Below, one piece after another: positions 1-64,000 of a DNA stretch of 64,000 bases. The notes below the pieces were generated by a model that was given only the letters and a program-made list of their open reading frames with translations, did not search any database and was not told where the DNA came from. This DNA is from Capsulimonadales bacterium. GTDB lineage: Bacteria > Armatimonadota > Armatimonadia > Armatimonadales > Armatimonadaceae. The translations under genes were made by a program, and so were the position numbers. Numbering within the stretch: the stretch's first letter is position 1; each line of letters starts with the position of its first letter. The DNA lies in the NCBI GenBank assembly GCA_033762295.1, contig JANRLW010000083.1, positions 1 through 64,000 of the forward strand, in the 5' to 3' direction.

Positions 1-1
1 C

Positions 2-589
2 GAGGGCAGCCATCGGATCAAAAACCATCTTCAGGTACTGTCCGGGCTGGTCGAGTTGCAGCTGGCCGAGGGGAAGGAGATGGTTCCGGCGCGCGAACTG
101 GAGCGGCTGCGGAGCCAGATTCAGGCGCTGTCCTTCATCCATGATTTCATGACGCTGACCACCAAGGAGAGCGCCGAAAACTACCTCCTGCCGGCGAAAC
201 CGCTGCTCGAACGGGTGCTGTCGATGCTCGAACGGTCCACCACGACGCATCGCATCGATTATGCGGTGGAGGCGGTGGTTCTGCCGATCAAGGCGGCCAG
301 TTCTCTGGTGCTGGCCCTCAATGAACTGGTCAGCAACGCCATCAAGCACGGAAAGGGCGTCGTCCGGGTCACGTTCGGGACGGAACGGGGCGAGGCGACT
401 CTGGAAGTGATCGATGACGGCCCCGGCTTTCCCGACGGTTTCGATTCGCGGATGGCGGCCAACACCGGTCTCGAACTGGTCGAGGCGGTCGCCGGAACCG
501 ATCTCGGCGGGCGGGTCGTCTACGGCTCCGGTCCCGGAGGGCGGGTTCTGCTGGCGTTCCCGCTGCCGATGCCGCGCGAGCAGGACTGA
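2..589 (+). CDS. Sensor histidine kinase, HisKA_2/HATPase_c type (5'-truncated by window edge)
   Basis: Frame open from position 2: H-box HRIKNHLQ, N-box NELVSNAIKHG, G1 box DDGPG, G2 box TGLELV. Confidence 0.9.
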   Translation, partial: EGSHRIKNHLQVLSGLVELQLAEGKEMVPARELERLRSQIQALSFIHDFMTLTTKESAENYLLPAKPLLERVLSMLERSTTTHRIDYAVEAVVLPIKAASSLVLALNELVSNAIKHGKGVVRVTFGTERGEATLEVIDDGPGFPDGFDSRMAANTGLELVEAVAGTDLGGRVVYGSGPGGRVLLAFPLPMPREQD

Positions 590-683
590 GAATCCCGTCA
601 TACCGTCAAAGCGCGGCAGGATTCGGGTCCGGAGGGGACGAACCCTTAGGGTATACGATCCTCAGGAGTGACCCTACACCATC

Positions 684-1793
684 ATGTCCGTCCGTCCCGT
701 TAACTTCGGTATCATCGGCTGCGGCAATATCAGCAACGCCTACTTCAACGCGACGAAAAAATTCGACGTTCTCCAAGTGATCGCCTGCGCCGATATCGAC
801 CTCGCCCGCGCCGAGGCGAAGGCGAAGGAACACAATGTGCCCCGCGCCTGCTCTCCCGAGGAACTGCTGGCCGATCCGGAGATCGAGATCGTCATCAACC
901 TCACCATTCCCAATGCGCACTACTCGGTCTGCAAGGCCGCGCTGGAGGCGGGGAAACACGTCCATGTGGAAAAGCCGCTGTCCGTAACCTTTGAACAGGG
1001 ACGCGAACTGGTGGAACTGGCGACAGCCCGAGGACTCCGGATCGGCTGTGCGCCGGATACGTTCCTGGGCGGCGGACACCAGACCTGCCGGAAACTGATC
1101 GATGACGGCGTGATCGGCGAGCCGATCGCCGCGACCGCGTTCATGCTCTGCCGGGGCCATGAATCCTGGCATCCGTCGCCCGAGTTCTACTACAAAGCCG
1201 GGGGCGGCCCGATGTTCGATATGGGGCCGTACTACCTGACCGCCCTGGTCAATATGATCGGCGGGATTCGCCGGGTATCGGGAGCGACACGGATTACCTT
1301 CCCCGAGCGACTGATCACGTCCAAACCGCTCGACGGCACGAAAATCCGGGTGGACGTCCCAACCCACGTCGCCGGCCTGCTCGACTTCGCCAACGGCGCG
1401 GTGGCGACGATCGTGACCAGCTTCGATGTCTACGGCGCGCCGACCGGCGCTCCGATCACCGTATTCGGCACCGAGGGAACGATCCAGGTGCCGGACCCGA
1501 ACGGCTTCGGCGGCACCGTGCGGGTAAAAACCGCCAGGACCGACTGGGAAGAGGTGGCTCTGACCCATGGCTACACCGAGAACGCTCGCGGCATCGGCGC
1601 GGCCGATATCGCCTATGCCATCCAGTCCGGACGTCCGCACCGCGCCTCGGGGGGACTCGGTCTGCACGTACTGGAAGCCATGCACGGTTTCCATGTCTCG
1701 AGCGAGGCCGACACCCATTATCGGATGACGACGACCACCGACCGGCCGGCATTGCTGGTCGCGGACCTTCCCGCCGGAAAACTGGACGAATAG
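684..1793 (+). CDS. Gfo/Idh/MocA family oxidoreductase
   Basis: GIIGCGNIS Rossmann motif, GKHVHVEKP, GGGPMFDMGPYY; RBS AGGAG upstream. Confidence 0.92.
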   Translation: MSVRPVNFGIIGCGNISNAYFNATKKFDVLQVIACADIDLARAEAKAKEHNVPRACSPEELLADPEIEIVINLTIPNAHYSVCKAALEAGKHVHVEKPLSVTFEQGRELVELATARGLRIGCAPDTFLGGGHQTCRKLIDDGVIGEPIAATAFMLCRGHESWHPSPEFYYKAGGGPMFDMGPYYLTALVNMIGGIRRVSGATRITFPERLITSKPLDGTKIRVDVPTHVAGLLDFANGAVATIVTSFDVYGAPTGAPITVFGTEGTIQVPDPNGFGGTVRVKTARTDWEEVALTHGYTENARGIGAADIAYAIQSGRPHRASGGLGLHVLEAMHGFHVSSEADTHYRMTTTTDRPALLVADLPAGKLDE

Positions 1794-1805
1794 GAAGACC
1801 GAAGC

Positions 1806-2654
1806 GTGTTTCGCCGAACCTTTCGTATTCGCAGCAACCGGGTGGATCGCGACCCGCCGCGCGTCATCGACGTACTGGCGACGCCGGAGGAGGTCGCCCG
1901 GCTTGAGACCGACGGATTCCTCGTACGCCCCGGCATCGTGCACGGGGAGATGCTGGCCGAACTGCGGCAGGCGGCGGACGAACTGGAAGCGGAGACACTG
2001 GTCCGTCAGAAACCGGGCGAGGGGAAAGGGTTCGGCGGTCTGTTCATCCGTAATATCGTCGACAAACACCCGGTCTTCTTGAAGTGGTTGTTGCGCTACG
2101 AACCGAGCCTGTCGGTTGCGCGGGCGTTGCTCGGACCGCAGCTCCAACTGCATGCCAGCGTCCTGCGGGTCGCCTATCCGCAGTTGGAAAATCAGGACGT
2201 CGAGTGGCACTTCCATCAGCGGGTTGTGCCGGATTGGGTGGAGGACGGCGTCTCGCGCGGCGAACCGCCCTGGTTCGCCCTGCCGGTCGTGATGGATAAC
2301 CTGCTCTATCTGGACGAACTGACCGAGGAGACCGGCCCGCTCGTCGTGTTGCCGGGAACGCACCGGGTGAACGCCGACCTGCCGTCCGGGGACTTCTCGG
2401 AAAAGCCCGGTCAGGTACTCGTCACCTGTCCCGCCGGTTCGATCATTATGTCGCACACCGGCCTCTGGCACCGTGCGCTCGCCCCGAAGCCGAGCGCGCC
2501 GAAACGACGTCTGCTGATTTTCGGTTACAGCCCGGTCTGGATGAAGCCGATCGATAAACCGTCGGCGGGCGCGGGCCGGGGCCTGACCGACACTCTGCTC
2601 CCGACCGACGATGAGGAGACCCGGGAACTCCTCGGCCTCACCGGTTACTACTGA
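1806..2654 (+). CDS. Phytanoyl-CoA dioxygenase (PhyH) family Fe/2OG oxygenase
   Basis: DGFLV N-terminal motif, GPLVVLPGTH, PAGS...LWH, RR at the 2OG-binding position; the proximal metal motif is the atypical WHFH. Confidence 0.8.
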   Translation: MFRRTFRIRSNRVDRDPPRVIDVLATPEEVARLETDGFLVRPGIVHGEMLAELRQAADELEAETLVRQKPGEGKGFGGLFIRNIVDKHPVFLKWLLRYEPSLSVARALLGPQLQLHASVLRVAYPQLENQDVEWHFHQRVVPDWVEDGVSRGEPPWFALPVVMDNLLYLDELTEETGPLVVLPGTHRVNADLPSGDFSEKPGQVLVTCPAGSIIMSHTGLWHRALAPKPSAPKRRLLIFGYSPVWMKPIDKPSAGAGRGLTDTLLPTDDEETRELLGLTGYY

Positions 2655-2731
2655 CCCGACGGCTTACCTGTTTGGCCCGTTTACTCCGGACGACGTCTCC
2701 CCGTTGGCCGGATTCTCTTTGGAAAATTCCC

Positions 2732-2760
2732 TTGACAGAGGCGGAACGTTGCGTTAAACT
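2732..2760 (+). promoter_or_regulatory. Sigma70-type promoter of the LacI/pilin operon
   Basis: TTGACA(2732-2737)-17 bp-TAAACT(2755-2760). Confidence 0.75.
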
Positions 2761-2763
2761 CGG

Positions 2764-2790
2764 GGAAAGCGGTTTCGGAAAACGCTTTCA
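2764..2790. promoter_or_regulatory. Two tandem LacI-family operators
   Basis: GGAAAGCGGTTTCG and GGAAAACGCTTTCA, CG-centred near-palindromes immediately after the -10 box. Confidence 0.65.
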
Positions 2791-2810
2791 TTGAAGAACG
2801 CAGGGTAACG

Positions 2811-3854
2811 ATGCCATCGATCAAGGAAGTTGCGGCCGAGGCGAAAGTCTCGCTCGGAACCGTTTCCAAGGTTTTGAACGGACGCAACGACGCCACCATC
2901 ACCAAAGCGACGCGGGAACGTATCCATGCCGCCGCACGACAGGTCGGCTATCACCCCAGCATCGTGGCCCGCGGACTCGCCGGAAAGCGAATGAACGCTC
3001 TGGGTGTCGTGATGGCGTACTCCCAGGAATCCGTGACCTCCGATCCCTACCTCGGCCCCTGCCTCGACGGCATACTGAGCGTCTGCAAGCAGCGGCACCA
3101 GAAGACCATCCTCTATCTGGAAGGTTCCTGGGACGACGCCCTGGAGAGCGTCCCGATGTACTGCGACGGTCATTGCGACGGCCTGCTTCTGGTCATTCCC
3201 CGGACCAACTGCGGCATTACCGAAACGCTGCTGACGCGGCCGAACGGCATCCCGTTCGTTCTCGTCGGCGACAGCCGGAACGGTGACGAACTGGTCGCCG
3301 CCGATGTCGATAATGTCGGTGGCGCGCGAGCGATCACCGAGTACCTGCTGCAACTCGGTCACCGACGGATCGCCGTCTTTTGCGGCAACTACGATTTTTG
3401 CAGTAACGATCAACGGATCGAGGGATACCGGCAGGCGCTGGCCGCGGCAGGAATCCCCTTCGATCCCGAACTCCTGTTTCCGGGGGAGTACCATCCGGAG
3501 TGGGGGGAACGAAATGTCGCCGCTCTGCTCCGACGTTTTCCGGGCGAAACGTTGCCGACCGCCGTCTTCTGCCTGTGCGATGCCATTGCGGTCGGCGCCC
3601 TGCGCGCGTTTGCCGCGAACCATCTCTCCGTCCCCGGCAGAATCTCCGTGGTCGGGTTTGACGATATCGCCACGGCGGAGATGCTCGGTCTGACCACCAT
3701 GCGGCATCCGATCCGCACGGTCGGTATGCGGGCGACCGAGGCATTGCTCGGATGTATCCATAAGGAAGTGTCGGCAGGAAGACGAGATTTGATCCCGCCG
3801 GAGTTAACGGTGCGGGCGACGACCGCCCCGCCGGGGAGAAATGGAACCAGATGA
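2811..3854 (+). CDS. LacI family transcriptional regulator
   Basis: SIKEVAAEAKVSLGTVSKVLN HTH; HRRIA and ISVVGFDD in the sugar-binding domain. Confidence 0.95.
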   Translation: MPSIKEVAAEAKVSLGTVSKVLNGRNDATITKATRERIHAAARQVGYHPSIVARGLAGKRMNALGVVMAYSQESVTSDPYLGPCLDGILSVCKQRHQKTILYLEGSWDDALESVPMYCDGHCDGLLLVIPRTNCGITETLLTRPNGIPFVLVGDSRNGDELVAADVDNVGGARAITEYLLQLGHRRIAVFCGNYDFCSNDQRIEGYRQALAAAGIPFDPELLFPGEYHPEWGERNVAALLRRFPGETLPTAVFCLCDAIAVGALRAFAANHLSVPGRISVVGFDDIATAEMLGLTTMRHPIRTVGMRATEALLGCIHKEVSAGRRDLIPPELTVRATTAPPGRNGTR

Positions 3855-4087
3855 AATCGAAAAACGGAAACCGCCCGATGACCGCCGCAACGGCGGTGGC
3901 GGTCGGACTCTGCGCCGTCGCCGCGCTGCTGGCCGGTGGCTGCACGCCGTCCGAAACCCCGTCCCCGTCCGCCCCGACAGGCGCCACCGGGACGACCGGG
4001 CAGAACGCCGCGCCGGGGACGACCGCCGAACGTCCGGCCGGAACACCCGTCGGACGCCCCGGAATGGCCGGCGTTCCGAAAAACTGA
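3851..4087 (+). CDS. Small Pro/Thr/Gly-rich lipoprotein
   Basis: Signal peptide with lipobox LAGG-C; ATGA overlap with the lacI stop; lies directly upstream of a prepilin gene. Confidence 0.7.
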   Translation: MKSKNGNRPMTAATAVAVGLCAVAALLAGGCTPSETPSPSAPTGATGTTGQNAAPGTTAERPAGTPVGRPGMAGVPKN

Positions 4088-4129
4088 TCGTCTTTATTCT
4101 CAATCGAAGCAATGAAAGGAAACGTCCCA

Positions 4130-5023
4130 ATGTACGGGAACACTCAACGTCGAAGCGGATTCACTCTGATCGAACTGCTCGTTGTCATCGCCATTATCGC
4201 CATTCTGGCAGCCATCCTTTTCCCGGTCTTTGCCCAGGCGCGCGCCAAAGCCCGCCAGATTTCCTGTTTGTCCAACAACAAGCAGATCGGTCTCGGAATG
4301 ATGATGTATGTCCAGGACTATGACGAATGTCTGCCGCCTTTCCGAACCGTCAATGATGGCGACTGGTGGACGGCGCGTATGTGGACCTGGAAGGATGCCA
4401 TTCTTCCCTACATCAAGAACGGCGGACGCGCCTACGGAGACGGCACCGCCTACACCCAGGCCGGGAACGGTGGTATCTTCCAGTGCCCCGATAACTCCGC
4501 CGCCTGGTCGAGCGCACCGGTATGGTGGACCATTACCGGACAGCCCGGCGACGAGAACACTCGCTTCCCCCGCTCCTACGCCATCAATAAGGACGCCGGA
4601 CGCAACGAAACCGGCCGCTCTCTCTGGCCGGAAATCCAGCCCGACGGTCCCGGCAAATGGGTGAACCAGGGGGGGAACGGCAGCATCGCCTCGCTGAGCC
4701 GGGTGGCGGATACGATCATGACGACCGAAACCCGCCTGCCGTTCTCGGATTTCCAGGCGGAAAACCTCTCCTACCAGTGCAAGCAGGACGGTCAACCCTG
4801 GGGCGATACCGGCTACTCCTGCGGTAAGGGGCATATGGGCGGGATGATCAACTTTACCTTCTTCGACGGTCACGCCAAGGCGATCAAGGCGATTCAGTCG
4901 ATTCAGAACGACCTCTGGGACTGCTACGGTCCGAGCGGCTGGGGCACCGGCGACAATCAGCCCGGGCAGGCCTGGAACCTGCGCAATGCCTCGGCGATCC
5001 GGGAATGGAACCCCGGATACTGA
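4130..5023 (+). CDS. Prepilin-type N-methylation protein, DUF1559 / H-X9-DG family
   Basis: [37 protein letters not shown]-terminal HMGGMINFTFFDGH (H-X10-DG variant); RBS AAGGA before ATG 4130. Confidence 0.92.
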   Translation: MYGNTQRRSGFTLIELLVVIAIIAILAAILFPVFAQARAKARQISCLSNNKQIGLGMMMYVQDYDECLPPFRTVNDGDWWTARMWTWKDAILPYIKNGGRAYGDGTAYTQAGNGGIFQCPDNSAAWSSAPVWWTITGQPGDENTRFPRSYAINKDAGRNETGRSLWPEIQPDGPGKWVNQGGNGSIASLSRVADTIMTTETRLPFSDFQAENLSYQCKQDGQPWGDTGYSCGKGHMGGMINFTFFDGHAKAIKAIQSIQNDLWDCYGPSGWGTGDNQPGQAWNLRNASAIREWNPGY

Positions 5024-5038
5024 TTTCACCGGTAAAAC

Positions 5039-5073
5039 GAGAACCGGGCCGGTAGGACTCCGGCCCGGTTCTC
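5039..5073. terminator. Stem-loop between convergent genes
   Basis: 14-bp stem GAGAACCGGGCCGG / CCGGCCCGGTTCTC. Confidence 0.65.
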
Positions 5074-5151
5074 CTCTCCTTCTCCTCACGAAACGGCGTG
5101 TGATCGGTTGTTTCGTTCCCCACAGTGAGCGGAAGCTCACGTATCTCCTTG

Positions 5152-5195
5152 CTCTCCTGACACTCTCCTGACGCTCTCCTGACGCCCTCCTGACG
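5152..5195. repeat. 4 x 11-bp tandem repeat (CTCTCCTGACG)
   Basis: Units start at 5152, 5163, 5174 and 5185, each with at most one mismatch. Confidence 0.85.
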
Positions 5196-5214
5196 CGATC
5201 GCGCGAACGTCGGC

Positions 5215-6027
5215 CTACGGCGAATAGGGAACGCGCCAGACCTCCGTTATCAGGACCTGCACATAACGGCCGGAAGCGTCCTGCACGATCTCGTAGTGTC
5301 CGTACGTCTTGACGCAGTACTGACCGGTTTCGGCGGCCAGGGCAGCGGGCGCTCCGGCGGAGTAAAGACTCGCCTGGATGGTCAATCGGTCGCCGATCGC
5401 AAACCGGATCGGCAGATTGACCGGTTCCTCATTGTCCCCGTTCAGGCTCCGAAAACTGGCGTTGAACTCGTCCTGTTTCGACGTCAGGTATTCGGCGAGC
5501 TGGCTCGGATGAGTAACGATCCGGGCAAAGTTCTCCGGGAACCGGTTATCCTCGTTGGCTTCGTTCGTCGGGTCGAAATGCGCATAGGCCAGACCATAGT
5601 CCAGGATCAGACGAATGTCGATCTTCTCTTTCTCCATACGGAGAAATTCCGCGGCTCTCTCCCTGCCGCTGGCCGTTCGGGCGAACGGGGAGAAGGCGGC
5701 CATGGCCGTGGTCGGGACATGGATGCTGATGCGATTCGTCCGGTAAACGCCCTGGACGATCCAGGGATACTTCTCCGGGAGGTCGTATGTGAACTGAAGG
5801 TCGGTCGGTTCGCCGAAAGCAAAAACGATCGGAGGAGTGCCGGGTAGCCGGTATTGGTTGACAAAGGCCTCAGGGGCGTCGAACAGTTCGGTCATCGCTC
5901 CGTAGATCGATACCGTCTCCGGGGCGAGCGCGACAATCCACATTTCATCCTCCGCCAGTCGGAAGGCGCTCAGCATATGGGCTCGGTTCTCCTGAGGCAG
6001 GGGCGCATCGGTTTGCCTTCGCCTCAT
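5215..6027 (-). CDS. Hypothetical protein
   Basis: 270-aa ORF with globular composition, co-oriented downstream of the SARP-like regulator; no family recognised. Confidence 0.7.
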   Translation of the reverse strand: MRRRQTDAPLPQENRAHMLSAFRLAEDEMWIVALAPETVSIYGAMTELFDAPEAFVNQYRLPGTPPIVFAFGEPTDLQFTYDLPEKYPWIVQGVYRTNRISIHVPTTAMAAFSPFARTASGRERAAEFLRMEKEKIDIRLILDYGLAYAHFDPTNEANEDNRFPENFARIVTHPSQLAEYLTSKQDEFNASFRSLNGDNEEPVNLPIRFAIGDRLTIQASLYSAGAPAALAAETGQYCVKTYGHYEIVQDASGRYVQVLITEVWRVPYSP

Positions 6028-6032
6028 CTACC

Positions 6033-6066
6033 AGTGTAGCGACGAACCGTTGGCAAATCGTTGGCA
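6033..6066 (-). promoter_or_regulatory. SARP-type promoter: two TGCCAACG direct repeats (11-bp period) upstream of a TACACT -10 box
   Basis: Minus strand reads TGCCAACG-att-TGCCAACG-9 bp-TACACT-5 bp-ATG(6027). Confidence 0.55.
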
Positions 6067-6098
6067 GGAACCCCTCGGAACGGTACGGAGAAATTTCG

Positions 6099-8744
6099 TT
6101 ATTCGTTCGGGAGAGGGGGCATCAGGTAGCGGTCGATCGCCTCGGTTTCCGGGAGGGCGGAAAGATCACGCAGCAACCGTTCCATTTCCGGTGTCGGGGG
6201 ATGGTCGATCGGGAAGCGGTCCCGTTCCCGTCGGCACTCCTCCGCGTACCGGCTTTCCAGGTCTTCGTGGATGGCGGCGGCCAGAGTGAAGGCGATACTC
6301 GCTTCCGAGTACCGGCCCTGCCGTTCGCGGAGACGACCCAGGTCCCGCAGGAGAACGCCGCGATTGAACCGGCGTTCGGGCCCCCGGCTGAGGTCCAACC
6401 CCTCCCGAATCAATTCCTCCGCGACCGAAAGATCCTCGATTCGGAAGGCGACCTGCGCCAGATATGTGCAGGCGTAGAGCCGGTTCTGCACGCCGGGGGA
6501 GTCGATCGAGAGACGCGAACGACCTGCCGCGATCCGCGTCCGGGCATCGTCGCGATCCGCACGCAGTACCGCCAGACGGGCGGCGATCACGTTCTCGATG
6601 ATCGGCGGCACGGCAAAAGTGTCGCCCAGGATCCGTGCCCGCTCGAAGCAATCCGTCGCCCGCGGGAGGTTCTCCTCATCGATCGCCTGCCCGGTCATTT
6701 CGATCAGAGTCTGTCCCATGCCGACGTGATCCCGGAGGTTCTCCTGCATCCGCAGTCGGGCCTGCCAGTAACGCCAGGCGGTACGGTTGTCTCCCTGGCG
6801 TCGGGCCAGCGCGGCTCGCCAGCCCAGAATAAGAACGGTGCGTTCGTCGATCGGAAAGCCCGGCGGAAGCGTTTCGACCGCCTCGAACAGGCGCACGAAC
6901 TCCTCGCGCAGTCCCATTTCCGCATAGGCGAAGCCCAGATTATAAAGGAGGCGGAGCAGAGTGTCACGCGCGGCGGTGGCGATGGCGTGCTGTGCGGCGG
7001 CGCGATAGTCCGGGAGCGAGGTCCGTAGACGCCGCGCTCCCTCGGGCAACCCGTCGCCGCGCACCAGTTCGCCGAGTGCGTCGCTTTCCCGTTCGAAGTA
7101 GGTCCGGTGGCGCACGCGGACCCACGCATCCTCGTCCGTTGTCAGAAACCGGGCGGTGAAATCGGCGATCGGCCGCAAGAGATGAAATTCCGATTGCTCA
7201 TCCACCGGATCGAAACGGGCCTCGAGCAGCGCGTGCATCCGCAGTTCCTCCAGAGCATCGAGGGGCGGCGCGCCGTTCTCCCCGCACATCGCGGTAACGC
7301 CGTCCAGGCGGAACGAGCTACGAAAGACCGACAGACGGGCCAGGAGAAGTCGTGAGGCGGGAGCCAGGGCGCGGTAGCTCCATTCCAACACCGCCAGGAG
7401 ACTGCGATGTCGTTCCGCGCGGCTCGGGTTGGCGGTAACCAGGAACTGAAACTGCTGCGATAACTGCTCTCGAATCTGCTCCGGGCCAAGCACCAGGGCA
7501 CGGGCGGCCGCCAGTTCGAGCGCGAGCGGCATTCCGGCGAGGAGCCGGGCGACGTCCCGCGCCGTGCGCATCCCGCGTTCGGTTATGGCGAACGTGGAGC
7601 GAACGGCGCGGGCCCGGTGCAGAAAAAGCGCTTCGCCCTCCTCTGCCGACAGGGGACCGATACGCACCACCTCCTCGTCGAGAAGGCGAAGCGCACGACG
7701 CGACGTGATCAAAAGTCGAAGGCGCGGACAGGAGGCGAGGATTTCGGACAGGAAGGTCCCGATAGCGCGCGCGCCCTGCTCCGCGCCATCCAGAAGGAGG
7801 ACGAAGCGGTCGCGGAGCCGGAGCTCGTCGCGTACCTGGCGACGCAGTGGGCGTGGCCCTCCCGGCGGAAGGCCCAGGGCGGCATGGATGGCGAGATAGA
7901 GCTCCTCCACCGAGGTGATGTCGCCGATCGGAACGAACACGCCGTTCATTTGTTCCAGCGCATGGCGTGCCAGATACGTTTTTCCGATACCTCCCAGACC
8001 GATCAGGGTCAACGGCGGCGCCGTCTCGCGTTCCCACCAGGTCAGCACATGCGCCATTTCGTGCGCACGGCCGAACAGAAGCGAACCGCTCGTTTCCGGA
8101 GATGGAGTGGGCGCACGACGAGGGGCCGGCAGCAACCGATCGGGAAAGCGCATCGTCAGACGCTTCCGCCAGTGTTCCGCCGTTTCCGCGTCCTCGGTCG
8201 CCTCCAGATCGAGAAGGAAACGCCGCCCTGCGTCGAAGTAGAGTTCCCGTAGCCGGAGGCGATGTGTCTCCAGCCAGTCGGGACCGTCGTACTCGCTCTC
8301 CGGGGGCGAAATCCCTGGCAGAAGATCATCCTTATACAGGTCCAGGGCGCGTCGTAACAGGGGGAGACGTTCATGAGCCTCGGTAAGAGCGAGGGCCTCA
8401 CGCAGGAGAGATTCGAAGACGGCGACATCGGTCGCCTTCTCGTCCGGAAAGGTCAGGGCGAAGTTGCCGCTGCGGACGAACAGTTCATCCCCGAACACCG
8501 CACGCAAAACCGTAAGTTCGTAGCGGAGCCGGGTGCGCTGCACGCCGGGCTCTTCGCCGGGCCAGAGCATTTCGCCGAGGGCTTCGCGAGAGCACGGTTT
8601 CCCCGGATGTAATGCCAGGTAGGCGAGCAGCAGACCGGCGCGGTGGGTGCGAAAGTGGTGAATGGTGCGTCCGTCGGCCACCGCCCGTAAGCCACCCAGA
8701 AGCTCGATACGCCATCCTTTACCTGCAGTAGTCTCCATTCCCAC
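6099..8744 (-). CDS. AfsR/SARP-like regulator: wHTH-BTAD + STAND-type ATPase + TPR
   Basis: IELLGGL, LLAYLAL, LWP, DV..FE, ALDLYKDDLLPG; Walker A GLGGIGKT, LLLDGAE, LLITSR, GMPLALELAA; C-terminal helical repeats. Confidence 0.9.
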   Translation of the reverse strand: MGMETTAGKGWRIELLGGLRAVADGRTIHHFRTHRAGLLLAYLALHPGKPCSREALGEMLWPGEEPGVQRTRLRYELTVLRAVFGDELFVRSGNFALTFPDEKATDVAVFESLLREALALTEAHERLPLLRRALDLYKDDLLPGISPPESEYDGPDWLETHRLRLRELYFDAGRRFLLDLEATEDAETAEHWRKRLTMRFPDRLLPAPRRAPTPSPETSGSLLFGRAHEMAHVLTWWERETAPPLTLIGLGGIGKTYLARHALEQMNGVFVPIGDITSVEELYLAIHAALGLPPGGPRPLRRQVRDELRLRDRFVLLLDGAEQGARAIGTFLSEILASCPRLRLLITSRRALRLLDEEVVRIGPLSAEEGEALFLHRARAVRSTFAITERGMRTARDVARLLAGMPLALELAAARALVLGPEQIREQLSQQFQFLVTANPSRAERHRSLLAVLEWSYRALAPASRLLLARLSVFRSSFRLDGVTAMCGENGAPPLDALEELRMHALLEARFDPVDEQSEFHLLRPIADFTARFLTTDEDAWVRVRHRTYFERESDALGELVRGDGLPEGARRLRTSLPDYRAAAQHAIATAARDTLLRLLYNLGFAYAEMGLREEFVRLFEAVETLPPGFPIDERTVLILGWRAALARRQGDNRTAWRYWQARLRMQENLRDHVGMGQTLIEMTGQAIDEENLPRATDCFERARILGDTFAVPPIIENVIAARLAVLRADRDDARTRIAAGRSRLSIDSPGVQNRLYACTYLAQVAFRIEDLSVAEELIREGLDLSRGPERRFNRGVLLRDLGRLRERQGRYSEASIAFTLAAAIHEDLESRYAEECRRERDRFPIDHPPTPEMERLLRDLSALPETEAIDRYLMPPLPNE

Positions 8745-8849
8745 AATGCTTTAGCGACCTGATGAAAAAAATCCTCCTTAATTGGTAACCCCGCCGGAGA
8801 AGGGACCTCCGACGGGGAGAACGGACCGGATCGGGAACGATCGTAAAGA

Positions 8850-10196
8850 TCAGGGAACGATCAGAAGCGAGTTGACGAATTGCCGGTCGTTCGCCGTTTG
8901 CGGGTTGTCCGGGTCGGTCATCCACTGGCCGTCGATGACGAACTTATACATATGCCGTCCCGGTTCCGCTTCCGTCTCGGTCGTCCAGATATCCCCCTGC
9001 CGGGTCAGGCGCGTCGCGCTATCCGACCATCCGTTGAATGTTCCGGCGACGGCGACCGATTTCGCGTCAGGGAAACCCTTCAGACGAAACGTGATTTTGC
9101 GGACCGCCGGAGGATTCTGCCGCAGTTCGGTCAGGACCTCCTTCAGTCGACCTTTCCAGCGTTCGTCCGTCGTCTTGTCGACCAGCGCTTCAATCGCCAG
9201 CAGACGGGCCGTATGAAGAGCTTTGTACGCCGGGACCGGGAATTCGGGTTTGACGCCGACCCCCTCCCAGTTGGTTTTGGTGATCGGGTTGATGGCGCGA
9301 CCGACCGGAATCCAGACGGCGAAGTGATCGTCGATGCGGATATCGCCGCCGCCGTTCGCGCCGCCGCCGGTCGTCTCTCCGATCAGAGTCGCCCGTTTCA
9401 GGTTTTGCAGGTCGTAGGCGAACTCCTCGGCGCCGGAGAAGGTCCGGGCGCTGGTCAGAACGTAGACCGGCTTATTCAAATACCGCTTGCCCGGAACCTG
9501 CGCCAGCGTGTAGTAGTCGGTGGTCTTTCCGGACGGACGCCAGTACAGGCTGTTGATATGGGTCGGCTTTTCGAAAAGATACGAACAGACGCGGGGGATC
9601 GCCTGTTCGGACATCGAACCGCCGTTATCACGCAGGTCGATAATCAGGGCATCGGTCCCGCCGAGGTAATCGAACGCCGCCCGAAGCGTGTCGCCCATCC
9701 ATTCCGGATCGACGAAATAGTTGATCTTCAGGTAGCCGAGGTTGCCCGGCAGTACCTCGACGCGTTCGAACCCGAAGTTCTCCCGGGTCACCTGGCGGCG
9801 CATTTCGTCGATCGCCTCCTGCGGCGGGTCCATCGGCCGGCCATTATCCCGGGGCAGGGGATCGGGCGAGTACATTACTCGCAGGTGCTTGTCCTGGCAC
9901 ACCTCCCGCAGATCGCGGGTGAGCGTTTCGGCGAACGCCTGCCCGTCGGTAAGGCGGTCATACTCCTTGCGGGCCATCCGTTCGCGGATCGCCACTTCCA
10001 TTTTCCGTGCCGTCTCCGGGAAGACGTACTGCTCGTTGAGTTTCTTCAGAACGGTGTGAAGCACCCGTTCGCGTGTTGCCGCATCGATCATTCCTTTTGC
10101 CTCCCGGGCAAGCGCCGTTACCGAACTCAGCACCGATGTCACCGACAGCAGAGCGACATAGATCAGGGCCGCTCTCACACGTGAGTCTCGATTCAT
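8850..10196 (-). CDS. Secreted S41 family peptidase with C-terminal CBM48/AMPK-beta-like glycogen-binding domain
   Basis: Signal peptide; DKHL, LIIDLRDNGG, TFSGAEEF, GETTGGG; C-terminal VAVAGTFNGW...YKFVIDGQWMTDPDNP. Confidence 0.9.
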   Translation of the reverse strand: MNRDSRVRAALIYVALLSVTSVLSSVTALAREAKGMIDAATRERVLHTVLKKLNEQYVFPETARKMEVAIRERMARKEYDRLTDGQAFAETLTRDLREVCQDKHLRVMYSPDPLPRDNGRPMDPPQEAIDEMRRQVTRENFGFERVEVLPGNLGYLKINYFVDPEWMGDTLRAAFDYLGGTDALIIDLRDNGGSMSEQAIPRVCSYLFEKPTHINSLYWRPSGKTTDYYTLAQVPGKRYLNKPVYVLTSARTFSGAEEFAYDLQNLKRATLIGETTGGGANGGGDIRIDDHFAVWIPVGRAINPITKTNWEGVGVKPEFPVPAYKALHTARLLAIEALVDKTTDERWKGRLKEVLTELRQNPPAVRKITFRLKGFPDAKSVAVAGTFNGWSDSATRLTRQGDIWTTETEAEPGRHMYKFVIDGQWMTDPDNPQTANDRQFVNSLLIVP

Positions 10197-10226
10197 TCGA
10201 ACTCTCCTTTCATCTTCCGCAAAATG

Positions 10227-11549
10227 TTAACGAACGGTCAGCAGGGAGTTGACATACTCGCCCTCCTGCCGCGTTTTCGGGTTGGCCGGATCGGTGGTCC
10301 AGGTTCCGTCGACCACGAACTTGTAGCCGTACGTCCCCGGAGCCACCCGCACCCGTATCTCCCATCGATCGTGTTTCCGGACCATCGGTACCGGGTCCCA
10401 CTCGGTAAATTCTCCGGCCAGCAGAACGTCCCGAACCGGCCCTTTCGGTTTGAAGACGATGGACACCTCGCGGGTGCCCGGCGGTTCCGGCAGCAGGCAG
10501 GCCGCGATTCGGAAGGCGGCATTCCCCAGGCCGGTTTCGGTGTTGCAGAGCAGGGCGACCGTGATGTTCTCCTCCGGAAGGCGCAGCAGAAACGAGGAAA
10601 ATCCGTGAATGCCGCCACTGTGCCCCACGTAGCCCCGATTCCGCCACTTGCCGACGATCCAACCGAGTCCGTATGTCTCTTCACTTCCGTCGGAAAGTCG
10701 GACGGGCCGCCACATTTCGGAAACGGTCCTCGACGACAGCAGGCGGCCTGCGGCGACCGAGGCGTCCCAGCGGATCAGGTCATCGACCGTGGAGAGAAGA
10801 TAGCCGGCGGTAAAGGGAATCGCCGGAGGAACCGGCTCGGCGTTGAAGTATCGGCCGTCCGCAAACCGGTACCCCGAAGCGCGTCCGGGTATCAGGGACG
10901 CGGAATCGTTCGCACTCGTCCGGGACAGGCCGAGGGGCTGAAAGATCCGTTCCCGGAAAAAACGGGCGCAAGGTTTGCCACTGACCCGCTCCAGAACGAG
11001 TCCGAGGAGATAGTAACCCATGTTGCTGTAGTTCCACCGGGTTCCCGGAGCGAACATCAGGTCGGTGTCCTTGACCAGAGTCAGCGTCTTCGTCGGGGTG
11101 AACGAGGGATCATGGAGGAGCCGCTCGATTCCTTCGTTGCCGATTTCACCGGGAATGCCCGACGTATGCTCAAGCAGTCGGCGCAGGGGAACGGATCGCC
11201 AGGCGACCGGAGCTTCGGGCACATAGTTTCCGAGCGGGTCATCGAGGGATAACTTGCCTTCGTCGCGCAACAGCAGGACCCCGACCGCCGTGAAGGTCTT
11301 GGTGATCGAACCGATCTGGTACACAGTTTCGGGCGTGGCACGAATCCCCCACTCCTGGTTGGCGAACCCGTAGCCTTGGCGTTTGACGATCTTACCGGAG
11401 CGGACGACGACCAGAGAGAGACCGGGAATGTGTTGACGCTCCATGGTCATTCGAACGATATCGTCGATGCGGTCCGCCTGCGCCGGTGGCGACAGGGCCA
11501 GGACGGCGACGGCAAGCGGCGGAAGTGATCGGACACGGAGAACGTTCAC
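10227..11549 (-). CDS. Secreted serine hydrolase (class C beta-lactamase/S12 family) with C-terminal CBM48/AMPK-beta-like domain
   Basis: Signal peptide; SITK (SxxK), YSN, HSG; C-terminal VLLAGEFTEW...YKFVVDGTWTTDPANP. Confidence 0.9.
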   Translation of the reverse strand: MNVLRVRSLPPLAVAVLALSPPAQADRIDDIVRMTMERQHIPGLSLVVVRSGKIVKRQGYGFANQEWGIRATPETVYQIGSITKTFTAVGVLLLRDEGKLSLDDPLGNYVPEAPVAWRSVPLRRLLEHTSGIPGEIGNEGIERLLHDPSFTPTKTLTLVKDTDLMFAPGTRWNYSNMGYYLLGLVLERVSGKPCARFFRERIFQPLGLSRTSANDSASLIPGRASGYRFADGRYFNAEPVPPAIPFTAGYLLSTVDDLIRWDASVAAGRLLSSRTVSEMWRPVRLSDGSEETYGLGWIVGKWRNRGYVGHSGGIHGFSSFLLRLPEENITVALLCNTETGLGNAAFRIAACLLPEPPGTREVSIVFKPKGPVRDVLLAGEFTEWDPVPMVRKHDRWEIRVRVAPGTYGYKFVVDGTWTTDPANPKTRQEGEYVNSLLTVR

Positions 11550-11618
11550 AGGACGATTCCTTTCCTGAAAATGGCAAAAATAGAAAATAAACCGATTTGA
11601 CGGTCGCCTCAGCGGAAG

Positions 11619-12164
11619 TCAGGCGGGAGGCGGTTCGGACTTATCCGGAAAAACGATGTTGCTGAGCAGATGACGCTGTCCGTTTTCCGGACGGGGGCGC
11701 TCGGCCCAGCGGCGGACGACCTCGCCGATCTCCCCTTTGAAGCGGTCGTACTCGTCCGGCGCCAGATAGAGAACGGTGAGAACCGCGCTGACAAGGTCCG
11801 TCCTCGGGGCGGCATCCTCCCGGGTGACGTAGTTGCGGAACTGGGCGTTGAGCATGTCGGTAAAAGCCGAGAAAAAGACGAGATGATCGGCGGCCGGGGT
11901 GTTCAGGGTATCCTCCGGCGTGATCATCACCTGCTTCGGTCGAACTCCGTAGACCCTGGTCGGCGCGCCGTTCACCCGGACCTCATCGACCGCTTCGAGG
12001 ATCTCCCCCTCGACCAGCAGGCGAACATGCCGGTAGAGAGAGGGCAGGGGGATCTCCGGCAGGATCGCCGCCAGCTGCGCGATCGTGAGCGGGCGTCCGG
12101 TCAGGGCGGTGATGATCTGCGCCCGCATCGGATGGGTAATCAGATTGATTTTATCGTTCGCCAT
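11619..12164 (-). CDS. Winged-HTH (ArsR/HTH_20-like) transcriptional regulator
   Basis: HPMRAQII...SLYRHVRLLVEGEIL...VRVNGAPTRVY. Confidence 0.85.
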   Translation of the reverse strand: MANDKINLITHPMRAQIITALTGRPLTIAQLAAILPEIPLPSLYRHVRLLVEGEILEAVDEVRVNGAPTRVYGVRPKQVMITPEDTLNTPAADHLVFFSAFTDMLNAQFRNYVTREDAAPRTDLVSAVLTVLYLAPDEYDRFKGEIGEVVRRWAERPRPENGQRHLLSNIVFPDKSEPPPA

Positions 12165-12177
12165 CGCTCACCAATCG

Positions 12178-12224
12178 TTATCATTATTGAAAATGATAAT
12201 ACAGGGCGATACGGCGTTTGTCAA
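12178..12224 (-). promoter_or_regulatory. Promoter with overlapping palindromic operator
   Basis: TTGACA(12224-12219)-17 bp-TATTAT(12201-12196); inverted repeat TTATCATT-N6-AATGATAA at 12178-12199. Confidence 0.7.
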
Positions 12225-12392
12225 GGACGATTTCTCCGTTATTCGGAGACAATAAAGAGACGTGATAAATTCATTCAAATGAATGATTCGGTGATCATGT
12301 TCAATAAAAATGGGCGGAAAGAAACGAACGGAGAAAATTTCCCGTAGATGGTGATGTGTGATGTGCGGAATGACAGGAAAGGAACTTTGAGA

Positions 12393-13376
12393 ATGAATAA
12401 GAATCGTCGGGGACGCATCACGGATCGGAGCGGGGCCTTCCGTTCCGGAGCGGGTTTTACGCTGATCGAACTGCTCGTGGTGATCGCGATTATCGCCATT
12501 CTGGCCGCGATTCTCTTCCCGGTCTTCGCTCAGGCCCGGGAGAAGGCCCGCCAGACCAGCTGTCTGTCCAACCAGAAGCAGCTGGCCCTCGGAATGATTC
12601 AGTATGTGCAGGATTACGATGAGATTCTGCCGCCGGCCTTCGGGTTGACCCTGGTCGGGAATCCGCCGACCGCCTTCCCGCAGAACTGGGTCGCCGACGG
12701 AATCGGCGGTATCAACGCTCCGGTGGCCACCATTCCCGCCGGATTGATCGTTCCGGGTTTGATCCAGCCGTATATCCGCAACAACCAGGTGATCACCTGT
12801 CCGTCGGCGCGAACCGGGGCTTCGGCGGTGTCCGCCGGTCTCGGCTATATGTATAACGACCTGGCGTCCGGCCGGTCGATCGCGACGATGAACGGCCCCG
12901 CCCAGACCGTTCTGCTGGCGGAATCCACCCCGGCGACCGGAAATCTCGGCCCGATCACGGGGAACAGCCTGCAGTTCGGTGTCGGTCATTCGGTGAACCC
13001 GCCGGTCGCCGACACGCCGGGAGCCTATCCGCCGGCGTTGCCGGTGCCTCCGGCCACCGCCGCGCTGTTCACGGCCACCACGGTTCCGTTCTCCCCGGTC
13101 AACTACCAGACCGAGTCCGCGGACCTCGATGATGTGGCACGGCACAGCAACGGGGGGAACTTCGCGTTCGGCGACGGACATGTCAAGTGGTTCCGGGTCA
13201 ACTGGAACGCGGTGACGGGGCATACGAACAACGTCTATTTCCCGCCCGCCCTCTTTTTCCAGCCCAACGCGCGGGTGGGGGTGGGAACCTTCCAGGTCGG
13301 GAACTGCCTGCCCAATTCCGAGCCGGTACCCGGCGGCAATATGTGTAACTTTGCCGCGACCTTCCATCTGAACTGA
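12393..13376 (+). CDS. Prepilin-type N-methylation protein, DUF1559 / H-X9-DG family
   Basis: [14 protein letters not shown]..., [34 protein letters not shown] before ATG 12393. Confidence 0.92.
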
Positions 13377-13426
13377 CGGTTCGGACGGATGCAGGGAGGA
13401 GAGGAGATCACGACGAACCTGAGAGT

Positions 13427-14074
13427 ATGAACAACCTTCAGGACGTCATCGGCGCGTCAAGAGCCCTGCTCGAGACCAAATATCAGGCGCGGGAGATCGC
13501 GCTGGCGCATGGAAGGGCGTTGACCCGCACCTGCGCCAACGCGATCCGCGCGATGCATCGGGGCGAGTTCTCCGAGGCCCGGACCACGCTGGACGGCGCC
13601 CGTTCGGAAGCCGCACAGGTGGCTCAGGCCCTGGCCGCCCATCCCGATCTCTACTTCGCCGGTTACGTTCAGGATGCCCACAAGGAACTGGCGGAGGCGG
13701 AGTGTCTTCTCGCCCTGATGCAGGACCGGGACCTGCCGACGCCGGAGGAGTTATCGATCGAGACGGCCGCCTATCTGAACGGACTGGCCGAAGCCGCCTC
13801 GGAGGGGCGTCGGTATGCGCTGGACTGCCTGCGGCGGGGGGAACTGGCCCGGGCGCAGGAGACGCTGGTCAAGATGGACGATATCCTGTCCGTCCTGACC
13901 ACGCTCGATTATCCGGACGCGGTGACGTCGGGGTTGCGGCGCACCTGCGACGCGCTGCGGGCGGTGGTGGAACGGACCCGGGGCGATGTGACCCTGACCG
14001 TTTTGCAAACGCGGGTGCTGAACGCCCTGACGGCCCGCGCGGTTCCCGATCCGCCGGCCGGGGGGACCGTTTAA
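13427..14074 (+). CDS. Translin/TRAX family protein (archaeal-type, COG2178-like)
   Basis: All-helical; RE...R...AI..MHRGE, KELAEA, AYLNGLAEAASEGRR, DYPDAVT.GLRR..D..R..VE.TR. Confidence 0.85.
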   Translation: MNNLQDVIGASRALLETKYQAREIALAHGRALTRTCANAIRAMHRGEFSEARTTLDGARSEAAQVAQALAAHPDLYFAGYVQDAHKELAEAECLLALMQDRDLPTPEELSIETAAYLNGLAEAASEGRRYALDCLRRGELARAQETLVKMDDILSVLTTLDYPDAVTSGLRRTCDALRAVVERTRGDVTLTVLQTRVLNALTARAVPDPPAGGTV

Positions 14075-15030
14075 TCGGTCGGCGATTCGGCCAGCAGGGC
14101 GGCATAGGGGCCGCGTCGACCGTAGGCGGCCAGTGTCTCCAGATAGACATCGGGCATCCCGATATCCCAGCGGGTGCCGTTCAGGAACGCCGCGCGGTAC
14201 GGCGGCGCTTCGCCGGCCAGTGAACGTCGCAGCAGAAGCTCCTGGCCGGAGGTCAACTGAAACTCGTTCTTGACCCGCGTCTCCGTCTCGATCAAATGAC
14301 CGAGGCAGTCGAAGATCTCGGGCGTGAACAGATGCAGGCCGAAATGGCAGAGGTAGTACCCCTCCGGCACCCCTTCGGTGGCGAAATCCTTCGCCTCGGC
14401 GGGCGTCGGCTTCTCGCGCAGGGCGAGGATATCGTACACCTGTCCCGGCGCGTCGGCCGGCAGTTCGGGGTTTCGCGCCCGACACCGGACCACGCCCGTC
14501 ACCGAAACGGCGGTCTCCGGATCGAGGCGCACCGAGGTGACGGATCCGCCGTTCTCCGCGCCCACGTTCAGAATCTGCGCCACGCAGGAGCGTTCGCCGT
14601 CCGGCACCGTGTAGACATGGTCGCCGAGAAGGAGCAGAAACGGTTCATCCCCCACAAAATCGCGCGCCTGGTACACGGCGTGACCGAACCCTTCCGGGGA
14701 CGGCTGTTCGACATAGGAAAGGTGTGCGGCGATCTCGCCGAGCCGTTCTCCCGCCGCCAGCAGAGCCGGTTTGGACGCGAAGACCCGTCGTTCGTCGTCC
14801 GAGAAACCGCGGAAATGTTCCCGGAACGGTCCCTGTCCGCCCCGCTCGACGACGATGCAGACCTCCTCGATCCCCGCTTCCAGGCACTCCTCGATGATGA
14901 TCTGCAGGGTCGGTTTCACCAGACCGTCGCGATCGATCAGGGGAAGCAACTCCTTTTGAATGCTTCGTGTGGCCGGGAACATCCGGGTTCCGCGACCGGC
15001 GGCGGTGATGACCGCTTTACGTGCGCGCAT
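14071..15030 (-). CDS. galU: UTP--glucose-1-phosphate uridylyltransferase-like nucleotidyltransferase
   Basis: KAVITAAGRGTRMFPAT...KELLP, QPSPEGFGHAV, LLGD, EKP, WDIG. Confidence 0.8.
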   Translation of the reverse strand: MRARKAVITAAGRGTRMFPATRSIQKELLPLIDRDGLVKPTLQIIIEECLEAGIEEVCIVVERGGQGPFREHFRGFSDDERRVFASKPALLAAGERLGEIAAHLSYVEQPSPEGFGHAVYQARDFVGDEPFLLLLGDHVYTVPDGERSCVAQILNVGAENGGSVTSVRLDPETAVSVTGVVRCRARNPELPADAPGQVYDILALREKPTPAEAKDFATEGVPEGYYLCHFGLHLFTPEIFDCLGHLIETETRVKNEFQLTSGQELLLRRSLAGEAPPYRAAFLNGTRWDIGMPDVYLETLAAYGRRGPYAALLAESPTD

Positions 15031-15075
15031 ACTCTCTCCTGGTTCGTCCCCGACGGGACGATGGACAGCCGTCTT

Positions 15076-15621
15076 TTACAGCAGTTTTTCGATTTCGGGC
15101 TTCAGGATGGCGTACATGGCGACGTCCGGGTTGACCCCCTGACCTTCCCAGACGATCTTTCCGGACTTATTGATCAGGAAGGTCGCCGGGATGCCGGCCG
15201 GATTGCCGAACCCGTTCATGATCTCCTGCGTCACCAGAGCGACCGGATAGTTCAGCTTTTCGTCGCGAGCGAAACGGCCGGCAAGCTCCAGGGAGTCATC
15301 CGCCGACAGACCGAGGACGACGAACCCGCGCGGACCGAGTTCCTCCTGCAGTTTGACCAGGTCGGGAATCTCCATCCGGCAGGGACCGCACCAGGTGGCC
15401 CAGAGATTTACCAGAACGACCTTATCCCGGTAGTCCGCGAGTCGGAACGATTTTCCGTCGGCGGTCTTGACATCGAAGTCCGGCGCGGGTTTGCCGACCG
15501 ATGCGCCGTTCGCACCCGGCTGGCCGCTCGGTTTCATCGCGCTGCCCAGTAAACCGATGAACGCGACGGTGAAGGCGACAATGATAACGGCGAATAACCA
15601 GTTAGGAATCTGCTTGCCCAT
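15076..15621 (-). CDS. TlpA/ResA family thiol-disulfide oxidoreductase
   Basis: N-terminal TM anchor, APDF, VNLWATWCGPCRMEIP, IPATFLI. Confidence 0.9.
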   Translation of the reverse strand: MGKQIPNWLFAVIIVAFTVAFIGLLGSAMKPSGQPGANGASVGKPAPDFDVKTADGKSFRLADYRDKVVLVNLWATWCGPCRMEIPDLVKLQEELGPRGFVVLGLSADDSLELAGRFARDEKLNYPVALVTQEIMNGFGNPAGIPATFLINKSGKIVWEGQGVNPDVAMYAILKPEIEKLL

Positions 15622-15728
15622 GAATGATGGCCCTTCCATCCTGAATAAAGAGAAATCCTCTCCCACTATACCGCCCGGAACGGCGGTGCGGGAACGGAGG
15701 ACGACAACGAAGGAGGAAAAAACGAGGA

Positions 15729-15809
15729 TGCCGAGAGCGGGACTCGAACCCGCACGGGTTGCCCCACACGCTTTTGAGGCGCGCGTGTCTACCGTTCCAC
15801 CATCTCGGC
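15729..15809 (-). tRNA. tRNA-Leu(CAA)
   Basis: GCCGAGA acceptor stem, anticodon loop CT-CAA-AA, long variable arm, GGTTCGAGTCC T-arm; CCA not encoded. Confidence 0.93.
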
Positions 15810-15992
15810 TGATGTGACCCGCCTATTATAGGGCCGAATGCGCGTCCGCGCAAACCGACCCCGAACGACAAAAACCGTTCGGGCATCGCAAATTCTTAAT
15901 GAAGTCTTAACACCACACGGTTCCATTTCTGGTATAGTGGGTTGGTTCAGTGTTGGTATACTCCCGGAGGGTGGGAGATCGGGGTAAGGGTC

Positions 15993-17108
15993 GTGAGTCA
16001 GTATCTGTATGTCGAGATCGCGTCGTCGCTGAAAGGCCGGATTCGACGCGGCGATTTTGAGGCGGGGAAGTTGCCGTCCGAGCGTGAACTGACGTCGGAA
16101 TACGGCGTGCAGCGGGCGACGGTCCGCCGCGCCCTGCAGGTGCTGGAGGCCGAAGGGTTGATCTTTCGGGATACGACGCGCGGGACGTTCGCCCGGACGC
16201 CGGAGACCCGCGGGACCGAACGCGGCGGGATCGCTCTGGTGATCGGACGGGCCGAGGACACGACCGCGCCGGGAGATATCGCCCGCGGTCTGGCTCAGGC
16301 GCTCCGTGAGGAGGAACGGTTCCTGGTGTGGTTCGATACGCCCGCCCTGCCCGGACACGCGGAAGCCGAAGTGCCGCATCCGGACGATCTGCTGGCGCGC
16401 GGCGTGGTCGGCTGCGCGCTCTGGCCGCAGATTCCGGCGTCCGTCGAACGATTGCGGGCGCTGCGCGACGCGATGCCGCTCGTGTTGCTCGACCGACGCG
16501 TGCCCGGTTTCGAATCGGATTTCGTCGGAATCGATGATGTGGAAGCGGCGCGGACCGTGACCGAACATCTGCTGGAACTCGGACACCGGCGGATCGGGTT
16601 TGTCGCCGTGGAACCGCATGTCGCCACCGTGCAGGCGCGCCTCCAGGGGTGGAGCACGGCCCTGATGGCGACCGGGGTCCCGGGAGGCGATGGTCGGACC
16701 CTGTTCAAAAATGGAGATTTCTCCAAGGCGGACGATCGAATGCTGGAGGACTTTCTGGCCGGAAACGGTGATCCGCTGACGGCGCTGGTCTGCACCAACG
16801 ATACCGTAGCGTCACAGATGATCCGTTTTCTACAGAATTCCGGACGTCAGATCGGGAAGGATGTCGCCGTCACCGGGTTCGGCAACTCCTTCGCCGGTCT
16901 GCTCGATGCGCTGGGACTGACCACCGTCGCCCAGCCGTGGGAGGCCATGGGACGAATGGCCGGCGAGATGCTTCTTGCCCGGCTGAACGACCCTCAGGCC
17001 TCGGATGCCGGTGGACCGTCACGGCGGGAGTATCCCTGCCGCGAGGCCGTACTGCCGGTGTCGCTCGTCATTCGCCGCTCCTGCGGCAGTCCGATTCATT
17101 CCGTTTGA
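15993..17108 (+). CDS. GntR-HTH + LacI-type sugar-binding regulator (AraR-like)
   Basis: [48 protein letters not shown]. Confidence 0.9.
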
Positions 17109-17133
17109 AGGAACTTGCGAAAGGAAGTCAACG

Positions 17134-18006
17134 ATGCGTCATGTTAAGGCCGCCCCGCGCCAGGGGTTCACGCTGATCGAGTTGCTTGTTGTCATCGCCA
17201 TTATCGCCATTCTGGCAGCGATTCTTTTCCCCGTCTTCGCGCAGGCTCGCGAAAAGGCCCGCCAGACGTCCTGTCTGTCCAACATGAAGCAGTGGGCGAC
17301 CGGCTTCATGATGTATGTGCAGGATTATGACGAACGGTTCCCGGCGCAGCAGTGGAACGCCTGGAGCGCCGACTGCACCGTGCAGGGGGTCGCCTACGCC
17401 TGGCAGCAGGTCCTCCAGCCGTACGCGGAACGCGCGTCCGAAAACGGTAGCCGGGTCGGCAACAACGATCAGGCGGTCAAACTGAACCTCTGCCCGTCCC
17501 ACAAGGGCAGCTGGACCGGTCTCCGCAACCCGGCCGGCGAGACCCGGTCCACCGCTCCCCAGCGCCTCGGTTACGGAATGCTCGAATGGGCGAACGCCGG
17601 CGTCGGACTGCCCGGAACCGGCCCGATCGTCTGTGCGCGCCAGGCCGGCGCGTTCCGCCCGCTGGCCGCCATCAACCAGCCCGCCGACACCTTCCTGCTG
17701 GGCGAACAGGGCATCAACTTCAACCAGATGTGCGCCTATCCGTTCGATAACGACCAGAATATCGAGGGCCAGGCGGACTACTGCTTCAACCGCTCGACCG
17801 TCGGCAGGGACTGGTGGTGGCGACCGTTCCCGGATGTCCCCGCGACCATTCCGGTGTCCGGCACCAACCTCGATCCGCGACACAACGGCGGGTCCAACTT
17901 CGCGTTCACCGACGGCCATGCCAAGTGGCTCCGCCCCGGCAACACCTACCGGGCGGACGGCTCGTTCTCGATGTGGACCCTGTCCAACACCTGGCGGGCG
18001 CGCTAG
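17134..18006 (+). CDS. Prepilin-type N-methylation protein, DUF1559 / H-X9-DG family
   Basis: G|FTLIELL..., [34 protein letters not shown]. Confidence 0.92.
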
Positions 18007-18035
18007 GCAACAGGCCACCGGAAAGGAAACGCGGA

Positions 18036-19559
18036 ATGAAAACGGCGTTCGTGGTCGGCGGTGCGCTGCTCCTTCTGGGGACGGTCGCCGGATCGATCGT
18101 TTCGGGACGCGGCATACCGCGTTTCCTTTCCCCGCTCAACGGTCCGCCGACCGAAAAAGTGCTGATTGTTGAGGGACGGCGGGAGCCGTCCGAAGCCGTG
18201 GTCGGACGGCGGGCGATGAAATACCTGCCGTTCGACGTGCCCGAAGGGGTAACGCGCCTGGTCATTCGCAAGGAGTTCGATCATGGCGCGGACCCCGACC
18301 GGCGCAATACGGTCGACATGGGGCTGTTCGATCCGCGCGGCGGCGATGCGACGAAGGGCGAACCGAACGCCGCCGGATTCCGTGGCTGGCAGGGCGGCGT
18401 CCCGAACGATCTGGTGGTGGCGGCGACCCCCGATGCCTGCTCGCCGCACGCGATCCCCGGATATCTTCCCGCCGGACGCTGGCATATCGCCCAGTACTTC
18501 CTGAAATCCTCCCCGTCCGGACTGGGCTATCGTTACACGATCACCCTCTCCTTCGACGGAGCGACGCCGAAAAAGGGCAACGCGCCGATCCCTGCATACG
18601 AACCGGGTATCCTTCGTCCCGACGCCGGATGGTACGTGGGCAACCTGCACAGCCACACGGTGCATTCGGATGGCGGACGTACCCTGGAGGACCTGGTAAC
18701 GCGCAGCGAGAGCAAAGGCTTCGATTTCCTCGCCGTCACCGACCATAACTCCCCGGCGACGCACTATCATTTCGCGGCGGTCGGTCGGGCGCACCCGAAC
18801 CACCTGCTGCTGATGGGCAACGAGTTTACCTCGCCGGGCGGCCATGCCAACATCCTGAACCAGAAACCGGGCCACTTTTTCGATTTTCGCTTCGATCCGG
18901 GCGAGGGTCGTCTGCCGGCGGTGATCGAGGAGGCCCACCGTCAGCAGGCCCTGTTTATGGTGAACCATCCGTTCGCTCCCTGCACCTCCTGCCCGTGGAT
19001 CTACCCGACGTCGGAATGGGACCGGGCGGACGCGATCGAAGTCTGGAACGGGCCATGGACGCCCGATGACCGACGGGCGGTCGACCTGTGGGATCGGCTG
19101 CTGAAGCAGGGGCGACGGCTGCACGCCTTCGGCGGTACCGACTACCACCGGGGCGAGGACGCGATGATACCGGCCGTTCGTGTGTTCGCCGCCAATCTGT
19201 CGCGAAAGGCGGTAATGGAGGGGCTGACGAAAGGGCGGGTCACTCTCTCGGAGACGCCGCAGGGACCGACCCTGAGCCTGACCGACGCCCGCGGTACGGC
19301 GCTGCCCGGCGCGACCCTTCGGACCCGGCAGGGCGAAACGATCCCCATCGAGGTTCGGGTGACCGGTGGAATGGGCAAACGTTTGCGACTGATCCGCAGC
19401 GACGGCGAAACGACCCGGCAGGTGACAACGGACGAGGAACGGATCTCTCTGACAATTCCGGCCCCGGCGGGTTCGGGGTACGTTCGAGCGGAACTGACCG
19501 GGGAGGACGGGCGAATGCTCGCCCTCACAAATCCGCTGTATCTGGTATCCGGTCGGTAA
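18036..19559 (+). CDS. Secreted PHP-domain metallohydrolase (CehA/McbA-like)
   Basis: N-terminal hydrophobic segment; GNLHSHTVHSDG, TDHN, GNE, GHAN, NHP, GGTDYH. Confidence 0.85.
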   Translation: MKTAFVVGGALLLLGTVAGSIVSGRGIPRFLSPLNGPPTEKVLIVEGRREPSEAVVGRRAMKYLPFDVPEGVTRLVIRKEFDHGADPDRRNTVDMGLFDPRGGDATKGEPNAAGFRGWQGGVPNDLVVAATPDACSPHAIPGYLPAGRWHIAQYFLKSSPSGLGYRYTITLSFDGATPKKGNAPIPAYEPGILRPDAGWYVGNLHSHTVHSDGGRTLEDLVTRSESKGFDFLAVTDHNSPATHYHFAAVGRAHPNHLLLMGNEFTSPGGHANILNQKPGHFFDFRFDPGEGRLPAVIEEAHRQQALFMVNHPFAPCTSCPWIYPTSEWDRADAIEVWNGPWTPDDRRAVDLWDRLLKQGRRLHAFGGTDYHRGEDAMIPAVRVFAANLSRKAVMEGLTKGRVTLSETPQGPTLSLTDARGTALPGATLRTRQGETIPIEVRVTGGMGKRLRLIRSDGETTRQVTTDEERISLTIPAPAGSGYVRAELTGEDGRMLALTNPLYLVSGR

Positions 19560-19610
19560 CATCGCCGGTAACCGCTTCGATGCGGCGACCGGGAGCGGTC
19601 CCCGACGGAG

Positions 19611-20048
19611 CTAATGAAAGGCTTTGTCGAGCTGAAGGGCGGCGGTAAAGAACGCTCCGAACCGTCGGCAGGCGTCGGCGATATCCCGTGGCAGTCCCGT
19701 TTCCGGTTCGACGGACACGAACCAGGAGCGGCCACCGCTCGTCTCGCAGGCCGCGATATGGAGCTTACCGATACCTTTCGGAACGTCGCAGTTCAGGGAA
19801 TCGAGGGTGATCATTTCGCACTCCATCTCCCGGAGTTGGCCGTTCGCATCGCCGGCGGCGGCGAGCGGCACCAGGGCGAAATCCGGGAGGCCGTCGAGCT
19901 GTTCGAGCACGCCCGGCTTGCCGCAACGGATTTGATACCAGAGGGTTCGGCATCGCCAGACCAGGGACGCGGATACCTCCTCCCCGTTTCGTTTGTGCGA
20001 CGATCGAGACTCGCTATTCCCATCCGCCCAGTATCGGCGTGTTTCCAT
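19611..20048 (-). CDS. Hypothetical protein
   Basis: Most protein-like ORF filling the gap; no motif recognised. Confidence 0.45.
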   Translation of the reverse strand: METRRYWADGNSESRSSHKRNGEEVSASLVWRCRTLWYQIRCGKPGVLEQLDGLPDFALVPLAAAGDANGQLREMECEMITLDSLNCDVPKGIGKLHIAACETSGGRSWFVSVEPETGLPRDIADACRRFGAFFTAALQLDKAFH

Positions 20049-20271
20049 GCATCCGTGCAGACCGCGCGGCCGGTCTGCGCTCCTTCCCCAAGATCCGTTC
20101 TCTCAACCGGAACGTCGACTACTTTATACACGGAAACGAACGTATGTAAACCGAATCTTTACCCATAAAAATACGGTATTTCCGTGAAAAAAGACGCAAA
20201 TGCAAAAGAAACCGTAGTGTTACGGGGCGTTTGCGCCGGGGAGGGAGAGGGGCGGAGGGGAAGGACGCCGA

Positions 20272-20484
20272 TTATTTTTCCGACGGTTTCGCGTCGGTCG
20301 TCTTGCTTTCGGACGGTTCCTCGGCGCCGTTCATCGTTTTTTTCAACTCCCGAATGCCTTCGCCGACCCCTTTCGCAAGTTCGGGAATCTTGCTGCCGCC
20401 GAACAGCAACAGCGCGATGACCGCGACAATCATCCAGTCCTGCGTGGAGGAAATAAACGCGAAGGTCAAGGGTAAACCGGACAT
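20272..20484 (-). CDS. tatA: Twin-arginine translocase TatA/E subunit
   Basis: TM helix + LLFGGSKIPELAKGVGEGIRELKK; RBS AGGAG. Confidence 0.92.
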   Translation of the reverse strand: MSGLPLTFAFISSTQDWMIVAVIALLLFGGSKIPELAKGVGEGIRELKKTMNGAEEPSESKTTDAKPSEK

Positions 20485-20545
20485 AATGCTCTCCTGACGC
20501 GAAAGTGCGCCTCCCCCATTATAGCGCGTCCGGCGGCGACGGCGC

Positions 20546-21868
20546 TCAACGGGATGGGATGGCCTCCCCCGACGCGGACGATTCCGTCGACGGGTCGCGG
20601 AAGGTAAACAGGTAGGCCAGGGCGCAGATCAATGTCAGCGCCGTCGGCAGGATGAAGACCGGAACCCAGTTCGTCTGACCGTTCTTCGTAAAGTACTCCA
20701 TGACCCGCCCGCAGAATTCGCTCCCGAGCCAGTTGCCCAGTCCGAGCGTGATCAGGTTCAGCAGGGCCTGCGCGCTCGAACGAATGTCCTTCGGAGCCAC
20801 CCGATCGACATACAACTGCTGGCCGACGATGACGAACGCATAGCCGAACCCGTGCAGACCGAGCGACGCGACGACCAGCCAGGCGGGCTGGCCGATCGCA
20901 AAGATCAGGTACCGCAGAGGCCAGGCGAAACTGCCGAGCAGCAAACACCATTTCATACCCTTGCGCGGCAGGAAGTAGGGAAGCAAAATCGCCATCGCCA
21001 CGATCTCCGCCCACTGGCTGATCGACTTGACCGGCGAAACCCATTCATGCGGAATATTGGTGAAGACGCCGGATTCCAGGAACGGGCCGGAGAGGAGGTA
21101 GTAAAACTGGAACTCGGTCGCCGCGATGAAGGAGACGATCATGAAGGCGGTGAAGCCGGGCACCGTGCGGAACAGTCCGAACGCCTTGCGGAAGGCGAGC
21201 GGGTCCGTCGTTTCGCCGGAGACACGGGCGGTCGGCGGGGTGTTCGGCAGGAGCAGGGAGTAGATCGCCATCACGACCCCCGCAAGCGCCGCCAGCTGCA
21301 TCTCCGGGATCGCGCCGGTTTTTCCGGTTTTATCCGCGTTCGTCAGATTCATAAACACGGGAAGCAGGAACGAGACGGCGATCCACCCGATCGTTCCGGC
21401 CGTTCGAATCCAGGCGAACTCCCGTTCACGCTCCCCTTCGGTCCCGCCCGTACGCTCGATATGATGGAACGCGATCGCATTGGTCACGGCAAGCGTCGGC
21501 ATGAACAGCAGCGACCAGATGCCGATCCAGAGCATGATGCTTTCCGCGCCGGTCTGAAGCGACAGAATCCAGGCGGCGCCGGCGGCCAGCAGATGCGACG
21601 CGGCCAGAAACCACTGGCCGGGCATGAAACGGTCCGCGATCTGCCCGCCGAAGAAGGGCGCGGCGATACAGGCCAGCCACATAATCCCGTAAATCGTTCC
21701 GATCTGGGTGCCCGGAATCCCGCGATTGGTCAGAGTCGCGGACAGAATCGGCATCCATGCACCCCAGACCGCATACTCCAGAAACATCATCGCGGACAAT
21801 CGGACCCGCAGGTCGGTGCGCGATACCCCGGCCGCCTCCGGAACGTCACTCAAACTCGCACTGCTCAT
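20546..21868 (-). CDS. MFS transporter, nucleoside:H+ symporter (NupG/XapB/YegT) family
   Basis: LSAMMFLEYAVWGAW, GQIADRF, IRTAGTIGWI, SQWAEI, LHG, YVD..AP..IRSSAQ. Confidence 0.85.
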   Translation of the reverse strand: MSSASLSDVPEAAGVSRTDLRVRLSAMMFLEYAVWGAWMPILSATLTNRGIPGTQIGTIYGIMWLACIAAPFFGGQIADRFMPGQWFLAASHLLAAGAAWILSLQTGAESIMLWIGIWSLLFMPTLAVTNAIAFHHIERTGGTEGEREREFAWIRTAGTIGWIAVSFLLPVFMNLTNADKTGKTGAIPEMQLAALAGVVMAIYSLLLPNTPPTARVSGETTDPLAFRKAFGLFRTVPGFTAFMIVSFIAATEFQFYYLLSGPFLESGVFTNIPHEWVSPVKSISQWAEIVAMAILLPYFLPRKGMKWCLLLGSFAWPLRYLIFAIGQPAWLVVASLGLHGFGYAFVIVGQQLYVDRVAPKDIRSSAQALLNLITLGLGNWLGSEFCGRVMEYFTKNGQTNWVPVFILPTALTLICALAYLFTFRDPSTESSASGEAIPSR

Positions 21869-22033
21869 CGCTTTCGGCTGCTCCTTACCACCTGAACCAT
21901 TGTTCGCTTCCGGCCCGAAAACTCCTTCCGGGGCCGAACTCGACTTCGCCCCCGGAGATTTATGCGCGTCCGTTCCGGGTTCCCGTTTCCTGGTGGCGGG
22001 GTATACTGCCGAAAAACCCCACAGGAAGATTTA

Positions 22034-23842
22034 ATGGAACCCGGAACAAGCCTCCCCCGACGGCAGGAGATGGATGCCGCCTATCAGTGGAATGCCGAGA
22101 GCGTCTTTCCGACCCGCGATGACTGGCGGACGGAGGCGGAGCAATGGAGCGCGGACCTGCCCGTATTGGACACGTTCCGTGGTCGACTCAGCGAATCTCC
22201 GACGGTGCTGGCCGACGCGTTCGACCGGATGCAGGCTCTGGTGGCGCGGCTTGCCCGACTCCGCGTCTACGCCGGAATGGCGTCCAGCGTCGATACCGAT
22301 GACCCGGAAGCCCTCGGACTGCGTGGACTCTCCATGACCCTGACCGCCCGGTACCTCGCGGCCGCCGCCTTTGTCGATCCCGAACTGATCGCTCTGGGCG
22401 CGGAGACGCTGACCGCGTGGCGCGCACGCGAACCCCGCCTCGCCTTCCTGGAACCCTATTGCGATAACCTCTTTCGCCTGCAGAAGCACGTCCGTTCCGC
22501 CGAGGTCGAAGCCGTGCTGGGCATGGCGAACGATCCGCTGATGGCGATCGGCAACATCTACGGGCAGTTGACCGACGCCGACCTGGACTTCCCGCCCGCC
22601 GTTACCGAAACCGGCGCCCGGTTCGAGGTCGCCCAGAGTACGATCGAGGGAACCAAACACAGCCCGGATCGCGAACTGCGCCGCACCGCCTGGGAAAGCT
22701 ATTCCGACGAGTACCTGGCCCACAAAAAGACCCTCTCCGCCGCGCTGATCGCCTCCTACAAAGCCGATGTCTTTCTGGCGCGCGCGCGTCACTACCCGAC
22801 CGCGCTGGACGCGTCGCTCTTCCGCAACAACGTTCCCCGGGCCGTCTACGACAACCTGATCGAGACCTTCCGTAAAAACCTGCCGACCTGGCACCGTTAC
22901 TGGCGCATCCGGCGAAAGGCGCTGGGCGTCGAGACGCTCTATCCGTACGACATCTGGGCGCCGTTGACCCCGAACAAGCCGACCGTGCCGTACGAGCAGG
23001 CCGTGGAGTGGATCGCGGCCGGAATGGCCCCCCTCGGCGAGGAGTACGTGAACGTCCTGCGGCGCGGCTGCGGTGACGAACGCTGGGTCGATGTCTATCC
23101 GAACCAGGGCAAGACGCAGGGAGCGTTTTCGTCCGGCGCGAAGGGAACGCATCCCTTCATCATGATGAGCTACACCGACGACCTGGAGAGCATGAGTACG
23201 CTCGCTCACGAACTCGGTCACTCGATGCACTCCTATTTCACGCGCGGAACGCAGCCCGCTCTCTACGCGAACTACAGCATGTTCGTCGCCGAGACGGCGT
23301 CCAACTTCAACCAGGCGCTCACCCGCGCCTACCTGTTCCGGGAAAACGCCGACCGCGATTTCCAAATCTCGCTGATTGAGGAAGCGATGAGCAACTTCCA
23401 TCGCTACTTCTTCATCATGCCAACCCTGGCGCGATTCGAACTGGAGATACACACGCGCGTCGAAGCCGGAAAAACCCCGACGGCGGAGGAGATGATCGAG
23501 TACTGCGCCGACCTGTTCGAAGAGGGCTACGGCGGAGAGATGGGCGGGGACCGCCAGCGGATCGGAATCACGTTCGCGCAATTCCGCCACCTCTTCATGG
23601 CGTACTACGTCTTCAACTACGCCACCGGGCTGTCGGCGGCGCATGCGATCTCGAAGCGTATCCTCGATGGCGTTCCGGGCGCGGTCGAATCTTATCTGAC
23701 GGCGCTTCGCGCCGGCAACACCGTCTATCCGGTCGAGACCCTCGATATCGCCGGAATCGACATGCGAACGCCGGAACCGGTGGAACAGACATTCGCCATT
23801 CTCGCCGACATGGTCGATCGCCTCGAAACGCTGACCGCCTGA
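22034..23842 (+). CDS. pepF: Oligoendopeptidase F (M3B)
   Basis: WVDVYPNQGKTQGAFS, TLAHELGHSMHS (HEXXH), FVAETAS. Confidence 0.93.
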   Translation: MEPGTSLPRRQEMDAAYQWNAESVFPTRDDWRTEAEQWSADLPVLDTFRGRLSESPTVLADAFDRMQALVARLARLRVYAGMASSVDTDDPEALGLRGLSMTLTARYLAAAAFVDPELIALGAETLTAWRAREPRLAFLEPYCDNLFRLQKHVRSAEVEAVLGMANDPLMAIGNIYGQLTDADLDFPPAVTETGARFEVAQSTIEGTKHSPDRELRRTAWESYSDEYLAHKKTLSAALIASYKADVFLARARHYPTALDASLFRNNVPRAVYDNLIETFRKNLPTWHRYWRIRRKALGVETLYPYDIWAPLTPNKPTVPYEQAVEWIAAGMAPLGEEYVNVLRRGCGDERWVDVYPNQGKTQGAFSSGAKGTHPFIMMSYTDDLESMSTLAHELGHSMHSYFTRGTQPALYANYSMFVAETASNFNQALTRAYLFRENADRDFQISLIEEAMSNFHRYFFIMPTLARFELEIHTRVEAGKTPTAEEMIEYCADLFEEGYGGEMGGDRQRIGITFAQFRHLFMAYYVFNYATGLSAAHAISKRILDGVPGAVESYLTALRAGNTVYPVETLDIAGIDMRTPEPVEQTFAILADMVDRLETLTA

Positions 23843-23849
23843 AAAAGCC

Positions 23850-23879
23850 TGCCCCCTCTCCCCGGCGGGAGAGGGGGCA
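23850..23879. terminator. Stem-loop between convergent genes
   Basis: 13-bp stem TGCCCCCTCTCCC / GGGAGAGGGGGCA. Confidence 0.7.
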
Positions 23880-23890
23880 AAGGCCGTACG

Positions 23891-26308
23891 TTACGGGAAC
23901 CGGGGCAGGGGAACACCGCCGGGGATCTTCAGCTTGCGCCGCAGGTCATCGGGAAGGTCCAGCACCTTCTGCAGTTCGGGCGGCATGAAGTTGGCGATTC
24001 GGGTGCTCAACTGGGCGTTGGTCAGGTAGCGCACCGCCTGCTCGAGGTTGGGCGTGATATCCCGCGCGTCGCCGAAGTAGCCCTCCGACGCCGCCAGGAG
24101 CGCGGCCTGTTTCGGACCGCTCGCGCCCTGCGCCCTCTGTCGGTAGATCGAGGCCAGCGACAGGTTCAGTGCGGCCACTTCGGTGGGATCGGACGCCGCG
24201 CCCCGGTTGGCGTTGGCCGACTCGTACTCCTTCTGCGCCTCCGGCGCTTTATCCTGAAGGTGATAGCAGTAGGCCAGTTCGCGATGCGCCTCGTAGTACT
24301 CCGGTCGCAGGCGCAACGCTTCCTTGAGTTCCGCCACCGCGCGATCCAGTTCCGTCTTTCGGGCGTTCTCGTCCCGGATGTGCAGGGCGAAGAACCGAAT
24401 CCCATAGCCCATTCCGTAGTGGTTTGCCGGATCGTTCGGACCGAAAAGCAATGCCTTGCCGAACGCCGCCAGCGCCGTCTCCTGATTCTTGCCGCCGCTG
24501 TCGGTCGCCATCAGAGCGAATCCGAGCGCCCGCTGCGCCTCCGGGGCGTTGGCATCCAGCCGGACGGCCTCCTCGGCAGCGCGTCGGGCCAGGATGGCAG
24601 CGTCCTTCCAGTCCTTCGGAACGAGGTAGGTCGCCGGTCCGCCGCTGAAATCCTCGTCCTTGCCTTTTTCGTTTTTGTCCCCCTTGTTGAGCAGGCCGCC
24701 GAGAAGACCACCCTTCTTCTTTGGTTTGTCGGTCGAACCCGACGTGCGTAACGGAGCCTCCTTCAGGGAGAGTTCGGCATAGGCGACGGAGAGCAGCGAA
24801 AGCCCATGGGCGGTCGCCGGGGTTTTCGTTACCATCTGCGTCAGCGTCTCGATCGCCGTGCGCGGATTGCCACGTCGTCGGCGCAGGTCCGCAAGACGCT
24901 CGTAGGCCGGGACGAACGACGGGTCGGACTGCAAAACGGCGGTGTATCCTGCCTCGGCCACCTCCCACTGCTGTCGGCTTTCGGCATCCAGGGCACGGCG
25001 ATACATCTCGGGCAGAACGTTTTCGCCGGATGCGCCGCGTGCGTCCGGCGTCGGGCTGACCGTCAGGAGCAGGTCGTAACCGGCCAGTGCGGTAAACTCG
25101 CGCTCCAGTGGCGCGTAGCCGGGCGCTTCGATCTTCAGGGTATGACGGCCCACCGAGGATATCGGAACGGTCAGGGGTGCGGCGCCCATGCGCTGGTTAT
25201 CGAGAAGGACCTGGGCTCCCGGCGGGTTGGCGAGCACGATAACCCGGGGCGGCGGCGCCTGGGCCGGAGCCGGAGGCAGCGGCTTTTTCACCCGCATCAG
25301 AATGATCGGGTCGGTCAGGTCGCTCGCCACGAACTCCGGCGTCTGTTCCACCTCGAAATCGCCCTTTTCCGATGCCTGCTTCGCCCATCCGCCCACCTTC
25401 TGGCGGACGTAACCCGCGAGAACGCCCATATCGATCGCGCCGTCGGGTCTGCGCGCGGCGGCGGCGGTCCGAATCCCGTCCAGAATCCAGTAGGTGAAAA
25501 CCCCGTGGTTCAGGGCGGGGTCCTCGAAAGCCCGCTGTCCGATACTGCAGGCGAAGAAACTGGCGGACGCCGCCGGGCGGTTCGGGTCCTCGGAGACGAT
25601 ACGGACGCCCCGGCTCAGGACATCGCTCATCGTGTTACCCTTGATGCCGCGGCCGGGGGTCGGGTCTTCGCGGCAGGCATCGACGAAGACGACGAACTGT
25701 CGGGCCGGTAATTTGCCCAGTTTGTCACTGAGTGTGCGCAGGTTGACGGCGGACGAATCGAGCGAGGGCGTCGTCAATCCCTTCGTATCGGTGGGCAGAA
25801 GGTAGCTCTTCGCTTCCGCGCCGGCTCCCTTGGCAACGCCATGGCCGGCCAGAAACAGCACCACCTGATCTCCCGGGCGGACATTCGGCGTCAGAAAGGT
25901 ATCGACCGCGGCCAGGATCCCGGCGGCGGTCGCCTGATCGTCGGTCAGCAGGTGAACGTTCGCGGCGGGGATACCGCCCAGTTCCTTATCGACCAGCGCA
26001 TCGCGGATGCCGGTCGCATCGGCGGCCGGGTAGCGAAGCGTGGCGATCTGCGGGTTGCGGTACTTACTGACACCGACGAGCAGCGCCCAGATACGGCCGG
26101 ATTCGGCGCTGGCGGTCGGCGCGGTCCCGGGGGCATCCGTCGTTTCCGTCGGTTTGGGTTTGGGTGCGGGTTTGGACGCCGGTTTCGTAGCGGGAACGGT
26201 CGCCGGTTTGGGCGCGGGCTTTTTGCTCCCCTGAGCGAAGACGGGGGCGGATGCGAGAAGGCTGCCGCACAACAGGGCCATCCCGGCGGTAATTCGGTGA
26301 TTTCGCAT
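23891..26308 (-). CDS. Secreted caspase-family (C14) peptidase with PEGA and TPR domains
   Basis: Signal peptide ending VFA-Q; ALLVGVSKY, FLAGHG and DACR catalytic dyad, HGVFT; PEGA-like ANPPGAQVLLD; TPR helices. Confidence 0.9.
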   Translation of the reverse strand: MRNHRITAGMALLCGSLLASAPVFAQGSKKPAPKPATVPATKPASKPAPKPKPTETTDAPGTAPTASAESGRIWALLVGVSKYRNPQIATLRYPAADATGIRDALVDKELGGIPAANVHLLTDDQATAAGILAAVDTFLTPNVRPGDQVVLFLAGHGVAKGAGAEAKSYLLPTDTKGLTTPSLDSSAVNLRTLSDKLGKLPARQFVVFVDACREDPTPGRGIKGNTMSDVLSRGVRIVSEDPNRPAASASFFACSIGQRAFEDPALNHGVFTYWILDGIRTAAAARRPDGAIDMGVLAGYVRQKVGGWAKQASEKGDFEVEQTPEFVASDLTDPIILMRVKKPLPPAPAQAPPPRVIVLANPPGAQVLLDNQRMGAAPLTVPISSVGRHTLKIEAPGYAPLEREFTALAGYDLLLTVSPTPDARGASGENVLPEMYRRALDAESRQQWEVAEAGYTAVLQSDPSFVPAYERLADLRRRRGNPRTAIETLTQMVTKTPATAHGLSLLSVAYAELSLKEAPLRTSGSTDKPKKKGGLLGGLLNKGDKNEKGKDEDFSGGPATYLVPKDWKDAAILARRAAEEAVRLDANAPEAQRALGFALMATDSGGKNQETALAAFGKALLFGPNDPANHYGMGYGIRFFALHIRDENARKTELDRAVAELKEALRLRPEYYEAHRELAYCYHLQDKAPEAQKEYESANANRGAASDPTEVAALNLSLASIYRQRAQGASGPKQAALLAASEGYFGDARDITPNLEQAVRYLTNAQLSTRIANFMPPELQKVLDLPDDLRRKLKIPGGVPLPRFP

Positions 26309-26396
26309 AATCTCTCTTGCTATCGATCCCGGTCAGGGACCGACGGACTCTACGGATGGGATTTGTGTATGGGAAGACGGGTATGGAGTCGTGTCG

Positions 26397-27329
26397 CTAC
26401 GGGGTAGCGCTGGCGACTCCGATCGGAGCGGACCCGGTTCGCAGCAACTGGGCGTACCGACTGATCCGGGCATAGATGTCGTCCTGCGCCTCCCGGATAC
26501 CGACCTGTCGTTCGAGTTCGGGGCGTTCCAGGATTTCCAGCGTTCGCTCCAGCGCCCCGTACTCGGCGTAGAGTTCCGCCAGCAGAACGAGGTGCGTCAC
26601 ATTATCCGCTGCCTTCGCCTGCTCCTCGATCTCCCTGGCCTGGGCGGTAAGCTGCGCCGCGTCGGCGGCGGAGAGGAAGGTCAGAACTCCCCACCGGGAT
26701 TCGGGCAGCGGCTTGCCGCTTTCGGCGAACGGCACCAGACGCCAGACATAGGGGCGGCGCAAGGCGAAGTAGGGCAGGTCCGCCGGGTACTCCGAAGCGG
26801 GGGCGGTCACTCGCTGACTCCAGACGATATTGTCATGGCTGTCAAAGAGCGTGAACGTGTAGGAGACGGCCTTCGCGACCGGCGTCCAGGTGAAGCGACG
26901 CTCGCCTTCGGTCAGCCAGCCGGGGTAGGTGGGGAGAAGCCGCTGATGAGCCTGCGCCGGGCGGGCGAAGAAGCCGTTGGGCCGGTCGCCGGCCATGTTG
27001 CGGGCAACCTGTATCCCCGCCCCGCGCAGACCGGTCACCTTTTGCGCACCCTTGACACCTTTCGCTTCCAGCGTCACCGTCGTACCCGCCGCCACCCGAC
27101 ACTGTTCCGCCGTGGCGAAGACCGTGAGGATAACCTCGCCGTCCGGACCGCAGCGAACGCTGTCTCCCGCTTCCAGTCGGTTCATCAGGCGCAGCGGTTT
27201 CCATTCGCTCCCGGAGGCGGGACGCATTTCGGCTTTACCGGTCAGGTGGGTCACCATGCCCACGGGCGCACCGTACACGGTCGGCAGCCAACCCAGCAAC
27301 AGAACGAGAACACCAATCCATCGTTTCAT
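26397..27329 (-). CDS. Secreted protein (FecR-like N-terminal beta region + DUF928-like domain + helical tail)
   Basis: Signal peptide; VGMVTHLTG...L..GD.V; FTWTPV...Y.F.L.D...YPADLP...Y.W. Confidence 0.6.
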   Translation of the reverse strand: MKRWIGVLVLLLGWLPTVYGAPVGMVTHLTGKAEMRPASGSEWKPLRLMNRLEAGDSVRCGPDGEVILTVFATAEQCRVAAGTTVTLEAKGVKGAQKVTGLRGAGIQVARNMAGDRPNGFFARPAQAHQRLLPTYPGWLTEGERRFTWTPVAKAVSYTFTLFDSHDNIVWSQRVTAPASEYPADLPYFALRRPYVWRLVPFAESGKPLPESRWGVLTFLSAADAAQLTAQAREIEEQAKAADNVTHLVLLAELYAEYGALERTLEILERPELERQVGIREAQDDIYARISRYAQLLRTGSAPIGVASATP

Positions 27330-27380
27330 AGGATAAAACCTGTGATTCTTGAACATCGTACTATGAGAGTGTACACATGT

Positions 27381-30300
27381 CTAGTTTGTCGCGGTGGAGG
27401 GCGACGATGCCAGTGAATTTTGACCACCCGGTCCCGCGAGTCCGCGATAAAGCTCCAGCGCTTCTCGGAAGGCATCGACAGCCCCTTTCGCGTCCCCTTT
27501 TTCGCTCCGGGTCGTTCCCAGACCCTGGTACAGTTCCGCCCGCTCGCGCCTTGCTGCGTCGCCGGCGTCGGGCGTCAACTCCAGCGCCAGCAGAAGGCTT
27601 CTCTCCTGCGCGTTCGCCGCGCCGGTCGGATCATTGCTCAGATAAAGGAGGTCGCGCAGGCGTTCATAGAGCGTTTTCAGGCGGCGGCGCGCCGGTACGT
27701 TACTTTTATCTTCGGCCAGCGGCTCCAGGACGTTCAGGCTTTGTCGACAGGCTCGTAGTGCGCCTTTCGGATCATTTTGCGCCACCCGCAGGTCGATAAA
27801 GCTGGCGTAGCAGGCGGAAAGGTCGCTCTGCGCCCGGAGGTTGGCGCGGTCCCCGGCCAGGGTACGGGCCAGCGACAGGGCGCGTTCGTAGGATCGTTCC
27901 GCGCCGGACAGGTCGTCGGTACGCCGCTGCACGTCGCCGATCCGGGTATGCGCGGCGATCAGGTCCCGGCGTATCTCGGGGGAGGGGGGTCCTTTTCCCG
28001 CCGAATCGAGCAATTTGAGACCCGTCCGGTAGGCATCGCCCGCGCCGGGAAGATCGTTCGCGGCCAGGCGTGCATCGCCGAGTTTCGCATAACCGATCGC
28101 CAGTTCGCGCGCGGTCGTGGCTCCGCGCGCCGGCTGTCCCTGCGCCACCTCCAGGCTTTGCCGATAGGCGTCGAGCGCGTTCCCAACATCCCCGAGCGCC
28201 ATGTGGGCGTCGCCGACCTTTTCGTAGGCGACCGACAGGTCGCGACGCGTCGAAGCGTCGGGTCGCGGCAGGGCCAGAAGCCCTTCGAGACTTCGGCCGT
28301 ACAGTTCCCGGGCGGTCCGCGCATCGCCCTGCTGTAACAGAGCGTCGCCGAGCCTCTGGCGGCAGGCGGCCAGCGCTTTTTGCGATGCGTCGTCCGCACG
28401 GGTTTTCGCCTCGGTTTCGGCGAGCGACAGACTGCGTTCGTAGGCGGTTTTCGCCCGGTCGGTATCCCCGAAAAGAAGCCACATATCGCCCATGTATTGA
28501 TAGTTCACGCGCTTCTCGGACAGCGCTTTCGCATCGGCGATCCGGTCGAGGAGCGTCAGGTTATCTTCGAAGAGGGCGCGAAGCACCGGACGGCTGCCGG
28601 GGACGTCGATCAACCGGCGCGGCACATCGTAGGTCAGTTTGTTGACCGCTTCCAGGGCCAGCGTCTTTTGCCGTTCGGACCGTTGCCACTGACCGTAACT
28701 GAAGAGGCCGAACCCCAGAATAACCGCACCGAACACAGCGGCGATTCCGGAACCGATCCACCAATTCCGGCGGCGGGCGGCGAGGACGGCATGACGGCTC
28801 GCTTCGATATACTCCCGTATCGAGCGATCCAGATCCTCGCGCCGATGCTCTGCCAGGTCGAGGGCATCGGTGAGAGGCTTCCCTTCCGGGAGCAGATATT
28901 CGCGCCGTCGATCCTCCTCGCGCCAGCGTTGAGCGGACGCCGCCACCCGCTCCCGCGTCTGCAGGAACTCGATGTCCTCCGCCAGCCATTCCTGGAGTCG
29001 CGGCCAGTGTCGGAGCAGCGCTTCGTGCGCGACCCGGACGACCGGTTCCCCGCTGTCATCGCGGTCGGTCACCAGCAGCCGCGCGGCGATAAAGGCGTCG
29101 ATCAGTTCGCGGCGTTCCGGAGAGGAGGCGAGGAGGGCGCGCGGGACGCGTCGGGCGGCGATTCGCTCCTCCCCGGACCTCCCGACCGTCACCAGGCCCC
29201 GCAGGATGGCCGGAAGGGCGGCCTGCGCTTCCGACGATTGTGCGCCGAACACCTCCTCGGCGCGGCGAGCCAGAGCGCCTTCCGGACCGCCGAGCTGCTC
29301 ATAGGCGGCAAAGGTCAGCAGTTGGTCCGGGGTCCGTCGCCGGAACAACTCCTCCAGGGTAAATTCGAGCAGGGGCAGAGCCTCCGGATCGCGCGAGGCG
29401 GCCTCCTGCAACGTTTCGTCCAGTTTCTCGCCCGTATCGGCCCGGACCTCGAAGCGCAGTCCGGCGGCGCGGGCCGGATACCGGATCATCTGACCGATCT
29501 CCGTGACATTGGGCGGAAGGACATCGAACTGGCCTTCGCCTTTTTTCAGTTCGTTTAACTCGGGGATGTCGGCGCAATTGGGGTAAAAGTCGCTCCGCAT
29601 GGTAGCGAGGACCCAGACAAACCCACTGCGAGCGAGTGCGCCCAGAGCGGCGGCGAATCCGGCCCGGTCCAGGTCCGTCCGATCGACCAGCGTAAAAATC
29701 TCCTCCATCTGGTCGACGATGACGAGAACCCGGGTCTGCGGCGGTTCGGCGCGGCCTTCGGCCCTGGCGACCGCGTCCGCGACACGTTTGACCGCCATAC
29801 GAAGCGCCGCGATGGCACGTTCGGGCGATTCCCGAAACAGGGCCGCCAGTTCCCCGGGGTCGAAGCCGATCTCTGCCAGTTCGGGAAGAGCGGTCCGCTC
29901 GAAAAAAGCGAAAGCAAGTGCGGCGAAAAGGTCCGTCGGCGCGTCGGTGGGACGGAACGCGCCCCATCGCCAGATGCCGATTCCCTCCACGATGCCCGGC
30001 TGCAGGAGGGTCGGCAGGACACCGGCGCGAACCAGCGACGATTTGCCGCAGCCGCTCATTCCCAGCACCAGAACGAAGGCGCAACCCCGGGCCGCCTGGT
30101 GCGTCAACGCCTCCTTGATCCCGGCAATCGCCCGGGTCCGTCCGAAAAAGACCGGCGCGTGTTCCGGGTCGAACGCTTCCAGTCCCCGAAATGGGGAACC
30201 CTTGTACCAGAGGATCGGCGTCGGCCCCTCCCCGTCGACGCTGAGATGGGTCGGCAGTTTCTCCCGGATCAGGCGGCGCAGATGCGATTCCAGAACGGTT

Positions 30301-30818
30301 TCAAAGGCGTCGGGAGCGTCGAACGTGTGAAAGGCGGCGCGAAACGTGTCGCGGGCGTTCCCGAACCAGCGATCGATAAAGGTGTCGAGCGCCTTTTTCT
30401 GCTCCAGTCGTTGCATCAGGGCCGCCTCGTCGCTCATGCTCGCGCGCGGTTCGGCGGTCTTGCGATAGACCATCAGGTCCGGCGTCCCCCGTTCCCGGAA
30501 CGAGCGCATCGCGTCCTCGAACTCCCACTCGGTTCCGGAGGCGAAGGAGGAGCCGTCCTCGCGCCGGAATTGCTCCGGAAGCCGTGTCCCCAACCGGGAC
30601 CAGAGGATGCAAACGACGATATCGGTCTCGGAAGGGGGGATGATCTGCTCCTGAAAGTGCGAGGTCGCCCGCAGCGGCTCATGCTCCCAGAGAATCGGCT
30701 CCAGTTCGACGTACCCGGCGAACTCTCCTTGAAGCCGTTCGATGACGCGGGTCGCGATCAATCGCTCCTGTCCGACATCTCCGGGCGAGGAGATGAAGAT
30801 ACGCAGTTTGCGGATCAT
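27381..30818 (-). CDS. DUF4062 (TIR-like) - nSTAND1 NTPase - TM helix - TPR protein
   Basis: RIFISSPGDV..ER, LWSRLGT, SGTEWEF; SPFRGLEAF...FFGR, Walker A GMSGCGKSS, Walker B VDQMEE, ALPLLEF, VAHEALL.HW; TM WWIGSGIAAVFGAVILGFGLF; TPRs. Confidence 0.88.
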   Translation of the reverse strand: MIRKLRIFISSPGDVGQERLIATRVIERLQGEFAGYVELEPILWEHEPLRATSHFQEQIIPPSETDIVVCILWSRLGTRLPEQFRREDGSSFASGTEWEFEDAMRSFRERGTPDLMVYRKTAEPRASMSDEAALMQRLEQKKALDTFIDRWFGNARDTFRAAFHTFDAPDAFETVLESHLRRLIREKLPTHLSVDGEGPTPILWYKGSPFRGLEAFDPEHAPVFFGRTRAIAGIKEALTHQAARGCAFVLVLGMSGCGKSSLVRAGVLPTLLQPGIVEGIGIWRWGAFRPTDAPTDLFAALAFAFFERTALPELAEIGFDPGELAALFRESPERAIAALRMAVKRVADAVARAEGRAEPPQTRVLVIVDQMEEIFTLVDRTDLDRAGFAAALGALARSGFVWVLATMRSDFYPNCADIPELNELKKGEGQFDVLPPNVTEIGQMIRYPARAAGLRFEVRADTGEKLDETLQEAASRDPEALPLLEFTLEELFRRRTPDQLLTFAAYEQLGGPEGALARRAEEVFGAQSSEAQAALPAILRGLVTVGRSGEERIAARRVPRALLASSPERRELIDAFIAARLLVTDRDDSGEPVVRVAHEALLRHWPRLQEWLAEDIEFLQTRERVAASAQRWREEDRRREYLLPEGKPLTDALDLAEHRREDLDRSIREYIEASRHAVLAARRRNWWIGSGIAAVFGAVILGFGLFSYGQWQRSERQKTLALEAVNKLTYDVPRRLIDVPGSRPVLRALFEDNLTLLDRIADAKALSEKRVNYQYMGDMWLLFGDTDRAKTAYERSLSLAETEAKTRADDASQKALAACRQRLGDALLQQGDARTARELYGRSLEGLLALPRPDASTRRDLSVAYEKVGDAHMALGDVGNALDAYRQSLEVAQGQPARGATTARELAIGYAKLGDARLAANDLPGAGDAYRTGLKLLDSAGKGPPSPEIRRDLIAAHTRIGDVQRRTDDLSGAERSYERALSLARTLAGDRANLRAQSDLSACYASFIDLRVAQNDPKGALRACRQSLNVLEPLAEDKSNVPARRRLKTLYERLRDLLYLSNDPTGAANAQERSLLLALELTPDAGDAARRERAELYQGLGTTRSEKGDAKGAVDAFREALELYRGLAGPGGQNSLASSPSTATN

Positions 30819-30901
30819 AACGCCTCATCTTAACACGAATTTCAACGGATTGAAGACAGGTGCGTCGAACTGCGGAAGCGTCCCTTTCCGTCCGGCCTTG
30901 T

Positions 30902-31849
30902 TCAGTTGCCGGAGACGCTGTCGACGCGTGCGAAGAGGGTGCGCAGGCGTTCGAGCAGGGCAGGGGAGAGCGGCGGGCGGGAAAGGGAGCGGAGATTCGC
31001 CGCCAGATGCTCCGGGTTGCCGGTGCCCGAAAGGACTACATGAACGCCCGGTTCGTCGCGACAGAAGCGATAGGCGGCGTCCGGAAGGCTATCCGCCTCG
31101 GAAAGCAGAAAGCCCAGCGGGTCGTCGGCGTCGAACGCCTCCGGATCGACCTGCCCCCGCTCGACCAGTTCACGCATCAATTCTTTCAGAGCGTCCGGGT
31201 TGCTCAAAGCGCGACGGACGGCGAACATGTCCAAAACGCCGATTCCTTTCGCCAGCGTCGTCGGCAGAACACGAACACGGGCGGACGGATTGAGCAGGTT
31301 AAACCCCACCATCATCACGTCCCAGCAGTCATCCCGGATCGCCCTCCGGAGCATGACATGGCCCGGGTCCGGGATAAACGCCTCGGTAATGCCGAGAAAG
31401 CGGATCTTCCCCTGGTCCCGGAGCCGCTCCAGAGCGGGGACCAGTTCGGTCCGGCAGTAGTCGTACTCGTCGGCGGTGACCCCGTGTAACTGCAACACGT
31501 CGACATAATCGGTCCGGAGGCGGCGCAGTCCGGCCTCGGCCGCTTCGCACAGTTCGTCAGCGGTGCGTTTGCCCTCGCCTCCTCGTCGATCGACCGACAC
31601 CTTGGTAGCCAGCACGACGGCGTCGCGCGGTGTGTCGGACGATGCCAGCGCTTGTCCGACAACCGTCTCGGTACCGTAGGCTTCCGCCGTATCGATAAAG
31701 TTGATTCCGGCTGCCAGTGCCTGACGGACGATTCCGATCGCGTTCTCCTCGCCCCGCTGCTGACTCAGCCCGAGTCGGCTATGCCCGCCGCAGCCCAGCC
31801 CCATTACACTGACGGAAAGACCGGTGCGTCCCAGCGTTCGATATTCCAT
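30902..31849 (-). CDS. Aldo/keto reductase
   Basis: MEYRTLGRTGLSVS, IDTAEAYG, LATK, LRTDYVDVLQLH, GKIRFLG. Confidence 0.92.
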   Translation of the reverse strand: MEYRTLGRTGLSVSVMGLGCGGHSRLGLSQQRGEENAIGIVRQALAAGINFIDTAEAYGTETVVGQALASSDTPRDAVVLATKVSVDRRGGEGKRTADELCEAAEAGLRRLRTDYVDVLQLHGVTADEYDYCRTELVPALERLRDQGKIRFLGITEAFIPDPGHVMLRRAIRDDCWDVMMVGFNLLNPSARVRVLPTTLAKGIGVLDMFAVRRALSNPDALKELMRELVERGQVDPEAFDADDPLGFLLSEADSLPDAAYRFCRDEPGVHVVLSGTGNPEHLAANLRSLSRPPLSPALLERLRTLFARVDSVSGN

Positions 31850-31907
31850 AGGCGAATGATACCTGAACCGCATCCCGGTCCGATGGCTCGTTCGAGGACG
31901 GGGCGGT

Positions 31908-34049
31908 TCAGGGAAGCGGTGCAGCGGGACGTAGCACCAGATGTTCGATAAAGAACTCCATGGCGCGCAGAGTATTCAGGCCGGTGTGCTCCAAGTCCGG
32001 TCCCACCTGAAGGTCGAAGCTTTTCCCGGCCCGCTGCAGGGCGGCGACCAGCTGCATCGTGTTGGACGGGTGCACATTGTTGTCGGCCGTCCCGAAATAG
32101 AGCATCAGGCGTCCCTTCAGGTTGTTCGCGTAAGTCATTGCCGAACCGGCGTCATAGCCGGCGCGGTTCTCCTGCGGCAGCCACATATACCGTTCGGTGT
32201 AGATCGTGTCGTAGTTTCGCCAGTCGGTCACGCTCGAGGAGGCGCAGGCGGCCTGAAAGACGTCCGGATAACGGAGCAGCGCCATCGCCGACGCATAGCC
32301 ACCGTAGGACGTTCCCTCGATACCGACCCGGCCACCATCCACGTAGGGACGCTGACGAAGGAACCGGACCCCTGCCGCCTGATCGTCGATCTCGACCGTG
32401 CCCATCTTCAGGTACAGGGCGTCCTTGAACGCCCGACCACGGCCGCGCCCGCCCCGCGCATCGAATCGCGCCACCAGAAAGCCGAGTTCGACGAGACTCG
32501 GAGGCAGAGAGTAGTTTTCGCTCGCCCCCGTCGTCTCCGGCCCGGCGTAAACGAACACGAGCAGGGGATACTTACGGTTCGGGTCGAAATCGGACGGGAA
32601 CTGCAGGGTCCCGTATAGATCGGTGGTGCCGTCGCCCGCCTTGAAGGTGAAAAATTCGGTCGGCGGGATACCCGTGGAGCGCAGCTTTTCGCGGTCGGCC
32701 TGCGCCAGCGTCGTCAGCAGCTTGCCGTTCGCGTCCAGCAGACGGGTCGAGGGCGGGACGTTGTGCGCCTGCGCGATATCGACGATATGTTTTCCGTCCG
32801 GCGCGATATCCGTGGCATGATGCAGCGCGGGATCGGTCAGGCGGACGTCGTTTTTGCCGTCAAGGCCGACACGATGCAACTGGAGCTTGTGCGGGTTGTC
32901 GCCGTTGCGGGCGGTATAAAAGATCGTTCCCGCCGTTTCATCGACGCGAACGACGTTCTCCGTTTCGAACGCATGCCGGGTCACGGTGGAGAGCAGTTTC
33001 CCGCTCAGGTCATACAGGTAGATATTTCGAAACCCGTTCCGCTCGGAGGTCCAAAGAAACCGTTGTCCGTCCGCCAGAAAGGTGATTTCCGGATGTTCGC
33101 TGACCCATCCGTTGGGGTTCGTCTCCTCGACAATGTTACGGCACCGGCCGGTCGTCGGATCGCAGGCGGTCAGGGTCACGCGGTTCTGGCGGCGGTTGGC
33201 GCGGTTACAGAGAATCTCCTTGCCGTCGGGCGACCAGCGGACATCGTAGACGTAGTGCCCGAGGACGTTATCGGTGAACGACTGGCCGTCACGAACATCG
33301 ATCCGGGTCGTTTGCTTCGTCGCCAGGTCATAGACGAAAAGATCGACGATCGGGTTGGGCGCACCCGCTTTCGGATACGGTTCGATATCCGGTTTGGACT
33401 GAATCTGCAGTTGATCCAGAGCGAGATAGTAATCCGGCACCCGGCTCTCATCGAAGCGGTAGAAAGCGAGTTTCTTTCCGTCGGGCGACCACCACATCGC
33501 CGTCCGCTGATTCAACTCCTCGCCGTAGACCCAACTGGCCGTTCCGTACTTGACTCGCTTCTGCGCGCTGCCCTCGGTCGTCACGGCGACGGCCCCGTTG
33601 CCCTCGGCATCGCCGATCAGGACGTTATTGTCCCGGTAGATCGCTCTGCGGGTCCGGTCGGGCGAATCGGCGAAGGTGAACTGACGGCCCCGGGCGGGCG
33701 CGCCGAATCGGCGGCGTGTCGGGCGCGTGTCCGCGGCGGTTCCCGGCGGCAGTTCGACCGTCGTCGCGGCGGCGAAATCGTAGCGGTAAGCCTTTCCCTG
33801 GCGGACAAACCGGTACGCCTTGCCGTTATCGATCCAGGCGCCGGGAAGAGTTCCGGTCGAAATCGCCTCCTGGGCTTCGGTGTAACGCGGGCGCATCCGC
33901 TGGTAACGATCATAACCGGGCAGTGCGGGCAGCCGGTCCTGTGCGGTAACGGAGGACACCGGGAGGACCGCAAGCACGAGGGACAGCAGAAGCGGGAGGG
34001 AAAGGCGGCGAGAGAGTTGTGAGGACGGGAAAGGAACGGTAATCGGCAT
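31908..34049 (-). CDS. Dipeptidyl-peptidase IV-like S9B peptidase (secreted)
   Basis: Signal peptide; WVYGEE, YPKAG, GTSYGG, D.NVH, catalytic His near the C-terminus. Confidence 0.92.
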   Translation of the reverse strand: MPITVPFPSSQLSRRLSLPLLLSLVLAVLPVSSVTAQDRLPALPGYDRYQRMRPRYTEAQEAISTGTLPGAWIDNGKAYRFVRQGKAYRYDFAAATTVELPPGTAADTRPTRRRFGAPARGRQFTFADSPDRTRRAIYRDNNVLIGDAEGNGAVAVTTEGSAQKRVKYGTASWVYGEELNQRTAMWWSPDGKKLAFYRFDESRVPDYYLALDQLQIQSKPDIEPYPKAGAPNPIVDLFVYDLATKQTTRIDVRDGQSFTDNVLGHYVYDVRWSPDGKEILCNRANRRQNRVTLTACDPTTGRCRNIVEETNPNGWVSEHPEITFLADGQRFLWTSERNGFRNIYLYDLSGKLLSTVTRHAFETENVVRVDETAGTIFYTARNGDNPHKLQLHRVGLDGKNDVRLTDPALHHATDIAPDGKHIVDIAQAHNVPPSTRLLDANGKLLTTLAQADREKLRSTGIPPTEFFTFKAGDGTTDLYGTLQFPSDFDPNRKYPLLVFVYAGPETTGASENYSLPPSLVELGFLVARFDARGGRGRGRAFKDALYLKMGTVEIDDQAAGVRFLRQRPYVDGGRVGIEGTSYGGYASAMALLRYPDVFQAACASSSVTDWRNYDTIYTERYMWLPQENRAGYDAGSAMTYANNLKGRLMLYFGTADNNVHPSNTMQLVAALQRAGKSFDLQVGPDLEHTGLNTLRAMEFFIEHLVLRPAAPLP

Positions 34050-34101
34050 GGAGGGGATTTCGACAGGGAACCGGTGGATTCCTTGACCCGACCGCTTCGT
34101 T

Positions 34102-34158
34102 CTCTCCGGTCTCTTCGGCCTCTCCGGCCTCTCCGGTCTCCCGGCGAAGGAGACCGGA
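34102..34158. repeat. ~5 x 9-bp tandem repeat (CTCTCCGGY) merging into a stem-loop
   Basis: Units at 34102, 34111, 34120, 34129 and 34138; hairpin TCCGGTCTCC/GGAGACCGGA at 34132-34158. Confidence 0.7.
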
Positions 34159-34172
34159 AAGGACCGGCAAGG

Positions 34173-35153
34173 TTATTCCGGGCTGTCGGCGCGGAGGTCG
34201 AGGTAATCGATCTCCTGCGCGGTCAGGGTCAGGTTGGCGGCGGCGACATTGGCGTCCAGTTCGGTCTCATTTGCCGAGCCGACCAGGGCGAAGAGATTGA
34301 GCGGGAAGTTCAGCACCCAGGCCAGAGCGACCTGCGGAATCGTCAGACCCTTTCGTTCGCCGAGTTCCTTCACGCGATCCAGTCGCCGGAAGTTGTCCTC
34401 GGAGTTGTAGCACTGCTGAACCAGTTTGTTGAAGTAGTCGGAATGTTCGTCGCCGATGTTTTCACGGGTGAACCGTCCCGACCAGAAACCGCCCGCCATC
34501 GAGGACCAGGCGAAGATCGGCATCCGCGTTCGGGCGTACCAACCGCGTTCGATCTCATTCCGGGGGCCGGAGATGCTGATACAGTCGGCCCAGGGTTCCT
34601 TGACCTGATCGGCCAGGGAGAAGTTCGGGGAGGAGACGGCGAACCCGATCTGCCCGGACCGGGCGGCGTAGTCGTTGGCCTCCTGCAGACGGGCGGCGGT
34701 CCAGTTGGACCCGCCGAACGCCCGGATCTTGCCCTCGCGGACGAACTGGTTGAGCGCATCGACGATCGGTTCGACCGGGTAGTCAGGGTCATCCCGGTGC
34801 AGAACGTAAAGATCGACGTACTCGACCTGCATGTGGGCCAGGGTGTCGTGCAGGTCGGTCCCGATATCGTAGGGGGTGACGCGTTTCCGGACGTCGTTAT
34901 GGTGCGAACCCTTCGCGAGAACGGTGACCTGTTCCCGGTTGTCGCGCGCCTTCATCCATTTGCCGATGAACCGGTCCGAAGTGCCATAGATGCGGGCGGT
35001 ATCGATCGCGGTGATTCCGCGTTCGAACGCGGCGTCGAGAAGGGCGAACCCTTTGTCCTCCTCGTTGACCTTGACCTGAATCACGCCCTGAACGATGCGT
35101 GGAATCTTCTTGTCCACGCCGGGCACTTCACCGTATTTTTCCAGTTTCGCCAT
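34173..35153 (-). CDS. Aldo/keto reductase
   Basis: IDTARIYG, YVDLYVLHRDD, GKIRAFGGSNW, QVALAWVL. Confidence 0.92.
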   Translation of the reverse strand: MAKLEKYGEVPGVDKKIPRIVQGVIQVKVNEEDKGFALLDAAFERGITAIDTARIYGTSDRFIGKWMKARDNREQVTVLAKGSHHNDVRKRVTPYDIGTDLHDTLAHMQVEYVDLYVLHRDDPDYPVEPIVDALNQFVREGKIRAFGGSNWTAARLQEANDYAARSGQIGFAVSSPNFSLADQVKEPWADCISISGPRNEIERGWYARTRMPIFAWSSMAGGFWSGRFTRENIGDEHSDYFNKLVQQCYNSEDNFRRLDRVKELGERKGLTIPQVALAWVLNFPLNLFALVGSANETELDANVAAANLTLTAQEIDYLDLRADSPE

Positions 35154-35183
35154 ATCTGCTATTCCTTCTTGAAGAAACCTGAA

Positions 35184-36206
35184 CTATTCCATCGGGTATT
35201 TGATGCCCATCTGCGCCCGGAGCGCATCGAGCGTCCTCATGACGGCGACCGTATCGCGATGCGGGATGATGTCCGATTCGGTCTTCCCGGCACGCAGGCA
35301 GTCGGCCACATGCATCGCCTCGTACTGGAAGCCGCCGCCCTCGAAAGGGAACTCCAGCGTTTCCGGGTCCTTGCCGTTGCGATGAACGGTCAGTTTCTTC
35401 GGGCACCACCAGGGGCTTGGAAACTCGATCTTGCCGTCGGTGCCGAGGAGGGTCGCCGTCCAGGAGGTCGTCACCTGAATGGACGTCGACAGGATGCCGA
35501 TCTCGCCGCCGGGGAAGCGGAGCAGCATGCCGGAGTTCTCATCGACGCCGGTGTCGCCGAGTTTGGCCGTACCCAGGACGGTGTCGGGTTCGCCGAAGAA
35601 CATATTGGCCAGGGAGACAGGATAGACGCCGACATCCATCAGCGCGCCGCCGCCCAGAGCGGGATCGAAAAGACGTCCGCCCGGATTGTAGCCGGTCAGC
35701 TTACCTTCGTCGGTGGTCGCGCCGGCCTTGAATCCGAAATCGGCGATCAACTGGCGGGGCTTGCCGATCTCCCCGGCGGCGACCAGTTCGCGCGCCTTGA
35801 CCATCACCGGGAAGCAGCGGGTCCACATGCCTTCCATCAGGAAGAGGCTCTTTTCCCGCGCCGTCCGGAGCAGAACCTCGGTTTCGGCGAGGTTGATCGT
35901 GAACGGCTTTTCGCAGAGTACCGCTTTCCCGGCGTTCAGAGCCAGCAGCGTATGCTCCCGGTGAAAGTTGTGCGGCGTCGCGACATACACGACATCGACC
36001 TCGGGGTCGTTGGCCAGCGCCTCGTAGGAGTCGTGTCGGTTCGGGATATCGTATTTGTCGGCGAAGGTATGGGCCTTTTCGCTGCCGCGCGAACCGACGG
36101 CGATCAGGCGATGGTCGGCCAGGTTTTTGACGTCATTGGAAAAACGGGTGGCGATGCCGCCTGCGCCCAGAATGCCCCAGCGCAGCGGCGTATGGTTGTC
36201 GGACAT
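35184..36206 (-). CDS. Gfo/Idh/MocA family oxidoreductase
   Basis: WGILGAGGIA, YVATPH, KAVLCEKP, GGGALMDVGVY. Confidence 0.93.
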   Translation of the reverse strand: MSDNHTPLRWGILGAGGIATRFSNDVKNLADHRLIAVGSRGSEKAHTFADKYDIPNRHDSYEALANDPEVDVVYVATPHNFHREHTLLALNAGKAVLCEKPFTINLAETEVLLRTAREKSLFLMEGMWTRCFPVMVKARELVAAGEIGKPRQLIADFGFKAGATTDEGKLTGYNPGGRLFDPALGGGALMDVGVYPVSLANMFFGEPDTVLGTAKLGDTGVDENSGMLLRFPGGEIGILSTSIQVTTSWTATLLGTDGKIEFPSPWWCPKKLTVHRNGKDPETLEFPFEGGGFQYEAMHVADCLRAGKTESDIIPHRDTVAVMRTLDALRAQMGIKYPME

Positions 36207-36281
36207 GGGATTTGTTTCCTGTGTGGTTGATCGATCCGCAGAGACGAGGGGAAGGTGTCAACCCCGTGGTACGTTCTGCTC

Positions 36282-36311
36282 AGAATAGCACAAAAATTCC
36301 GACGATGTCAA
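36282..36311 (-). promoter_or_regulatory. Sigma70-type promoter
   Basis: TTGACA(36311-36306)-18 bp-TATTCT with extended TG. Confidence 0.55.
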
Positions 36312-37450
36312 TTGGCCTCGGGCGGGACGTGCGGCGGGGACGCGAGTCGTTCGAGGGTAGCCGCCATGATATCTCCGGTCTGGGCGGTCAGGGTATAGAA
36401 CATCGCTTCGCGAAAGCGTCGCTGGGCCGGATGATCCAGGGCGTTGGCACCGCCCGAGGCGGCGGCGACCGTCATGTGCGCGGCCCGCACTCCCAGGGTG
36501 ATGGCCCAGGCGCGGGCTTTCAGGGCGTTCGGCCGGTACTCCGGGCGATCCTTCGGGCCGTCCGCCCAGCGGCGCGCCTCCTCTCGACATGCCTCGATCT
36601 CGGCGTCGAGGGCGTTCGCGGCGTCGGCGATAAACGACAGATGCGTCCGTTGCCCGGCGATCCGACGCAGCAGGCGGAGGGAACCGGTGGCGCAACCGAG
36701 GGGCAGGGCCACGACCCCGGCGATATTGTTGGTATCGCCCTTCGCCATCTCCTCGCGGGAGGAGTAGCGGACGAAGTCCCGCTCCGGAACGAATACATCG
36801 GTCAGGCGGATTTCGACCGTCGCCGACGCGCTCATCGCGCAGAGTTCCTGCCAGTCGGAGACGGCGATACCGTCGCGCGGTTCGGCGGAGGAATAAAGAT
36901 AGATGTGGCGATTGTCGGGCAGGGTCGCGCCGTAAAGGACGCCGGACAGAGCGGGCCATCCGGTCACCCAGGGAGCGACGCCGTTCAGCCGCCAGCCGCC
37001 GGGGACGGGCTCGGCGCGGAGGACGGGGTCGGGTCGGCGCAGATGTCCGAAGGAGACCCCGATATAGTGTCGTCCGGCGGCGGCCTCCTTCAGGTAACGC
37101 TCGCGTAACGAAGGATTGGCGCTGTTCGCAATCTGGCCGCACGCGCCCAGATGCTGGGTCAGGATGAACCAGGTGGTGCCGCAGGCGGCGGTCAGCGTCT
37201 CGGTGAAGCGTCTCTGGAACGCGCCGGACAGACCGAGTCCGCCCCATTCTTTCGGGGTGGTCACCCCGACGAGACCGGCCTGCGCCAGGGCGTCCAGGTT
37301 CTCGCGAGGGAAACGCCGATTCCGGTCAATCTCCTCGGCGCGTGGTTCGAGCACGGTATCGGCGATACCACGGGCGCGGTCGAGATATTCTTCCTCTTCG
37401 GCGGTCAGAGTCGGCGCGGGCGGCGCGGAGAGTTCGGCGGCGTTTTCCAT
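36308..37450 (-). CDS. Acyl-CoA dehydrogenase family protein
   Basis: A.EID...FP.E, P.EWGGLG, GWRLNG..PWVTG, F.DVFVP, HPAQRRFRE; start at ATG 37450. Confidence 0.85.
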   Translation of the reverse strand: MENAAELSAPPAPTLTAEEEEYLDRARGIADTVLEPRAEEIDRNRRFPRENLDALAQAGLVGVTTPKEWGGLGLSGAFQRRFTETLTAACGTTWFILTQHLGACGQIANSANPSLRERYLKEAAAGRHYIGVSFGHLRRPDPVLRAEPVPGGWRLNGVAPWVTGWPALSGVLYGATLPDNRHIYLYSSAEPRDGIAVSDWQELCAMSASATVEIRLTDVFVPERDFVRYSSREEMAKGDTNNIAGVVALPLGCATGSLRLLRRIAGQRTHLSFIADAANALDAEIEACREEARRWADGPKDRPEYRPNALKARAWAITLGVRAAHMTVAAASGGANALDHPAQRRFREAMFYTLTAQTGDIMAATLERLASPPHVPPEAN

Positions 37451-37551
37451 GATCGTACGGCCGATTATACCCGTTGTACCCGGTTTGCCCGTACTGCCGT
37501 CGATATCCGTCTCCGGCAGGAGCCCGCCGGTCCCGGCGTGAAAGAAGAGAG

Positions 37552-38136
37552 ATGAACAAGGCCGAACTGCGGCAATGGGCCATCGCCCGCCGCAACACCC
37601 TCGATATCGAACGCCTGTCGGCGGCACTGTGCCGACGGGTGACGGAACTGCCGGCATTTCACAGCGCCGAACATATCCTTATATATAGGGCGATGCCGCA
37701 GGAGGTGGACCTGTCCTCGCTGACGGCCGATACCGGGCGGCGCTGGTACCTGCCCCGGTGTGCGCCCGGACGGCGACTGGCGATCCACCCGTTCGTTCCC
37801 GGCCGGACCCCGTTGCGGCCGGGACCCTTCGGTATCGCCGAACCGGACCCCGAACGGACGCCCGAGGTCGAACCGGACGTTCCCGACATCGTTCTCGTTC
37901 CCGCCCTGCTGCTCACGCCGGACGGTGGGCGACTGGGCTACGGCGGCGGGTACTACGACCGATTTCTCCCGCGTCTGCGTGCCGATGCGGTCACGGTCGG
38001 CGTCCTGCCCGCGGCGATGGTGGTGCCGCATCTGCCGCTGGACCCGTGGGATATCCCGGTAGGTTACGTTGTCACCGAGGAGGCGACCGCCGGCCCGAAG
38101 GAAACGACCTCCGGCCGAACGGGTGGCGTTTCTTGA
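37552..38136 (+). CDS. 5-formyltetrahydrofolate cyclo-ligase
   Basis: MNKAELR, GPFGIAEP, DIVLVP, GGRLGYGGGYYDRFL, PWDIPV. Confidence 0.93.
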   Translation: MNKAELRQWAIARRNTLDIERLSAALCRRVTELPAFHSAEHILIYRAMPQEVDLSSLTADTGRRWYLPRCAPGRRLAIHPFVPGRTPLRPGPFGIAEPDPERTPEVEPDVPDIVLVPALLLTPDGGRLGYGGGYYDRFLPRLRADAVTVGVLPAAMVVPHLPLDPWDIPVGYVVTEEATAGPKETTSGRTGGVS

Positions 38137-38162
38137 CGACGCTTCCGTTCCCGTGCTACAAT
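38133..38162 (+). promoter_or_regulatory. Sigma70-type promoter
   Basis: TTGACG-18 bp-TACAAT with extended TG, upstream of ORF 38207. Confidence 0.6.
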
Positions 38163-38206
38163 CCGCGCAGATTCGCGCAGACCGCGTCAGGTAGAGAAGC
38201 AGGCTT

Positions 38207-38515
38207 ATGGCTCAGGTGAAGCGTCGGTATACCACGACGGACGGCAGGAACGACTGGATTGTCACCGTTTCCTATGACGAACGAGGGCTGTCCTCCGCCC
38301 ACTGGTTCGAGGCCGGGGTCGCCGCCGTCAACGAACGGACCGGCGCGAAGTATCCTCTGGCTCCGGAGATCGCGACCTACCGGATCGGCGAGGTGGAACG
38401 TCCGTTTCGGGATTTCGTCCGGCTCGATTTCGACGGCGACCGGGAAGCGGCCATCGATCATCTGCTGAATACCATCTACCGCCGGGTCTATTCCTACATC
38501 GAACGAGGTCACTGA
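38207..38515 (+). CDS. Small hypothetical protein
   Basis: 102-aa globular-looking ORF with its own promoter. Confidence 0.7.
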   Translation: MAQVKRRYTTTDGRNDWIVTVSYDERGLSSAHWFEAGVAAVNERTGAKYPLAPEIATYRIGEVERPFRDFVRLDFDGDREAAIDHLLNTIYRRVYSYIERGH

Positions 38516-38721
38516 CCGTCGACCGGCACCGGCAAGATCGGCCAACATTTCCGCCGTTACCGGCAAGCGGGACAGGCTCCGGGCAGGACGGCGGGAGCGC
38601 CGCGCTTTTGAAGAATAGATCAAAATTTCTCGGAACCGGAAGGAAAAGAGAGAGGTCGCGACGAATGAGTAGGCCGTAAAACGCGGGTTTCCCGTCAGGA
38701 AAGCCCGGGGAAAGCGGGGTA

Positions 38722-38751
38722 TTGCCCTCTCTTTTTCCGTTATGCTATAAT
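38722..38751 (+). promoter_or_regulatory. Sigma70-type promoter (extended -10)
   Basis: TTGCCC-18 bp-TATAAT with TG extension, ~550 bp upstream of the giant gene. Confidence 0.6.
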
Positions 38752-39301
38752 CGCGGCGGTTGCCCGGTTGAATCTCCGGCCCGCCCGAATGCAAACGCGC
38801 AATCGCGTGTCGATCAACGGGCAGGGTGGCCCGGACGGTGACGGAACGAGGACGAAAACTTTTAGGTTACGGCGGACATGCGCTAAATCGGAATTGTCTC
38901 TAAAAAATCCGCTCTAACCCCGAAACAATAAACAATACCGTACCTGCCCGCCGGAGGAACGCCCCGCAGGCATCGACCGACCCGGAATGCCGGGGAATGT
39001 CGATGAAAACGGGCGAAAAAACGTCGCTGAAAAAGGTGAAATCTTTTGAAGGGCGTTCTGAAGGACAGGTACAAAGCAGGTGAAACGACCGATGCGGAAG
39101 CGGACGCCCGAAATGGAAGGTCGCCCCCCGTCCCGTTCGTTTTATATGTCGGACTTCGGAAGACACACGACTCCGAAGGACCGACCGGATAGACCCGAGT
39201 GCGCTCCGGCCGTGGCAGCAAAAGGATGCTGTTGCGCCGGGTCCCGTTGAGGAAGGCGAATCGCCCGAATCCATGGGTACCTTGAGGAGGTTGACCCCAT
39301 C

Positions 39302-42300
39302 TTGATGTTCGTGAACATACGCCAGCGGGCAACGGTGTTTGCCCTTTTCGCAACGCTCGTGCTGGGCCTGTCTCTGCCCGCACAGGCGCAGAACGCCAAG
39401 TCGACTCCGACGAAAAAGACGACGGGTCGGTACACGGCACCGTTACCGGTACCGGTTTCTTCTTATCGTGGTTCCGGGCGCACCCGGCCGGTGGATAGCG
39501 GCGCTTCTACCGGCATGGCGATGGTGCCGACCCGGCGCGGACCGATGAAGGGGAACGGTATTTTTATTCCGTCCGATGTGCCCGTGCGTTCGACCGTCGG
39601 AGTCACCGGATTCAAGAAGGCGACCAGCCGCGTTCGGATCGGTGGCGCCAACGGCGCGTCCGTCACCGAAAAGGTGGTCAACCTGACGCAGACACCGGTT
39701 CCGGACGAGCGGGTGCCGGTCTGGACCGTCGACGAGCGGTTCCTGTACTTCGCGGGAAATTCCGCCGCCAACCCCGGTCGGTACAACATCTATCGTATCG
39801 CCTCCGATGAACCGACCGATGCCGGTGCCAACACCCCGGTCGCCATCTCCAATCCGGCGAATACCGGTTTTGACTACTACTTCCCTGTTATCAACCTGAA
39901 CCAGACCCGCGTTGCGTTTGTCAGGTCTTCCGATGGCAAGGACGTGGATGATCCGACCAAGAAGTGGGATCTCTATGTGGCCGACCTCCCCGCCAACGGC
40001 CAGTTCCTCGATACGGAGGAACTGGGGGCGAACAACCTGCGAAAACTGACCGAGGGACGTGACTTCCCGAACGGACAGGGTGGACGCGCCCGATTCGCTA
40101 CCGTCGGTCGGCCGGCCTGGGTGGGCAGTACGGATGTCGTCTTCTCCGCGCAGCTGGAAGGCGATCCGAACTTTCACCTCTTTTCGGTCAACATTCAGAC
40201 CCGTGTCATCTTCCAGTTGACGGCGGGCGCGGGCGACGAACGGAATCCGAGCGCCTCGCCGGATGGCCGCTATATTGCGTTCGACTCCAATGCCGAATCG
40301 AATACGACCGGCGGGACCTACGTCAGCGCACCGGCCGATCCCACCCGACGCGTGCGTACCGAGACGGATCCGGCCGCAACGCCGGCAGGTGCGGGTGCCG
40401 TCGGAAATACGCGAAACATCTTCATTATGGGGACACTCGGGCAGAACGTCCGGCAGTTTACCCTTCAGTATCCGGGTGCGCCCGCGGTCAGCAGCTTCCA
40501 TCCGACGTGGTCTTCCACCCAGAAGAATAACTTCATCAATCCGAACGGTGACGACCTCTTCATCGGGTTCGCCTCCGATCGTATACCTACTTTCGCCAGT
40601 GGGGACACAACGCAGAACACCGTCACCGGTTGGAACGCCGGACCGGCGAACACCAGCAGCATCTACTACGCGGTGGTCAGCCGCAACCAGGGGAATACTC
40701 TGCTTGGTGAAGCGGACCCGACCAATCTGGATGGTGTGGACGCAGATGGCGCGCGCCGTCTCGATACCGCCAACGATACGCTGCAGGGTGGGATTCTGAA
40801 CGACCAGACCCGACCCCGCTTCCGGGATCAGTATCCGACCTTCGCGCCGTTCGTCCGCGTCACGCGCATGTCCTGCCAGTCCAACCGCGTCGGCTCCTAC
40901 GCCAAGGATGGGATCGGGACGGGGTTCACGGTGACGAACGCCAAGGCGAACAACCTGTTCATTGCTTCCCTGATCGATATCACCGCGCCGACCCTGATCC
41001 GGTTCGACACGAGCAGTCCGACCGGCGAGGTCGTCCATATCAATCTGGTAACCAACGACGCCCAGCCGTACAACCCCGATCTCGCGGCCAGCGTTCGGAA
41101 CCGCTCCGATGGAATTACCCCCGGCTCGAAAGTCCACTTCGCCGTCCGTTTCGAGGATCGCGAGTCCGGAATGCGCCCGGAGAATAGTTCCGACGGAAAG
41201 GCGGTCTACCTTCAGATCAAGAACCCGAACTCCCGTTACCAGAGTGCCGCTCAGGGGGCATCCGTCCCGGATAACACTCACCGTGGCGAGCATAAGGAGT
41301 TCTACGACAACTTTACCGAAGCCTACGTGGAAGGGCAGACCTTCATTTCCTGGGCGAACCGGGCTACCGGGTACAACGTCGGCACGGAATTCGAAGCGCA
41401 GGCCATCAGTGCCATCTCGACCACCGATGCGGCTGCCGGAACCAACAATTTCCCCACCGACGTCGCCCGTGGAACGCCGTACTACAGCCACGAGTTCAAT
41501 ACCTTCGGTGACGGTCCGCTTTACGTCCCGAGTTTCAACGACCGGGTCGCCTTCAGCGGAACCTTCGGTCATTTCGGTCGAGCGGTCGCGCCGCTCGATG
41601 GTGGTACCTATACCGTTTACACAGGTGCCGGTGTCGCCCAAACGATTACCACACCGAATGTCTGGCTCCACCTGCGTCCGCTTGTTCAAACCGATGCCAA
41701 CGGACAGCCGGTAACGGACGCCAACGGCAATACGGTTCCGGTCCGTCCTGTCGATGGCAAAGGCGGTGTCCTTTATGGCGCTTCCTGGGTAACGCCTTCC
41801 GACGCCTCAGACTGGTATATCGACGTCATCGCCTACGATAACGCCGTCAATCCGTACAACCCCAATGAGCGTTCGAACGTCATCATCTACGATAACGTCT
41901 GGGGATTCTCGACGGCCGCTCCGATCTCCGGTCTGCCGCAGGATATTCTGGTCGTTTCGGATTACACGCTCGGGCAGAAGTTCTTCGCCTCGCGTTTCGG
42001 AACGCCGACCACCGACGACCGGTCGACGCGCAACCTCCAGCCCCTCTTCTGGGGAACCGAGTCCTATTTCACGGACGTCGACCTTCAGCGCTTCCCCTCC
42101 GAGCAGGCAGGACAGGAAGCGCCCTTTACAGGAACAACCCCGCCCAACCCGCCGAATGTCTGGGACCGCGATACGCCATTCCAGTTGTCCATCAGGACCA
42201 ATTCCGGCGTTTTTGGTGGAAATTTCTACAACCGATCGGGATACCCGAACGTTCTGGGGGTTTCCTCCTACAACGACGAAATTCTGGACTCCAGTGCGGT

Positions 42301-45300
42301 CTTTGTCGATGCCGCCGGAGGGTTTGAAGGATACAAACTTCCCGTAACCGGGCGCTACAGCATCTATCGAGTCCTCAGCCGTGGACCGGTGCCTGCTGCC
42401 CTCCTGCAGGACTACCTGCCCCAGCAGACGGTCGCACCGGCAGACACCGCCCGGGGCGAAACCGTACCGCGTACCGTTCTCAGCGTCAACCGAATGGTCG
42501 TCTGGGCGTCCCCCTTTACGGGGAACCTTTTCACCGGGGCGGGTAGCCTGACGGACATTCAGACCCAGAACGATTTGACCAGCTATGTCCAGTCGGGCGG
42601 ACGGCTCCTGATTTCCGGACAGGATATCGGTTTCGCACTCGCCGGCAACGGTCAAAACAACTTCTTTTTCAACAACATCCTGAAGGCAAGCTACCTTACG
42701 GACGGAGGTGGCCAGTTCACCGGAATCCAGGCTGCAACCTTCTCCGGTAACTCCGATTATGTTCTCCAGTTGACGCGCGACCCCTGGACCCCGGCGACCG
42801 GGACCCACGCGTATGGTGCTTTCACCGGTGGCACCCTGCCCTGGCAGTACCGTCCGCTCGATACCGGCGCGCCGGGTGGTAACGGAATCGTTCGTTACGT
42901 CAGCAATACCGCGACCCTTGGAGAGCGTGTCGGAGACGCTTCGCAGTCGGCCAACAGCGACGCCGGTTTCGTCGATCGCATTCGTGCTAATCCGGGCGTG
43001 ACCCCGACAGGAACGCCCGCCGGATCGCCGCCCGACTCGGTCGACCTGTTCCTCTTTCCCGGTAGTCCCGCCCCGCCCGCCTTCCCTGCGCCCGGAGCAC
43101 AGCCAACGGCCAGTGCAACCATCGCAGCCATCATCGGTAGTGCCGTGCCCTCCGGTTACAGCGCGATCGGACGAACGGTCTACGATCCCGCCCGGAGTGG
43201 TCAGCGCATCGGTAAGGTTGTCTATGCCGCGGCCGGTTTCGAATCCATCAGCCAGGGATGGTATAACTACGCGACCGGAACGCCAAGCATCACCTATCGA
43301 GCAACTCTCGGACGGCGTGCGGTTCTGATGCACAACATCACCTGCCACTTCCGCACCGGTTCCATCACAGGTCGAGTTCTCGACAATGAAGGCAAGCCCG
43401 TCAACGATGCCCTCGTTCGTGCCGTGCCGGATGTGGTCGACGATACGCAGGTCGCTACCGGTACGGCCCTGACCGACGAAAACGGAAACTTCCAGATCAT
43501 CGGTCTGCCGCCCGGATTCTATGTCCTCTTCGGGTACAAAGCCGGGTTCTATACCCAGCATAACCTCGGGAACACCGTCCATGGCGGATGGCGTGCAGCG
43601 GCCGACATCGCCCTGAAAGCCGCCGGACCCGGAGCCCTCAGCGGAGTTCAAAGGGGGACGGGCCAGCAGAACCCGCAGGGCGGCGTCTTCTCCGAGGACG
43701 GAGTCACTCCGATCTCCGGAATCGAGATTCAGGTCCGCCGGCGAGAGGTGAACGGCCTCTATACCAAGGTCGTTTCCTACTCCTCCGACGGAAGCAACCG
43801 TGTTGTCCTTCCCGATGGTAGCTCGACGCAGCTTCCGGCGGGCGCGTACCTGTTCCCCGCCCTGTTGATCTCCGATTACCAGGTGGTCGCGAACAGCATC
43901 TTCACCGTCCGGGACGGAAGAATCGTCGAGAAAGAGATTCGGGAGTTCCGCGACGCCAACGGCGCGATCTTCCGCGCTCACGTGAACGACGACGGCAGTC
44001 CGGTCAAGGAGCAGTACGGCGAGGTTCGCATCGGCGTCTCTCCGGCGAGCCAGTACCGGCTCGGAACCGGCGTCCAGGTGATTCCCGATCCGAACCCCGG
44101 TTCGGCCCAACCGATCGGACCGACCGTTCGCATCTCCGAGAACGTCACCGCTCAGGTCGACTTCCTGCTGCCCGCGCGGCCACAGCGGATCACCGGCCGC
44201 GTCCTGAATCAGGATAACAACCAGCCGATCGAGGACGCGATCGTCACCGCCACCCGCAAGAGCGACGGGACTCTGGTCGCTCAGGGAACGACCGACGCCA
44301 ACGGCGTCTACACGCTGAGCCGAATCAACCCGCCGGCGGGCGATCCCGATCCGACGCTACTGCCGGGCGCCACCTATGTCGTCTCGGCAAGCGCCAACGG
44401 ATTCAGTCCGAACGTGCCGCCGTCCGAAGCCAATAATCTGGATGTGGTCGTCGGTGGCCAGCTCGAGCAGACCGTGACCGCTCCGGATATCCGTCTGAAG
44501 ACCCTGCCGCCGGGTTCGGTTTCCGGTCTGGTTCGCCGGTTCGCCGGTTCCCAGCCGACCACCTCGGCGACGGAAGGCGCGACGGTCGACTTCTACGCGG
44601 TACAGGTGGTCGGCGGACAGCAGGTCCAGTCGCCGAACATCTCCTATACGGCGACGGTCGGCGCGGTGCAAACCACGTCCGACGGGTACCAGTTCAACTT
44701 CCGAATCGCGGAAGTGCTGCCGGGTACCTACAATGCCTACGTCTCCAAGCCCGGCCTTTCCGGAAATCCCTCGCCCTTCGCCAACATCACGGTGACGACC
44801 GGCGCGGAAACCCGGAACATCAACTTCATACTCGAACCGCCGAAGATCTACGGCCAGGGCCTTCAGCTCATCTCCGTGCCGCAGGACTACTCCGCGGTCG
44901 TCACCCGGGACGTCTTCGGTATCACGGCAAACGGTGATAACGATGGCGACGGAACCGCCGGTTCCGCCAACGATACGGCGATCCACAATATCTTCAACGT
45001 CGCCGACTGGTCGGGAACCAGCTACCAGACCTCGCCCGACCTCCGGCTCCGCCTCGGAAAAGGCTACTTTGTCCGGTTCGGAGACCAGGCGGCCATCGCC
45101 ACCAGCGGCGCACCGACACAGGCCACCTCCTTCCGGATCGACCTGTCGCGCGGCTGGAACCTGATCGGGCATCCGTTCTCCAATCAGGTCAATCCGAGCG
45201 ACCCGGCGGCGGATATCGACATCAGCGCACCCTCGATCGTCACCTACAGCTACGTGACCGTGACCGGCGTTCAGAGGACGGAAGTCTCCCTGGCGCAGGC

Positions 45301-46309
45301 GGTTTCCGATAACGCACTGCAGGGCGTGCTCTACAACTACACCGGTTCGGAAAACGGCAGTCTCTATCAGCCGGGTTCCCGACTGAAACAGTGGTTCGGC
45401 TACTGGATCCGGGCATTCGTCCCGGTCCGGATGACCCTGCGGTATCCGGGAACGGGAACCCGCGCGGTCAAGGCCGGAACGAAGAGCGGCGGGGTCTTCA
45501 AGTCGATAACCCGAGCGGAACGCGAACTGCACGTGCCGCTGGCGATCGCCTCGAAGAATGCCACCGACTGGCGACTTCAGATTGCCGCCCGCCAGGGTAA
45601 CCTGGCCGACACCGAGAACAGCGTCGGTGTCGCACCGGACGCGCATGAAGGGTTCGACAATCAGTACGACCATGAAAAACCGCCGATGGTCGGCGAGGCC
45701 CCTGCGCTGTACGTGGGAATCCTCGGCAAGGACATGGCCGGCCGTGCGACGACACTCTCCAGCAATGTCGCCGCTCCGGCGAACGCCACCACGTTCGAGT
45801 TCACCGTCCAAACAACGGCGGACGGACCGGTGACGGTCTACTGGCCCAACGTTTCCCGCTTGCCGCGCGGACTCGAACCGGTCCTGGTCGATACCGCGTC
45901 CGGTAAGCGGGTCGCCATGCGGAGCGGCTCCTCGTCCTACACGTTCACGCCGAACGGACGGGCCGAGCACCGGTTCCGTGTGGAAGTCTCCGCCGGGTCC
46001 AGCCTGCCGCTCGACATTCTGAACCTCCGGACGGCGTCCCGCGATATCAGCGGTGGCGGCAGCTACCGGTTCAGCTTCACGACCACCCGTGCGGTGAACG
46101 TCAATGCGGAGATTCGCACACTGACCGGCAAACGGATCAAGCGGTTCCAGAGCCGGGCGGCGGGCGGCGTCGAAACCTCCGTCGTCTGGGACGGACGGGA
46201 CGAAGCCGGGCAGATGCTGCCGCCGGGACCGTATGTCCTGACCGTCACGGCTCAGGATGATCGCGGAGCCAGTGTCAGCCGAAGAGTATCCGTGCTGAAG
46301 AACCAGTAG
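39302..46309 (+). CDS. Giant secreted protein: TolB/PD40 beta-propeller, alpha/beta domain, carboxypeptidase-regulatory-like Ig repeats, shared C-terminal module with FlgD-Ig-like domain
   Basis: RBS GAGGAGG; signal peptide AQA-Q; DERNPSASPDGRYIAFDSN; GSITGRVLD..GKPV..A.V...TD.NG.F...LPPG.Y; C-terminal WDGRDEAGQMLPPGPYVLTVTA. Confidence 0.88.
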   Translation: MMFVNIRQRATVFALFATLVLGLSLPAQAQNAKSTPTKKTTGRYTAPLPVPVSSYRGSGRTRPVDSGASTGMAMVPTRRGPMKGNGIFIPSDVPVRSTVGVTGFKKATSRVRIGGANGASVTEKVVNLTQTPVPDERVPVWTVDERFLYFAGNSAANPGRYNIYRIASDEPTDAGANTPVAISNPANTGFDYYFPVINLNQTRVAFVRSSDGKDVDDPTKKWDLYVADLPANGQFLDTEELGANNLRKLTEGRDFPNGQGGRARFATVGRPAWVGSTDVVFSAQLEGDPNFHLFSVNIQTRVIFQLTAGAGDERNPSASPDGRYIAFDSNAESNTTGGTYVSAPADPTRRVRTETDPAATPAGAGAVGNTRNIFIMGTLGQNVRQFTLQYPGAPAVSSFHPTWSSTQKNNFINPNGDDLFIGFASDRIPTFASGDTTQNTVTGWNAGPANTSSIYYAVVSRNQGNTLLGEADPTNLDGVDADGARRLDTANDTLQGGILNDQTRPRFRDQYPTFAPFVRVTRMSCQSNRVGSYAKDGIGTGFTVTNAKANNLFIASLIDITAPTLIRFDTSSPTGEVVHINLVTNDAQPYNPDLAASVRNRSDGITPGSKVHFAVRFEDRESGMRPENSSDGKAVYLQIKNPNSRYQSAAQGASVPDNTHRGEHKEFYDNFTEAYVEGQTFISWANRATGYNVGTEFEAQAISAISTTDAAAGTNNFPTDVARGTPYYSHEFNTFGDGPLYVPSFNDRVAFSGTFGHFGRAVAPLDGGTYTVYTGAGVAQTITTPNVWLHLRPLVQTDANGQPVTDANGNTVPVRPVDGKGGVLYGASWVTPSDASDWYIDVIAYDNAVNPYNPNERSNVIIYDNVWGFSTAAPISGLPQDILVVSDYTLGQKFFASRFGTPTTDDRSTRNLQPLFWGTESYFTDVDLQRFPSEQAGQEAPFTGTTPPNPPNVWDRDTPFQLSIRTNSGVFGGNFYNRSGYPNVLGVSSYNDEILDSSAVFVDAAGGFEGYKLPVTGRYSIYRVLSRGPVPAALLQDYLPQQTVAPADTARGETVPRTVLSVNRMVVWASPFTGNLFTGAGSLTDIQTQNDLTSYVQSGGRLLISGQDIGFALAGNGQNNFFFNNILKASYLTDGGGQFTGIQAATFSGNSDYVLQLTRDPWTPATGTHAYGAFTGGTLPWQYRPLDTGAPGGNGIVRYVSNTATLGERVGDASQSANSDAGFVDRIRANPGVTPTGTPAGSPPDSVDLFLFPGSPAPPAFPAPGAQPTASATIAAIIGSAVPSGYSAIGRTVYDPARSGQRIGKVVYAAAGFESISQGWYNYATGTPSITYRATLGRRAVLMHNITCHFRTGSITGRVLDNEGKPVNDALVRAVPDVVDDTQVATGTALTDENGNFQIIGLPPGFYVLFGYKAGFYTQHNLGNTVHGGWRAAADIALKAAGPGALSGVQRGTGQQNPQGGVFSEDGVTPISGIEIQVRRREVNGLYTKVVSYSSDGSNRVVLPDGSSTQLPAGAYLFPALLISDYQVVANSIFTVRDGRIVEKEIREFRDANGAIFRAHVNDDGSPVKEQYGEVRIGVSPASQYRLGTGVQVIPDPNPGSAQPIGPTVRISENVTAQVDFLLPARPQRITGRVLNQDNNQPIEDAIVTATRKSDGTLVAQGTTDANGVYTLSRINPPAGDPDPTLLPGATYVVSASANGFSPNVPPSEANNLDVVVGGQLEQTVTAPDIRLKTLPPGSVSGLVRRFAGSQPTTSATEGATVDFYAVQVVGGQQVQSPNISYTATVGAVQTTSDGYQFNFRIAEVLPGTYNAYVSKPGLSGNPSPFANITVTTGAETRNINFILEPPKIYGQGLQLISVPQDYSAVVTRDVFGITANGDNDGDGTAGSANDTAIHNIFNVADWSGTSYQTSPDLRLRLGKGYFVRFGDQAAIATSGAPTQATSFRIDLSRGWNLIGHPFSNQVNPSDPAADIDISAPSIVTYSYVTVTGVQRTEVSLAQAVSDNALQGVLYNYTGSENGSLYQPGSRLKQWFGYWIRAFVPVRMTLRYPGTGTRAVKAGTKSGGVFKSITRAERELHVPLAIASKNATDWRLQIAARQGNLADTENSVGVAPDAHEGFDNQYDHEKPPMVGEAPALYVGILGKDMAGRATTLSSNVAAPANATTFEFTVQTTADGPVTVYWPNVSRLPRGLEPVLVDTASGKRVAMRSGSSSYTFTPNGRAEHRFRVEVSAGSSLPLDILNLRTASRDISGGGSYRFSFTTTRAVNVNAEIRTLTGKRIKRFQSRAAGGVETSVVWDGRDEAGQMLPPGPYVLTVTAQDDRGASVSRRVSVLKNQ

Positions 46310-46336
46310 ACCGGCAACCTGTGCCGCCGTCAAAAA

Positions 46337-46367
46337 TCCCCTCCTGAAGCGGAATGTCAGGAGGGGA
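46337..46367 (+). terminator. Stem-loop after the giant gene
   Basis: 11-bp stem TCCCCTCCTGA / TCAGGAGGGGA; no U-tract. Confidence 0.55.
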
Positions 46368-46506
46368 AAACGGCGGACCTGATGAAAATACGAAACAGAA
46401 CCAAAATCCGAATTGGCTAGTCACCAATACGTTGCGATTGTAGGGGGCTGTCAGGGAACTGCGCCCGGGCCGAGCCTACGATGAGTGTTAACGGAGGAAT
46501 AACGCA

Positions 46507-48645
46507 TTGAGACACTTAGTGCTTGGAAGCCTGGGAAGGCGTGTTAGCTGGACGCTGGTCGCGCTCTGGCTGCTGCCTCTCTTTCTCCTGGCGATGCCGC
46601 CCCGACAGGCATACGCACAGTTGAACCGTATCCCGACGGTTGCTGTTCTGGACTTCGGCGTTCTCGCCACGGCTCGCTCCGGCGCTATTCTGGGGCGAAA
46701 TGCAACGGACGCCGTCGTGGTCGAAATGAGCCGGACCGGAAAATACGATCCGTTCTCCCGGACGCAGATCAATCAGCAACTGCAGGAACTCGGCCTGACC
46801 CAACCGCTGAACAACAACAGCCTCCAGAAACTGGGGCAGGCGCTGGGTGTCGAATATATCGTGACGGGCGACGTCACCGGCGTTTCCTTCACGTCCAACC
46901 CGCGACGGGCCAAGGTAACCCTTTCGGTCCGCCTGACCGACGTCGTCTCCGGCGACCTTGCGAACGGCGCGATCCAGACCGGTTTCTCCCCGGCGCCTCC
47001 GGCGGGAATGCAACCGGATGATGAGACGCTGATCAATCAGGCGCTCTCCGATGCGGCGTTTAATGCGATCAAAACGATCAATAACTACACCCTCCCTGAG
47101 GCGACCATTCTTCAGACCCGCGATACCACCGAAGTGACCCTGAACCGGGGTGGACGCGACGGTATCACCCCCGGTCTGGAGATGACCATCATTCGCGGAC
47201 GGGATCGTATCGGACGCGTTCAGGTGACCAGCGTCGGTTCCACCGACTCGATCGCCCGTGTTCTCGACTACGGTAAGGGCATCCGACCGGAGGACCGCGC
47301 CCGGGCCGTCTTCAAACTGCCGGGCTACAGCGTCGCAACCGACGGTCTCATCACCTCCACCGTTCCCGACACGACCTCGTACAAGCCCCAGGGACGACGC
47401 GCCAAGCCGATCCTGACGACGATTCTGGCGATCGGCGCGGCCATCTTCCTCGCCCACCTGCTGTTCGATACCAAGTCCCGAACCAATGAGGCGACCGGTA
47501 TCGGAAAGATCGTCGCCCGGGCGTATGCCGAAGGGTCCGCTCCGGCCGCCGGCGATCCGGCCACCGCACGCGTCCTGGTCACATGGGAGCAGGCGTCCGA
47601 TATCCCCTCGCGTAACGTCATCGAATACCATGTCTGGCGCAACAACCAGATCATCGGTGTCTCGACGAACGCCAACCGGACGTTTATCGACGTGCCGACC
47701 CCGAACTTCACTCAGTTGACCTACACCACCGTCTCTTTCGGGAATCAGCCTCCCGGAAACGGTCCGGGTAACGGTGGGAACACCGCCGGAACGACCACCG
47801 GTGGAAATACGGGTGCGACGACCGGCGGAACCACGACCGGTGGTGGTGTCGGTGGTGGTGTCGGTGGTGGTGTCGGTGGTGGTGTCGGTGGTGGTGTCGG
47901 TGGCGGAGCGAACGCCGGTAACGGCAACTCCTTCCCGATCGGGTTCCTGTCGACCCAGACGGCGAACGTCACCGGCCTCCCCGTCGGTGTTACCAGTACC
48001 TACCAGATTAATATCGTCTACCAGAAAGTCGTTGCTCCGACCGTCACGACCGGCGGTGGAGGTGTCGGCGGCGGTGTTGGTGGCGGCATCGGCGGCGGTG
48101 GTGTCGGTGGCGGCATCGGCGGCGGCGGTGTCGGTGGCGGTGTCGGTGGCGGTGTCGGTGGTGGCGTCGGCGGCGGTGTTGGTGGTGGCGTCGGTGGTGG
48201 TGTTGCCGGCGGCGGAACCCTCCAGTACCAGGAAACCGCCGTTCGTGCGAGCAGCGGACCGGTCACTCCGATCGCCCGTCCGGCAATCAGCGGTCCGACG
48301 ACCGACCAGGACATCCGACGCGTCGTGGTCCAGTTCGGAACCGTTCAGGGTGCGGACCAGTACGTGTTCGAGTTCGCCAGCGATCCGAGCTTCCGTAACA
48401 AGACGGTTCGCGGCCCGTTCTTCTTCCCTGTCGCCAGCGGAACGACGAACACCGATCCGCTCGACATCTCCGGAGCATTCGCCTCGCTGAACAGTAACTC
48501 GCCGATCTACTTCCGGGTGGGCGCGAGATCGTCCAACGACCAGCCGGGACCGCTCGGAACCGGTACGCCGAACGGTGGGGATTACATCTATTCCGCCACA
48601 CCGTTCTCGTTCAAGAAGACCCTGACCCCGCCGAACCAACCCTAG
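46507..48645 (+). CDS. Secreted CsgG/FlgT-fold protein with FlgT-C-like domain, hydrophobic segment and Gly-rich beta-sandwich tail
   Basis: RBS GGAGG + TTG; signal peptide; TVAVLDF...R.QI...L.E...KLGQALGVEYIVTGDV...VRLTDV.SG; VTLNRGGRDGI.PG...IGRVQV; (GGGV)n tracts. Confidence 0.75.
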   Translation: MRHLVLGSLGRRVSWTLVALWLLPLFLLAMPPRQAYAQLNRIPTVAVLDFGVLATARSGAILGRNATDAVVVEMSRTGKYDPFSRTQINQQLQELGLTQPLNNNSLQKLGQALGVEYIVTGDVTGVSFTSNPRRAKVTLSVRLTDVVSGDLANGAIQTGFSPAPPAGMQPDDETLINQALSDAAFNAIKTINNYTLPEATILQTRDTTEVTLNRGGRDGITPGLEMTIIRGRDRIGRVQVTSVGSTDSIARVLDYGKGIRPEDRARAVFKLPGYSVATDGLITSTVPDTTSYKPQGRRAKPILTTILAIGAAIFLAHLLFDTKSRTNEATGIGKIVARAYAEGSAPAAGDPATARVLVTWEQASDIPSRNVIEYHVWRNNQIIGVSTNANRTFIDVPTPNFTQLTYTTVSFGNQPPGNGPGNGGNTAGTTTGGNTGATTGGTTTGGGVGGGVGGGVGGGVGGGVGGGANAGNGNSFPIGFLSTQTANVTGLPVGVTSTYQINIVYQKVVAPTVTTGGGGVGGGVGGGIGGGGVGGGIGGGGVGGGVGGGVGGGVGGGVGGGVGGGVAGGGTLQYQETAVRASSGPVTPIARPAISGPTTDQDIRRVVVQFGTVQGADQYVFEFASDPSFRNKTVRGPFFFPVASGTTNTDPLDISGAFASLNSNSPIYFRVGARSSNDQPGPLGTGTPNGGDYIYSATPFSFKKTLTPPNQP
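47839..47898 (+). repeat. Five perfect 12-bp repeats GGTGGTGGTGTC encoding (GGGV)5
   Basis: Read directly from the sequence. Confidence 0.95.
48052..48216 (+). repeat. Degenerate (GGGV/GGGI)n coding repeat
   Basis: Read directly from the sequence; synonymous variation between units. Confidence 0.9.
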
Positions 48646-48664
48646 TCGGATCGGCTCCGCAGGA

Positions 48665-48696
48665 GGGAAAGGGACGCCGGTTGGCGTCCCTTTCCC
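48665..48696 (+). terminator. Stem-loop
   Basis: 14-bp stem GGGAAAGGGACGCC / GGCGTCCCTTTCCC. Confidence 0.6.
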
Positions 48697-48866
48697 GGAG
48701 AAGGCGAAATAACGCCTTCGGTCTTTCGGATACGTTTTCGTGTGCCATACAGGAGGACCGAAACGCCTGGTGGCAAACGCCATTGTCGACAAACTGAAAC
48801 CCTGGCCCGGTGAAGGCGGGTTGATCAATAGCAGGCACACGACAGAAAGCCTACTGGTAACATTAC

Positions 48867-51800
48867 ATGAGAAAGAACCTACGTCGTATCAGAGCCAATT
48901 CCTCTGCTACACGGATGCTGGCAGGACTGGCTGTTACGTTATGCCTTGCCTCGCTGGCCTTCGCTGGCGACCCGCCCGTTCCCAAAATCCAGGCGGGCGA
49001 AATCATCGTCAAGGTCGCTCCGGGCACGACGATCGACGCCGCCCGGCAACTGGCCGCCGACTCGGGATGTGAACTCCTGCGCTCCATTCCGTACGCCCCG
49101 AACTACTACGTGTTCCGGGCGGTCAAGTATGGGAACCTTACCGAGAAGCTGGTCGCCGAGGTCGATGACGATACTCGGACCGCGATCGGGAAACTGAAAT
49201 CCGTTCCCGGAGTCCTTGCGGCCGATCCCAACTATATTATCAACAAAGCGTTCGTCGAGAAGCCGGTTGTCCCGCTGCGCCCACAGACGGGCAACGCCAC
49301 GACCGCGGCGTCCCGGGCGACCGCGCCGCCCGACCCCTGGCGGTTCACCCCCAATGACGCTCTGTACGGGCGGCAGTACGGTCTGCCGATGATCCGAATG
49401 CCGGAGGCCTGGAGTATCCAGTCCTCCGCGCGACGGGTGATTGTCGGGGTCGCCGATTCCGGTATCGATGTCGGACATCCCGACTTCGCCACGGCGGACG
49501 GAACCGGGACACGTATCGTCGGAGGCCGGAACTTCTTCCCGGACGGCACGGGCGGAGCCGTCGATCCGAACGATATTCAGGATCGCGGTGGCCACGGAAC
49601 CCACGTTTCCGGTACGGTCGGAGCCACGACCAATAACGCGATCGGGGTCGCCAGTGTCGCCGGGTACAACGGCGGCGGGGTCGATGTGCAGTTCCGGGTC
49701 GCCCGCGTCTTCGGTCAGGCGGTCGGCGCGACCACCGATGTCGTGGTCAGCGGCGTCGGCTACCTCGTTGACCAGAACGTCGATGTCATCAACCTCAGTC
49801 TCGGCGGGTATGGCGACGTAACGGCCATGCGCGACGTGATCGCTCGGGGTATCGCCCAGGGAATCACCATCGTCGCCTCCCTGGGGAACGACGGATTCGA
49901 TACCGCACAACTTCCTTCGTTTCCCGCCTCCTATCCGGGAGTGATCGCCGTCTCCGCGGTCAGCATTGACCGTCGTCTGGCCTCTTACTCCAACTTCGGC
50001 GGAGTGGTTGCGATCGGCGCCCCCGGCGGCGACACCGCCAACCCCAACATCAATCTCTTCGATCAGCAGATCTGGTCGACCTGGCCCCGAACCGAACCCA
50101 ATTTCGGCGGCGTGGCCGGGTACGAAGCCATCAGCGGAACGTCGATGGCCGCACCGCACGTTACCGGTGCCGTCGCTCTGCTGCTGGCGGCCGGTGCGCC
50201 CCGCAATCCGGCGACCATCAAGGCCGTTCTTCAGGATAATGCCCAGCGACTTCCGGATGACGTCCCGAACAATGCGGGTGGCAACAAATACGGCGCGGGT
50301 CTTCTGGACGTCTACTCGGCGTTGCTGAACTACGCCGACCCCGCGTTCCGCATCGGATTCGTCGGGGACCTGGACCTCGGATCGTTTTATTCCTCCCAGC
50401 TTCCCGCTTTCCAGGTGCGCGCCATCGGTATCACCCGTGCCCCGGCGGCAGGAGCGGTCCGAATCGAGATTCAGAGCGCGACAATCCCGGTCAGCGTGGT
50501 ACGAACCCTGGTCGAAGGGACCGATTTCACGATCCCGCGGACGCTCGGACCTTCCCAACCGAAGGCGACCGTCGTGACGGTCACCGCCGGAGGAGCGAAC
50601 CTGAACCTGGCTCCCGGACGGTATAAGGCCGTTCTGAAAATCGGCGATGAAGTCTTCGGCAACCAGTTCTTCGAGATCATCTCTCGGACCCAGACGGCGG
50701 TGCGTTCGCTTTTCTCGTTCCCCTTCAAGGTCCGGTCCGTCATTCCGACCAATCCGGAGCAGGCGGTGTTCAACCCGGCTGTCTTTTCGCTGGCACGGTA
50801 CAACTCGCAGCGCTCCGCGACCGGTCCGGACTACCTGATCTATCGCTCGAACGGCAGTTCGAACGATCCCGGCGCCCGTTTCTCGGCGACCTTTACCGAC
50901 AACTCTCCGATCGTTTTCGAGGTGACCGACCCGACGACCTCGATTGCGCCGGTCGGTCTCGGGTACTGGCTCGATCTGGATAGGCCGGTGACCCTCAATA
51001 CGGTCGGTCCCGTGGCCGCCAATGCGGTCGGAATCCGTCTGACCTCCGCCGCCGGTGGCTGGAACCTGATCGGTGCGCCGTTCACCAAGCCGTCCGCCTG
51101 GGGGACCGTGTCGGTTCTCTACAACAACACGACCTACAGCCTGAACGACGCGATCATTCAGGGGGTCATCTCCAGCGCACTGGTCGGCTATGTCAACGGC
51201 GACTATGTGTATAACATTGCGCCGAACGGGAATCTGGAGCCGTTCCAGGGATACTGGGTGCATGTCCTCCGGGACTGTACGTTGATCATCGCGCCGACCA
51301 ACGTCGGACGGTCCGTTACCGGACTGGTGCCGACCCGCCAGGCGATCACGCAGGACAAGAGCGGATGGCGCGCCCGCTTTATGGCGACCGTGGCCGGTGA
51401 CCGGGATGGTCAGAACTACTTCGGCCAGGCCTCCTCGGCGTCCGAAGGAAACGACCTGCTCGATATTCCCAAGCCGCCGACGGGCTCAGGACATGCGTAT
51501 GTCCGGTTCCTGACGCCGGTTGGAGAAGGGCGCTCGGTTCCGAATGCGTTCGATATCCGCCCGCTCGACACCGGGTCGAAGACCGAGTGGACGGCGGCGG
51601 TCAGCACCGACCGGATCAACGCCGATGTCACCGTGACCTGGGACGGACTGGGGAACGTGCCGCGCCGCAATATTCTGACTCTGACCGATACGGCGACGGG
51701 ACGCAAGATCGATATGCGGAACCGGTCGTCCTATACGTTCAAGTCGGGCGAGGCGGGGACCACCCGGAAATTCACGATCACTCTGTCGTCCGCGCGAAGC

Positions 51801-52115
51801 GCCGGTCTCCTCGCGATCAATAATGTCGCGGTCTCCGGCGGACGAAGCACGGCGCAGGCCGGAATCGCCGTTCGTTTCAGTGTCACTGCCGAAGCGGAAA
51901 TCACGGGAACGATCAAATCGCTTACCGGGGTGAAGGTCGGTTCTCTGACCGGGGTCAGTCGTGCAGTGACAGGGGGGACTAACACTCTGCGCTGGGACGG
52001 CCGATCTCAAAGCGGAGCCGTACTGCCGCCCGGACCTTACCTGCTTGAAATCACCGCCCGTTCGGCAGACGGACAGACCGCGACCTTCAAGCAGCCGGTC
52101 CAGATGATGCACTGA
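48867..52115 (+). CDS. Secreted S8 subtilisin-like peptidase with shared C-terminal module / FlgD-Ig-like domain
   Basis: Signal peptide, propeptide, VADSG, HGTHVSG, GTSMAAPHV; C-terminal WDGRSQSGAVLPPGPYLLEITA. Confidence 0.93.
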   Translation: MRKNLRRIRANSSATRMLAGLAVTLCLASLAFAGDPPVPKIQAGEIIVKVAPGTTIDAARQLAADSGCELLRSIPYAPNYYVFRAVKYGNLTEKLVAEVDDDTRTAIGKLKSVPGVLAADPNYIINKAFVEKPVVPLRPQTGNATTAASRATAPPDPWRFTPNDALYGRQYGLPMIRMPEAWSIQSSARRVIVGVADSGIDVGHPDFATADGTGTRIVGGRNFFPDGTGGAVDPNDIQDRGGHGTHVSGTVGATTNNAIGVASVAGYNGGGVDVQFRVARVFGQAVGATTDVVVSGVGYLVDQNVDVINLSLGGYGDVTAMRDVIARGIAQGITIVASLGNDGFDTAQLPSFPASYPGVIAVSAVSIDRRLASYSNFGGVVAIGAPGGDTANPNINLFDQQIWSTWPRTEPNFGGVAGYEAISGTSMAAPHVTGAVALLLAAGAPRNPATIKAVLQDNAQRLPDDVPNNAGGNKYGAGLLDVYSALLNYADPAFRIGFVGDLDLGSFYSSQLPAFQVRAIGITRAPAAGAVRIEIQSATIPVSVVRTLVEGTDFTIPRTLGPSQPKATVVTVTAGGANLNLAPGRYKAVLKIGDEVFGNQFFEIISRTQTAVRSLFSFPFKVRSVIPTNPEQAVFNPAVFSLARYNSQRSATGPDYLIYRSNGSSNDPGARFSATFTDNSPIVFEVTDPTTSIAPVGLGYWLDLDRPVTLNTVGPVAANAVGIRLTSAAGGWNLIGAPFTKPSAWGTVSVLYNNTTYSLNDAIIQGVISSALVGYVNGDYVYNIAPNGNLEPFQGYWVHVLRDCTLIIAPTNVGRSVTGLVPTRQAITQDKSGWRARFMATVAGDRDGQNYFGQASSASEGNDLLDIPKPPTGSGHAYVRFLTPVGEGRSVPNAFDIRPLDTGSKTEWTAAVSTDRINADVTVTWDGLGNVPRRNILTLTDTATGRKIDMRNRSSYTFKSGEAGTTRKFTITLSSARSAGLLAINNVAVSGGRSTAQAGIAVRFSVTAEAEITGTIKSLTGVKVGSLTGVSRAVTGGTNTLRWDGRSQSGAVLPPGPYLLEITARSADGQTATFKQPVQMMH

Positions 52116-52215
52116 GGACGAGTCGCCTTCGCCCGGTCCTTCGCCTGACCTGTCCTGCCGGACGGGGAATGCGCCGATCGGGCGATCCGAATCAACAACA
52201 GGAGATGCTTTCTCA

Positions 52216-55200
52216 ATGGCGATTTTCGCTGCAACCATAAAAGGCCGTTCGGAGAACCGACGCGTCCGGCGCGCCGGGCAAGCAACCGGTCGGGGTCGCG
52301 CCCTCATTGGCGCCCTTGCCGTAGTGCCTGCCCTCGCCCTTGCCGGTCCGGCAACGGCCCAGACCGTCGGCAACCAGGGAGCGGTCAGCGGTTCCCGGGT
52401 GCTCTTTGAGTTTTTCGGATATGGTGGCCTGGTCCAACCGAACAACACCGATGCTACCAACCCGACGCTGGTTCCGATCCAGGATGCCGTTTTCGGGTTT
52501 ATCAAGAACCCGTACCTGGGCGTCGTCGTCGGCATCGGCGGCACCTACGGAGTCAGCTGGCCCGCCGGAACCAGTTCGGTTACCGCCACCCACAACGTTG
52601 CCGGGATGCTCACGTTCGGAAACGTGGACGGTAGTTCCCGGTTCTCGACCGATAACCTTCAGGCGCTGAACGGGTTCAACTATTTCGCCGGGGCCTACGA
52701 AATCTATGACACCGCCTCCGGTCGGCCGTTCGGCTATGGCGTCTGGCCGCTACCCGGTTGGTGGGAAATCACGAGCGGCGGTTTCATTACCTACGAATAT
52801 TCGGCCTATACCCGGATTCAACTGGACGATACCGTCACCAATGTGATGGGGTCCAACGGGGTCATCACCGAGCCGCAGATGATCAACAGCGTCCTCAGGA
52901 CGCCCTATGATGTCGGAAGCAACGTCCAGGTCGAACAGCAGATTCGCCTCTACCGGGCGACGGCCCAGTTGCGCTGGCGGATTACCAACAACGATACCGC
53001 GCCGCATACGGTCCGTCTGCGATTCACCGTGAACGTCCGCCCCGGCGTCCTGGCCGGTTCGACCGACACATCCAGAACCGGGTACTACTTCCTCGATGGG
53101 AACGGGCTGGTCTCCGATAACGCCCGTATCCTGACCGCCGCCGGTATTCCGGACCAGTTGACCGTCTACGGGAAGCGGTACGAGGTCGACAGCACGATCG
53201 ACCCGCCGTTCGCCGCCCGCCATACGCTGCGTGGGTTCGGCGCGACGATTCCGGAACGGGTGGTTCTGGCGCATCCCTTCGAACTGCGTCCGAATGTCGG
53301 CGGATTCTATCTGAACAGCTTCAACCGACCCAAACTTTCGGACGGCGTGGCGACGGCGGTCTACTTCGGGCCGTACACGCTGGCCCCCGGAGCGACCCAG
53401 GAAGTCGTCACCTACTACGGCAACGGATCGCCGACCGAAATTCCCAACAACGACTTCGTCATCTCCGCCGATGGGCCGGAAGCTCTGGCTTACAATGCGA
53501 ACGCCGTAAACGATCCGACGATCGCCGGGAACGTCGCCAAAGATCCGAACCAGGCGATTCCGAAATTCCTGTCGCCGAGTCCGTTCACCCTCTACGGGTC
53601 CATCTACAACTGGACCCCGCGCGACCCGCTGAACGCCGTCGGCATCACGAACGTCCGCGCCTCGCTGACACTGCCGACCGGCCTGGTGCTGGTGAGCGGA
53701 GAGACCGCCGAAAAGCTTGTGAACGGGAACGGAAATCTGGCCGCCGACACCGGAGCGGATATCGGCTGGGCGGTTGTTCCGACCGGAGACGCGTTCGGAA
53801 CTCTGGCCTATCAGATCAACATGGCCACGAACGAATTTGGCTCCCGCCAGATTACCCGTTCGATCAACGTTCCGGCCACACCGTTCCGACGTGTTACCGA
53901 GAACACCTTCCAGATGATCGGCTTCCCGTTCGAGTTCGACACCACCACGTCGAATAACGCCGATCCATCGACGGTTGTCAACGGTCTGACCAGCCCGGCC
54001 GATGATCCGGTCGTGTTCTATCAGTATGTCCCCGACCCGCAGAACGCGAACGGCCTGGGACGATACGTCGTCGCCAATCGGCTCCAAACCGGCATCGGCT
54101 ACTTCTACAAGCCGAACCTGACGCGAACGATCTACGCCAGGGGCGTCAAGCCGCTCGCCGGGCAGGCGAACACCGGGGTTACGGATTTCAGCAACGCCAA
54201 CCAGCGACAGCTAAACCTGGCCCGCGGATGGAATATCATCTCGAACCCGTATCTCTACGATATTCCGCTTCGCTCGCTGCGGTTTGTTACCAACATCAAC
54301 AGCAACCCGGTTTCCCAGAACTTCACTGAGGCCGTTCGCAACGGCGTGATTCGGGGCGGCGTTTTCTACCTCTCCACCGTGACCGGCAGCTACGATTTCT
54401 TCGAAGACACGGCGTTGCCGCTGAAGCCCTGGGAAGGTTACTGGATCTTCACGACCCAACCGATTACCCTGATCTACTCCCTGCCGACCCAGCGTCAGTC
54501 CGCGATTCTGCCCGCTCCCGGTGCGGACCCGAACCCGCCGACCCGCGGGGTCATCGCCTCCGGGCGAGCGATGGTCGCCCGGCCGACCGATGAGAACTGG
54601 CGGCTCCAGATTGTCGCCCGGAAGGGGAACGAACAAAACGACCGCGCGACCATCCTGGGGGTCAATACGGACCGAAGCGTCACCGACGCGGAGCGAACCG
54701 TCCCGAAACCGCCCGCCGGTGTCTCCGATTATGTGTACGTCGGCGTGGTTCGCCCGGAGACGTCCACCACCCGATTTGCCAAGGACATCCGGGCGACGGG
54801 TCGGACCAACGAATGGGAACTGGAAGTGTCCGCCGACCAGGATGGCCCGGTGACGCTGACCTGGCCAAACATCGGCACCCTGCCCCGCCGCCTGACGCTG
54901 TCGCTGAAGGATAAGGAGACCGGACGCGCCTACGCGATGCGCTCCTCCTCGTCCGTCACGATCAACGTCCGCAAAGGACAGCCGACCCGCGTCGTGGTGA
55001 CCGCGAAACAGGCCTCGGCCCAACCGCTCACGATCACCAATGTGCAGATTGTCGGAGGCCGTGGTCAGGCGGGTGGAAGCCGTTCCTTCGCGTTCAGCCT
55101 GAGCCGCGCCGCGACGGTCACCGGGAAGGTCAAAACCATCACCGGGAAAACCGTGGCGACCCTGGCGGTAAGCCGGGCGGCGAGTTCGGGAACCAACCGA

Positions 55201-55329
55201 CTGCAATGGAACGGACGAGCGGAGAACGGATCGATGATTCCGCCGGGGCCGTACAAGATCGAAATCGTCGCTCAGGACGATTCCGGCGAGACGGCTTCGC
55301 GCACCCAGCCCTTCATGACTATTGAATAG
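52216..55329 (+). CDS. Secreted beta-rich protein with shared C-terminal module / FlgD-Ig-like domain
   Basis: RBS AGGAG; signal peptide ATA-Q; GWNIISNPY, LKPWEGYWI, WRLQI, WNGRAENGSMIPPGPYKIEIVA. Confidence 0.85.
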   Translation: MAIFAATIKGRSENRRVRRAGQATGRGRALIGALAVVPALALAGPATAQTVGNQGAVSGSRVLFEFFGYGGLVQPNNTDATNPTLVPIQDAVFGFIKNPYLGVVVGIGGTYGVSWPAGTSSVTATHNVAGMLTFGNVDGSSRFSTDNLQALNGFNYFAGAYEIYDTASGRPFGYGVWPLPGWWEITSGGFITYEYSAYTRIQLDDTVTNVMGSNGVITEPQMINSVLRTPYDVGSNVQVEQQIRLYRATAQLRWRITNNDTAPHTVRLRFTVNVRPGVLAGSTDTSRTGYYFLDGNGLVSDNARILTAAGIPDQLTVYGKRYEVDSTIDPPFAARHTLRGFGATIPERVVLAHPFELRPNVGGFYLNSFNRPKLSDGVATAVYFGPYTLAPGATQEVVTYYGNGSPTEIPNNDFVISADGPEALAYNANAVNDPTIAGNVAKDPNQAIPKFLSPSPFTLYGSIYNWTPRDPLNAVGITNVRASLTLPTGLVLVSGETAEKLVNGNGNLAADTGADIGWAVVPTGDAFGTLAYQINMATNEFGSRQITRSINVPATPFRRVTENTFQMIGFPFEFDTTTSNNADPSTVVNGLTSPADDPVVFYQYVPDPQNANGLGRYVVANRLQTGIGYFYKPNLTRTIYARGVKPLAGQANTGVTDFSNANQRQLNLARGWNIISNPYLYDIPLRSLRFVTNINSNPVSQNFTEAVRNGVIRGGVFYLSTVTGSYDFFEDTALPLKPWEGYWIFTTQPITLIYSLPTQRQSAILPAPGADPNPPTRGVIASGRAMVARPTDENWRLQIVARKGNEQNDRATILGVNTDRSVTDAERTVPKPPAGVSDYVYVGVVRPETSTTRFAKDIRATGRTNEWELEVSADQDGPVTLTWPNIGTLPRRLTLSLKDKETGRAYAMRSSSSVTINVRKGQPTRVVVTAKQASAQPLTITNVQIVGGRGQAGGSRSFAFSLSRAATVTGKVKTITGKTVATLAVSRAASSGTNRLQWNGRAENGSMIPPGPYKIEIVAQDDSGETASRTQPFMTIE

Positions 55330-55336
55330 GAGGACA

Positions 55337-55374
55337 ACACCGGGATGGAGGCGAAAAATACTCCATCCTGGTGT
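55337..55374 (+). terminator. Stem-loop
   Basis: ACACCGGGATGGAG / CTCCATCCTGGTGT. Confidence 0.55.
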
Positions 55375-55479
55375 AGCCATTTCGGAAGGACGTCGAGCGG
55401 GTTTCAAGCCAAAACCATCGGAAAACCGATACGAAAACGAACTTGAGACCTTGCCGGGACGGAAGGACGGACATCAGGC

Positions 55480-56262
55480 ATGACGCAAACTATGAAAAAA
55501 ACCTCTCTTGGAGCGACAGGGATTCTGGCTGCCACTCTCCTGTTGACGGCGACCCTTCAAGCTCCCGCATATTCACAGCAGACAACCGCTTCGTCGCAAT
55601 CGGCGAAGTCCATGACCGCCGGAGTCAAACCGCTGCCGACCAACGTCCTGTTGTTCCCGGCGGTCATCATCGGCGCGGATAACGCCGTGGCCAAGGAAAC
55701 GCCGGCGACCAAGGTGGCGGGCGAAATCGTCACCGAAGCGGTCCGCAAATATCTCACCCTCGGCGGCGTCGGGGTTGTGGTCTACAGCAACCGCCTCCCC
55801 AGCGTTCAGCGCGCGGTCAACGAAGGCCAGGGAATCTCGCCGACCGATGCGGTGAAAGGACCCGCCGACGATGCGCGCGTCGCACAGAAGCTGGCGGAGG
55901 TGACCGGAGCGTCCGAGTACATCACCATCTCCGTGGATAACTACAATTTCGATCCGCAGACCCGCCGCGCCACGTTCAACCTGAGCCTCGAACGCAAAGC
56001 GGCAGACGGCTCCGCCATCTCCTCCGCCGCCGAAAAGGCGGTGGGCGAATCGCCGGCCGATGTCTCCGGACCCCAGCAGCAGGAATCGGCGATTGCCCGG
56101 GCGGCCGAGGAAGTCGCCGAAAAGAGCGTCATCGACGTCTTTCCGCAGTCCGCCGTGCTGATCAACCCTCCCAAGGTCGCGGAAAAGAAGAAGAAGCGAT
56201 CCAACCTTGGCTGGCTGATTCCCGTCGTCACTCTGGGCGGCATCCTCGCGGCGCCGCGCTGA
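55480..56262 (+). CDS. Secreted CsgG/FlgT-fold paralog with C-terminal basic-hydrophobic tail
   Basis: Signal peptide; QKLAEVTGASEYITISV...RRATFNLSL aligns by eye with the 46507 protein; ends KKKKRSNLGWLIPVVTLGGILAAPR. Confidence 0.7.
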   Translation: MTQTMKKTSLGATGILAATLLLTATLQAPAYSQQTTASSQSAKSMTAGVKPLPTNVLLFPAVIIGADNAVAKETPATKVAGEIVTEAVRKYLTLGGVGVVVYSNRLPSVQRAVNEGQGISPTDAVKGPADDARVAQKLAEVTGASEYITISVDNYNFDPQTRRATFNLSLERKAADGSAISSAAEKAVGESPADVSGPQQQESAIARAAEEVAEKSVIDVFPQSAVLINPPKVAEKKKKRSNLGWLIPVVTLGGILAAPR

Positions 56263-56365
56263 TCCGACCGAAAACCGTCCGGGGCACGTTCATTAGGATG
56301 GCTGCCCCGGGCTGACCCTGTCGGGACCCGCCCGGAGGCGGTCCGCCCCGGCACCTCTCCGTAAA

Positions 56366-58432
56366 ATGCGCCGTCGTCCTGCTCATTTCCCGCTCCTTCT
56401 TCCCCTCACTGCGGCGGCCCTCGTCACCGTAAACACGGACGCACTCGCGGCGGATAACCTCGGCGCCATCCGACTGGATGCCCAGCCGTCCCTGATCAAG
56501 GCGGATGGCCGAAGCCTGACCGTCATTTCCGCCCAGGTTTTCGATGAACGCGGCAATATCGCGGCCGATGGCACCCGGGTTCGATTCACCACGACCGCCG
56601 GTCGCCTGGACGCCCCGGAGGCGGTAACCAGAAACGGCGTCGCTCGCGTTACCCTGACCGCCGCCGATCAACCCGGCACCGCGACGATTATTGCCGTTCT
56701 CGATACGCCCGGTCGGGCGGTACCCGCGCGGATTACCGTTGTCTTCAGCAAGGAAGCGGAAGCCACCGACAGCAAAACCGCGTATGTTCGCATCGATGGA
56801 ACCCAGTACATCGGCTATGCCGCCGAAAAGGGAATCGTTCAGGCCAACGGTAAAAACGGGGGGGCATCGATCCGTTTCCGAAACATCGCGGTACAGGCCG
56901 ACGTCCTGCAGTTCAACGTTCGAACGAACGCGGTACTGGCCCTGGGGAACGTACGCCTGTCCGTGGCCGGACGCGAACAGCGTTACGATCACCTGATTCT
57001 CAATCTTCTACAGGGGAACGGGACCGCCGAACGAATCGCCGACGCGCATGTCGACGCCTTCGAACTGACCGGTCTGCGGTTTGATCCGGTCCCTTACCCC
57101 AAAGGTCGGCAACTGCCCCTCGGTACTACCTGGAATCTGACGGACCTTTCCGATGCCAGCATTATGGTCGTTTCCCGGGCGATGCTGATGGATCCGGGGA
57201 AACGCCTGCAATTTCGCCGGGCGACCTTCTTTGTCGATGGCAACAAGGTGTTTTCCACCCCGCTGCATGTCATGGGCCTGAACCAGGACAGCATCTTTCC
57301 CGAGCAGGTGGTCGGCTATACACAGGACGGGTTCATGGTGGATTTCCCGTTCTACTATCAGGCCGACCCGAGCGGGATCGGAACGCTCAATATTCGTCGT
57401 GCCGCCCGCGTCAGTTCCTCAGCGTACTCCGTACGTCCCGGCTGGTCGCTGGACCTGACCCAGAACTATTCGGGGGCGCGGAACGCCGGAGGGACCGTCG
57501 AGGTCAACGGGTTGTCACGTCAGGACTGGGGCATGCGTTTCCGCCATGCGCAGAATCTCGGCAAGGACACGACCGGCAATCTCTTTATCGATTTCCCGAA
57601 CCATCGCAGTCTTTTCCTCAACTCGCAGGCATCGCGCACCTACAAAACGTTTTCGCTGAATACGACCATTTCCGGTTCGCGATCTCCGGGGTTTCGGGAT
57701 GTGGTCACGGGGGCAAGTTCGCCCGCCAGCGGCGAACTGCGTCAGCAGGTCTACGCCGAGAGTTTCGCCCGGCCCGTCTCCTTCCTGAAACAGGTGCATT
57801 ACGCCATCAATGCGAACGCGGGGCAACAAAATCTGTTCGGTCAGGCCGAGATACCGGGCCAGCCGAAACCGCCACGGAACCTCTTTTCCCAGGGAGTCGG
57901 GAGCCGTTTCTTCACGGATGCGTTGCCCGTGGCGCGGGCGACGACGGTTCGGCAGTCCGTTTCCGTCGGGCGGGCATGGATTCAGGGATCGAAAACGCCG
58001 GGTTACGGGAATTCGGGTTTTACCCTGCTGGGAACCACGACCCTGGCGCGAAAGTTCGGCAATCTGGGTAGCGCCGAGGTCAACTACGACTACACGCAAA
58101 CGCCGCTGGCGTCCGGTGTGAATGCCGCCCTGATCAGTGGAAAACATCGTCTGGGGATGAGCGGATTTCTGGGCGGTCCGGAATGGGAGTTGTCGTTCAC
58201 CGGCTCCCATAGTCTCGATAGTCCGCAGTCCAGCATCTCCGGCACGATGCAGTTTCGGATCGCCGGCCCGTGGCGCGGCCGTGTCATCGGGTCCGTTTCT
58301 CGATTCGGCATACTGACGTATCAGGAATATGAGTACGCGTTGATCCGCCGCGTCGGGTCTCGCGATTTTGCCCTTTACTACTCCACGACCTCACGTCGAT
58401 TCCAGCTGGACCTGACCGGCGCGCGCTTCTGA
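56366..58432 (+). CDS. Outer-membrane protein: Big_1/invasin-type Ig domain + LptD/OstA-like region + probable beta-barrel
   Basis: Signal peptide; ADGRS...I.AQV.DE.G...DGT.V.F.TT.G.L; ADVLQFN...VLALGNV.L; amphipathic beta strands; terminal Phe (RFQLDLTGARF). Confidence 0.65.
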   Translation: MRRRPAHFPLLLPLTAAALVTVNTDALAADNLGAIRLDAQPSLIKADGRSLTVISAQVFDERGNIAADGTRVRFTTTAGRLDAPEAVTRNGVARVTLTAADQPGTATIIAVLDTPGRAVPARITVVFSKEAEATDSKTAYVRIDGTQYIGYAAEKGIVQANGKNGGASIRFRNIAVQADVLQFNVRTNAVLALGNVRLSVAGREQRYDHLILNLLQGNGTAERIADAHVDAFELTGLRFDPVPYPKGRQLPLGTTWNLTDLSDASIMVVSRAMLMDPGKRLQFRRATFFVDGNKVFSTPLHVMGLNQDSIFPEQVVGYTQDGFMVDFPFYYQADPSGIGTLNIRRAARVSSSAYSVRPGWSLDLTQNYSGARNAGGTVEVNGLSRQDWGMRFRHAQNLGKDTTGNLFIDFPNHRSLFLNSQASRTYKTFSLNTTISGSRSPGFRDVVTGASSPASGELRQQVYAESFARPVSFLKQVHYAINANAGQQNLFGQAEIPGQPKPPRNLFSQGVGSRFFTDALPVARATTVRQSVSVGRAWIQGSKTPGYGNSGFTLLGTTTLARKFGNLGSAEVNYDYTQTPLASGVNAALISGKHRLGMSGFLGGPEWELSFTGSHSLDSPQSSISGTMQFRIAGPWRGRVIGSVSRFGILTYQEYEYALIRRVGSRDFALYYSTTSRRFQLDLTGARF

Positions 58433-58485
58433 CGAACGGCCTGGAAAAGCCCGGTGTTCGCCGAAAGCGCACGCTCGTCCGAACG

Positions 58486-59625
58486 TTACTCCGCGGTTTC
58501 CGTCTCGTCTTCGACGGCAATCTCGCCTTCGGGGTTCTCCACCGCCTGTTCCAGCGGACCCATACGACGAAGTTTTTTCAGGGCGCGTAGCTCGATCTGT
58601 CGAACCCGTTCCCGGGTGACATGAAAGAACTGCCCGACCTCCTCCAGCGTTTTGGGAGTTTCACCGTCGAGGCCGAAGCGCATCCGGACCACATCCCGTT
58701 CGCGGTCCGTCAGTCGGGCGAGAACCTGTTCGAGCTGCTCCCGTCGGATCATATTGACCGCGACATCGGCCGGCGTCATGCCGGATTGCGCCTGAATGAA
58801 GTCGGAAAGCTGGGCGGATTCCTTGTCCCCGACCGGCGTTTCGAGCGACAGAGGTTCCATCGCCACGCGCATGATCTCGTTCACGCGATCCGGGGTGACA
58901 TCCATGGCGTGGGAGACTTCATCGAGGGTCGGTTCCCGATTCAACTGCTGCCGGAGCATGCCGCTGGTTTTGACGACCTTGTGGATCATCTCCGCGACGT
59001 AAACGGGAATTCGGATCGTCCGACCCTGATTGATGACGGCCCGGGCGATGGCCCGTCGAATCCACCAGGTCGCATAGGTGGAGAATCGGAAACCGCGCGA
59101 CGGGTCGAACTTTTCCACCGCGCGGATCAGTCCGATATTGCCTTCCTGGATCAGGTCGGCGAGAGCGATACCGGGCACCGAGTAGCGTCGGGCGATGGAG
59201 ACGACCAGCCGGAGATTGGCCTCGGTCAGGATATCCTTGGCGACTTTGTCGCCTTTGGCTACCCGGCGGGCCAGGGCGACTTCCTCCTCGGCGGACAGGA
59301 GGCGGGTCGACTTGGTTCGCCGCATCCACATCTGCAGGGTTTCGGACTCGGGGACCGCGTCGGCGAGAGGGTCAGCGGCGGTCTCCTCACCGGAAAAGTC
59401 GCCTAATTCAAGTTCGTCATCAATCGGAAGGGAAGGGGGAGCGGGAAGATCGTCGGTGGCCAATCCCACGAAGGCGAAAACATCGGATTCGGAAGAAAAT
59501 TCATGGTCGGAATCATGGTCAAAGGAACGAGTGCGGTTCTTGCGGCGAGGGCCTACATTGGAAAGGGAACCGAAACTGTTGCGGCTGGCGTTACCCCAGG
59601 TAAGCGAACCGGACGCGCTTGCCAT
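58486..59625 (-). CDS. Sigma-70 family RpoD-like (probably group 2) sigma factor
   Basis: [58 protein letters not shown]...[20 protein letters not shown] before ATG 59625. Confidence 0.92.
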
Positions 59626-59850
59626 CTTGTCTACCCCCTTATTGCTCGATTCCATAGCATAGGCCGCCGTCTCTTCGGACGACTGGCTGCCGGATGGAAT
59701 GGTACGGGTCGGCACGCCCCATTGCTCCAACCCGGACAGAGCGACGCACGGGAAACACCCCCGGTAACCGCCCCGCCCATCATATAACCCAATGGGAAAA
59801 TTCGCCGTTTTGTTCCATTTTTCCTCCGGGGATCAGCGATCGACAGGAAA

Positions 59851-59880
59851 AAGGACGAAGGGCGATCGCCCTTCGTCCTT
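59851..59880 (-). terminator. Intrinsic terminator of the ECF sigma gene
   Basis: Perfect palindrome AAGGACGAAGGGCGA/TCGCCCTTCGTCCTT ending in a T-run on the minus strand. Confidence 0.75.
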
Positions 59881-59912
59881 GCCTGCAGATCCGGCGTTTC
59901 TCCGACCCGCCA

Positions 59913-60635
59913 TCATGCCGGGACCGGTACGCCCGATCGTTCGGTCTCGCCGGTCGGTCGCCAGGAGAAAACCGCCCGCCGGACACGCTCACGCCCGCGC
60001 GAAAGTCGCGAGCGAACCGTGCCGATCGGGATGTTCAGGCGATCGGCAATATCCTGGTACGGCATACCCTGAATGTCGGCCATCGCCACCACCTGCCGGT
60101 AGTCCGCCGGAAGGTTTCGAACCGCTTCCAGCACCGCGCTCCCCTCCATCTCCGAAATGACCTGACGTTCGGGCGAGTCGGAGGTCGGCTGGTTCGGTGC
60201 GACACGGCTGGCGATACCGGCACCGCTCCCCGAGAGGTCGCTGGTGGCCGGGTCGAAAAACTCCAGGGAAACCTGCTTCGGCTCGCGCGACCGTTTTCGA
60301 TACGCATTGAAGAACAGATTTCGCATAATCGTGTGCAGCCAGGCGCGAGGTGACCCGTCCGCCCGGAAAGTGTCAAAACGATCGTACGCTCGAACCAGGG
60401 TCTCCTGTACCAGATCCTCGGCGTCGGACGCGCTGTGGGTCAACGCCATCGCCGGAGCATACAGCGACTGCTCATGCGGCAGAATCAGTTTTTCGAATTG
60501 ACGCCGTTGCGCCTCGGTCGGATGGGTCCTTCGGGCGGTAACGGGCGCATGATGAACGGCCGTCGCGTAAGCCGAGGCGGCGCGGGCGGTCGTCGAAACC
60601 ATCGCACCCGGGTTCATTATCGTTTGGACTGCCAT
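59913..60635 (-). CDS. ECF sigma factor (SigH/SigR-like)
   Basis: DAEDLVQET..RAY, AWLHTIMRN, LPADYR, YQDIA..LNIPIGTVRSRLSRGR. Confidence 0.93.
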   Translation of the reverse strand: MAVQTIMNPGAMVSTTARAASAYATAVHHAPVTARRTHPTEAQRRQFEKLILPHEQSLYAPAMALTHSASDAEDLVQETLVRAYDRFDTFRADGSPRAWLHTIMRNLFFNAYRKRSREPKQVSLEFFDPATSDLSGSGAGIASRVAPNQPTSDSPERQVISEMEGSAVLEAVRNLPADYRQVVAMADIQGMPYQDIADRLNIPIGTVRSRLSRGRERVRRAVFSWRPTGETERSGVPVPA

Positions 60636-60703
60636 GCTTATCTTCCCTCGTTCCTCAAGTACTCTTCCCGTTCCGGTCCATGGAACGATTCGTTATTTAC
60701 TGA

Positions 60704-60726
60704 TGACCAATTTATTCTTTCGGTCA
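60704..60726. promoter_or_regulatory. TetR-type operator upstream of the ECF sigma gene
   Basis: TGACCAATTTATTCTTTCGGTCA, matching the site at 61578-61600. Confidence 0.7.
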
Positions 60727-60812
60727 GCGATCGCGATACCGGTTCAAATCCGCTCGCCGCATTTCGGACTACCGGAACGAAGCTTCCTCCGTTCCGGGTT
60801 ACCAGCCTCGTG

Positions 60813-61505
60813 TTATTGCGGACGCGGTCGAATCCCGTGCAAAATGAAGTCCATCATCAATTCCGCCCGGGCTTCCAGTTCTCCCCGGCAGGGCGCTTTG
60901 CCGTGGCAGGGGGTCATATAGGGCGGATAGAACGAAATCATGGCCAGCATCAACAGACGCGCGGCCACCGTCGTATCGTCGTTCAGCACCGTAAAATCGC
61001 CCCGCTTCACCCCTTCGGCCAGAACCTGCGCCAGCAGATCATACTGCGCTTCCTTCTGTTCGAGACCACACTGCATGATCTTCGGGCGCAGCAACTCATC
61101 GACCAGTTCCACCCCGTGCGCGGTCGTGTTCACCGCGTCGTGAACCGCCGTAATCGATGCCAGGACCATCCGTCGCAACTTCTCTTCCGGGGTCGCCGAC
61201 GAGTCGGCGATCGCTCGCATTCGTGCCGTGATGCTCCGCTTGACTTCCGCCGCAATCGTCAGCAGAATCTCTTCCTTGCCGTCGAAGTACAGGTAGACCG
61301 TTCCCTTACCGATTCCGGCCTCCTGCGCGATATCATCGATCGTCGTCTTTTTGTAGCCGTAATGAAGAAAGAGACGCTGTGCCGATTCCAGGATCAACTG
61401 CCGGGTGCAGGGGTTCGTTTCGGCCACGTTTCCCACCGCTGTCCGTCCGCCGGCACGTCCCCGCCGGGGGGGCTCCTCCGCAAATTTGTCAGGCTCCGTT
61501 CGCAT
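60813..61505 (-). CDS. TetR/AcrR family transcriptional regulator
   Basis: ILESAQRLF..YGYKKTTIDDIAQEAGIGKGTVYLYFDGKEEI. Confidence 0.95.
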   Translation of the reverse strand: MRTEPDKFAEEPPRRGRAGGRTAVGNVAETNPCTRQLILESAQRLFLHYGYKKTTIDDIAQEAGIGKGTVYLYFDGKEEILLTIAAEVKRSITARMRAIADSSATPEEKLRRMVLASITAVHDAVNTTAHGVELVDELLRPKIMQCGLEQKEAQYDLLAQVLAEGVKRGDFTVLNDDTTVAARLLMLAMISFYPPYMTPCHGKAPCRGELEARAELMMDFILHGIRPRPQ

Positions 61506-61577
61506 TGTTTACGTCATTTCCCGGTCCGTTACTTTCAACGCTTCCCCCGAGAAAAGGTTCCGCTTTCATTGAACAAC

Positions 61578-61629
61578 TGACCAAAAAACCATTTCAGTCA
61601 TATTTTATCGCAATCCGGACCGATGTCAA
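61578..61629 (-). promoter_or_regulatory. TetR gene promoter and operator
   Basis: TTGACA(61629-61624)-16 bp-TAAAAT(61607-61602), followed by TGACCAAAAAACCATTTCAGTCA (61578-61600). Confidence 0.7.
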
Positions 61630-61660
61630 GGATAAGGCATGAAACTAAAACCCGACGGCT

Positions 61661-62719
61661 CTACGGAAGGCGCGGCGATGGGCCGGTCGACTGCCGAACA
61701 TCCAGGCGGACCGGAAAGCGGGTCACCTCCGGTTCGATGATCTCTCCGGAAAGGATCGACACCACCCGCTGCATGGCGCACAGGCCGATCTCGTGAAGCG
61801 GCTGCCAGACCGATGTCAGGGGGACCGTGGCTCGCCGGCAGTTTTCAGTGGAGTTGAAGTTTATGACGGACATATCCTGCGGTACCCGGATATGCTGTGC
61901 CTGCAGGCCGTTCAAAACCTCCTGGCTGATTCCGTCATTTGTCAGAATCAGGGCGGTCGGGCGCAGACGAAGCGCCTGCCGGACCGTTTCCGTTGCCCCC
62001 TGAGCAAAAAGAATATCCAGACGGCACTGAGATCCGGATCGGTCCAGAAACTCCCGGATGCCGTGAATTCGATCGTGTTGCCAGTCGGTGATCCGCGGGC
62101 TCGACATTTCGATCGCGAAGGCGATATGCCGGTGTCCGAGTTGTATCAGATGGGCGGCCACCAGACGACCTGCCTCCACATTGTCACAGTCCACGACATG
62201 GCATCGGAGTCGTTCCTCGCTGTCCCGCGCCAGGGGCGTATGCGAGAGAAAAACCGCCGGAAATCCCGACTCGATCAGAGCGGGAGCCAGTTCGTCGTCC
62301 GGATGACTGCCGACCAGCAAAACGCCGTCCGCACTGCCGCCGACGATATCGGTATAGAGCGCGCGCCAGTCGGGATGGTGGGCGGCGTGAAACAGCAGAT
62401 TATGGTTGCACTCGACCGCGCCGGCGAAGACTCCTTCAAGTACGGCCCGGTGGTAGTCGCCCTGCCGACGAAAGCCGTCCGGGTGATTCAGGGCAACCCC
62501 GATGCGCTGGGTTCTGCCGGTGACCAGGGCATGCGCCCGATTGTTCCGGACGTAATTCAGTTCACGGGCGGCCTGCAATACCCGTTGACGGGTATCGGGC
62601 GGAATACGGTCCGTTTCGCGCCCGTTCAAGACCTTGGAAACCGTGCTCCGTGAAACCCCGGCCCGGACGGCGACGTCACTGCTGTCCGCGCGGCGGGGGC
62701 GATTATCCTCTCTTCTCAT
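61661..62719 (-). CDS. LacI family transcriptional regulator
   Basis: DVAVRAGVSRSTVSKVLN, HLIQLGHRHIA, VPQDMSVI, LTSVWQP. Confidence 0.93.
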   Translation of the reverse strand: MRREDNRPRRADSSDVAVRAGVSRSTVSKVLNGRETDRIPPDTRQRVLQAARELNYVRNNRAHALVTGRTQRIGVALNHPDGFRRQGDYHRAVLEGVFAGAVECNHNLLFHAAHHPDWRALYTDIVGGSADGVLLVGSHPDDELAPALIESGFPAVFLSHTPLARDSEERLRCHVVDCDNVEAGRLVAAHLIQLGHRHIAFAIEMSSPRITDWQHDRIHGIREFLDRSGSQCRLDILFAQGATETVRQALRLRPTALILTNDGISQEVLNGLQAQHIRVPQDMSVINFNSTENCRRATVPLTSVWQPLHEIGLCAMQRVVSILSGEIIEPEVTRFPVRLDVRQSTGPSPRLP

Positions 62720-63176
62720 CCTGGATCGAACCCAATTCGTGGTCGTTTCGGAACCGCCGCCGCCAGGGACCGGGGACGGGCAGGTGGCAACGGAATTCGC
62801 GTATTTGGTTTCCAGTATACCGGTAATCCCACGTTCCTGAACTGTTTAACGGGATTAACGATGTGGAAAATTACGATGTGAAAAGGAAGGGAAGGGGTGG
62901 AAAGATATAGACGGAACGGAAACAAGAAGTACGTGCAGAGAAAAGGCGAAACGGGCAGCCAGAGCTGCCCGAAACGCACGAAGAGAAAACACCATCCTAA
63001 CTCATCAGTCCGCAAAGTCGGATGTTCGTATATAGCCGAAATCTGTTCCCTGCGGCCACCATTACCATTTCGGTCGGAATGGTGGCCGGCCTTTCCTCGT
63101 ATTTGTCACAGTTTTGCCGCCGTCGACCCGCCGGAGGAAACGTGCCGAAGATCGTCGGACGTGACACAATGAAAAC

Positions 63177-64000
63177 GTGACGCCGGAAGAACGCATCCGA
63201 GAGGTCGCCCGGGAGATCGGCTTCGACGCCGTCGGATTCACGGGTGCCGAACCTCCCGACCACGCCGACTATCAGAGAGCCTGGCTTGCCGCCGGAATGC
63301 AGGGCGCGATGGGCTACCTGAAGCACCGCGAGGAACTGCGCGCCGGCGCCCTCGATTCCCCGAACCTCCTCGCCGGTACGCGTTCGGTCATTCTGCTCGC
63401 TCTCTCTTACGATCGCCCGCGCCAACCCTCGCCGGTCGGGCGGCACGGCGTCGTCGCCCGCTACGCGCGGGGCGAGGACTACCACGAGGTCATGCGCGAG
63501 AAGTTGCGCCTCCTGGCAACGCAGATGGAAACGCTCTTCCCCGGAACCCGGACGCGCGGTTTTTGCGACAGCGGGCCGATCCGCGAACGTGAACTCGCCG
63601 CACGCGCCGGGCTCGGATGGCAGGGGAAGCACACCAACCTGATCTCGCTCGATCTGGGCAACTGGTTCTTCCTTGGCGCGTTGCTGACGACCCTGCCGCT
63701 ACGCGCCGATGCGCCGGTTACCGCCCACTGCGGTACCTGCACCCGTTGCCTCGCCGCCTGCCCGACCGGCGCACTGGTCGCGCCGCTCACCCTGGACGCC
63801 CGTCGCTGTATCTCCTACCTGACCATCGAACTGCGCGGCCCGATCCCGCGGGAGCTCCGCTCGCAGATGGGGAACCGTATCTTCGGCTGCGATGACTGCC
63901 TGGCGGCCTGCCCCTGGAACGACCGGGCGAGGGAGAGCCGGGAACTGCGTTTCGCCGCCCGAGCGGACGAACTGGCGTTCCCCGACCTTCTCGACTGGCT
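63177..64000 (+). CDS. queG: tRNA epoxyqueuosine(34) reductase QueG (3'-truncated; absent from the ORF track)
   Basis: GTG 63177 MTPEERIREVAREIGFDAVG; ARYARGEDYH, CGTCTRCLAACPTGA, CISYLTIE, FGCDDCLAACPWN. Confidence 0.93.
   Translation, partial: MTPEERIREVAREIGFDAVGFTGAEPPDHADYQRAWLAAGMQGAMGYLKHREELRAGALDSPNLLAGTRSVILLALSYDRPRQPSPVGRHGVVARYARGEDYHEVMREKLRLLATQMETLFPGTRTRGFCDSGPIRERELAARAGLGWQGKHTNLISLDLGNWFFLGALLTTLPLRADAPVTAHCGTCTRCLAACPTGALVAPLTLDARRCISYLTIELRGPIPRELRSQMGNRIFGCDDCLAACPWNDRARESRELRFAARADELAFPDLLDW

What the first reader, a model, noticed from the sequence alone, without database searches (positions are those of the whole stretch)
39302..58432. Candidate undescribed secretion or surface-assembly system: three cargo proteins with a common C-terminal module, two CsgG/FlgT-fold proteins and an LptD-like outer-membrane protein
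Seen in sequence: six consecutive + strand genes over ~19 kb, all with signal peptides. Three are large proteins with unrelated N-terminal parts (beta-propeller/Ig giant, S8 protease, unknown beta-rich protein) and the same C-terminal module ending in an FlgD-Ig-like domain. They alternate with two CsgG/FlgT-fold proteins, and the cluster ends with an Ig + LptD-like protein with a terminal Phe. Established: CsgG is the curli (T8SS) outer-membrane channel and FlgT a flagellar ring component; T9SS cargo are sorted by an Ig-like CTD with an L.xG.Y motif; LptD-type proteins are outer-membrane translocons. Inference: this is a dedicated export or surface-assembly pathway with a C-terminal sorting or polymerisation signal, possibly with the S8 protease as a processing enzyme. 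No curli subunit, T9SS or flagellar genes are recognisable in the window.
Basis: partly seen in the sequence, partly recalled or inferred. Interest (0 to 1): 0.88.

Follow-up and report, generated by a model that had tools for sequence, protein, structure and literature searches.

The report
Phylum-wide surface protein export system
This gene cluster is the core of an undescribed cell-envelope machine found across almost a whole bacterial phylum, which probably moves large proteins to the cell surface using two different outer-membrane pores, one related to the lipopolysaccharide exporter and one to the type IX secretion pore.

Summary
In detail: six signal-peptide genes, three sharing a ~420-aa C-terminal module. 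The cluster is syntenic across Armatimonadota, and the LptD-like gene F is in 147 of 151 genomes. F is not the LptD that sits beside lptF/G; a separate paralogue does.

Three corrections. (1) The module is three domains, X-Y-Z; many lineages end after X, so the FlgD-like domain Z is not the universal signal. (2) An unlinked SprA-like barrel S (contig C85) tracks Z: 90 genomes have both, 0 only S, 6 only Z, 55 neither, over about 10 changes on a tree. (3) The CsgG-fold proteins are not curli pores. B has a hydrophobic helix plus two Fn3 domains, lost together with F and all cargo in three genomes of two genera.

Best model (0.55): S exports Z-tagged cargo like a stripped-down T9SS, F places helix-anchored B in the outer membrane, and X docks the cargo. 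PorV and GldM were not found in the S-bearing genomes searched. Export itself is inferred, not shown; a periplasmic scaffold remains possible (0.25). Not found in print in seven searches.

The parts
39302..46309 (+). A: 2335-aa exported protein; PD40 propeller, carboxypeptidase-regulatory-like Ig domains, C-terminal X-Y-Z module
   Evidence: orthologues lead the cluster in many families
44987..46297 (+). X-Y-Z module of A (Z = FlgD/CTD-like Ig, 46043-46258)
46507..48645 (+). B: CsgG/TolB-N-like domain, TsaP/FlgT-C-like domain, basic patch and hydrophobic helix, then two Fn3-like domains with Gly-rich inserts; no Cys
   Evidence: N-terminal part in 64 of 64 genomes
47410..47460 (+). hydrophobic helix of B (residues 302-318), absent only in the three F-less genomes examined
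48867..52115 (+). C: subtilisin-family S8 protease (residues 190-472, triad motifs intact) with X-Y-Z module
50934..52109 (+). X-Y-Z module of C (Z at 51849-52070)
52216..55329 (+). D: unknown beta-rich N-terminal part with X-Y-Z module
53992..55323 (+). X-Y-Z module of D (Z at 55075-55281)
55480..56262 (+). E: single CsgG/TolB-N-like domain, paralogue of B, with basic patch and C-terminal hydrophobic helix (56206-56256); absent from the cluster in several families
56366..58432 (+). F: LptD paralogue; N-terminal Big_1/Invasin_D3 Ig (56471-56740), beta-jellyroll (about 56786-57277), about 22-strand barrel (about 57308-58411), terminal Phe

Best explanation
The cluster is the core of a two-pore export and surface-display system of Armatimonadota. 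All parts cross the inner membrane by Sec (inferred from N-terminal hydrophobic stretches). Tier 1, near-universal: F, an LptD paralogue with its own Ig domain, handles B much as LptD handles a lipid-anchored substrate. B's hydrophobic helix enters the outer membrane and its two Fn3 domains pass to the surface, while its CsgG-like domains stay in the periplasm (inferred). Cargo proteins A, C, D and a fourth, unlinked one carry domain X, which holds them on this platform or on each other (inferred). Tier 2, in 90 of 151 genomes: an unlinked, cap-less SprA-like barrel S recognises the last domain Z, a homologue of T9SS C-terminal domains, and passes Z-tagged cargo across the outer membrane without a detectable PorV or GldM (link shown by co-occurrence; transport inferred). 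Lineages without S have trimmed their cargo to X or XY; F is the likeliest route for those. Shown: anatomy, synteny, paralogy, co-loss. Inferred: every statement on location and transport.
For: F in 147 of 151 genomes (146, one more by profile). Of 50 F loci with at least 8 kb upstream, 40 have B, 33 cargo, 29 E, 42 at least one (loci picked by me for assembly quality and family spread). A second LptD paralogue sits beside a PF03739 lptF/G gene in 13 of 20 loci. G046, G123 and G105 (two genera whose other members keep everything) lack F and X cargo, and their B stops before the helix; of 55 B proteins these three have the lowest tail hydrophobicity (-1.3 to 0.4), the other 52 have 1.47 or more. 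S and Z: 90 both, 0 S only, 6 Z only, 55 neither; 10 changes each on a 70-row F tree, 7 independent pairs, about 6 the same way and 0 opposite, sign test p 0.03-0.06. S matches TIGR04189 SprA at positions 587-687 in 17 of 18 members and at 98-228 in 2 of 18 N-terminal pieces, in the same order; strand estimate about 36. Z matches the PorU C-terminal domain (6za2, E 2.6e-4). A module-bearing cargo lies near S in 10 of 18 S loci, often with a protein between them whose Fn3 pair is homologous to B's (HHalign 97.9%). Precedent: LptD exports surface lipoproteins in Bacteroidota (10.64898/2026.10.03.756453).
Against: No localisation or expression data. S scores about 50 bits against a cut-off of 200, its C-terminal 500-600 aa match SprA in 0 of 14, 16 of 18 N-terminal pieces miss it, and the S profile does not retrieve a solved SprA. 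The 587-687 motif also occurs in other Armatimonadota proteins, so it is weak evidence alone. The strand counter gave 30-32 for the other LptD, where 26 is expected. No carrier or motor was found, so the energy source is unexplained. Six genomes have Z without S (three fragmented assemblies, three with one such cargo), and many S-less genomes still have X cargo (40 of the 55 at E 1e-24 or better). Family f25 (7 of 7) and f38 keep F and full B with no X cargo. Several of those genomes lack the lptF/G-linked LptD and have only a shorter third paralogue, so F could carry LPS there. Z matches FlgD far better than T9SS CTDs. A's propeller plus regulatory-like domains recall periplasmic TolB/PorE.
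Confidence: 0.55

Rival explanations
1. Periplasmic envelope scaffold: A, C, D stay in the periplasm and assemble through X; Z plugs into barrel S and B/E/F anchor the assembly to the outer membrane. Nothing large is exported.
For: S lies directly behind DUF5693 and a polysaccharide pyruvyl transferase gene (seen by eye in most S loci), which from recall serve cell-wall anchoring. Cargo persists without S. The cargo set is small and fixed in most genomes (1-12 scored), more like subunits than a secretome. TolB/PorE-like domains in A.
Against: Cargo number expands to about two dozen in G010 (26 X matches). Cargo are 1000-4000-aa Ig/propeller/protease proteins ending in a CTD homologue. S is SprA-like. 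B's helix plus distal Fn3 pair depends on F.
Confidence: 0.25
2. F is a second LPS or glycolipid translocon, and B, E and the cargo are accessory subunits of an enlarged Lpt complex, as in Bacteroidota; S and Z are an add-on.
For: F keeps the jellyroll and barrel. lpxC is in 59 of 59 genomes. E has a weak LptE match (E 0.018). In G105, B and E sit in front of lptF/G and the other LptD. Expanded Lpt translocons exist.
Against: Three genomes lack F and keep lpxC. Another LptD paralogue is the one linked to lptF/G. F has about 22 strands and lacks the TTC motif conserved in that paralogue. What is lost with F is protein (B's tail, cargo), not LPS genes.
Confidence: 0.12
3. One reading: B/E form CsgG-like ring pores that, with F, export cargo by recognising the FlgD-like last domain, with C as processing protease.
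For: CsgG match, tight synteny, B's N-terminal part universal.
Against: Z tracks S, not B/E/F. B has no Cys and matches only the first half of the CsgG profile. CsgF not found. C and E are missing from many clusters. B's N-terminal part survives where F and cargo are lost.
Confidence: 0.08

Closest known systems
Type IX secretion system (SprA/Sov translocon, type A CTD, PorV carrier, GldLM/PorLM motor)
   Same: Large SprA-related barrel; cargo with unrelated N-termini and a C-terminal Ig sandwich homologous to the PorU CTD; barrel and CTD gained or lost together.
   Different: S is about 850-1200 aa against a 2319-position SprA model; PorV found in 1 of 42 genomes, and that one has neither S nor cargo; GldM 0 of 25 (control silent); no TIGR04183 hit (control silent); the conserved C-terminal Lys described in PMC10994853 is in 6 of 40 modules; a different phylum; cargo genes tied to an LptD paralogue.
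LptD-mediated surface lipoprotein export (Bacteroidota LPT, 10.64898/2026.10.03.756453 and PMC13692018; Borrelia LptD homologue as cited there)
   Same: An LptD-family barrel proposed to move a hydrophilic protein tied to a hydrophobic anchor; extra partner proteins with Ig-like domains.
   Different: There the housekeeping LptD does it and the substrates are lipoproteins. Here F is a separate paralogue with a fused Ig domain and about 22 strands, and its co-lost partner B has a peptide helix and no Cys.
Curli T8SS (CsgG/CsgE/CsgF)
   Same: B and E share the CsgG/TolB-N-like fold family.
   Different: Not lipoproteins, half-length profile match, helix anchor, CsgF not found; cargo are large folded-domain proteins.
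Canonical LptDE
   Same: Jellyroll plus barrel; HHalign 99.7% to the lptF/G-linked paralogue; profile hits 7omm LptD, E 3e-6.
   Different: Extra N-terminal Ig, smaller barrel, no PF04453 hit, no lipoprotein LptE beside it, dispensable in three genomes.

Membership tests
T9SS | SprA/Sov translocon | tested here: inconclusive
   S matches two collinear parts of TIGR04189 but far below cut-off; C-terminal part unmatched; no structure model could be run
T9SS | PorV carrier barrel | tested here: not met
   PF19572 in 1 of 42 genomes, none with S; control rang in Bacteroides; a very divergent carrier is not excluded
T9SS | GldLM/PorLM motor | tested here: inconclusive
   TIGR03517 0 of 25 S-bearing genomes, but no control genome rang; GldL, GldK, GldN not searched
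T9SS | Type A CTD with conserved C-terminal Lys | tested here: not met
   Z is homologous to the PorU CTD, but TIGR04183 finds nothing (control silent) and Lys is in the last 8 residues of 6 of 40 modules
T9SS | CTD-dependent export and CTD cleavage | not testable with these tools
   needs reporter fusions and proteomics
LptD family (fold) | beta-jellyroll followed by a large outer-membrane barrel | tested here: met
Housekeeping LptD | sole LptD, linked to lpt genes, universally kept | tested here: not met
   two further paralogues in this genome; another is beside lptF/G in 13 of 20 loci; F absent in G046, G105, G123
Housekeeping LptD | 26-strand barrel plugged by lipoprotein LptE | tested here: not met
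   about 22 strands by DSSP and by profile; neighbour E has no Cys
Curli T8SS | lipoprotein CsgG with full CsgG domain, plus CsgF | tested here: not met
Curli T8SS | ring oligomer forming a pore | not tested
Flagellar FlgD/FlgT | stand-alone FlgD hook cap | tested here: not met
   the 5 FlgD_ig hits in this genome are the four cargo and one 851-aa propeller protein

The most novel reading that the evidence does not exclude
A categorically new secretion and display system that defines the Armatimonadota envelope: a dedicated, Ig-bearing LptD paralogue that inserts helix-anchored proteins into the outer membrane and flips their folded domains to the surface, working with a carrier-less, motor-less mini-SprA that exports CTD-tagged proteins. 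It would put T9SS-type export outside the FCB group and offer a model for a minimal or ancestral translocon.
Probability: 0.35. Interest if true: 0.93.

Novelty: new variant of a known kind. Interest (0 to 1): 0.82.

Why it matters
The reviews listed in my searches describe T9SS as confined to Bacteroidota or the FCB group (abstracts of PMC7906972, PMC12398890). A SprA-like barrel co-evolving with a CTD-like tag in Armatimonadota, without detectable PorV or GldM, would give a minimal system in which to ask what SprA alone can do. LptD-mediated protein export was only just shown for lipoproteins; F would be a paralogue given over to proteins, with a natural loss series that names its likely substrate, a helix-anchored protein. 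How helical anchors reach outer membranes is poorly understood (my knowledge). The genes are near-universal in the phylum and the sources that name them call them hypothetical or by a single domain, so this also supplies a first concrete model of that phylum's cell surface.

Tried and rejected
Single-sequence fold of F failed (pLDDT 31.9); the alignment-based model replaced it. The one complex prediction (F jellyroll and barrel, domain X, B helix-to-end, all from G148) gave no verdict, score 0.08; it counts neither for nor against binding. Mutual-information analysis of 107 F sequences returned only conserved-column artefacts, so the idea that F's Ig plugs its barrel rests only on aligned ranges. 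PF14349 SprA_N found nothing in this genome with a silent control; the TIGR04189 search later showed that blank was misleading. PF04453 and PF03968 miss all three LptD paralogues here. Range outside the phylum is untested: alignment scans of genome contigs could not be run for lack of a conserved stretch, single-protein scans gave nothing or two Armatimonadota contigs, plasmids gave no match. The representative search gave 5141 proteins at E 1e-30 or better but no taxa. No RNA holder was listed. Promoter and terminator scans were at chance level. Domain X has no Pfam or PDB match; Atlas look-alikes are unnamed clusters. Solved SprA was not among the VIA or sequence hits, which excludes nothing. 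Rejected: F as sole LptD; Z as the universal signal; C as obligate processing enzyme; the 124-aa ORF at 38900-39274 as a gene of the system (no family). Paper searches listed no description of this cluster or of SprA in Armatimonadota; the library lacks most subscription journals, and bioRxiv supplements were closed, so a mention in a table could have been missed.
Full report
Observation. I call them A to F. A, C and D share only their last 420-450 residues (E 1e-22 to 1e-40). A fourth protein with the same module lies on contig C125. Source names of homologues place the genome in Armatimonadota. The genome is 94.5% complete.

Conservation. A sample of 151 genomes of the phylum, this one included, was searched. 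F matched in 146 and in one more by profile; G046, G105, G123 and the fragmented G082 gave only weak hits to Ig domains or to other paralogues. The module profile matched 138 of 151 at E 1e-15. A profile of its first domain recovered two more, leaving 11 without cargo: seven of seven in family f25, one in f38, and G046, G105, G123 (22 genomes searched). B's N-terminal part matched 64 of 64 chosen genomes, one only weakly. Of 63 F loci fetched, 50 had at least 8 kb upstream: 40 held B, 33 cargo, 29 E, 42 at least one, 8 none. I chose those loci for assembly quality and family spread, not at random. The full order A-B-C-D-E-F recurs in distant families.

F is an LptD paralogue, not the lptF/G-linked one. 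The model built on 66 sequences has pLDDT 85.5: an Ig domain, a jellyroll and a barrel in which I count about 22 strands (the same number from profile periodicity). Foldseek ranks LptD first (E 1.8e-14, TM only about 0.3); the profile finds N. gonorrhoeae LptD at E 3e-6. An F profile finds two more LptD-like genes in this genome. One, on C64, matched 47 of 59 genomes, aligns to F along its length (99.7%), and has a PF03739 lptF/G gene directly upstream in 13 of 20 loci. The third type is shorter and is the only other one found in f25, f38, f7 and f26, which leaves open that F carries LPS there. lpxC is in 59 of 59. In structural alignments the model's first residues superpose on plug regions of TonB-dependent barrels, a hint, no more, that the Ig sits in the lumen.

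B and E. They are paralogues (98.6%). B matches CsgG over positions 6-100 of 210, then a TsaP-like domain, a basic patch, a hydrophobic helix and two Fn3-like domains (weak PDB matches). Neither has a Cys and CsgF was not found while its control rang, so this is not a curli pore. The basic residues precede the helix, on what would be the periplasmic side, which is against the usual rule for inner-membrane anchors (my knowledge). In the three F-less genomes B stops 19-24 residues after its second domain; these are the three lowest of 55 B tails in hydrophobicity, and the other 52 have a helix-like stretch. The three genomes fall in two genera whose other members keep F, full B and cargo, so there are probably at least two losses. 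F, B's tail and cargo go together; f25 and f38 show that F and full B can persist without cargo.

The module is three domains. Many cargo proteins end right after the first domain X (about 170 aa, aromatic motifs, no Pfam or PDB match), some after Y, most after Z. Z matches FlgD best and the PorU C-terminal domain more weakly (E 2.6e-4). It usually ends in Arg; Lys is in the last eight residues of 6 of 40, unlike type A CTDs (PMC10994853, passages read).

An unlinked SprA-like barrel tracks Z. TIGR04189 gave sub-threshold hits in 22 of 42 genomes. In this genome the hit is an ORF on C85, 46252-49911, ending in Phe; I call it S. A profile of 18 S proteins matched 90 of 151 genomes at full or near-full length (E 1e-90 or better). 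All 90 have a module hit at E 1e-75 or better, a score that no hit stopping before Z reached (best 1.5e-57); this is how Z was scored for them. Among the 61 others, hits reach Z in six: G056, G087, G144 (180-300 contigs) and one cargo each in G019, G059, G150 (at most 29 candidates were scored per genome). Table: 90 both, 0 S only, 6 Z only, 55 neither. On a FastTree of 70 F proteins each trait changes 10 times; 7 independent pairs on well-supported branches go the same way in about 6 and the opposite way in none (p 0.03-0.06; a gene tree with some long branches). Family f2, sister to this genome's family, lacks both. G010 has an S-like gene without the N-terminal part and X-only cargo. In 10 of 18 S loci a module-bearing cargo is near, often behind a protein with an Fn3 pair homologous to B's (97.9%, four sequences). 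DUF5693 and a pyruvyl transferase gene precede S here.

How SprA-like is S? 17 of 18 match model positions 587-687, 2 of 18 N-terminal pieces match 98-228, 0 of 14 C-terminal parts match, and no solved SprA is retrieved. A rough count gives 8 + about 2 + 26 strands, near SprA's 36, but the counter overshoots on the other LptD. PorV was found in 1 of 42 genomes, one with neither S nor cargo; GldM in 0 of 25, control silent. So S works like SprA by hypothesis and fails or leaves open the T9SS membership tests.

Mechanism. Most likely (0.55): F sets helix-anchored B into the outer membrane with its Fn3 pair outside, as LptD does for lipid-anchored substrates; S exports Z-tagged cargo; X docks cargo at the surface; S-less lineages use F or another route. 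The nested losses (X never without F and full B among those examined in detail; Z rarely without S) are the evidence; location and direction are inferred. The main gaps are the energy source and the route of X-only cargo.

Literature. Read: 10.64898/2026.10.03.756453 (abstract, first ninth, four passages; no mention of Armatimonad-), PMC13692018 (abstract and outline), PMC10994853 (12 passages), 10.1101/2023.10.25.564060 (first third), PMC13721041 (9 passages). Others were seen as listings and abstract openings only. Searches listed no account of this system; closed journals and bioRxiv supplements were not seen.

Verdict. Real, phylum-wide and apparently undescribed; built from relatives of known export parts but a member of no tested system. 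Interest 0.82.

Noticed in passing
G000:C85:46252-49911 (L180:8253-11912): SprA-like barrel S, behind DUF5693 and a polysaccharide pyruvyl transferase gene; became part of the explanation.
   Followed up: yes
G000:C125:38399-41632 (L031:8400-11633) and 41647-42582: Fourth cargo; its N-terminal part has a degenerate zinc-peptidase-like stretch without an intact HExxH in 10 of 10 orthologues checked (the resemblance is recalled), followed by a probable lipoprotein of carboxypeptidase-regulatory-like domains.
   Followed up: partly
G000:C64:17707-20229 and C65:11560-13305 (L051, L052): Two more LptD-like genes that Pfam misses; three LptD clades in one phylum. The shortest often follows a gene that by eye resembles an SLH-domain porin (no Pfam hit).
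   Followed up: partly
G000:C64:116933-119485 (L032:6934-9486): 851-aa protein with an N-terminal FlgD-like Ig and propeller repeats, no X domain.
   Followed up: no
L197:6926-9676, L198:6529-9744: A second family of large barrels with the same small domain as S, behind an anti-sigma-like gene; several genomes have two or three such proteins.
   Followed up: no
G010 (L158, L230): 26 X-domain matches, all without Z, and an S-like gene lacking its N-terminal part: the largest cargo set seen.
   Followed up: partly
L142:6025-12612 (G105): Truncated B and E sit directly in front of lptF/G and the other LptD in a genome that lacks F.
   Followed up: partly
G131:C1:1483305-1483754: The only PorV-family hit among 42 genomes, in a genome with no S and no cargo.
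   Followed up: no
L060:5052-7239 and L045:7815-10545: F of G131 and D of G103 are each split by an apparent frameshift; assembly error or decay not decided.
   Followed up: no
window 58486-60635: A primary-type sigma-70 gene and an ECF sigma gene converge on the cluster's end; no link tested.
   Followed up: no
window 47750-48200: Two Gly-rich low-complexity runs inside B's Fn3 region; variable among orthologues.
   Followed up: no
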